A stretch of DNA of 35,516 nucleotides from Ignavibacteria bacterium (GTDB lineage Bacteria; Elusimicrobiota; Endomicrobiia; PHAN01), in contig JBGFRZ010000072.1 of NCBI GenBank assembly GCA_041694835.1, positions 1 through 35,516 on the forward strand, given 5' to 3'. The translations under genes and the position numbers were made by a program. Below, piece after piece: positions 1 through 35,516 of the stretch (its first letter is position 1; each line of letters starts with the position of its first letter). The notes beneath the pieces were generated by a model. It saw only the letters and a program-made list of their open reading frames with translations. It made no database searches and had not been told where the DNA came from.

Positions 1-115
1 CCTATTTTCCTATTATAATTGGACGCAGATAAAGGCGGATTTGATAGATTAAAAACCATAAAAACAATCTGCTTTTATCAGAGTTATTTCTGCTTTCATC
101 TGCGTTCTATGTTTT

Positions 116-1003
116 TCAAGCGCCTATTCTCCTTCGAAATTTTGCCGAAAACCACTCCGCAACAAAACTAAACAGAAGCGTCATTATAAACAGCACGCAT
201 CCTATTCCAAATAGAGCATGCATATGAGGTGTTCCGCTCGCCGCCTCACCCATCTCTAATCCAATCGCGGCGGTCATTGGTCGCACAGATTGAAGAAAAG
301 AAGTTGGAATAACTGGCGAGCCGCCCGCGACCATCATCACCACCATCGTCTCACCGATGGCTCTGCCCATACCCAACACTACGGCTGTAACTATTCCCGG
401 AAAAGCCGCAGGAATAACCACTTTGACAGTTGTCTCCAATTTAGTTGCCCCTAAAGCATAGGATGCCTCTTTGTAAAGAGCAGGAACCGACGAAATAACA
501 TCTTCGGATATAGTCACGATAGTCGGGAGAGCCATTAAGGCCAACAAAATAGAAGCGGTAAGGGCGACAAGACCTATAGGCAAATCAAAGAAACGCATTA
601 TGAACGGAGCAAGCGCTACGACGCCAAAAAATCCATAGACCACCGACGGCACAGCCCCGAGCAGTTCCATTATTGGCTTCAATATTTCTTTTAGACGAGA
701 CGGAGCGACTTCGGCGATAAATGTTGCCGCGCCCACGCCCGCCGGAATAGCAATACACATTGCACCAAGAGTTACCCACAAGGAACCAAGTATAGCAGGA
801 AGGATACCATAAGCGGGTGGTTCAAAAAACAAAGGACGCCATTCGGTTCCAAAAACAAACTCTTTTAATGTTACCGTTTTTAAGATTGGCAATCCCCGAC
901 TAAAGAGAACAAAAACAATACCTGCAAGAAAAAACAATGACGCCAGAGCGAAGAATAAAAACAAAAACTCAATACTTTTATCCTGGCGAAAAAATTTTTT
1001 CAT
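116..1003 (-). CDS. pstC: Phosphate ABC transporter permease PstC
   Basis: Hydrophobic ABC permease with ELLGAVPSVVYGFFG, EASYALGATK (EAA loop) and GMGRAIGETM motifs; downstream of pstS. Start placed at ATG 1003 (ORF track extends to 1030). Confidence 0.93.
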   Translation of the reverse strand: MKKFFRQDKSIEFLFLFFALASLFFLAGIVFVLFSRGLPILKTVTLKEFVFGTEWRPLFFEPPAYGILPAILGSLWVTLGAMCIAIPAGVGAATFIAEVAPSRLKEILKPIMELLGAVPSVVYGFFGVVALAPFIMRFFDLPIGLVALTASILLALMALPTIVTISEDVISSVPALYKEASYALGATKLETTVKVVIPAAFPGIVTAVVLGMGRAIGETMVVMMVAGGSPVIPTSFLQSVRPMTAAIGLEMGEAASGTPHMHALFGIGCVLFIMTLLFSFVAEWFSAKFRRRIGA

Positions 1004-1020
1004 AGTTTTTCTTGCCCGAT

Positions 1021-1049
1021 ATGTTATCAAAAAATGTATTTTTTGTCAA
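1021..1049 (-). promoter_or_regulatory. Possible internal sigma70-type promoter for pstC
   Basis: Minus strand reads TTGACA-17 bp-TAACAT with TG just upstream of the -10 hexamer. Confidence 0.4.
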
Positions 1050-1065
1050 ACCATTTGTATTTAAC

Positions 1066-1312
1066 AAATAGCGAATAGTAGAAGGTGGAAGGTAGATGGT
1101 AGCGAGTAGATAGAACCGTGTAGATGCATCGTCTTACGATGCAATGAAAAATGTAAAATTAAAAATTATGTAGCGACGGGATTGCGATCCCGCAAATAAC
1201 AGCAAGTAGCAAATAGCGGATAGTGGCTGGTGACTTGTGGATGGTGACTGGATGAAATGAGCCACGAGCCACGAGCCACGAATCCTGTTCTCTGCCTCTG
1301 TCCTCTACTGCT
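1066..1312. repeat. Intergenic mosaic of 7-nt tandem tracts and GTAG hairpins
   Basis: AATAGCG/GGTAGAT tracts, a TGGCTGG/TGACTTG arm facing (GAGCCAC)x3, a CCTCTGT tract, and GTAG hairpins at 1120-1143 and 1170-1193. Confidence 0.85.
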
Positions 1313-1325
1313 CTTATGCTATGTG

Positions 1326-2156
1326 CTATTTAACGGGAACGAATCCCTCGTTGGCAACTATCTTTTGACCAGCCGGACTCAAGACGAAGTCAATATACCT
1401 TTTAGCCAAACCGCGCGGTTCTCCGTCGGTGTAAAGATAGAGTGACCTGCTAATAGGATACTTGCCACTGATGACATTTTCTCTTTCTGGAGAAATCTCA
1501 TCTATACTTATTGCTTTTGTCTTCTCATCAAGGAATCCCATGCCCACATATCCGATAGATGCGGGAGAACCCGACACAGCTGCCACTATGGCGCCGTTTG
1601 AAGCAAGAAAAGACGCTCTAGGATGTATCGCTTCAGCCTTCATTACGATATCCACAAAAGAACCAAATGTTCCGCTGCCGACATCACGGGAGACGATTAC
1701 AATTTTTCCCGGATTGCCACCAACATCTTTCCAATCGGTTATTTTTCCCGCATAGATATTCCGAACCTGTTTCATTGTAAGATTTCTAACCGGATTACTT
1801 GGATGGACTACAATCGCCATTCCGTCCATCGCTACGGTGTGTTCTACGGGATTTCTTCCGGCTGCGCGCATCTGCGTTTTTTCAGCGTGTTTCATAGGAC
1901 GAGACGACTGGGCAATGATTTTACCACCCTCTACCAGCGCCCTTACGCCTGCTCCCGAACCACCGCCGCGAACCGAGATATCGGTCCCGCGGTTTTCACG
2001 CATAAACGCCTCAGCTGTGGCTACGGTGATGGGAAAGACCGTAGTTGAGCCCTGGAGAATCAACCGCCTCTCTGCCTGTGCCGTCCGTGGAGCGATTGTT
2101 CCTAATGCAAGACCTAAAACAACTCCTGTTACTGCTGTTCCAAATAACTTTTTCAT
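1326..2156 (-). CDS. pstS: Phosphate ABC transporter substrate-binding protein PstS
   Basis: Signal peptide; GSTTVFP, GGGSGAG, SSRPMK, SRDVGSGT and YPISRSLY motifs; SD AGGAGG. Confidence 0.95.
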   Translation of the reverse strand: MKKLFGTAVTGVVLGLALGTIAPRTAQAERRLILQGSTTVFPITVATAEAFMRENRGTDISVRGGGSGAGVRALVEGGKIIAQSSRPMKHAEKTQMRAAGRNPVEHTVAMDGMAIVVHPSNPVRNLTMKQVRNIYAGKITDWKDVGGNPGKIVIVSRDVGSGTFGSFVDIVMKAEAIHPRASFLASNGAIVAAVSGSPASIGYVGMGFLDEKTKAISIDEISPERENVISGKYPISRSLYLYTDGEPRGLAKRYIDFVLSPAGQKIVANEGFVPVK

Positions 2157-2343
2157 CGCTGTTTCCTCCTTATATTAGTGCACAAGAAGTAAGTGCATAA
2201 GTTAAAACTTGTGCTCTTTTGCCGACCAAGTCGGCAACTACAACTCTGATTGCCAGTCGCCAGTTACCAATTATCGTTCAGTGACTAGCGATTACTGATT
2301 ACAATTCCCTATCTACTATCTACTGTCTGCTATCTACTAAATT

Positions 2344-3585
2344 TTACCATCTTGTCCTTAACTGGGTGCGAAATTCGTCGTTGGCCATTTCTTGTCCGCC
2401 TGTTATTTCTTTGTTCACATCGTATTCAATTCTCAGAGAAACATTTCTGACAATATCACAGAGTATAGCAAAATTCCACTGCTCTCTGTCCCATGTAAAT
2501 GGATTAGCCAACGTTTTGGGAGTGTTCACGATGTATTGGCCATAACGAACGAGTGGTTCTACGGCGGTCAGAAATCTTCCTCCGATTAAAGGATTGAACT
2601 TGAACCTGTGTGATAGTTGCGCATTCCACGCATCCCTGTTTAAGTTTCCATCGGTAGCATCGATATATTCACTCATAAGAAGCCAACTCGCTTTTCGCAG
2701 GACAATCCTTCCGCCGATACGTTGTTGTTTATTTTCAGGCCACCCTATAACATTAATGAAAGTAGCCCAGTCCTTTGAGTGTATCGCTGTCGGTCGCGAT
2801 GGCGATGCGGTCATCCGACTAACTAATCCAAACCCGACCAGATCAGCTGTTCCGTCTTTTCCAAAGTGAGAGCGGTATCCTAATCCAACTCCAAACTCAT
2901 CTGCTCTCTGACCATGGTCACGGTCGGCGAAAAATATATCCGTCGCTGTTGATAGCCCTACAACAAAGCTCGGCGCCCCATGTTCTGTTGGACGTCTATT
3001 ACCTGGTATTAACCCGGCGCCATAAGACAGGCGATATCTTATGTCTCCAAATCCAGTTGGAAATAGTCCGCCTGCTGTGACATTATACTGCTCATCTCTG
3101 TAAAAAGCAGCTGCAAGAATCGGATAAGCAGCGGTCAATCTGCTGCCCAAATCCATCTCTCCTGGTTCAATAAATCGGTCGGTAAGACCCGCTCTCAACC
3201 AGTGGTCCCCGAGAGAAAAACGGGTGTACCACTTATCAACGAGAGAGGTAGCCGTTGCCGCCCCTGCTCCATGTCTGAATTGGATGTTGCCAGCGGTGTA
3301 GACGCCATTGCTGAGTGTTGCTCTGAAGTTGAACTGTAGCCTATCTATTTCGATGTAATTTAACACTGTAGCGGACTCCGGGACAACGAGATTGAATCGC
3401 AGGTCTCCTCCGAGTTCCAGCCAGTCGGCTCTCTCTGGGCGAAGACCGCGCCTGTCATCTTCCAACACCTTTATTCTCTCTTCTAACGCCCTGATATCTC
3501 CGGCGGGAACTTCCGAAAAAGCCCGGGATGTCATAAGAGAGACAACAACCCCTAAACACCACAATTTCATTTGTCGAGTAACCAT
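2344..3585 (-). CDS. Putative outer-membrane beta-barrel/porin, possibly phosphate-related
   Basis: Signal peptide, short coiled coil (IRALEERIKVLE), alternating amphipathic strands, C-terminal ...QLRTRW; SD GGAGG; upstream of pstS. Confidence 0.6.
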   Translation of the reverse strand: MVTRQMKLWCLGVVVSLMTSRAFSEVPAGDIRALEERIKVLEDDRRGLRPERADWLELGGDLRFNLVVPESATVLNYIEIDRLQFNFRATLSNGVYTAGNIQFRHGAGAATATSLVDKWYTRFSLGDHWLRAGLTDRFIEPGEMDLGSRLTAAYPILAAAFYRDEQYNVTAGGLFPTGFGDIRYRLSYGAGLIPGNRRPTEHGAPSFVVGLSTATDIFFADRDHGQRADEFGVGLGYRSHFGKDGTADLVGFGLVSRMTASPSRPTAIHSKDWATFINVIGWPENKQQRIGGRIVLRKASWLLMSEYIDATDGNLNRDAWNAQLSHRFKFNPLIGGRFLTAVEPLVRYGQYIVNTPKTLANPFTWDREQWNFAILCDIVRNVSLRIEYDVNKEITGGQEMANDEFRTQLRTRW

Positions 3586-3611
3586 CTTTTGAACCTCCTA
3601 TGATTATTTTA

Positions 3612-3690
3612 GGACGCAGATTTTCGCAGATTCAATGGATTTCAAAAACATCTGCGTCAATCTTGTCAAATCTGCGTTTATCTGCGTTCC
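3612..3690 (-). repeat. GGACGCAGAT-family inverted-arm repeat (10-nt period)
   Basis: Reverse complement matches 18616-18694 at 71/79 positions; relatives at about 21-107, 17532-17763, 21709-21912, 29729-30095 and 32534-32680. Confidence 0.88.
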
Positions 3691-3836
3691 ATTTAATATA
3701 TCATCTCCTACATTTTTATTTACCCCCGAATGAATTCGGGGGCTACCAGCCACGACTACTTGACGGGCTTCGCCCACTTCCCAAATCCCCCTTATTTCCC
3801 CTTTAATAAAGGGGGGGGATTTAGACCAGTCCTCCG

Positions 3837-4031
3837 TTATTTTTTGCTTGCGTCAAACATTTTTCTCATCTGACGTAATTTTTCTTCCATGCGTTTTAAG
3901 TATCCGTCTACGAAGCCATCGTCCGCTGAATTCTCTAACTCCACAGTCGCCACCATATCTTTCAGAGTTTCAATCTGCGAACGAATTAGACTTACAATGA
4001 AATCCTTACGCAAGTCAAGTGTTATAGGCAT
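3837..4031 (-). CDS. Small helical hypothetical protein (64 aa)
   Basis: ATG at 4031 with strong SD AGGAGGTG; first ORF of the minus-strand phosphate unit. Confidence 0.65.
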   Translation of the reverse strand: MPITLDLRKDFIVSLIRSQIETLKDMVATVELENSADDGFVDGYLKRMEEKLRQMRKMFDASKK

Positions 4032-4173
4032 TTTATTTCTCACCTCCTTTTGTCGCATCCCCGATGTATGAGATTATTGAAAAAGTTCTTCTACCACACA
4101 AGACACAAAAAAATGAGAACTTCACAGAGAAATCACCCGCGATGATGTGAGTTCTGTGTTATTAAAACTCTGA

Positions 4174-4242
4174 ACCACGAAGACACGAAAACGCGAAATT
4201 GGTGACTTTTTTCGCGATTTCTAACTTTCGTGCTTTCGTGGT
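4174..4242. repeat. ACCACGAAGACACGAAA...TTTCGTGCTTTCGTGGT inverted-arm repeat (8-nt period)
   Basis: Self-complementary arms; relatives at 17607-17669 and 26998-27073. Confidence 0.85.
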
Positions 4243-4266
4243 AAAGTTTTTTCTCTGTGCTCCTTG

Positions 4267-4295
4267 CCCCGTTAGAAAAATCCTTTCTAACGGGG
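4267..4295. mobile_element. Minimal CCCCGTTAGA-family element
   Basis: Perfect 12-bp inverted repeat CCCCGTTAGAAA-AATCC-TTTCTAACGGGG followed by TGAA. Confidence 0.75.
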
Positions 4296-4430
4296 TGAAT
4301 GCCTCTGTGGTGAGGTTTTAGCAAAGCGTCAGTGGTCTCATGTATCAGGGACGCTCGCTGAACCCCTCTTAAAAAGTATTTTTGATTAAAAGAGCGGTCA
4401 AAATCTACGCAGCGAATTTTTTTCACTGAT

Positions 4431-4484
4431 ATTATATAACTCATCTGTTAAGCGAGTATAAGTAATTTGTTAATTTTTTGTTAA
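4431..4484 (-). promoter_or_regulatory. Pho-regulon-like promoter: TTAACA repeats at 11-bp phasing plus TATAAT
   Basis: Plus-strand TGTTAA at 4446, 4468 and 4479; minus-strand TATAAT at 4431-4436; points at the porin-pstS-pstC unit. Confidence 0.62.
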
Positions 4485-4603
4485 CCCCGTTAAAGGTATT
4501 CTATAATTATTATTCCACCATATCCAAATAGAGGGCTTGTCTCTGCAATCGCAGGTCACAAGATATAAGAAGTGTAGCAATAGCCTATTTGTATCAAGAA
4601 GAC

Positions 4604-4633
4604 TTGACAGCACTACCAATAGTATGCTATAAT
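4604..4633 (+). promoter_or_regulatory. Sigma70 promoter for the nrdR operon
   Basis: TTGACA (4604-4609), 18 bp, TATAAT (4628-4633), with extended -10 TG. Confidence 0.8.
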
Positions 4634-4666
4634 CCTCCCACATAGTATGGGTAGTGGTATCATAAT

Positions 4667-5164
4667 ATGAAATGTCCAACCTGTGGCAGCAATAATAATG
4701 AAGTTCTTGATACAAGAAATATTGATGGCAGTGCGGTGATAAAAAGGCGACGCGAATGCGTCTACTGTAAAAAACGCTTTACTACATATGAAAGAGTGGA
4801 GTTCCATCATCCTATGGTCGTCAAAAATGACAATAGCCGCGAAATTTTTGACCGTGGAAAACTCATGAAGGGCATGAGATTGGCTTGTCTAAAGAGACCT
4901 GTTTCCGAAGAAACACTTGAAAAAATTGTCGCAGAAATTGAAAAAGAATTGCAAGATTATATAATGGAGGCGCCTTCCAAAATCATCGGAGAATTGGCTC
5001 TTAAGCGGCTCCGACAGATTGATGAAGTGGCTTATGTCAGATTTGCTTCCATTTATAGAAAATTTGATAGTGTAGATGCTTTTATGAACGAGTTAAAAAA
5101 CTTAAAAAAACTCCGCCATTCGGCGAAAACTAAAAAAACACAGAAGTTAGAAAACACAAATTAA
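4667..5164 (+). CDS. nrdR: Transcriptional repressor NrdR
   Basis: MKCPTC...RRREC..C..RFTTYE Zn ribbon, ATP cone, DEVAYVRFASIY. Confidence 0.97.
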   Translation: MKCPTCGSNNNEVLDTRNIDGSAVIKRRRECVYCKKRFTTYERVEFHHPMVVKNDNSREIFDRGKLMKGMRLACLKRPVSEETLEKIVAEIEKELQDYIMEAPSKIIGELALKRLRQIDEVAYVRFASIYRKFDSVDAFMNELKNLKKLRHSAKTKKTQKLENTN

Positions 5165-5300
5165 AGTAAACAACTTGATAGAATGATAAAAAAATAAATT
5201 GCTAAAACGGTAGCAGACAAGTTGATATTTACCGAATTGTAGTTGCCAGTCATCAGTTGCCCGTTGTAGTTGGAGACATTGGTCTGCTATATTTAAGATA

Positions 5301-5618
5301 ATGGATAACAATAAAAATTGTCAGGACGAAAGTTGTAAAATTCCCGCAAGTGGCAACATGAACATCGCTTTACTGAATGACATTATTTCAGTTGCAAATT
5401 TACAAAGGTTGCGTCTAAAAGTTTTTGGTAAGTTAGGATGCGAAAAATGCGAATTTGTAAAAAAGTATTTGCAGGGAAAAATCGAATTTGACTATTATGA
5501 TATAAGCGAAGTTGAAGGACTGACCGAGGCGGCCGTCTGGGATGCCATTGATATCCCTGCGATTATTCTGGAAAAGGATGGCGATGCAATCGCGCGATGG
5601 AGCGATAGCAAAAAATAA
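5301..5618 (+). CDS. Glutaredoxin/NrdH-like CxxC redoxin
   Basis: KVFGKLGCEKC motif and cis-Pro-like DIPAII; lies between nrdR and nrdG. Confidence 0.7.
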   Translation: MDNNKNCQDESCKIPASGNMNIALLNDIISVANLQRLRLKVFGKLGCEKCEFVKKYLQGKIEFDYYDISEVEGLTEAAVWDAIDIPAIILEKDGDAIARWSDSKK

Positions 5619-5723
5619 TGTGGGAGCATTAAAAAGGTTATTTACCACGGAAAACACGACCTCTTGTCTTTAACCTCGTCTCTAATTTCGTAGCAGGGTT
5701 TTAGCGGAGCGTCAACAATCTCG

Positions 5724-6353
5724 ATGTGTAACGATTCAAAGATATTTGCGACATTCAAACCGGATTCCTTTATTGACTGGAACAAAGGGGTTACATCCGT
5801 CATATTTCTTGCCGGATGCAACTTCAGATGTCCGTGGTGTCACAATCTTGAAATAGTCATAAATCCGCACAAATATCCATTAGATTTTTCAACTTTGGAA
5901 AAAGAGTTGAAAGAAAGAAAAAAGTGGTGCAGTCGAGTTGTAATTTCGGGCGGAGAGCCAACGCATAACGCTCAACTGGTTTTTATCATGAGAAAACTAA
6001 AAGCGTTGGATCTTGCTCTGAAACTCGACACAAACGGTTCCAACCCCGCTCTTTTAAGTTCATTAGTCAAAGAAGAGTTGGTGGACTACATAGCGATGGA
6101 CATAAAAACATCCTTGGATACCGGAAGATATTCTCGCTGTTGCGGGGCAGATGTTGACATAGGCAAAATAAACAAAAGTATTGATGTAATAATAAGTTCG
6201 GGAATAGAATATCAGTTCAGGACCACTGTGGTGCCAGAGTTTGTAGATGATGAGGATATAACAAATATCCGCAGGAGAATTCCAGACAGCAGACATTATC
6301 TGCTTCAGAGATATTCTCCCGTGGAAGATAGAAAGTTTAGAGTTGAGAGTTGA
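5724..6353 (+). CDS. nrdG: Anaerobic ribonucleotide reductase activating enzyme (radical SAM)
   Basis: CNFRCPWCHN, VVISGGEPT, KLDTNGS and FRTTVVP motifs; adjacent to nrdD. Confidence 0.93.
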   Translation: MCNDSKIFATFKPDSFIDWNKGVTSVIFLAGCNFRCPWCHNLEIVINPHKYPLDFSTLEKELKERKKWCSRVVISGGEPTHNAQLVFIMRKLKALDLALKLDTNGSNPALLSSLVKEELVDYIAMDIKTSLDTGRYSRCCGADVDIGKINKSIDVIISSGIEYQFRTTVVPEFVDDEDITNIRRRIPDSRHYLLQRYSPVEDRKFRVES

Positions 6354-6558
6354 ACCAGTTTAGAATTTAGAGTTGAGAGTTGAGAGAATAAAATGCCGTA
6401 AAGTGGAAAACGTATATCGGAAAGCGGGAAGCGGAAAGAGTTAAAAGCCGTTCACCCTTCGCGCTTTATGCTTTGCGTTCTTCTATTTCCGCTTTCCGTT
6501 TTCTGTCCCCTCGCCTCTGACCTCTGTCCTCTAGACCAAGTTCTCTAAACTCTAAACT
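6333..6558. repeat. Nested inverted heptamer tracts
   Basis: Outer GAGTTKA / CTCTAAA arms and inner AAGCGGA / TTCCGCT arms; 6419-6477 matches the reverse complement of 15024-15082 at 51/59. Confidence 0.85.
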
Positions 6559-6575
6559 ATATTAATGGAGGTTTT

Positions 6576-9059
6576 ATGAGGACAAATTATTTTTCAGGTG
6601 TTATGAAAAGCGGCGGCAAGTTGGAGCAGTACGACTATAAGAAAATTCTTGCTTCGCTGAATAAAGCAAACAGTTCGGGAGATGATTATAAGAAAATAAA
6701 CGAAGTGGCTGAAAAAGTTGAAAAGGTTCTTATGTGTACTTTTCTGCCCGGTAGCATTATTTCGAGCGATCTTATCGGGAAGACAATAGAGGCATCGCTC
6801 GGCGAACTCAGTTTGCATCGCACACTGAAAGTATTTAATCAATTTCTTGTCTCAAAACAAAAAACGAGAAAAAATTTAAAAGTTGCCAAGCAGTCATCCA
6901 AAAAGGCGGATGTGACGGACTTTACCTTATTGGTTGAGACGGATAGTAGTTCACAACTATTTGAATGGGACAGAAAAAAAATCGCAGACGCTTTGGTTAA
7001 AGAAGCGAGAATAAACAACAAAGATGCTCATCAAATAGCGAAAAATGTTGAAAAAAAAATAATTTCTTCCGGATTAAAAAAAATAACCACTAGTTTAATC
7101 AGAGAAATCGTAGACAATGAACTCCTGTCGCTCGGTTATGTCGCAAATTTAAAAAGACAGGTTTCGCTCGGTATTCCCACATACAACCTCGAACAAATAA
7201 TTTTTTCAAAAAGTCAGGAAAACTCCAACATAGCGGCACACAACCCCGAAGCGGTCAATCTCGCCATCGCAGAAACCACGCTGAAACAATACGCTCTCAA
7301 CAACATATTTTCCAAGGAAGTCGCGGACGCTCATTTGGAAGGAAGGATTCATTTACACGATTTGGGATATCCCACGAGGGTCTATTGCTCGAGTCATTCT
7401 CTCGAATACATAAAAAAATACGGACTAAAGTTGGAAAATTTAGAAATTGTTTCATCTCCCGCCAAACATGCCCGGACATTGACAGGACATCTCAACACTT
7501 TTCTGGCTTCTATGCAGGCATACTATGCGGGAGCACTGGGAATTGGTTACATCAACATTTTTTACGCCCCCTACCTTGTTGGAATGAGTTATGAAGAAAT
7601 GCTTCAAGAGGCGCAGTATCTGATATTTTCTCTCTCTCAATCGGCGTTTTCAAGGGGTGGGCAGGTATTGTTTTTAGATGCAAACATACATACTGGAATT
7701 CCTTCATACTTAAAGAAGATTCCAGCCATCGGTCCCGGTGGCGTTGCAACCGGGAAAGTTTATGATGACTATGAAAAAGAATCGCAACTATTTGCCCTTG
7801 CCTTGCTTGAAGTTTGGCGCAAAGGCGATTCTAACGGCAACCTTTTTGCTTTCCCAAAGTGCGATTTGCATATAAACAGTGAAACTTTTACTGACCCGGC
7901 TCAGAGGAGGATTCTTGAATATGCCTGTGAAGTGGCGAGCGAAAACGGCACACCGTATTTTATTTTTGACAGAGACGAAGTGACGCTTTCCGCTTGTTGT
8001 CGACTCCGCACCACCATCACCGACAACTACATGATAGAACACCCCGAGAGCATGAGATTCTGCGGTTTCCAAAATGTTACAATAAATCTCCCGCAGTGTG
8101 CTTACCGCGCGGGCAAAAACAATTTAGACGGCTTATTAAAAGAAATATATGCGGATATGAATATAGCGGTTCGGGCACACCTGGAAAAGAAAAAATTTAT
8201 CGGCCGATTAATGTCCGAGAAAAATTTGCCTCTTTGGCAAATTGGCAAACTTGCGCTCGACGACAGACCTTATGTTGCTCTTGAAACGGCGACCTACATA
8301 GTGGGCATCATTGGTTTAAACGAATGTGTTCAACATATTACCGGCCGGCAGTTGCATGAAGACCCCGATGTTTTTAAGTTGGGATTAAAAATAATATCGG
8401 CGATGTTTATTAAGTCCAAAGAATTGGGGCAGAAACATAATTTGAAAATATCGCTTGAAGAAAGTCCGGCTGAATCCGCGTCGCGACGACTTGCCAAAGT
8501 GGACCTCCACAAATTCAAAGAGGCGAAAGACGTAATTAAAGGCAATCATTCGGCGGATGAGTTTTATTACACTAATAGCATTCACTTCGCCGCCGATGCT
8601 CCTGTAAATCTTTTTGAGAGGATTGAGAAACAGAGTAAATTTCACCCCCTTATTGAGAGCGGCGCTATAATTCACGCATTCATCGGAGAAGAAAGCCCCC
8701 AACCCGCGGCCGTGTATGACCTCATCAAAAAGACATGGGAAAATACAAAAGCAGCTCAACTTACTATTTCTCCCGAGTTTACAATTTGTTTTATCTGCAA
8801 CAAACACACTCGCGGACTGAAAGATTCCTGCATTTACTGCGGCTCCACTGCGGTTTATGGAATAACCAGAGTGGTGGGGTATTTTTCCAGAATAACAAAT
8901 TGGAACAAATCCAAAAAAGGAGAGTTAAAAGACAGACACAAAGGCGACTACGCGCTGAACAGTAGAGCGACACAGCAACATAGCGACATAGCGACAGATT
9001 ATGTAGCGGCGGGTTTACCATCCCGCAAATTGTCGCATAGTAGTGCTTTGTTAAGTTAG
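6576..9059 (+). CDS. nrdD: Class III (anaerobic) ribonucleoside-triphosphate reductase
   Basis: N-terminal ATP-cone(s), IHLHDL, SACCRL finger loop, CxxC...CxxC Zn site, RVVGYF glycyl-radical loop; SD GGAGG. Confidence 0.96.
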   Translation: MRTNYFSGVMKSGGKLEQYDYKKILASLNKANSSGDDYKKINEVAEKVEKVLMCTFLPGSIISSDLIGKTIEASLGELSLHRTLKVFNQFLVSKQKTRKNLKVAKQSSKKADVTDFTLLVETDSSSQLFEWDRKKIADALVKEARINNKDAHQIAKNVEKKIISSGLKKITTSLIREIVDNELLSLGYVANLKRQVSLGIPTYNLEQIIFSKSQENSNIAAHNPEAVNLAIAETTLKQYALNNIFSKEVADAHLEGRIHLHDLGYPTRVYCSSHSLEYIKKYGLKLENLEIVSSPAKHARTLTGHLNTFLASMQAYYAGALGIGYINIFYAPYLVGMSYEEMLQEAQYLIFSLSQSAFSRGGQVLFLDANIHTGIPSYLKKIPAIGPGGVATGKVYDDYEKESQLFALALLEVWRKGDSNGNLFAFPKCDLHINSETFTDPAQRRILEYACEVASENGTPYFIFDRDEVTLSACCRLRTTITDNYMIEHPESMRFCGFQNVTINLPQCAYRAGKNNLDGLLKEIYADMNIAVRAHLEKKKFIGRLMSEKNLPLWQIGKLALDDRPYVALETATYIVGIIGLNECVQHITGRQLHEDPDVFKLGLKIISAMFIKSKELGQKHNLKISLEESPAESASRRLAKVDLHKFKEAKDVIKGNHSADEFYYTNSIHFAADAPVNLFERIEKQSKFHPLIESGAIIHAFIGEESPQPAAVYDLIKKTWENTKAAQLTISPEFTICFICNKHTRGLKDSCIYCGSTAVYGITRVVGYFSRITNWNKSKKGELKDRHKGDYALNSRATQQHSDIATDYVAAGLPSRKLSHSSALLS

Positions 9060-9424
9060 TTTTTTTGGCTCTTCTCCAAATGTTGTTGTAACATTGGGTA
9101 AGGGTAAAAACAAAGTATTTTCGCTCATTCTCGTCCCGATAAATCGGGCGCGGGGCAATCAAGTGTTCACACTTGATTAAACCCGCTCAAACACTTTGTT
9201 TTTATACGCACAGCAAAAAATGGAGAAGACCCGTTTTTTTAGGTGGTGGATTTTTTAATACCATTGCCGACTTTGCTTTTGTAAATCCCCCTGCGCGGAG
9301 TTTACCCCGCACAGTTATTGTGCGGGGCTTCCCCCTTTATTAAAGGGGGACTAAGGGGGATTTGTTCCCGACACTTGTGAGCGGCACTATCAAAGATTTA
9401 TGTCACAGGACACTAAAAACATCT

Positions 9425-9856
9425 ATGAAAATAAAAATTTTACGATTAAACAAAGATGTTCCTTTACCGATTTATCAACACGAAGGGGATTCATGCATTG
9501 ATTTGGCAAATGCGGGAGATGATACATTCATTAAACCCTTCGAAAGGCGTATCGTTTTTACGGGCATAAAAGTCGAAATTCCCGACGGATATGAGTTGCA
9601 AATTCGACCCCGAAGCGGACTTGCCCTAAAAAGAGGTATTACCGTTTTAAATACACCCGGCACGGTTGATTCGGGATATCGAGGCGAAATAGGAGTTATT
9701 TTGTATAACAGTTCTAAGAAAAAAGTGGAAATTAAAAAAGGCGAGAGAATAGCCCAAGCCGCTCTTTGCAAAGTTGAAAAAATAATTTGGCGGGAAGTTA
9801 AAACAATAAGCGCGACAAAAAGAAATGCGGGAGGCTTTGGCTCTACGGGACACTGA
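9425..9856 (+). CDS. dut: dUTP diphosphatase
   Basis: RPRSGLA, NTPGTVDSGYRGEI, ERIAQ and GGFGSTG motifs; start placed at ATG 9425. Confidence 0.96.
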   Translation: MKIKILRLNKDVPLPIYQHEGDSCIDLANAGDDTFIKPFERRIVFTGIKVEIPDGYELQIRPRSGLALKRGITVLNTPGTVDSGYRGEIGVILYNSSKKKVEIKKGERIAQAALCKVEKIIWREVKTISATKRNAGGFGSTGH

Positions 9857-9861
9857 TAAAA

Positions 9862-9932
9862 GTGACTGGTGGCTAGTGACTTGTGGCTGGAGGAAATAAA
9901 CCACGAGCAACGAGCCGCAAGCAACGAGCCGC
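9862..9932. repeat. Inverted heptamer pair (GTGRCTN arm / RCGAGCM arm)
   Basis: gtgactg-gtggcta-gtgactt-gtggctg faces ccacgag-caacgag-ccgcaag-caacgag. Confidence 0.8.
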
Positions 9933-9951
9933 CGCCTTCCTTGGAGGATAA

Positions 9952-11121
9952 ATGTCATTATTTATCGGAAAAGATAGAGAGGCGCGCCGCGCTTATGGAT
10001 TTGACGAGATAGCGCTCGTTCCGTCGGACATTACTGTTGATATCAATGATGTCGATGTTGCGACGAAAATCGGAAATTTGCGTATGGAAATTCCGATTTT
10101 TGCAAGCGCCATGGATGGGGTCGTAGATGTATCATTCGCAAAAGAGTTTGGAAAACTTGGCGGCATTGCAGTGCTGAATTTGGACGGTGTCCAGACGCGA
10201 TACGAAAATCCAAAAGATGCGATTGAAAAAATAAGAAAGGCGTGCGAGTCAAAAGACAACAAAAGCACCGGGATAATTCAGAAAATTTATCAAGCAAAAG
10301 TCAAGGTAGATTTGATTTCTCAGAGAATAAAAGAAATTAAAAAAGAAAATGTCTTGACGGCGGTTTCGACGATACCAAAGAATGCCGAGAAGTACTTAAA
10401 AATAGCCCAAGAAGCAGGTTGTGATTTGTTTGTAATACAATCGACCGTAACGACGGCAAGGTTTTATTCAAAATGTCAAGAAGTAGTAGACCTAAAAAAA
10501 ATCTGCACTTCATCTAAAATACCTGTCATTGTCGGCAATACGGTTTCATATTCATCGGCGTATGAATTGTTCGAGTTAGGCGCCTCGGGGATTCTTGTTG
10601 GAATCGGTCCCGGAGCAGCATGCACTACCCGCGGTGTTTTGGGTATTGGCGTTCCTCAAGTGACGGCAATAGTTGATTGTTGCGCCGCAAGAGAACAGTA
10701 CTTTAAAAAAACCAGACGCTCTGTCTCTGTCATTGCCGACGGAGGAATGGTTACAAGCGGGGATATCTGCAAAGCGATTGCCTGCGGTGCAGATGGTGTG
10801 ATGATAGGTTCAGGACTTGCAAGAGCCATGGAGTCGCCGGGTTGCGGCTTTCACTGGGGCATGGCTACGAGTCACAAAAATCTTCCGAGAGGAACGGGGA
10901 TAAGCGTCGGAGTCACTGGAAGTATCAAAGAAATTCTTTTTGGTCCTGCAAGAACTGATGACGGAACTCAGAATTTAGTGGGCGCCCTAAAAACCTCCAT
11001 GGGTTCGTTAGGCGTCAAAAATATCAAAGAAATGCAATCGGTTGAAATAATCGTTGCACCAGAAATAAAACACGAAGGAAAATTTCATCAGAAGTCGCAG
11101 AAAGTCGGAATGGGAAAATAA
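9952..11121 (+). CDS. guaB: IMP dehydrogenase, GuaB3-type (no CBS domains)
   Basis: N-terminus ARRAYGFDEIALVP typical of GuaB3; catalytic GIGPGAACTTR; ADGG; immediately upstream of guaA. Confidence 0.88.
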   Translation: MSLFIGKDREARRAYGFDEIALVPSDITVDINDVDVATKIGNLRMEIPIFASAMDGVVDVSFAKEFGKLGGIAVLNLDGVQTRYENPKDAIEKIRKACESKDNKSTGIIQKIYQAKVKVDLISQRIKEIKKENVLTAVSTIPKNAEKYLKIAQEAGCDLFVIQSTVTTARFYSKCQEVVDLKKICTSSKIPVIVGNTVSYSSAYELFELGASGILVGIGPGAACTTRGVLGIGVPQVTAIVDCCAAREQYFKKTRRSVSVIADGGMVTSGDICKAIACGADGVMIGSGLARAMESPGCGFHWGMATSHKNLPRGTGISVGVTGSIKEILFGPARTDDGTQNLVGALKTSMGSLGVKNIKEMQSVEIIVAPEIKHEGKFHQKSQKVGMGK

Positions 11122-11127
11122 AACATT

Positions 11128-12678
11128 ATGCTGATAATTCTTGATTTCGGCTCACAGTACACTCAACTTATCGCAAGACGTATCAGGGAAATGGGCGTAT
11201 TCGCCCAGATATTGCCGTGCGATGCAAAGATGAGTGAGATTCTCTCAAAATCGCCAAAGGCAATAATCCTTTCCGGCGGCCCATCGTCGGTGTTTGCTCA
11301 AGATTCGCCCGTCTGTTCTCGGGAGCTCTTTAATTTGGACCTCCCGATATTGGGAATATGTTATGGAATGCAGTTGCTTGCAAAGTTCTTTGGTGGAACT
11401 GTCATTAAGAGTAATGTGCATGAATATGGAAATGCTCAGGTGGTTTTATCGTCTGACAAATCAAAGGGGGATTTGCTCTTTTCTGATATTCCTCGCAGGT
11501 TTAATGTATGGATGAGTCATTCGGACACCATCACAAAAATACCCGATGGTTTTAAAGTGCTCGCGTCATCCAATGCATTTGGATTTGAAAAATATCCCGC
11601 TGCGATTTGCGACTTCAAAAACAAAATATTTGGTTTGCAATTCCATCCCGAAGTAACTCATACGCAATACGGCGCCGCTCTTTTGAAAAATTTTATTTTC
11701 AAAATATCAAAAGCGAGTAAAAACTGGAATCTAAAGTCGTTTATTGACGAAGAAATCAAAAAAGTTAAAAGCAAAATACGAAATGAAAATGTTATCTGCG
11801 GGCTTTCGGGTGGAGTAGATTCTTCTGTAACCGCTGCCTTGCTTCACAAAGCCATCGGTAAAAAATTAACTTGCATTTTTGTTGACAATGGTTTATTGCG
11901 AAAAGATGAAGAAAAACGAATCCGCGAGATTTTCGGAAGTAAACTTAATCTAAAAATAATTTATGTCAATGCCCGGAAAGAATTTTTGAAAAAGTTGCAA
12001 GGTGTCACTGATCCGGAAAGAAAGAGAAAAATTATCGGGCACACATTCATAGATGTCTTTGAAAGAGAAGCAAAAAAAATAAAAAATGCGAAACACCTTG
12101 CACAGGGCACGCTCTATCCCGATGTAATCGAATCAAAATCCGTCCAAGGGCCTTCTGCGGTCATAAAGTCGCATCACAATGTCGGCGGATTGCCCGAAAA
12201 AATGAAACTTTCTCTCATTGAACCGTTAAAGTTTTTGTTTAAAGACGAAGTTCGAGTGATTGCAAAACATTTGGGGCTTCCCGATGAAATTGCTTTCAGA
12301 CAACCCTTTCCCGGGCCCGGTCTCGCTGTAAGGGTGATTGGTGAAATTACCGAGGAAAGATTGAATATTTTGAAAGATGCTGATTATATACTGATTGACG
12401 AAATGAAAAAGTCGGGTTATTATTACAAGGTTTGGCAGTCGTTTGCGGTTTTGTTGCCGATTAAAACCGTTGGAGTAAAAGGCGACTCGAGAAGTTATGA
12501 AAATGTGATAGCATTGAGAATCGTCGAGAGTACGGACGGCATGACGGCAAAACCGAGTCCTATGCCGCACGAATTTTTACACAAAGTCGCTACAAAAATC
12601 GTCAATCATGTCAACGGAGTAAACCGCGTAGTGTTTGATATCACGACAAAACCACCTGCCACGATTGAATGGGAGTAG
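11128..12678 (+). CDS. guaA: GMP synthase (glutamine-hydrolysing)
   Basis: LDFGSQYTQLIARR, GICYGMQ, QFHPE, SGGVDS and KPPATIEWE motifs. Confidence 0.98.
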   Translation: MLIILDFGSQYTQLIARRIREMGVFAQILPCDAKMSEILSKSPKAIILSGGPSSVFAQDSPVCSRELFNLDLPILGICYGMQLLAKFFGGTVIKSNVHEYGNAQVVLSSDKSKGDLLFSDIPRRFNVWMSHSDTITKIPDGFKVLASSNAFGFEKYPAAICDFKNKIFGLQFHPEVTHTQYGAALLKNFIFKISKASKNWNLKSFIDEEIKKVKSKIRNENVICGLSGGVDSSVTAALLHKAIGKKLTCIFVDNGLLRKDEEKRIREIFGSKLNLKIIYVNARKEFLKKLQGVTDPERKRKIIGHTFIDVFEREAKKIKNAKHLAQGTLYPDVIESKSVQGPSAVIKSHHNVGGLPEKMKLSLIEPLKFLFKDEVRVIAKHLGLPDEIAFRQPFPGPGLAVRVIGEITEERLNILKDADYILIDEMKKSGYYYKVWQSFAVLLPIKTVGVKGDSRSYENVIALRIVESTDGMTAKPSPMPHEFLHKVATKIVNHVNGVNRVVFDITTKPPATIEWE

Positions 12679-12798
12679 CGGCGGGATTGCTATCCCGCGA
12701 TTAGTGGATGGTGGCTTGTGACTGGTGTCTAGAAAAAACCGGTAATCAGTAATCGGTAATTAACAACGCGTCACAAGAATTTTAGCGGAGCGTAAATT

Positions 12799-13506
12799 AT
12801 GCACTTAAAACCCGTATTCATAGATGCTTTTGATGTCGATGACGCGTGGTTTCAGCTTCTAACCGCAATTTTAGAGAACGGCACCGTCTACAAGATTGAC
12901 CGCGGAAGTTATGTCGGGCAGAAGCGATTAGAATTCGATTTTGCAACCGTCCGCATAAGAAATCCAAAAAATCAGCCAATTCCTATAATACCCGAAGGTA
13001 GTTGCATCCCCGCCCCGACGAGCATGGAGTACATAAACGAGTATCTCTCATATCTATTGACGAGTGCAAAAACTGAAACCGAAGATTATACTTACGGAGA
13101 GCGTTTGGTTGACCCGAAAGTGAAAGTCGAAAATTTCAAAGAGATACCTTTGCTCGTGAATCAAATTGAAGAAGTTATAAAAATGTATAAGACCCACGGA
13201 CACGGAACAAATCAGGCGACTATGGAAATAGGAATGCCATCTGACATTAAATTAGTTGACCCGCCTTGTCTGAGAATAATTGACACAAGAATTAGATACA
13301 ATAAACTTCATTTTATTTTGTATTTTCGCTCATGGGACCTCTGGGGTGGATTTCCGTCTAACATTGGTGGTCTTCAGAAAGTTAAAGAATATATGGCCGA
13401 CGAAATCGGTGTTGAAGACGGTGAAATTATAGCGTCAAGCAAAGGGCTGCATCTCTATGAATACTGCTGGGACTGGGCGAAATTGAGGACGAAGAAGATG
13501 ATATAA
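12799..13506 (+). CDS. thyA: Short thymidylate synthase (ThyA fold, archaeal-like)
   Basis: YTYGERL, DPPCL (catalytic Cys), FRSWD, SN and GLHLY motifs; 235 aa. Confidence 0.75.
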   Translation: MHLKPVFIDAFDVDDAWFQLLTAILENGTVYKIDRGSYVGQKRLEFDFATVRIRNPKNQPIPIIPEGSCIPAPTSMEYINEYLSYLLTSAKTETEDYTYGERLVDPKVKVENFKEIPLLVNQIEEVIKMYKTHGHGTNQATMEIGMPSDIKLVDPPCLRIIDTRIRYNKLHFILYFRSWDLWGGFPSNIGGLQKVKEYMADEIGVEDGEIIASSKGLHLYEYCWDWAKLRTKKMI

Positions 13507-13585
13507 TAAAAAACTTCAAGCGCAGAGTTCGCGGAGAACGCAGAGAGATTGGCGAATGGCAAATAAATAACATAGAAGGAAAATA

Positions 13586-14449
13586 ATGAAATTAGATAAG
13601 CCGCTATATTCAGGTAAGATTCGAGAGTTGTATGATATCGGCAGATTTAATAATATTGATGCGCTTCTGCTCGTGTCAACCGACAGGATTTCCTGTTTTG
13701 ATGTTGTGCTTCCGACGGCAATTCCCGACAAGGGAAAAATTTTAAACACAATGTCAAACTTTTGGTTCGACCATATGCGAGATGTCGTTGGAAACCATCT
13801 CTTGAGCACCGATTTAAAAGAAATAGAAGAAATTCCTAAAAATTTTATCGAGCGTTCCGTAATAGTCAAAAAGGCAAAAAGGCTCAATGTCGAATGCATA
13901 GTGAGGGGCTACCTTGCCGGCTCCGCTTTAAAAGAGTATCTAAAACAGGGAACAGTCGGCGGTGTAAAAATGCCTAAGGGTTTAAAGGAGTCGGGAAGAC
14001 TTCCTGAAGTCCTCTTTACTCCGTCCACAAAAGAATCGCTCGGAAAACACGACATAAATATTTCTTTTGACGAGCTCGCTGTGCGAATCTCTCCTGAAAC
14101 AGCCCAAAAAATAAAAAAATTATCATTGACTATTTACGAAAAAGCAAGACAGTATGCGGAAAGCAAGAACATAATTATTGCCGACACAAAATTTGAATTT
14201 GGATTTCACGACGGAGAAATTATACTAATTGATGAGGTCTTAACCCCCGACTCTTCGCGATTTTGGGATAAAAATGTATATGAGCCCGGGAAGCCGCAAA
14301 AAAATTTCGACAAACAATTTGTAAGGGACTATCTCATTTCCATTGAGTGGGAAAAGTTGCCACAAGTTCCCGAATTGCCGTCGGATATAGTCCAAAAAAC
14401 AAGAGAAAGATATCTTGAAGTACAGAATCGACTATGCGAAGCTCAATAA
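13586..14449 (+). CDS. purC: SAICAR synthase
   Basis: GKIRELY, DRISCFD, ADTKFEFG, DEVLTPDSSRFW and DKQFVRDYL motifs. Confidence 0.97.
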   Translation: MKLDKPLYSGKIRELYDIGRFNNIDALLLVSTDRISCFDVVLPTAIPDKGKILNTMSNFWFDHMRDVVGNHLLSTDLKEIEEIPKNFIERSVIVKKAKRLNVECIVRGYLAGSALKEYLKQGTVGGVKMPKGLKESGRLPEVLFTPSTKESLGKHDINISFDELAVRISPETAQKIKKLSLTIYEKARQYAESKNIIIADTKFEFGFHDGEIILIDEVLTPDSSRFWDKNVYEPGKPQKNFDKQFVRDYLISIEWEKLPQVPELPSDIVQKTRERYLEVQNRLCEAQ

Positions 14450-15042
14450 TAACAGTTTTTAACAAAAAAGGCATATATAACTCTGAAGCAGAAAGTGTCA
14501 AAAGAGACATAAAAGTTCTCGGATTTGATTTTGTTGAGGACATAGAGGTGAGTTCTTTGTATATCGTTGAGTTAGATGTAAATCGCGAAGAACTCAAAAT
14601 GTTTTGCGAAAAAATACTTATAGACCCTGTCATTCAAGGATATCAGATTTTAGAAAATGACGAACTTGACTCGCACAAAAATATCAATGACGAAAAATCA
14701 TCGTCGGCGAGCGGCGGAGAATATTTAGTCGATGTCTACTACAAAAAAGGCGTAATGGATCCCGTGGCGGAAACTATAATGCTTGCGATGAAGGATATGG
14801 GAATAAACCCCGTTAGAAATGATATTATGTGTGGCATCATTCAACAGAAAAATTCCAGGTGCATTATTCAATCACAGAATATTTCTAACGGAGCAAAAGT
14901 GTCAACTGGCAAAAGATATCTTGTTAAAATGAAAGATGGGAAAGAACAGCTACAAAATGTCAAAAAAATAGCGGAAAAAGTTTTTTGCAACACAATCATA
15001 CAGGATTACAAAGTGATAAAAATCGTAAAGCGGAAAGCGTGA
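14434..15042 (+). CDS. purS: FGAM synthase PurS subunit, tandem two-domain form with a 30-aa element-derived insert
   Basis: Two PurS-like repeats (...KILIDPVIQGY and KKGVMDP...KVFCNTIIQDY); lies between purC and purL. Confidence 0.8.
   Translation: MRSSIITVFNKKGIYNSEAESVKRDIKVLGFDFVEDIEVSSLYIVELDVNREELKMFCEKILIDPVIQGYQILENDELDSHKNINDEKSSSASGGEYLVDVYYKKGVMDPVAETIMLAMKDMGINPVRNDIMCGIIQQKNSRCIIQSQNISNGAKVSTGKRYLVKMKDGKEQLQNVKKIAEKVFCNTIIQDYKVIKIVKRKA
14808..14893. mobile_element. CCCCGTTAGA-family element inserted in-frame in purS
   Basis: CCCCGTTAGAAAT...ATTTCTAACGGAG with flanks TAAA/CAAA; 86+4 = 90 bp. Confidence 0.85.
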
Positions 15043-15105
15043 AGGGCGAACGGCTTTAAACCCTTTCTGCTTCCCGCTTTCCAAATTTTGCTTTTACATT
15101 TTTTT

Positions 15106-17514
15106 ATGAAAACAAAACAAATAGATATTATGTCAGCAGACAAGAACAAACTACATGAAATAAGCGCTAAAAATATGCTTTCATTAACCACCGGGGAGCT
15201 TTGCGAAATCCAAAAGTATTTCAAGAAAAAGGGACGAAACCCTACGGATGTGGAACTTGAGACAATCGCTCAAACATGGTCTGAACACTGCAAACATAAG
15301 ACATTGACCGCAGAAATAAAACATAAAGCCCCGCACCTTTTGTCTGTCTCAAAAGGTGATAACTTAAAAATTAAGCAAGATAACCGGAGCAATGAGCAAA
15401 AGGTGCGGGGCAAAATTAAAAATTACAACAATCTTTTAAAAGATACGATTTTCAAAGCGACGAAAAAAATAAATAAAAAATGGTGCTTGTCTGTTTTTAA
15501 GGACAACGCGGGCGTTATCGAGTTTGATAAAAAATATGCCGTTGCATTCAAGGTTGAGACGCATAACCATCCTTCAGCGATTGAACCCTATGGCGGTGCC
15601 GAGACGGGAGTTGGCGGCGTTGTGAGGGACATTTTAGGAGTTGGTCTTGGCGCAAAACCGATAATGAACACAGATGTGTTTTGTTTCGGCGATTTGGATA
15701 TTTCATATAAAAAACTTCATGAGAATGTTTTGCACCCGAAGAGAATCTATAAAAGAGTAGTTGAGGGGGTTAGGGATTATGGCAATCGTATGGGCATTCC
15801 TACGGCAAATGGCGCCATAATTTTTGATGAGGGGTATCTTTTTAATCCACTTGTCTTTTGCGGAACCGTCGGCATTATTCCTAAAAATAAGGTGAATAAA
15901 AAAATTCACGCCGGCGATTTGATTGTTTCTATCGGCGGACGCACAGGACGAGACGGAATTCACGGCGCTACATTTTCATCCGCATCATTGGACAAAGATG
16001 TACCCGCAGGAGTAGTTCAAATCGGGAATCCCATTGAGGAAAAAAGATTTGCCGATGTTCTTGTCAAAGCGAGAGATAAAGAACTTTACAACGCCATCAC
16101 TGATTGCGGTGCGGGGGGATATTCGTCCGCCATCGGCGAGTTGGCTCTTTTTTCAGGTGGCGCCGAAGTTCACCTCGACAAAGTTCCTCTTAAATACGAC
16201 GGTCTTCTCCCGTGGGAAATATGGCTTTCGGAATCGCAGGAAAGAATGGTGATTGCTGTTAAAAAAAATAAAATTGCAGAGTTGAAATCTCTCTTTGAGT
16301 CGGAAGATGTCCAAGTAAGTGTGCTCGGTAATTTTACCGATAGCGGCGACTTGAAAGTTTATTATAAAAATACTCTCGTTTGCGAAATGGACTTGGATTT
16401 TTTACACGACGGTTTGCCGAAGTCGAAAAGAACCGCTGTATGGAGCGAAAAAAAACCGATGCCTTCAAAGGAAAAAAAAGAGACCGACTTAAACAAAAAA
16501 CTCATTAAACTTTTGTCTTCGCCCAACATCGCATCAAAAGAATCGGTCATAAGGCAGTATGATTTCGAAGTGCAAGGTCAAACGGTCATTAAGCCCCTGG
16601 TTGGAGTTGCAAACGATGGACCATCGGATGCTGTTGTTTTAAAGCCATTGCCCGATTCTTATCGGGGGATTGTCGTTTCAAACGGAATCAATCTCTATGG
16701 AAAACATAACACCTACGATATGGCGGCTTCGGCAATCGATGAGGCATTGCGAAACATAATTGCCGTGGGGGGTGTTCTCGATAGAACCGCACTTTTGGAT
16801 AATTTTTGCTGGGGTGAGTTAACTGGCGAAAAGCAGTTTGGAGAACTTGTGCGCGCATGCGAGGCGTGTTATGCTCTGTCTGTAAAATTCGGCACGCCTT
16901 TTATTTCTGGTAAAGACAGTTTAAACAACAAATACCAAAAAAAGAACGGTGAAATAGTTTCTATTCCGCCCACTCTTTTAATATCAGCACTCTCAATTAT
17001 AGAAGACATAAGAAAATGCGTGACGATGGATTTTAAAAAACCGAATAACCCAATCTATTTGCTGGGCATAACAAAGGACGAGTATCCACCCAAAGTTGAC
17101 CCCGTGCTTTCTAAAAAAGTTATGCTTTTTTTACAAACCGCAATACAAAAAGGTTTTGTCGCCGCATCTCACGACTGTTCGGACGGCGGACTTGGAGTAG
17201 CACTCAGCGAAATGTGTTTTTCTGGCGGATTTGGCGCTGTTATTGATTTAAAAAATGTTGCCGCTAAAAATATTCTGACGGAAGATTCGCTCATATTTTC
17301 AGAGTCAAACGGCAGATTTGTCGTCGAAGTAAAAAAAGAATTTGAAAATGACTTTGTCACACTTGCCAAAAATGTTTGCGCTAACAAAATAGGGAGTGTG
17401 TCGGGAAGTTCGCGCGGTAGTGAGCGATTAATAATCAAAGGTTTGTCGGGCGCTCATATAATTGACTGCTCTCTTTATGAACTAAAATATGCTTGGCAGA
17501 AAACATTATCATAA
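15106..17514 (+). CDS. purL: FGAM synthase subunit PurL
   Basis: QTWSEHCKHK, KVETHNHPSAIEP, DCGAGG, LSESQERM, SGKDS and HDCSDGG motifs; start placed at ATG 15106. Confidence 0.97.
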   Translation: MKTKQIDIMSADKNKLHEISAKNMLSLTTGELCEIQKYFKKKGRNPTDVELETIAQTWSEHCKHKTLTAEIKHKAPHLLSVSKGDNLKIKQDNRSNEQKVRGKIKNYNNLLKDTIFKATKKINKKWCLSVFKDNAGVIEFDKKYAVAFKVETHNHPSAIEPYGGAETGVGGVVRDILGVGLGAKPIMNTDVFCFGDLDISYKKLHENVLHPKRIYKRVVEGVRDYGNRMGIPTANGAIIFDEGYLFNPLVFCGTVGIIPKNKVNKKIHAGDLIVSIGGRTGRDGIHGATFSSASLDKDVPAGVVQIGNPIEEKRFADVLVKARDKELYNAITDCGAGGYSSAIGELALFSGGAEVHLDKVPLKYDGLLPWEIWLSESQERMVIAVKKNKIAELKSLFESEDVQVSVLGNFTDSGDLKVYYKNTLVCEMDLDFLHDGLPKSKRTAVWSEKKPMPSKEKKETDLNKKLIKLLSSPNIASKESVIRQYDFEVQGQTVIKPLVGVANDGPSDAVVLKPLPDSYRGIVVSNGINLYGKHNTYDMAASAIDEALRNIIAVGGVLDRTALLDNFCWGELTGEKQFGELVRACEACYALSVKFGTPFISGKDSLNNKYQKKNGEIVSIPPTLLISALSIIEDIRKCVTMDFKKPNNPIYLLGITKDEYPPKVDPVLSKKVMLFLQTAIQKGFVAASHDCSDGGLGVALSEMCFSGGFGAVIDLKNVAAKNILTEDSLIFSESNGRFVVEVKKEFENDFVTLAKNVCANKIGSVSGSSRGSERLIIKGLSGAHIIDCSLYELKYAWQKTLS
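15328..15411. mobile_element. GCCCCGCAC-type palindromic element inserted in-frame in purL
   Basis: Perfect 15-bp inverted repeat GCCCCGCACCTTTTG / CAAAAGGTGCGGGGC flanked by AAA/AAA; 84+3 = 87 bp. Confidence 0.8.
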
Positions 17515-17531
17515 AAAAACAAAAATTAATT

Positions 17532-17763
17532 GGACGCAGATGAACGCAGAAAAGACGGGTTTAAGAATTAAGGATTAAGTGATAAGGAAAAAACTTTTTT
17601 AAAAACCTTAACCACGAAGACACGAAATTGTTTTTTCGTGCTTTCTATATTTCGTGCTTTCGTGCTAAGTTGTCACAATTTAACTTAATTCTTAAAGCGA
17701 ACGAAGAGAGCGTCTTAATCCTTAATCCTGTTTCATCTGCGTCAATCCCGAAAATTTGCGTCC
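17532..17763. repeat. Three-layer nested inverted-arm repeat
   Basis: GGACGCAGAT arms enclose ATTAAG/CTTAAT arms, which enclose CACGAA arms; the copy at 32534-32680 lacks the innermost layer. Confidence 0.85.
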
Positions 17764-17818
17764 TAATATAATAAAAAATTCCGTGTTAATCCGCGGTTTC
17801 AGTGGCGAATTTTAAGAT

Positions 17819-18604
17819 ATGAAAAAGAAAAAGGCATTGATACTAAAAACAGCAGGAACCAACAACGACTCTGAAACTGCCATTGCTTTTACGCTCGCAG
17901 GAGCATCTTCGGAGATAGCACATATCAATGAATTTATCTCCGGAAGAAAAAATCTGCTCGATTATGATATTCTTGTTATTCCGGGTGGTTTTTCATACGG
18001 AGATTATATTTCAGCGGGAAAAATTTTTGCGAACAAGTTGAGATATAAACTTAATGCTCAATTCGACAAGTTTTTAAGTGAAAGACGGATTGTTCTTGGG
18101 ATATGTAATGGTTTTCAGGTACTTGTAAAAATGGGGCTACTTCCGTTTGACGAAGATAAACAAGCCGCCACACTTATGCATAATGATTCCGAGAAATTTG
18201 AGTGCCGGTGGGTGCACTTAAAAACAATTAAAAATGACGCTTCACTAAAATTGAAAATGAAAAATTTTCTGTTTAAAAATCTGCCCGATGTTATACAACT
18301 TCCCGTAGCACACGGCGAGGGGAAATTTTTTGCTGACAACGATGTTGTTAATAAAATAAAAAACTCCGGACAAATACTTTTCAAATATTGTACTCCCGAC
18401 GGAAATGAAACTGCCAAATATCCTCTTAACCCGAACGGTTCTGTTGAAAATATAGCGGCACTCACGAATCCTTCGGGAAATATTATCGGAATAATGCCTC
18501 ATCCCGAGAGATTTGTGATTGGAGAGCATCATCCTTTATGGACGAGAAAACGAACTGAACCGTGGGGACTTGTTTTTATAAGAAATATAGTGGACCCTAC
18601 GTAG
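17819..18604 (+). CDS. purQ: FGAM synthase glutaminase subunit PurQ
   Basis: PGGFSYGD, GICNGFQ, AHGEG, NPNGS and MPHPER motifs. Confidence 0.97.
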   Translation: MKKKKALILKTAGTNNDSETAIAFTLAGASSEIAHINEFISGRKNLLDYDILVIPGGFSYGDYISAGKIFANKLRYKLNAQFDKFLSERRIVLGICNGFQVLVKMGLLPFDEDKQAATLMHNDSEKFECRWVHLKTIKNDASLKLKMKNFLFKNLPDVIQLPVAHGEGKFFADNDVVNKIKNSGQILFKYCTPDGNETAKYPLNPNGSVENIAALTNPSGNIIGIMPHPERFVIGEHHPLWTRKRTEPWGLVFIRNIVDPT

Positions 18605-18615
18605 AAAATATATAT

Positions 18616-18694
18616 GGAACGCAGATAGACGCAGATTTGACAAGATAAACGCGGATATTTTTGAAATCCGTCGAATCTGTGAAAATCTGCGTCC
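18616..18694 (+). repeat. GGACGCAGAT-family inverted-arm repeat
   Basis: Inverted copy of 3612-3690 (71/79). Confidence 0.88.
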
Positions 18695-18786
18695 AATAAT
18701 AATGGGCGAAGCGGATAATTCGAATTTATTGGAGGGATGTGAAACTCAGTAATCAGCAAACAAATAAACATTGGAGAGCATAATCT

Positions 18787-20121
18787 ATGTGCGGAATATT
18801 TGCTGTATACAACGACATTGAAGCTGCTGAATTGACATATCTTGGACTTTATGCATTACAACACCGCGGTCAAGAATCAGCGGGGATAGTATCTTCTGAC
18901 GGTAAAAAGTTTTATAGCAAAATCGGACAGGGGTTAGTGTCAGATGTTTTTGAAAAAGATGATATACTCCGACTAAAAGGCAGATATGCGATAGGGCATA
19001 CTCGCTACTCTACCACAGGAGTGTCTACGATTGTTAATGCTCAACCGTTAATTATCAGACATAAAAAGGTGAATCTTGCAGTAGCACATAATGGAAACAT
19101 TACCAATGCGTTATTATTGCGAAGAAAACTTGAAGAGGATGGGGCTATTTTTCAGACCACTTCCGATAGTGAAGTTATACTTCATCTTATGATGAAGTCA
19201 AAAGAAAAAGAAATACACAATAAAATTAAAGAAGCATTGACGCCAATAAAAGGAGCGTACTCTGTCATTTTTCTATTTAACGACAAAATATTTGCAGCGC
19301 GGGACCCTCATGGTTTTAGGTCACTGTGTATCGGAAAACTGAAGAATTCTTACATATTATCTTCCGAGAGTTGCGGGTTTGACTTAATCGGAGCAACATA
19401 TTTAAGAGAAATAGAGCCCGGCGAGATTATGATTATTGAAAATAAAAAAATAAAGTCGATTATTTTCTCTCAAAGAGAAAAGAAAGCTCAGTGTATTTTC
19501 GAGCATATATATTTTGCACGCCCCGATTCAAAGATGTTTGGCGAGTCAGTATATGAGGTAAGAAAAAATCTCGGGGAAGAACTTGCGAAAGAGTCCCCGC
19601 CGGAAAAGGAGAGTATTGTAATTGCTATACCCGACTCTGCAAACATATCCTCTCTCGGTTATGCCCAACATTCTAAAAGACCACTGGAGTTCGGTTTCAT
19701 AAGAAATCACTATATCGGTCGAACCTTTATAGAACCAAAGCAGTCGATTAGGGACTTCAGGGCAAAAGTTAAATATAATCCCGTCGAAGAAGTGGTCAAA
19801 AATAAAGTTCTGGTAGTCGTGGACGACTCAATAGTTCGTGGAACTACGAGCAAAAAATTGGTTAGAATGCTTAAAAGATGCGGGGCAAAAAAAACTCATT
19901 ACAGAATAAGTTCTCCGCCGATAAAATACCCTTGTCATTACGGTATCGATACGCCGAACAAAAACGAACTTGTTGCTGCGAAAAAATCCCTCGAGGAAAT
20001 TAGAAAGGATTTGGGTGTAAACTCTTTGCGTTATTTAAGCATTAAAGGTCTTCTAAACTCTGTAAATGGAAAAAAGTGCAAATACTGTCTGGCGTGTTTC
20101 ACGGGAGAATATCCTGTATAA
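18787..20121 (+). CDS. purF: Amidophosphoribosyltransferase
   Basis: N-terminal MCG, LQHRGQESAG, GHTRYST, VDDSIVRGTT and C-terminal CxxC. Confidence 0.98.
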   Translation: MCGIFAVYNDIEAAELTYLGLYALQHRGQESAGIVSSDGKKFYSKIGQGLVSDVFEKDDILRLKGRYAIGHTRYSTTGVSTIVNAQPLIIRHKKVNLAVAHNGNITNALLLRRKLEEDGAIFQTTSDSEVILHLMMKSKEKEIHNKIKEALTPIKGAYSVIFLFNDKIFAARDPHGFRSLCIGKLKNSYILSSESCGFDLIGATYLREIEPGEIMIIENKKIKSIIFSQREKKAQCIFEHIYFARPDSKMFGESVYEVRKNLGEELAKESPPEKESIVIAIPDSANISSLGYAQHSKRPLEFGFIRNHYIGRTFIEPKQSIRDFRAKVKYNPVEEVVKNKVLVVVDDSIVRGTTSKKLVRMLKRCGAKKTHYRISSPPIKYPCHYGIDTPNKNELVAAKKSLEEIRKDLGVNSLRYLSIKGLLNSVNGKKCKYCLACFTGEYPV

Positions 20122-20136
20122 TGAAACTGTCGAAAA

Positions 20137-20218
20137 AGTTCAGAGTTGAGAGTGTAGAGTTTAGAGATGACCGTATATTTGGCAGTGTCTCTAAACTCTA
20201 AACTAAGTTCTCTCAACT
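20137..20218. repeat. Inverted heptamer pair GAGTTKA / CTCTAAA
   Basis: Same arms as the nrdG-nrdD spacer. Confidence 0.8.
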
Positions 20219-20241
20219 TATCAAATGTCTTTTTCAATAAT

Positions 20242-21543
20242 ATGAACATCTTAATTATTGGTTCTGGCGGTAGAGAACATGCTATCATCTGGAAATTGAA
20301 AGAAACGAGCAAAGACGGCAATTTTTTTTGTATTCCCGGAAACGGCGGTGTATCTAAAATTGCCAAATGCGTTGATTTTGAACCGACGGATGTCAAAAAA
20401 ATTACCAAATGGGCTCTTGAGAATAAAATTGACTTGACTGTGGTCGGACCCGAAGGAGCGCTTGCCGCCGGCATCGTAGATGAATTCCAAAAAAACGGCC
20501 TAAAAATTTTTGGTCCCGACGAAAAAGCGGCAAAACTTGAATCCAGTAAAATTTTTGCAAAAAATTTCATGGAAAAATACAATATCCCCACGGCGAAATA
20601 TGAAGTTTTTGACAATTATGAAAGCGCCGTTTCATATCTCTCAACTCTGTCCCCGGTTAAGTCGGGAACTCAACTCTCAACCGTTGTTAAAGCCGACGGA
20701 TTATGTGCGGGGAAAGGTGTCTTTGTTTGTGAATCAAAAGAAGAATCTGTCTATGCTCTCAACAAGTTGCTTAAAGAAAAAATTTTTGGAAAATCGAGCG
20801 AGAGAATAATTATAGAAGAAAAATTGGAAGGCGGGGAAGTATCGATTATGGCATTTTGTGACGGAGAAAATATACTGCCGTTATTGCCTTCACAAGACCA
20901 CAAACGGGTGTTTGACAACGACAAAGGTCCTAATACTGGCGGAATGGGGGCTTATGCTCCCGCTGAAAATATCGTCGATATGAAAGTTGTTGAAAAAGAA
21001 ATTTTTTTTAATTTTTTAAGAGGTGTAAAAAATGAGGGTCTAAATTTTAAAGGTATCATCTATGTGGGAATCATAAGCACGAAAAATGGCCCCAAAGTGT
21101 TGGAGTTTAATGTCCGTTTTGGCGACCCGGAAACACAATCCGTCTTGCCTCTAATGAAAAGCAACCTCGCCGAAATACTCCTGTCAACCATTGAGGGCAA
21201 ACTCAATAAAATTAAACTAGAATGGTATAATAAGAAGGCAGTTTGTGTTGTGTTGACATCTGTCGGATATCCCGGAACTTTTGAGATGGATAAAAAAATA
21301 AGTGGGTTGGAAAAATTCGAAAGCAGTTCTACTTTGCTGCACAATACCATAGTGTTTCACGCTGCAACCAAAGTGTTCAATGATGCTTTTTATACCTCCG
21401 GTGGCAGGGTTTTGAATGTTGTTTCTCTGTCTGACACTCTTGATTCGGCGCGCAAAAAAGTTTATGAAGACATTCAAAAGATAAAATTTGACAACATGCA
21501 CTACCGTCGAGATATAGGGAAAAGAATAGCAAATAGTGAATAG
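20242..21543 (+). CDS. purD: Phosphoribosylamine-glycine ligase
   Basis: MNILIIGSGGREHA, VVGPE, KADGLCAGKGV, QDHKR, NTGGMGAY and EFNVRFGDPE motifs; start placed at ATG 20242. Confidence 0.97.
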   Translation: MNILIIGSGGREHAIIWKLKETSKDGNFFCIPGNGGVSKIAKCVDFEPTDVKKITKWALENKIDLTVVGPEGALAAGIVDEFQKNGLKIFGPDEKAAKLESSKIFAKNFMEKYNIPTAKYEVFDNYESAVSYLSTLSPVKSGTQLSTVVKADGLCAGKGVFVCESKEESVYALNKLLKEKIFGKSSERIIIEEKLEGGEVSIMAFCDGENILPLLPSQDHKRVFDNDKGPNTGGMGAYAPAENIVDMKVVEKEIFFNFLRGVKNEGLNFKGIIYVGIISTKNGPKVLEFNVRFGDPETQSVLPLMKSNLAEILLSTIEGKLNKIKLEWYNKKAVCVVLTSVGYPGTFEMDKKISGLEKFESSSTLLHNTIVFHAATKVFNDAFYTSGGRVLNVVSLSDTLDSARKKVYEDIQKIKFDNMHYRRDIGKRIANSE

Positions 21544-21930
21544 CAAATAGTGTTCTGAAAATAACCGAACATATGTTCGGGAATAAATTGCCAGGGGCTA
21601 TCATATAGCAGATAGTGAAGAGAGAGTTAAATAGCGAATAGCAAATACTGAAATACAAAATGCGAATAGGGATATTTTAATTTTATATTTTGAATTTTTA
21701 ATTATTTTCATCTGCGAAAATCCGCGTCCTAAAAAATAATTGAACGCAGATAAACGCAGAAACAACTTTGATAAACGCAGATTGAAGCAACTATAAACTC
21801 ATCTGCGATAATCTGCGTCCTATTTCTGCTCCGCTTTTTTATTTTTGAACGCAGCTCAATGCCGATTTTGACAAGATTGACATATCTACCAAATCTGCGA
21901 TAATCTGCGTCCTAAAAATAAAGGAGATTT

Positions 21931-22416
21931 ATGAAAAAACAAAATCCGTTAGTCGGAATTATTATGGGCAGCAAAAATGACTGGAAAGTAATGAAAGACG
22001 CTGCTAAGATTTTGAAAATTCTGAAGATAGATTACGAGGTTTTTGTCAAATCTGCCCATCGCACGCCCGATGAAATGTTCAAATACGCAGAAAACGCTAA
22101 GGGAAAAAATCTCGAAGTCATAATAGCCGGAGCAGGAGGCGCTGCACATCTGCCGGGTATGACTGCCTCAAAAACTGTGCTGCCTGTTATCGGTGTTCCC
22201 GTAAAAACAAAACATTTGATAGGGCTTGATTCGTTACTTTCTATAGTTCAAATGCCAAAAGGTATCCCCGTTGCCACGGTTGCTATTGATAATTCTTTCA
22301 ATGCAGGACTACTAGCGGCAAGAATACTGGGAATCAAGTATCCTGAAATACAAACCAGATTGGAGTTATACAGAAAAAAAATAAAAGCACAAGTGAATAA
22401 AGTAAAGTTAAGATAG
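21931..22416 (+). CDS. purE: N5-CAIR mutase
   Basis: [24 protein letters not shown] and [14 protein letters not shown] motifs. Confidence 0.97.
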
Positions 22417-22627
22417 GCACAAGTCACAACTTTCCACTTAAAATTTGACATTGACGGTAAAATAGTGGATTATGCGGGCAGGTCTCAACTATCAAAAATA
22501 TCTACGAAACCATAGAACTTGCCCCAATGAATCGGGATAACCATAGGTGAGCACGGGTGAACACTGAAAAAGAATTCAAAGAAGTTTAATTTGTGTTTAT
22601 CTGTATTAATCTGCGGTTCCAAAATTT

Positions 22628-23737
22628 ATGAATTTGAAACCGGGTTCAAAAGTTGGAATTATCGGTGGCGGTCAGTTGGGCAGGATGTTTATACTGGAAG
22701 CAAAGCGGCTCGGTTATGGTGCAGTAGTTTTAGGCGATAAAAAGACGGCGCCTGCCGCTCAAGTTGCCGACGAGGTGTTTTCTGCTCAAGAGTGGAAAAA
22801 ATTTACCGAAGTTGTCAGTTGTGCGACCTATGAGTTCGAACATGTCGATTTAGATGTTGTAAAAAAGGTGGCGAGTCGAATTCCTGTTTTTCCAGGAATG
22901 TTGCCGTTAAAAATTAAACAGGACAAAATAGAAGAAAAACTGTTTCTAAAAAATAATGGATTTCCCACTGCGGAGTTTAGAGTTGTTGACAAGAGTGAAA
23001 CAATTTTAGAGATACTCCGAGATAAACATAAAGTTGTTGTAAAAAAGCCATCTTTTTGTTACGATGGAAAAGGTCTCTTTGTGATAAGGTCGTTGCAAGA
23101 TTTTAAAAAATATAGCCCCGAATTAACAGGCCGTCTTCTCGTGGAAGATTTCATCCAATACGACAGAGAGTTGTCTATAATGTGTGCTCGTGACCGAAAA
23201 GGAAATAGCGTTTTATATCCCGTCACTCAAAACATTCATTGGGACGGAATACTCTTTTACAACATCGCTCCCGCTCCTATAAGTGAGAGCGCAAAAAAAT
23301 GGGTTGAAAAAATTGCAAAAAAACTTCTGTCGTCGCTGAGTATCGTCGGAATTTTGGGAATCGAGTTTTTCCTATTAAAAAACGGAACCCTGCTGATAAA
23401 TGAGTTCGCTCCGCGCCCGCACAATTCTGGACATTACACTCAAGATGCATGCGATATATCCCAGTTTGAAATACTTTTGAGGGTAATGTGCGGAATGCCA
23501 CTTATAACCCCGAAATTGAATTCGGAAGCAATAATGTTGAATATACTCGGAGTGGAACAAAAAAATCTACCGCTTGATAAAATACTATCTCTTTCCGGCG
23601 TTAAACTGCATAACTACGGCAAAATTGGCAGCGGAAGTCGGAGAAAGATGGGACATATAAATATAATAGGTCAACGGAGTGAAAACATAAAAAAACTAAA
23701 TTTACTAAAAAAAAGCATTTATTCCGTAGATGATTAG
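22628..23737 (+). CDS. purK: N5-CAIR synthase
   Basis: GIIGGGQLGRM, TYEFE, YDGKG, NEFAPRPHNSGH and RKMGH motifs. Confidence 0.96.
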   Translation: MNLKPGSKVGIIGGGQLGRMFILEAKRLGYGAVVLGDKKTAPAAQVADEVFSAQEWKKFTEVVSCATYEFEHVDLDVVKKVASRIPVFPGMLPLKIKQDKIEEKLFLKNNGFPTAEFRVVDKSETILEILRDKHKVVVKKPSFCYDGKGLFVIRSLQDFKKYSPELTGRLLVEDFIQYDRELSIMCARDRKGNSVLYPVTQNIHWDGILFYNIAPAPISESAKKWVEKIAKKLLSSLSIVGILGIEFFLLKNGTLLINEFAPRPHNSGHYTQDACDISQFEILLRVMCGMPLITPKLNSEAIMLNILGVEQKNLPLDKILSLSGVKLHNYGKIGSGSRRKMGHINIIGQRSENIKKLNLLKKSIYSVDD

Positions 23738-23839
23738 AGAATTAGAGGTTATTATTAGTCAATCGGCAACTAATCCGCTAATTCACTAATTTACTGATTT
23801 TCTCTTCTTGGCGACAGGGTTTTTCAACACTTTCGATAT

Positions 23840-24367
23840 ATGAAAATAAAAAACATCCTGAAAGAATCTGAAATAAAAAAAGCGATTAAAAGAATGTCTG
23901 TCGAGATTTTCAAAGGCAATAAAGATATCGCCAATCTTGTAATTGTAGGCATTCAGACGCGAGGGGTTCATTTGGCAATGCGACTTCTCTCACACCTCAA
24001 AAAGACGACCAAAAAAAATATTTCGTTTGGTCAACTGGACATCACATTTTACAGAGACGACATAGATAAAATTTCACATCAGCCGATTGTAAAAGAAACA
24101 AAAATTACCGACGACATAACCGACAAAGATATTCTCCTGGTTGACGATGTCCTTTTTACCGGTCGCACAATAAGGGCTGCACTTGATGCTCTGATGGATT
24201 ACGGCAGACCTAAAACAATAAAACTTGCGGTATTGATAGATAGAGGATGTCGCGAACTTCCCATCCGTCCTGACTATGTCGGAAAAATACTGACAACCAA
24301 TACCAAAGAGATGGTAAGTGTGAAATTAAAAGAAGTTGATGGCAAGGACGAAGTAGTGATTCGCTAA
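23840..24367 (+). CDS. pyrR: PyrR attenuation regulator / uracil phosphoribosyltransferase
   Basis: GIQTRG, LDITFYRDD, VDDVLFTGRTIRAALDAL and DRGxRELPIRPDYVG motifs. Confidence 0.95.
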   Translation: MKIKNILKESEIKKAIKRMSVEIFKGNKDIANLVIVGIQTRGVHLAMRLLSHLKKTTKKNISFGQLDITFYRDDIDKISHQPIVKETKITDDITDKDILLVDDVLFTGRTIRAALDALMDYGRPKTIKLAVLIDRGCRELPIRPDYVGKILTTNTKEMVSVKLKEVDGKDEVVIR

Positions 24368-24499
24368 TACAAAATGGCAAATTCACGAATTGCGCCGAAT
24401 ATTCGCAGAAAACGCGGAAGTCACTTGAAGTGAAAAGAGTGATGTATAAATTTGATTTTCTGTGTAATCTGCGGATTACAGAATAGAAGTGCTCATCGT

Positions 24500-25447
24500 A
24501 TGAACACAAGATTAAAACACAAGGATTTACTCGGACTTGAATATCTTTCAAAAGATGAGATAGAATCAATCCTTTATACCGCAAAACCTTTTAAGGCTCT
24601 TTTCACCCGGACAATCAAAAAAGTGCCGGTGCTTCGCGGAAAAACTGTCGTATTATTTTTTTGTGAACCGTCAACGAGAACAAGAACCTCTTTTGAACTG
24701 GCGGCGAAACGATTAAGTGCCGATACGATAATTATTTCAGCGGCGGCGTCGTCTCTTAAAAAAGGGGAATCGCTCTTAGACACAGCGAAGACGATAGAAG
24801 CGTTAAAGCCGGATTTTGTAATCATAAGACATCCTATGTCCGGTGCGGCATCAGTCGTAGCAAAAAATATCTCGGCATCCGTAATAAATGCCGGTGATGG
24901 AATGCACGAACATCCCACTCAGGGACTTTTAGATATTTTTACAATGCTTGACAAAAAAAAGACAATCAAAGGGTTGAATGTTGCAATTGTGGGCGACATA
25001 CTTCACTCTCGCGTAGCAAGGTCAAACATCTGGGGACTAAATAAACTTGGCGCCAATGTTTATTTGGTTGCTCCGCCGACCCTTATTGCTGCTGAGGTAA
25101 AGAAAATGAATGTAAAAGTGTTTTATAATCTTGGTGAAATTATTGAAAAACTAGATGTCATCAATATATTAAGAATTCAAAGAGAAAGACAGGAACAAAA
25201 TCTTTTTCCGTCAATTGAAGAGTATAGCGAACTCTTTGGAGTAAACAACGCGGTGCTTATGCGAGCAAAAAAGGATATCTTGTTAATGCATCCGGGGCCT
25301 GTGAACAGGGGGGTTGAAATTTCTTCGGAAATTGCGGAGAGTAAAAATTCAGCCATAAACGAACAGGTAACCAACGGAGTAGCAATCAGGATGGCTGTGT
25401 TATACGCTCTTGCAAAATCCGCCAGAGAGGCAGTAGGTAGTAGGTAG
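24500..25447 (+). CDS. pyrB: Aspartate carbamoyltransferase catalytic subunit
   Basis: EPSTRTRTSFE, HEHPTQ, GDILHSRVARS and MHPGPVNRG motifs; start placed at ATG 24500. Confidence 0.97.
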   Translation: MNTRLKHKDLLGLEYLSKDEIESILYTAKPFKALFTRTIKKVPVLRGKTVVLFFCEPSTRTRTSFELAAKRLSADTIIISAAASSLKKGESLLDTAKTIEALKPDFVIIRHPMSGAASVVAKNISASVINAGDGMHEHPTQGLLDIFTMLDKKKTIKGLNVAIVGDILHSRVARSNIWGLNKLGANVYLVAPPTLIAAEVKKMNVKVFYNLGEIIEKLDVINILRIQRERQEQNLFPSIEEYSELFGVNNAVLMRAKKDILLMHPGPVNRGVEISSEIAESKNSAINEQVTNGVAIRMAVLYALAKSAREAVGSR

Positions 25448-25640
25448 GTAACAAAACGAACCCCGTTTTTATATGTGGCTCCGATTTATCGGGGTAAGCC
25501 CCGCACAATAAATGTTCGGGATAAACTCCGCGAATAGACGTTTCAACCCCGCGGATCCTAAAAAGGAGTAGAGTCTGGAGAAGAGGATTTAGCCCCGTGA
25601 TGAACGACCCTGAAGGGTCTACTCCGGGTGAGGAGGAAAA

Positions 25641-26945
25641 TTGAATCTTTCAATAATTAACGGAATTGTTGTCGACCCTGCAAATAAAATTTTCCAAAAA
25701 GCAGACATTCTTGTTAAAAATGGAAAAATTGCAAAAATCGGAAAAATCACAAGCCACAAGCCGCGAGCCACGAGCCACAAAATAATAGACGCAAAAAATA
25801 AACATGTCGTTCCGGGATTGATTGACATTCACACTCACTTGAGGGACCCTGGAAACGAGGCGCAAGAGACGCTCTCCAGCGCTACAAAGGCTGCCGCTAT
25901 GGGCGGTTTTACGACAATATTTTGCATGCCTAACACTGTGCCCGTTGTTGATTCTCCGCTTGTCGTCAAATATATTTTGTTCGAAACCAAATCTTCGGGA
26001 GTGGTGAATGTGTTCCCCGTCGGAGCGATTACAAAAAAAAGTGAGGGTCAGGAACTTGCGGAAATCGGCAAAATGAAATCGGCTGGCATTGTCGCCGTTT
26101 CCGACGATGGACACTCAGTTATGAATTCGCTCATAATGCGCAGAGCTCTTGACTACTGCAAAGCATTTGACTTGACCGTCATATCTCACTGCGAAGATGT
26201 AAATTTATCTTCAGGCGGAGAGATGAACGAGGGTTATGTTTCAACTATTTTAGGGCTAAAAGGAATACCTAATCAGTCGGAAGAAATTATGGTGGCGAGA
26301 GATATTTTGCTTGCACAGTTGACCGGCGGAAAACTCCATATCGCTCACATCAGCACGGCGGGAGCCGTTAATCTGGTAAGACAAGCAAAAAAAGACGGCA
26401 TAGATGTAACATGCGAAACCGCTCCCCACTACTTCACATTGACAGAAGAAGAGGTTAAAAAAAGCGACTACAACACAAATACAAAAATAAATCCGCCGCT
26501 CAGAACCGAGAAAGATGTTAATGCAATAATCAAAGGGCTTGCCGACGGAACGATTGATTGCATCGCCTCTGACCATGCACCTCATCTTGAAGAAGAAAAA
26601 CAACAAGAGTTTCGACTTGCGCCGTTTGGGATAATAGGACTTGAAACGATGCTCCCTCTTGTAATCACTAAACTTGTGAAAGAAAAAATTTTAACTTTAT
26701 CTGATGCGCTCGCCAAAATGACTGTTAATCCCGCCAAGATATTCAAAATAAAAAAGGGCGGTATCTCTGAGGGCGATGATGCAGACATAACGATTATATC
26801 GCTTGATGAAACCAAAGTGATAAACAAATTCATTTCAAAAAGTAAAAATTCACCTTTTGTCGGGATGAAATTAAGCGGTTTTGCCTCAGCGACAATCGTC
26901 GGCGGCCATGTCGTTATAAAAGACGGGCAAATAATAGACCATTAA
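25641..26945 (+). CDS. pyrC: Dihydroorotase
   Basis: PGLIDIHTHLRDPG, MPNT and ASDHAPH motifs; TTG start with SD AGGAGG. Confidence 0.96.
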   Translation: MNLSIINGIVVDPANKIFQKADILVKNGKIAKIGKITSHKPRATSHKIIDAKNKHVVPGLIDIHTHLRDPGNEAQETLSSATKAAAMGGFTTIFCMPNTVPVVDSPLVVKYILFETKSSGVVNVFPVGAITKKSEGQELAEIGKMKSAGIVAVSDDGHSVMNSLIMRRALDYCKAFDLTVISHCEDVNLSSGGEMNEGYVSTILGLKGIPNQSEEIMVARDILLAQLTGGKLHIAHISTAGAVNLVRQAKKDGIDVTCETAPHYFTLTEEEVKKSDYNTNTKINPPLRTEKDVNAIIKGLADGTIDCIASDHAPHLEEEKQQEFRLAPFGIIGLETMLPLVITKLVKEKILTLSDALAKMTVNPAKIFKIKKGGISEGDDADITIISLDETKVINKFISKSKNSPFVGMKLSGFASATIVGGHVVIKDGQIIDH

Positions 26946-27099
26946 AAAACTTTACCACAGAAAACACGGAAAATGCAAATGAACAGATAAGAAAATTACC
27001 ACGAAAACACGAAATTTAGAAGTTACGAAAAAAGAATCAACAAAAATTTTAGATTTCTTCGTGTCTTCGTGGTTAAGATTTTTTAAAAATTAAAATTAA

Positions 27100-28098
27100 A
27101 TGATTCAATCTGATTGTAAAATAACTTCAAAAAAGCGATTGACTGATAATTGTTTTCTCTTCACTTTTACGAATTCTGCGATTGCTCAAAAAGCAAAACC
27201 CGGGCAATTCGTCATGGTGAACCCCGTTAAAAGTAAGTCCCACCAAGGCAGAATCGCCAATGTAGTTCTCGAATTACATCGGACTTCTAACGGGATGAAT
27301 GTTGATTACGGAATCGCAGCGAATAAATGCAGCCCCCCAATACATTGTGGGGTGAGTGGAGCGAATAGAGTGTTAAAAGGTCTCTACTTGACAAATAGGA
27401 TTTTTTTAAGACGGCCTTTTAGCATATGTGTTGCAAAAAATAAAACTTTTAGTATATTTTTTAAGGTCGTGGGACCAGGGACGGATATTTTAAGTCAAAA
27501 AAAAGAAGGCGATGTTCTCAATATCATCGGTCCATTAGGTTGTGGTTATTTCCTCTCCTCTCTACCCTCTCCTCTTTCCCCTATATTCGTTGCCGGCGGC
27601 ACAGGCATCGCTTCACTTTTTTTCCTCGCTAAACGAGTCACAAACCACAAGCCACGAGCCACAATTTTCATTGGTGCAAAGACAAAAAAAGAAATATTTT
27701 TTAAGAAAGAACTTGAAAAAAATGGCTGTAAAGTAATTGCTTCCACCGACGACGGTTCTTACGGACATAAAGGATATATATCCGATGTTTTTAGTCGTTA
27801 TCTATCCACTATCCACTATCCACTATTCACTGCTGTTTACGCCTGCGGGCCCAGGCCAATGCTAAAAAAAATTGCTGAAACATCTGAAAAATATAAATTG
27901 AAGTGTTATGTCTCTTTGGAAGAAAAAATGGCTTGTGGGGTGGGTGCTTGTATGGGGTGTGTTGTAAAGACACGGATAAGTACGGATATGAAAACACAGA
28001 TTAACACTGCTGATTTTGAATACAAACGGGTCTGTAAAGATGGTCCTGTTTTTGATGCTGATGAAATAATCTGGGAAAATGAGTATACGAATCAGTAA
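27100..28098 (+). CDS. pyrK: Dihydroorotate dehydrogenase electron-transfer subunit, with several repeat-derived inserts
   Basis: PGQFVM, RRPFSI, GPLG, AGGTGI, CGP and MACGVGACMGC...RVCKDGPVF motifs. Confidence 0.93.
   Translation: MIQSDCKITSKKRLTDNCFLFTFTNSAIAQKAKPGQFVMVNPVKSKSHQGRIANVVLELHRTSNGMNVDYGIAANKCSPPIHCGVSGANRVLKGLYLTNRIFLRRPFSICVAKNKTFSIFFKVVGPGTDILSQKKEGDVLNIIGPLGCGYFLSSLPSPLSPIFVAGGTGIASLFFLAKRVTNHKPRATIFIGAKTKKEIFFKKELEKNGCKVIASTDDGSYGHKGYISDVFSRYLSTIHYPLFTAVYACGPRPMLKKIAETSEKYKLKCYVSLEEKMACGVGACMGCVVKTRISTDMKTQINTADFEYKRVCKDGPVFDADEIIWENEYTNQ
27222..27295. mobile_element. CCCCGTTAGA-family element inserted in-frame in pyrK
   Basis: CCCCGTTAAAAGT...ACTTCTAACGGGA with flanks TGAA/TGAA; 74+4 = 78 bp. 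Confidence 0.87.
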
Positions 28099-28960
28099 AT
28101 TACAACTGAAAAATCCTGTGCTCGTAGCATCGGGAACATTTGGTTACGGGCTTGAGTTTAAGGACTTGTTAGATTTAGATAAACTTGGCGCTATTGTTAC
28201 AAAAACGATTACACTAAACCCGCGAAGTGGCAATCCTCAACCGAGAACATTTGAACTTTCTTATGGAATGATAAACTCTATAGGACTTCAAAATGTTGGT
28301 TTGGAAAAATTTATAAATGAGAAGTTGCCCGAAATCAGGAAAATTACAAAAACACCAATCATCGTAAGCGTAGGCGGAAACACAAAAAATGAGTTTTCTA
28401 AAATTTTAGAGACATTAAACTCTGAAAAAGTTGATGCCGTTGAATTGAATCTATCTTGCCCGAATGTAACAGGTAAAAAAATTATTTCACAAAATGACAA
28501 AGAAACATATAAATTTGTGAGTGCTCTAAGAAAAAAAACGAACTTGACATTAATTGTGAAACTTTCGCCGAATGTTACCGACATAACAAAAATTGCAAAA
28601 TCCGCTGAGGATGCGGGCTCTGACGCTATTTCTTTGATAAATTCTTTTCCCGCGGCATTTTACCGATTACCGATTACTGATTACCAATTACCAGTTTTCG
28701 GCGGTCTTTCGGGTCCTTGCATAAAACACATCGCCTTGAGAATGGTTTATCAGGTCTCGCAGGTTGTGAAAATTCCTATAATAGGCATGGGTGGAATAAT
28801 GAACACGGGCGATGCTTTGGAATTTTTTAAAGCAGGCGCTAAAGCAATTGCTGTCGGTTATGCAAATTTCATAAATCCAAAAACACCGCTCGAAATAATA
28901 GAAGGATTAAAACCCCATTCTAACCAATATCTGTTTAATTGTCGTCGAAAATCGGTGTAA
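28079..28960 (+). CDS. pyrD: Dihydroorotate dehydrogenase (family 1B) catalytic subunit
   Basis: NPVLVASGTFGYG, NSIGLQN, ELNLSCPN, KLSPNVTDI and GGLSGP motifs. Confidence 0.96.
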   Translation: MSIRISKLQLKNPVLVASGTFGYGLEFKDLLDLDKLGAIVTKTITLNPRSGNPQPRTFELSYGMINSIGLQNVGLEKFINEKLPEIRKITKTPIIVSVGGNTKNEFSKILETLNSEKVDAVELNLSCPNVTGKKIISQNDKETYKFVSALRKKTNLTLIVKLSPNVTDITKIAKSAEDAGSDAISLINSFPAAFYRLPITDYQLPVFGGLSGPCIKHIALRMVYQVSQVVKIPIIGMGGIMNTGDALEFFKAGAKAIAVGYANFINPKTPLEIIEGLKPHSNQYLFNCRRKSV

Positions 28961-28974
28961 TCTGTGTTAAAAAT

Positions 28975-29706
28975 ATGGAACTAATTGTTGCTTTAGATGT
29001 TGATACTCTCTCAGAAGCAGAGAAAATTATAAATCTTTTGAAACACAAAGTTGATGTATTCAAAGTGGGTTCGCGGCTTTTTACGTCTGTTGGTCCTGCA
29101 ATTTTGAATTTATTAAATTCGAATGATTGTAAAATATTTTTGGACTTGAAATACCACGATATACCAACGGTTATTTCCGATGCCGTTCGGGCCGCCTATG
29201 ATAATAAAGTTTTTGCTGTATCTCTTCATATCGCCGGCGGGAGAGAAATGCTCGAAAAGTGTGTTTCTTTGAAGAACAAACCGCTCCTATGGGGCATAAC
29301 CGTGCTTACGAGTTTTGATGAAAATGACTTAAAAGAACTTGGTGTGTGTAGAAAAATCGAAGAACAGGTTTTGCACTTGGCAAAAATCGCCAAAAGCATC
29401 GGGCTCGACGGCGTCGTTTGTTCGCCGGGGGAAATAGAAATCGTGAAAAAGTTGGGCAGTTTAAAAATAATCATTCCGGGCATACGATTTACCCCGTTAG
29501 AAGTCCGATCCGTTAACACATCGACATCCCGTTCATCGGGACTAATTCTGGCGGGGCATGTGGAAACGACTGACGACCAAAAAAGAACACTGACGCCAAA
29601 GGAGGCAAAGGAAAAAAACGCCGACTACATTGTCGTCGGGAGACCAATAATTAAGGCAGATAATCCACTCGCAGTCACAGAAAAAATACTTGAAGAAATA
29701 AAATAA
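28975..29706 (+). CDS. pyrF: Orotidine-5'-phosphate decarboxylase
   Basis: IVALD, FLDLKYHDIP, PGIR...DDQKR and VVGRPI motifs; start placed at ATG 28975. Confidence 0.96.
   Translation: MELIVALDVDTLSEAEKIINLLKHKVDVFKVGSRLFTSVGPAILNLLNSNDCKIFLDLKYHDIPTVISDAVRAAYDNKVFAVSLHIAGGREMLEKCVSLKNKPLLWGITVLTSFDENDLKELGVCRKIEEQVLHLAKIAKSIGLDGVVCSPGEIEIVKKLGSLKIIIPGIRFTPLEVRSVNTSTSRSSGLILAGHVETTDDQKRTLTPKEAKEKNADYIVVGRPIIKADNPLAVTEKILEEIK
29492..29556. mobile_element. Degenerate CCCCGTTAGA-family element in-frame in pyrF
   Basis: CCCCGTTAGAA...TTCTGGCGGGG; ends match the reverse complement of the pyrK copy; 65+4 = 69 bp. Confidence 0.78.
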
Positions 29707-29741
29707 ATACATATTTCAGTGCAAAATCGGATGCAGATGAA

Positions 29742-30004
29742 CCCCGTTAGAAATTTCTAATGGTGGATATTGCCCGGAAAAACTTTTAGTATATTGAAAT
29801 TGTTGAAAAACCCATCTTTTTCACTTAAAGGGCAGTTTCTTAACGGTTAAAAGTTTCAATCAGACCGCAAAACTCCTCGCTTTGCTCGTCAGACATTGCG
29901 GTCTAAACGATTTCAACTTTTAACCTGAAACTGCCAAATCGTTCAAAAGATTAAGGTTTTTCAACGAGCTCATATTCTTAAAGTCGTTGTAATTTCTAAC
30001 GGTG
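29742..30004. mobile_element. Long (263 bp) CCCCGTTAGA-family element with internal foldback
   Basis: CCCCGTTAGAAATT...AATTTCTAACGGTG with flanks TGAA/TGAA; interrupts a GGAYGCAGATGAACGCAGA repeat. Confidence 0.85.
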
Positions 30005-30172
30005 TGAACGCAGATTAAACCGCTTTGATATCTTTTTCGGTGTTTATCTGTGGTTAAAAGTTTTATTCTGCGGTAATCTTGTAAATCCGCGTCCCAAACA
30101 AAGTGTATGTTTCTGTGGTTTATTCAGTTATGAGGTTTTGGTGACAATTAAAAATACTTTTGAAGGATATTT

Positions 30173-30739
30173 ATGATGAACGTATTAAAATTATTCAAAG
30201 AACAAAAAGCACTTTTATCCGGACATTTCCTGCTTTCGTCGGGTTTGCATTCCGACAAATATGTTCAATGCGCCAAAGTTTTACAATATCCAAATCTCGC
30301 AGAACAACTCGCCAAAGCGCTCATGGCTCGTGGCTCGTGGCTCGTGGCTCGTTCAAAGATTGATGTTGTTGTTTCACCGGCAATAGGCGGGCTTGTTATT
30401 GGGCAGGAAATCGCAAGACAATTAAAAACCCGTGCAATATTTTGCGAAAGAGAAAATGGAAAAATGGAACTCCGTCGCGGATTTGAAATTAAAAAAAATG
30501 AAAAATGTTTGATTGCCGAAGATGTAATAACAACCGGCTCGTCGACGAATGAGGTAATAGAAGTAGTGAAGGAAGCGGGTGGAAAAATAGCGGGGAAAAT
30601 TGCTATTATCGACAGGTCGCCGCTAAAAAATTTTGCCGTTTCATTGTTGAAACTAAAAATAAAAGCATACGAACCGGAAAATTGTCCATTGTGTAAGAAG
30701 AAAATACCACTAATAAAACCCGGCAGTAAACCCCGTTAG
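30173..30739 (+). CDS. pyrE: Orotate phosphoribosyltransferase
   Basis: GHFLLSSGLHS, SPAIGG, LRRGF, EDVITTG and CPLC...KPGS motifs. Confidence 0.95.
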   Translation: MMNVLKLFKEQKALLSGHFLLSSGLHSDKYVQCAKVLQYPNLAEQLAKALMARGSWLVARSKIDVVVSPAIGGLVIGQEIARQLKTRAIFCERENGKMELRRGFEIKKNEKCLIAEDVITTGSSTNEVIEVVKEAGGKIAGKIAIIDRSPLKNFAVSLLKLKIKAYEPENCPLCKKKIPLIKPGSKPR

Positions 30740-30853
30740 AGATACATTCTTACTGCCTGCGAATGATAGTTATGATAAATCAATGTGAGCAAAGTTTCTC
30801 AGGTAAAATTACAGATAGAGCGTCCCGACTGGGCGGGACTATCTCTGACGGGG
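30731..30853 (+). mobile_element. 123-bp CCCCGTTAGA-family element, copy A
   Basis: CCCCGTTAGAGATA...TATCTCTGACGGGG with flanks TAAA/TAAA; 120/123 identical to 31857-31979. Confidence 0.9.
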
Positions 30854-30890
30854 TAAAAATTTATAACTATAGGAAAGATAACTATGAACG

Positions 30891-31856
30891 ATGAACGATA
30901 ATATGATTACTTACAAAAAATCTGGTGTAAATATTGATAGGGCTAATGAATTTGTCGATTGGCTCAAAAAAATGGCGCCGAAAATCGGTGGATTTTCCGG
31001 ACTTTTCCCGATAGATAAAAATAAGTTTTTGGCCGCATCTTGCGATGGTGTCGGCACAAAGTTAAAAATTGCCCGGTTGCTGAATAAACACAACACCATT
31101 GGTATCGACCTTGTAGCGATGAATGTAAACGACCTAATATGTTGTGGAGCCAAACCGCTGTTTTTCCTCGATTACTACGCTTGCGGGAAACTGAATTTAC
31201 AAATCGCAAAGGAAGTTATTTCGGGGATAAAAAACGGTTGTGAGCAATCAAATTGTACATTGCTTGGGGGTGAAACGGCGGAAATGCCGGGATTTTATAA
31301 AGGAAACGAATATGATTTGGCGGGTTTTGCGGTTGGAATCGTCGAGAAAAAGAATATTATTGACGGTTCGAAGACAAAAAAAGGCGATTTAATAATAGGT
31401 TTGCCTTCTTCTGGATTACATTCAAACGGTTTTTCGCTTGTTAGAAAGGTTTTCTCGGAAAAAGAAATAAGAAAACATGGAACCGCGCTTTTGCAACCAA
31501 CAAGAATCTATGTAAACCAAATCTACTCACTACTTACTACTTGTTACTCACTGCGAAATTTCATTCATGGAATTTCGCATATCACTGGCGGTGGTTTTTA
31601 TGACAATATTGTAAGAATACTTCCCAAAAGTTGTAAGGCGGTAATTTACAAAGACAGATGGGTTGTTCCCGGGATTTTTACAATCATACAGAAGAAAGGA
31701 AATGTTTCCGCTCAAGAAATGTATAGAACTTTCAACATGGGAATTGGAATGATACTAATTGTTCAAAGTTCAAAGTTCGAAGTTCAAAGTTTATTGAAAG
31801 ATGCTGTCATTATCGGTGAAATTGTTGAAGGAAAACGGAGGGTTGAGATTGTTTAA
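30891..31856 (+). CDS. purM: AIR synthase
   Basis: YKKSGVNI, DGVGTK, GGETAEMPG, SSGLHSNG, HITGGG and TFNMGIG motifs. Confidence 0.97.
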   Translation: MNDNMITYKKSGVNIDRANEFVDWLKKMAPKIGGFSGLFPIDKNKFLAASCDGVGTKLKIARLLNKHNTIGIDLVAMNVNDLICCGAKPLFFLDYYACGKLNLQIAKEVISGIKNGCEQSNCTLLGGETAEMPGFYKGNEYDLAGFAVGIVEKKNIIDGSKTKKGDLIIGLPSSGLHSNGFSLVRKVFSEKEIRKHGTALLQPTRIYVNQIYSLLTTCYSLRNFIHGISHITGGGFYDNIVRILPKSCKAVIYKDRWVVPGIFTIIQKKGNVSAQEMYRTFNMGIGMILIVQSSKFEVQSLLKDAVIIGEIVEGKRRVEIV

Positions 31857-31979
31857 CCCCGTTAGAGATACATTCTTACTGTCTGCGAATGATAGTTATG
31901 ATAAATCAATGTGAGCAAAGTTTCTCAGGTAAAATTACAGATAGAGCGTCTCGACTGGTCGGGACTATCTCTGACGGGG
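31857..31979 (+). mobile_element. 123-bp CCCCGTTAGA-family element, copy B
   Basis: Direct repeat of 30731-30853; flanks TTAA/TAAA; overlaps the 5' end of purN. Confidence 0.9.
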
Positions 31980-32545
31980 TAAAAATCGGTGTTTTGGCAT
32001 CAGGCGGTGGGACAAATTTTCAAGCGATTATCGATGCCTGCGAGTCGGGCAAAGTTGATGCAAAAGTTGTAGTGGTTGTATGCAACAAAAAGGACGCATT
32101 TGCACTGCAGAGGGCAAAAAAACACAACATACGAGCGGTTTTTATCGACTCAAAAAAGCACGATTTTGACAAAAAAGCGGTTGAGGTATTGCAAAAACAT
32201 AAAGTCGACCTGGTTTGTTTGGCAGGATTTTTACTAAAACTTGGCAAGAATTTTATTAGAAAATACAAAAATAAAATCCTAAACATTCACCCCGCTCTTT
32301 TGCCAAAATTTGGCGGAAAAGGAATGTATGGAATAAATGTTCATAAAGCGGTGATTGAAGCGGGGGAGAAAATATCGGGATGCACGGTTCATCTCGTTGA
32401 TGAAAAATATGACCACGGCAAAGTGGTTTTACAAAAAAAAGTGCGGGTTTTCAAAAATGATACGCCTGAAAAATTGCAAAAAAGAGTTTTGAAACAAGAA
32501 CACAAACTTTACCCCGACGCAATAAAACTCATTGAACGCAGATGA
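31889..32545 (+). CDS. purN: Phosphoribosylglycinamide formyltransferase (start uncertain, lies within the element)
   Basis: KIGVLASGGGTNFQA, NIHPALLPKFGG and GCTVHLVDEKYDHG motifs. Confidence 0.93.
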   Translation: MIVMINQCEQSFSGKITDRASRLVGTISDGVKIGVLASGGGTNFQAIIDACESGKVDAKVVVVVCNKKDAFALQRAKKHNIRAVFIDSKKHDFDKKAVEVLQKHKVDLVCLAGFLLKLGKNFIRKYKNKILNIHPALLPKFGGKGMYGINVHKAVIEAGEKISGCTVHLVDEKYDHGKVVLQKKVRVFKNDTPEKLQKRVLKQEHKLYPDAIKLIERR

Positions 32546-32680
32546 ACGCAGAAAAGGCAAGATTAAGAATAAGAATAAAGTGATAAGGATTAAGAAAAAA
32601 AATTAATTCTTAAAGCGAACGAAAAGAGCGTCTTAATCCTTAATTCTTTTCATCTGCGAAAATCCTGTAAATCTGCGTCC
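32534..32680. repeat. Two-layer inverted-arm repeat that supplies the purN stop
   Basis: Similar to 17532-17763, sharing the core TTAATTCTTAAAGCGAACGAA.AGAGCGTCTTAATCCTTAAT. Confidence 0.85.
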
Positions 32681-32766
32681 TAAAAATAAATGAATAAAAG
32701 TGAGCGCAACGAACTTTGTAGCCCCCCGATTTATCGGGGGGGGTGAGCGCAGCGAATGAGGTGATT

Positions 32767-35303
<2,537 letters not shown>

Positions 35304-35418
35304 CAGCAATAAAAATACTTATTGCTGAAGGTTGAAACGGACTTGGTCAGCGTTATGAGACAAGCATTCGGCATTGCACCTATCAGCCGCAAGTGAAAGA
35401 TGTCTGCTATTAAATAGC

Positions 35419-35457
35419 AAGAGCACTCTGAATCCATTTCAGGGTGCTCTTTTTTTT
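35419..35457 (+). terminator. Intrinsic terminator downstream of purA
   Basis: AAGAGCACTCTGAA-TCCAT-TTCAGGGTGCTCTT stem followed by a T run. Confidence 0.85.
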
Positions 35458-35487
35458 GTCGGTAAATTATGTTAAAAATAGGTTTTC

Positions 35488-35516
35488 TTGAAAATTCTTA
35501 CATTTTCTTGTATAAT
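35488..35516 (+). promoter_or_regulatory. Probable sigma70 promoter for the next gene (outside the window)
   Basis: TTGAAA-17 bp-TATAAT. Confidence 0.55.

What the first reader, a model, noticed from the sequence alone, without database searches (positions are those of the whole stretch)
4267..31979. Protein-invading miniature inverted-repeat family CCCCGTTAGA...TCTAACGGGG with 4-bp TRAA target duplications
Seen: seven copies share the termini (4267-4295, 14808-14893, 27222-27295, 29492-29556, 29742-30004, 30731-30853, 31857-31979), but their interiors run from 5 to about 240 bp and are mostly unrelated. Flanks co-vary like target-site duplications: TGAA/TGAA twice, TAAA/TAAA, TAAA/CAAA and TTAA/TAAA. 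The three copies inside ORFs have element+4 lengths of 90, 78 and 69 bp, all multiples of 3. They add NPVR...SNG or TPLE...LAG peptides to PurS, PyrK and PyrF. The third frame (CCC CGT TAG) is a stop. Known precedent: Rickettsia palindromic elements insert in-frame into housekeeping genes. Inference: an RPE-like non-autonomous element that accretes peptides onto core enzymes, with variable cargo between fixed ends, unlike homogeneous MITEs. No transposase is in the window, and I do not recognise a named family.
Basis: partly seen in the sequence, partly recalled or inferred. Interest (0 to 1): 0.9.

Follow-up and report, generated by a model that had tools for sequence, protein, structure and literature searches.

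The report
Miniature GIY-YIG transposon relics in genes
Seven short hairpin-ended insertions in this nucleotide-synthesis gene cluster, three of them apparently translated as extra peptide loops in enzymes, are gene-less copies of a 279-base mobile element, found in many bacterial phyla, that carries only an 86-residue nuclease gene.

Summary
All seven copies are at the stated coordinates. The termini are far above chance: 15 matches in the window against 3.5 expected, and 104 exact 9-mers in the genome against about 8. I found 67 paired copies genome-wide.

The PurS, PyrK and PyrF copies sit in frame, and 13 orthologues of each lack them.

The missing autonomous partner exists outside this genome. 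A 274-bp copy in a same-class genome, and 75 of 80 metagenome loci found by protein similarity alone, carry a single-domain GIY-YIG nuclease gene, mostly 86 codons, between the same 13-bp inverted ends. The usual length is 279 bp. In 35 of 73 copies the stop codon is the first three flank bases.

Exact 4-bp direct flank repeats (T-N-N-A) far exceed shuffled controls. Nested copies duplicate 4 bp of a known sequence.

This genome holds no such nuclease gene, so its copies are probably relics.

The closest published system is Ssn nucleases with SRM hairpins (PMC11893778), but the motif, architecture and protein subfamily differ.

Earlier notes of this scan reported like elements on other DNA (e1-1004722, e1-1075382, e1-1344839).

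The parts
4267..4295 (.). 29-bp mini copy: 13-bp inverted ends around a 3-nt centre. It sits inside a copy of another abundant repeat (4196-4345). Flanks CTTG/TGAA, no duplication.
   Evidence: DNA fold -13.1 kcal/mol, z -7.3
14808..14893 (+). 86-bp copy in frame in the second PurS domain of the tandem purS gene (14434-15042). It encodes the insert NPVRNDIMCGIIQQKNSRCIIQSQNISNG. Flanks TAAA/CAAA.
   Evidence: a 26-residue gap in 13 of 13 orthologues
27222..27295 (+). 74-bp two-hairpin copy in frame in pyrK (27100-28098). It encodes NPVKSKSHQGRIANVVLELHRTSNGM. Flanks TGAA/TGAA.
   Evidence: it lies in a 57-residue gap in the orthologue rows that cover this region (4 of the 13 rows begin only at the gap); fold
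29492..29556 (+). 65-bp two-hairpin copy in frame in pyrF (28939-29706), in the loop between PGIR and DDQKR. It encodes TPLEVRSVNTSTSRSSGLILAG. The right end is degenerate (TCTGGCGGGG). No flank duplication.
   Evidence: gap in 13 of 13 orthologues; orthologue matches break at residues about 185 and resume at about 208
29742..30004 (.). 263-bp composite copy between pyrF and pyrE. It starts with a 24-bp mini hairpin (29742-29765) and carries a nested long-hairpin repeat also seen in contigs C84, C55 and C26. Flanks TGAA/TGAA.
30731..30853 (.). 123-bp copy at the 3' end of pyrE. The stop-containing frame of the left end (CCC CGT TAG) now ends the pyrE open frame at 30739. Flanks TAAA/TAAA.
31857..31979 (.). 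123-bp copy, 120/123 identical to the copy at 30731, placed directly after the purM stop. The purN open frame (31889-32545) starts at an ATG inside it. Flanks TTAA/TAAA.

Best explanation
The seven sequences are miniature, gene-less copies (MITE-like) of a very small mobile DNA element.

Its full-length form, about 279 bp, consists of two 13-bp terminal inverted repeats and one gene between them. In the repeats, positions 1-10 are CCCCGTTAGA and positions 11-13 vary but stay complementary between the two ends. The gene encodes an 86-residue single-domain GIY-YIG nuclease. Its last residues (RFLSLTG) are encoded by the right end, and its stop codon is usually supplied by the flanking target.

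Insertion duplicates 4 bp of a T-N-N-A-like target. Only the ends are needed, so anything can lie between them: 3-10 nt, hairpins, other repeats, or the nuclease gene.

Copies that land inside genes persist only if element plus duplication is a multiple of 3 and the host frame has no stop. Two of the three frames across the ends are open. Such copies most likely remain as extra peptide loops (PurS, PyrK, PyrF here).

Steps that are inferred, not shown:
- The nuclease is the mobilising enzyme.
- It recognises the paired ends as a hairpin or cruciform stem and nicks at the stem base, as Ssn and Slx1-type GIY-YIG nucleases do.
- Host replication or repair and ligase complete the insertion.

The assembled genome of this window has no such nuclease gene, so its copies are probably relics of past activity or were moved in trans.
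For: 1. The family is real. Termini far exceed chance and form 67 paired copies. The reversed-pattern control gave 0 in all 401 genomes.

2. It inserts. Exact 4-bp direct flank repeats occur in 20 of 62 copies of this genome, 34 of 80 mini copies in other genomes and 17 of 69 full-length copies. Shuffled means are 5.0, 5.1 and 3.8, with maxima of 12, 11 and 9. Inverted flanks are not above shuffle. Nested copies interrupt another copy's known end sequence and duplicate TTAG or CTAA (L053; G044 rows). The inserts are absent from 13 orthologues each of PyrF, PyrK and PurS.

3. There is an autonomous form. G010:C5:131741-132014 is 274 bp with flanks TTAA/TTAA and holds an intact GIY-YIG open frame (Pfam E 1.3e-14). 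Of the 80 best metagenome loci found by protein similarity alone, 75 have both ends within 2 mismatches. Their modal length is 279 bp, seen in 33. Among 73 unique copies, 71 keep at least 84 open codons, 33 have exactly 86, and in 35 the stop is the first three flank bases: TGA 23, TAA 10, TAG 2.

4. Nuclease and ends co-occur. In 401 sampled genomes of the phylum, the ends occur in 24 and the nuclease (E <= 1e-18) in 14, with 11 holding both. That is 11 of 24 end-positive genomes against 3 of 377 end-negative ones. Related genomes are not independent.

5. The ends covary. Positions 11-13 keep Watson-Crick complementarity through several pair types. At position 11 it is 74 of 78, against a shuffled mean of 30.5. 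The complementarity ends at position 14.

6. The fold fits. The model has pLDDT 93. Its nearest solved folds are UPF0213 and the branched-DNA nuclease Slx1.

7. There is a frame filter. 16 of 16 copies spanned by long open frames have (length+4) mod 3 = 0. The other 51 split 29/18/4. Ten of the 16 lie in Pfam-recognised genes: the 3 in the window plus 7 of 12 elsewhere, often between domains.
Against: - No enzyme activity or movement has been observed.
- GIY-YIG nucleases hydrolyse DNA and are not known to join it, so the insertion chemistry is unexplained.
- Most copies lack a perfect duplication: 42 of 62 in this genome, 46 of 80 minis and 52 of 69 full-length copies. Several full-length copies share flanks such as TTTA..TGAATG, which suggests composite repeats, not independent insertions.
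- 13 of 24 genomes with the ends, including this one and one with 66 copies, show no nuclease gene in their assemblies.
- No interior of this genome's copies resembles the nuclease gene, so descent by deletion is not shown.
- The 80 metagenome loci are the closest relatives of one protein out of 437 or more, which is a biased sample.
- Complementary ends are also what any transposase binding both ends would give, so one search does not prove hairpin recognition.
- That the in-gene copies are translated follows only from frame and stop statistics. My 'long ORF' class required read-through, which partly builds in the result.
- The exact-match scan of 596 billion bases would give roughly 17 chance matches at equal base frequencies (my arithmetic), so a minority of the 122 loci may be chance.
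Confidence: 0.7

Rival explanations
1. An ordinary MITE family is moved by a conventional DDE transposase that makes 4-bp duplications (IS1380, IS5, IS701 or piggyBac-like). The GIY-YIG gene is only one kind of cargo.
For: 4-bp duplications, ends that start with C runs and a T-N-N-A target recall IS1380 and piggyBac (recalled from memory, no call). The cargo is otherwise arbitrary. G000 does hold one rve-type integrase frame, at C42:12966-13709.
Against: - The IS1380 transposase family PF13701 is not found in G000 or G010. It is present in three relatives that lack the ends.
- DDE_Tnp_1 gives only a sub-threshold 22-bit fragment, and DDE_Tnp_4 gives none.
- No pair of ends 0.4-6 kb apart in G000 encloses a candidate gene.
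- 75 of 80 nuclease loci have the ends at fixed distances, with the gene's C-terminus encoded by the end itself. That is not expected of passive cargo.
- I did not search other genomes for ends more than 500 bp apart, because the tool's gap limit prevented it.
Confidence: 0.1
2. A host-kept nuclease-plus-repeat system works as Ssn/SRM is proposed to. The hairpins would be dispersed recognition sites for a site-specific single-strand DNA nuclease that acts on incoming or replicating DNA. They would have spread by recombination, not transposition.
For: The published Ssn family consists of single-domain GIY-YIG proteins whose genes are flanked by hairpin repeats dispersed in hundreds of copies (PMC11893778, passages read). 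Ssn-like genes with complete TGTCATCCCGCA hairpins on both sides occur in relatives. The model's fold is that of a structure-selective nuclease.
Against: - Direct 4-bp duplications and nested insertions point to insertion events.
- The distribution is patchy: 24 of 401 genomes and 19 of 123 genera. It also crosses phyla, which fits a selfish element.
- The copies here sit inside essential genes, and this genome has no nuclease.
- The published SRM search motif is not enriched in this genome: 9 hits against 4-9 in shuffles, none inside the elements.
Confidence: 0.1
3. REP/REPIN-like hairpins are spread by a Y1 (RAYT or IS200-type) tyrosine transposase acting on single-stranded hairpins.
For: G000 has one Y1_Tnp frame, C41:8754-9464, E 1.3e-12. 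The elements are hairpins.
Against: That gene is flanked by its own, different inverted repeat (GGGGACGGTCCTCAATT). No CCCCGTTAGA-like end with up to 2 mismatches pairs within 2.5 kb of it. REP and IS200-type movement leaves no duplication (recalled), whereas duplications are seen here.
Confidence: 0.03
4. The in-gene copies are removed before the protein is made, as RNA-level intervening sequences, or they are ordinary lineage-specific loops with no mobile origin.
For: The stable terminal stems could in principle mark a processing site.
Against: - All 16 copies inside long frames keep the reading frame and have no stop, which removal at the RNA level would not require.
- No Rfam family matches anywhere in the window.
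- The same ends occur in intergenic DNA and in unrelated genes of many phyla.
- Orthologues lack the loops.
Confidence: 0.03

Closest known systems
Ssn nucleases and their Ssn-related motif (SRM/NTS) hairpin repeats (Nat Commun 2025, PMC11893778; passages read; supplement list seen, files not read)
   Same: Both have a small single-domain GIY-YIG protein (94 aa in Neisseria, 86 aa here). In both, the gene is bracketed by inverted-repeat DNA that is also dispersed through genomes in many copies. The authors note that the gene-between-repeats layout looks like an insertion sequence, and that the hairpin loop can be replaced or extended.
   Different: - Here the two flanks are the two halves of one 13-bp stem, not a complete hairpin on each side.
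- The motif differs: CCCCGTTAGA against GTCWY plus a CCCGC-type stem. The published SRM pattern is not enriched here.
- The protein family profile scores only 38-46 bits against the four Ssn-like relatives with hairpin or inverted-repeat flanks (L190, L193, L196, L197).
- 4-bp duplications, gene-less derivatives with arbitrary cargo, in-frame gene insertions and a stop codon supplied by the target are not in the passages I read.
Rickettsia palindromic elements (RPE; Ogata et al. 2000, recalled, not read here)
   Same: Short palindromic repeats inserted in frame into housekeeping genes and translated as extra peptide segments.
   Different: I have no evidence of sequence relatedness. RPEs are confined to Rickettsia and its relatives and are about 100-150 bp with conserved interiors (recalled). 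This family has fixed 13-bp ends with free interiors, occurs in many phyla, and has a coding full-length form. The Ssn paper lists Rickettsia among genomes with more than 300 SRMs, so a deeper link is possible but untested.
Bacterial MITEs and their parent insertion sequences, for example Correia/NEMIS and families with 4-bp duplications such as IS1380 (recalled)
   Same: Terminal inverted repeats, fixed-length target duplication, many gene-less copies, and a coding form that shares the ends.
   Different: The coding form is only about 279 bp. It encodes a hydrolytic GIY-YIG nuclease, not a DDE, HUH, serine or tyrosine recombinase. IS1380-type transposase is not found where the elements are.
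REP/REPIN elements with RAYT (Y1) transposases; IS200/IS605
   Same: Hairpin-based dispersed repeats, with a single small gene flanked by them.
   Different: Those leave no duplication and use a Y1 enzyme (recalled). The one Y1 gene in this genome has different flanking repeats.
Free-standing GIY-YIG homing endonucleases (I-TevI, Seg proteins)
   Same: A GIY-YIG nuclease serves as the only protein of a selfish DNA element.
   Different: Homing enzymes have an added DNA-binding domain and copy themselves into one cognate site by homologous repair, without inverted ends or duplications (recalled). I-TevI ranks only 14th among structural matches, at E 0.5.

Membership tests
MITE (miniature inverted-repeat transposable element) | Short, non-coding, multi-copy | tested here: met
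   67 paired copies of 24-345 bp in a 1.9-Mb genome. The long copies hold no credible gene.
MITE (miniature inverted-repeat transposable element) | Terminal inverted repeats | tested here: met
   13-bp ends: positions 1-10 fixed, positions 11-13 complementary in 40-48 of 50 copies here and 57-74 of 78 elsewhere.
MITE (miniature inverted-repeat transposable element) | Target-site duplication of fixed length | tested here: met
   Exact 4-bp direct repeats in 20 of 62, 34 of 80 and 17 of 69 copies, against shuffled maxima of 12, 11 and 9. Nested cases duplicate a known target. Most copies lack a perfect repeat.
MITE (miniature inverted-repeat transposable element) | A longer element with the same ends that encodes the mobilising enzyme | tested here: inconclusive
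   A coding form with the same ends exists, but it encodes a GIY-YIG nuclease whose role in movement is not shown. None is present in this genome.
Ssn nuclease / SRM repeat system (PMC11893778) | Single-domain GIY-YIG protein of about 94 aa in CDD family cd10448 | not testable with these tools
   It is a single-domain GIY-YIG protein of 86 aa. CDD is not available. The family profile scores 38-53 bits against the other small GIY-YIG types, so it is a separate subfamily.
Ssn nuclease / SRM repeat system (PMC11893778) | Gene flanked on both sides by SRM hairpins matching the published degenerate motif | tested here: not met
   The flanks are half-sites of one stem. The published motif gives 9 hits in G000 against 4-9 in shuffles, none inside the elements. 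True SRM-like hairpins flank a different gene type in relatives.
Ssn nuclease / SRM repeat system (PMC11893778) | Site-specific cleavage of single-stranded DNA next to the hairpin | not testable with these tools
   This needs an enzyme assay.
Rickettsia palindromic elements | Sequence similarity to the RPE-1 to RPE-10 consensus; confined to Rickettsiales | not tested
   No RPE sequence was at hand. The family here occurs in Elusimicrobiota, Patescibacteria, Planctomycetota, Omnitrophota and others.
Rickettsia palindromic elements | In-frame insertion into protein-coding genes | tested here: met
IS1380 / piggyBac-like DDE elements (4-bp duplication) | DDE transposase (PF13701) present where the elements are | tested here: not met
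   There are 0 matches in G000 and G010. Matches occur only in 3 relatives that lack the ends.
REP / RAYT | Y1 transposase gene flanked by the same repeats | tested here: not met
   The one Y1 frame in G000 has different flanking repeats.

The most novel reading that the evidence does not exclude
These are relics of a previously unclassified kind of prokaryotic DNA transposon, and perhaps the smallest autonomous one. It is 279 bp long, with 13-bp inverted ends and a single 86-residue GIY-YIG nuclease that borrows its stop codon from the 4-bp target it duplicates. The enzyme would recognise its own ends as a DNA stem, so any sequence placed in the 'loop' is mobilised. This would explain how one family with identical ends has spread through a dozen or more phyla of mostly uncultured bacteria and writes new peptide loops into core enzymes.
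Probability: 0.5. Interest if true: 0.9.

Novelty: new variant of a known kind. Interest (0 to 1): 0.8.

Why it matters
If the 86-residue nuclease does move these elements, it adds a new enzyme class to bacterial transposition (a GIY-YIG hydrolase) and sets a new lower size limit for an autonomous element.

It would also give a concrete model for a long-standing puzzle: how palindromic repeats of the Rickettsia type spread and come to be translated inside essential genes.

The system is small enough to test directly, with one 86-aa protein and a 13-bp stem. Its tolerance of any loop content could make it useful as a DNA tool.

For genome annotation, thousands of proteins labelled 'GIY-YIG nuclease family protein' or 'excinuclease ABC subunit C' would be recognised as mobile-element genes. 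Odd inserts in enzymes of uncultured bacteria would be recognised as element scars.

Tried and rejected
- **Autonomous copy in this genome.** No pair of ends 0.4-6 kb apart encloses a gene. The copies of 260-585 bp are nests of other repeats with no credible frame. Self-BLAST shows no multi-copy element over 1 kb.
- **IS1380-type transposase as partner.** Rejected.
- **Other transposase families in G000.** I found one Y1 gene with different flanking repeats, one rve frame, a 22-bit DDE_Tnp_1 fragment and no DDE_Tnp_4.
- **Published SRM motif.** Not enriched here.
- **Rfam.** No family matches in the window.
- **Literature.** The literal end sequences occur in 26 papers; I judged the 20 listed by title and abstract only. 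The one promising paper (PMC3969353) holds only a synthetic oligonucleotide with the 10-mer. Searches combining GIY-YIG with inverted repeats, duplication, MITE, transposase, palindromic element or Rickettsia found no description of such an element. The library lacks most subscription journals.
- **Descent of this genome's copies from the nuclease gene.** A DNA profile of full-length elements hits only two truncated GIY-YIG fragments on contig C7, and those are bounded by a different inverted repeat.
- **Plasmid collection.** One weak hit, 37% identity.
- **Viral contigs.** No full-length copies and 2 mini copies.
- **Public sequencing runs for 27000-32100.** None was listed, and no RNA holder was listed. 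I therefore could not look for presence/absence variants or transcripts.
- **Inverted flank repeats.** Not above shuffle.
- **Precise excision.** Removing the PurS copy plus 4 bp leaves a loop about 4 residues shorter than in orthologues (my reading). I do not claim a clean empty site.

Full report
**1. The observation**

The window is contig C71 of a 1.9-Mb, 89-contig, 42% G+C genome. Earlier notes of this scan assign the genome to an uncultured Elusimicrobiota bacterium (I did not test this).

- CCCCGTTAG with up to one mismatch occurs 15 times in the window. The mean of 100 dinucleotide shuffles is 3.53 and the maximum is 8.
- Genome-wide there are 104 exact 9-mers against about 4 expected per strand.
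- Pairing left and right ends within 20-400 bp, allowing at most 2 mismatches in total, gives 67 copies of 24-345 bp.

The copies at 4267 (CTTG/TGAA) and 29492 (TTTA/CATG) have no duplication. The lengths, peptides and the stop-containing third frame are as stated.

**2. Gene context**

Pfam shows the window to be one long nucleotide-metabolism cluster, running from nrdR and nrdD through the pur and pyr genes to purA.

Three copies lie inside purS, pyrK and pyrF. Searching 24 relatives with each protein, the matches stop and restart at the inserts. In alignments with 13 orthologues each, the rows that cover the site have a gap exactly there:
- PyrF: about 22 residues between PGIR and DDQKR.
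- PurS: 26 residues.
- PyrK: 57 residues, of which the first 26 are the element. Four of the 13 PyrK rows begin only at the gap, so they do not bear on it.

The copy at 30731 now supplies the pyrE stop codon. The purN open frame starts at an ATG inside the copy at 31857. These two 123-bp copies are 120/123 identical, and their similarity begins exactly at the left end. At least one duplication or transposition in this lineage is therefore recent.

**3. The family within this genome**

The copies fall into several groups:
- 29-bp mini hairpins, mostly as a module inside another abundant repeat.
- An 80-86-bp group with a shared AT-rich core.
- A 53-74-bp group with two internal G+C-rich hairpins of differing sequence.
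- The 123-bp group.
- Composites of 260-585 bp that contain other nested repeats.

Sixteen copies are read through by an open frame with at least 40 codons on each side. All 16 have (length+4) divisible by 3. The other 51 split 29/18/4. This test requires read-through, so it is partly circular.

Of the 12 such copies outside the window, 7 lie in frames with Pfam domains: a GT4 glycosyltransferase, a low-molecular-weight phosphatase, a radical-SAM protein, an ArsP permease, QueA, a CobA-HemD fusion and DapF. They often sit between domains. With the three in the window, that makes 10 copies in recognised genes. The frame across the 4267 copy has no Pfam match and lies in repeat DNA.

**4. Evidence of insertion**

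Both flanks follow a T-N-N-A/R pattern. Exact 4-bp direct repeats are far above controls in which left and right flanks are re-paired at random:

| Set | Exact 4-bp repeats | Shuffled mean | Shuffled max |
|---|---|---|---|
| This genome | 20 of 62 | 5.0 | 12 |
| Mini copies, other genomes | 34 of 80 | 5.1 | 11 |
| Full-length copies | 17 of 69 | 3.8 | 9 |

Inverted flanks are not enriched, and direct repeats of 3, 5 or 6 bp are rare.

The cleanest cases are nested. A 29-bp mini copy interrupts the end of another copy, whose sequence is known from the consensus, and TTAG or CTAA appears on both sides (L053; G044 rows).

Most copies lack a perfect repeat. I read this as decay, or as amplification of composites, but it is a real weakness.

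**5. Distribution**

- Among 40 relatives, only one other genome (G010, same class, different family) has the pattern. The two same-family genomes do not.
- In a sample of 401 genomes of the phylum, 24 have it, in 19 of 123 genera, with 1 to 66 copies each. The reversed-pattern control gave 0 everywhere.
The record titles name Patescibacteria lineages, Pirellulales, Phycisphaerae, Omnitrophota, Cloacimonadota, Deltaproteobacteria, Nitrospirota, Nitrospinota, KSB1, Bacteroidales, Gammaproteobacteria and others. Nearly all are metagenome-assembled genomes.

At equal base frequencies about 17 such matches would arise by chance in 596 billion bases (my arithmetic). Even so, 35 of the 82 copies in the fetched loci have exact 4-bp duplications, and positions 11-13 pair in 57-74 of 78 copies. 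Most are therefore genuine. Their interiors are unrelated to one another.

**6. The coding form**

- Looking at pairs of ends 130-500 bp apart in five carrier genomes, I found a 277-bp copy whose interior encodes a broken GIY-YIG frame (G041).
- A Pfam GIY-YIG search of the relatives then showed a small gene in G010 about 50 bp from one of its mini copies.
- That gene lies in a 274-bp element, G010:C5:131741-132014, with ends CCACGTTAGAGAT and ATCTCTAACGGGG and flanks TTAA/TTAA. The open frame starts 19 nt inside one end and runs through the other. It matches Pfam GIY-YIG at E 1.3e-14.

Using only this protein as query, 437 or more metagenome stretches encode relatives. Of the 80 best (61-80% identity), 75 have both ends within two mismatches, at lengths of 275-340 bp with a mode of 279 bp (33 loci).

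Among 73 unique copies:
- 71 keep at least 84 open codons, and 33 have exactly 86.
- The start codon is most often 21 nt from the left end.
- In 35 the stop codon is the first three bases of the flank (TGA 23, TAA 10, TAG 2).

The second flank base is a purine in 54 of 69 full-length copies against 39 of 80 gene-less copies. This fits selection for a stop codon on top of the target preference.

The last residues, RFLSLTG, are encoded by the right end and are nearly invariant. This is the same frame that gives ..LTG/..LAG in the PyrF insert.

A word-index search finds 5,779 protein clusters at E <= 1e-5. The best are mostly 86 aa and are named 'GIY-YIG nuclease family protein', 'excinuclease ABC subunit C' or 'putative endonuclease'.

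**7. Association of nuclease and ends**

In the same 401 genomes, the nuclease (E <= 1e-18) is found in 14, and 11 of these also have the ends. That is 11 of 24 end-positive genomes against 3 of 377 end-negative ones (the genomes are related, so this is not a formal test). Full-length copies also appear in G143 and G258, in the same class as this genome.

This genome has none. The only GIY-YIG matches are UvrC and two truncated fragments on contig C7, and those are bounded by a different inverted repeat, ATCCCGCACCTA. The genome is 97% complete by marker genes, so an unassembled copy cannot be excluded.

**8. What the nuclease looks like**

Twenty-one columns are invariant across 72 sequences, including the two tyrosines, the arginine and the glutamate expected of a GIY-YIG site (the residue roles are recalled from I-TevI and UvrC).

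The AlphaFold model is confident (pLDDT 93.2) and has a long basic C-terminal helix.

By sequence, the only solved relatives are two UPF0213 proteins at E about 1e-6. By fold, the best matches are UPF0213 BH0048 and then Slx1 and At-HIGLE, which cut branched DNA and Holliday junctions.

The other small GIY-YIG genes in relatives are of two types. One is UPF0213-like, with no inverted repeat among those fetched. The other is an Ssn-like type: L193 has a complete TGTCATCCCGCA hairpin on each side, L190, L196 and L197 have a 12-bp exact inverted repeat across the gene, and L194 has none. A profile of the present family scores all of them at only 38-53 bits. It is therefore a third subfamily.

**9. 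Mechanism**

Shown:
- The same 13-bp inverted ends occur in coding and gene-less copies.
- Insertions carry 4-bp duplications.
- The ends and the nuclease co-occur.
- Positions 11-13 of the two ends covary and the complementarity stops at position 14.
- The single strand folds into a terminal stem.

Inferred:
- The nuclease is the mobilising enzyme.
- It reads the paired ends as a stem, so loop content is free. This parallels the published finding that Ssn tolerates replaced or extended loops.
- It nicks at the stem base.
- Host functions fill and seal the 4-nt stagger.

GIY-YIG enzymes are not known to join DNA, so the joining step is the weakest part. Covarying ends would also arise if one protein simply binds both ends.

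**10. Comparison with what is known**

The closest published system is Ssn/SRM (PMC11893778; passages read; supplements not read). Its authors found single-domain GIY-YIG nucleases that cut single-stranded DNA next to hairpin repeats flanking their genes. They remarked that the layout resembles an insertion sequence.

The present family differs in four ways: motif, architecture (one split stem, not two hairpins), protein subfamily, and clear insertion signatures. The published SRM pattern is not enriched in this genome.

The element works like a MITE with a parent element, and like Rickettsia palindromic elements in what it does to proteins. I did not test membership of the latter.

I found no paper describing a GIY-YIG cassette with inverted ends and target duplications (the library lacks most subscription journals).

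This scan has met similar elements before on other DNA (e1-1004722, e1-1075382, e1-1344839). Whether e1-1075382 concerns the same ends I could not check, because its letters are withheld.

**11. Verdict**

The added result is that the family has a coding form built around a tiny GIY-YIG nuclease and is spread across many phyla.

I rate it a new variant of a known kind, because the Ssn/SRM precedent and the MITE concept cover part of it. There is about an even chance that it represents a new class of minimal transposon.

Noticed in passing
window 4196-4345: A different, very abundant dispersed repeat (CACAGAG..TTTACCACGAAAGCACGAAAG.. type) has dozens of full or partial copies across the genome. 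Some copies carry the 29-bp CCCCGTTAGA hairpin module with about 7 nt on each side, and others lack that 43-nt block.
   Followed up: partly
window 29766-29990; also G000 C84:13406-13719, C55:4172-4475, C26:137 onward: A third repeat is nested in the 263-bp copy. It is bounded by TTGAAAAACC..GGTTTTTCAA-type inverted ends and holds a long internal hairpin (GGCAGTTTC..GAAACTGCC).
   Followed up: partly
window 27296-27400: Directly after the element, PyrK has about 31-34 further residues (NVDYGIAANKCSPPIHCGVSGANRVLKGLYLTNR) that orthologues also lack. This DNA has no clear copy elsewhere in the genome (best hit 32 nt, E 1.5e-4).
   Followed up: partly
window 30728-30739 and 31854-31990: Element ends have rewritten gene boundaries. 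pyrE now ends ..GSKPR with its stop inside the left end. After the purM stop, the only in-frame ATG upstream of the conserved purN start (KIGVLASGGG) lies inside the element, adding about 31 residues.
   Followed up: partly
G000 C7:21405-21497 and C7:22957-23059: Two truncated GIY-YIG gene fragments (first 31-40 positions of the Pfam model) of a different, Ssn-like type. Each is bracketed by the inverted repeat ATCCCGCACCTA..TAGGTGCGGGAT, so a second nuclease-in-a-stem element has decayed here.
   Followed up: partly
G000 C41:8754-9464: A single Y1 (IS200/RAYT-type) transposase frame of 237 codons, flanked by its own inverted repeat AATTGGGGACGGTCCTCAATT / AATTGAGGACCGTCCCCAATT.
   Followed up: partly
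L193 (G021:C2), L197 (G039:C2), L190 (G002:C25): Relatives carry Ssn-like small GIY-YIG genes. The one in L193 has a complete TGTCATCCCGCA..TGCGGGATGACA hairpin on each side, the published Ssn/SRM layout; L190 and L197 show 12-bp exact inverted repeats of like sequence across the gene.
   Followed up: no
window 14434-15042 and orthologues L034-L046: purS here and in class-level relatives is a tandem double-PurS gene of 150-200 codons, not the usual gene of about 80 codons.
   Followed up: no
window 1-35516: Nearly the whole window is one co-directional nucleotide-metabolism supercluster: nrdR, nrdG, nrdD, dut, guaB, guaA, a thyA-like gene, purC/S/L/Q/F/D/E/K, a phosphoribosyltransferase, pyrB/C/K/D/F/E, and purM/N/B/A.
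   Followed up: no
L232, L233, L246, L247, L252, L255, L265 (metagenome loci): Several full-length copies share the left flank GG(A/G)TTGGA but have different right flanks. Others share TTTA..TGAATG(A/T)C. This suggests preferred insertion into, or co-amplification with, another repeat.
   Followed up: no
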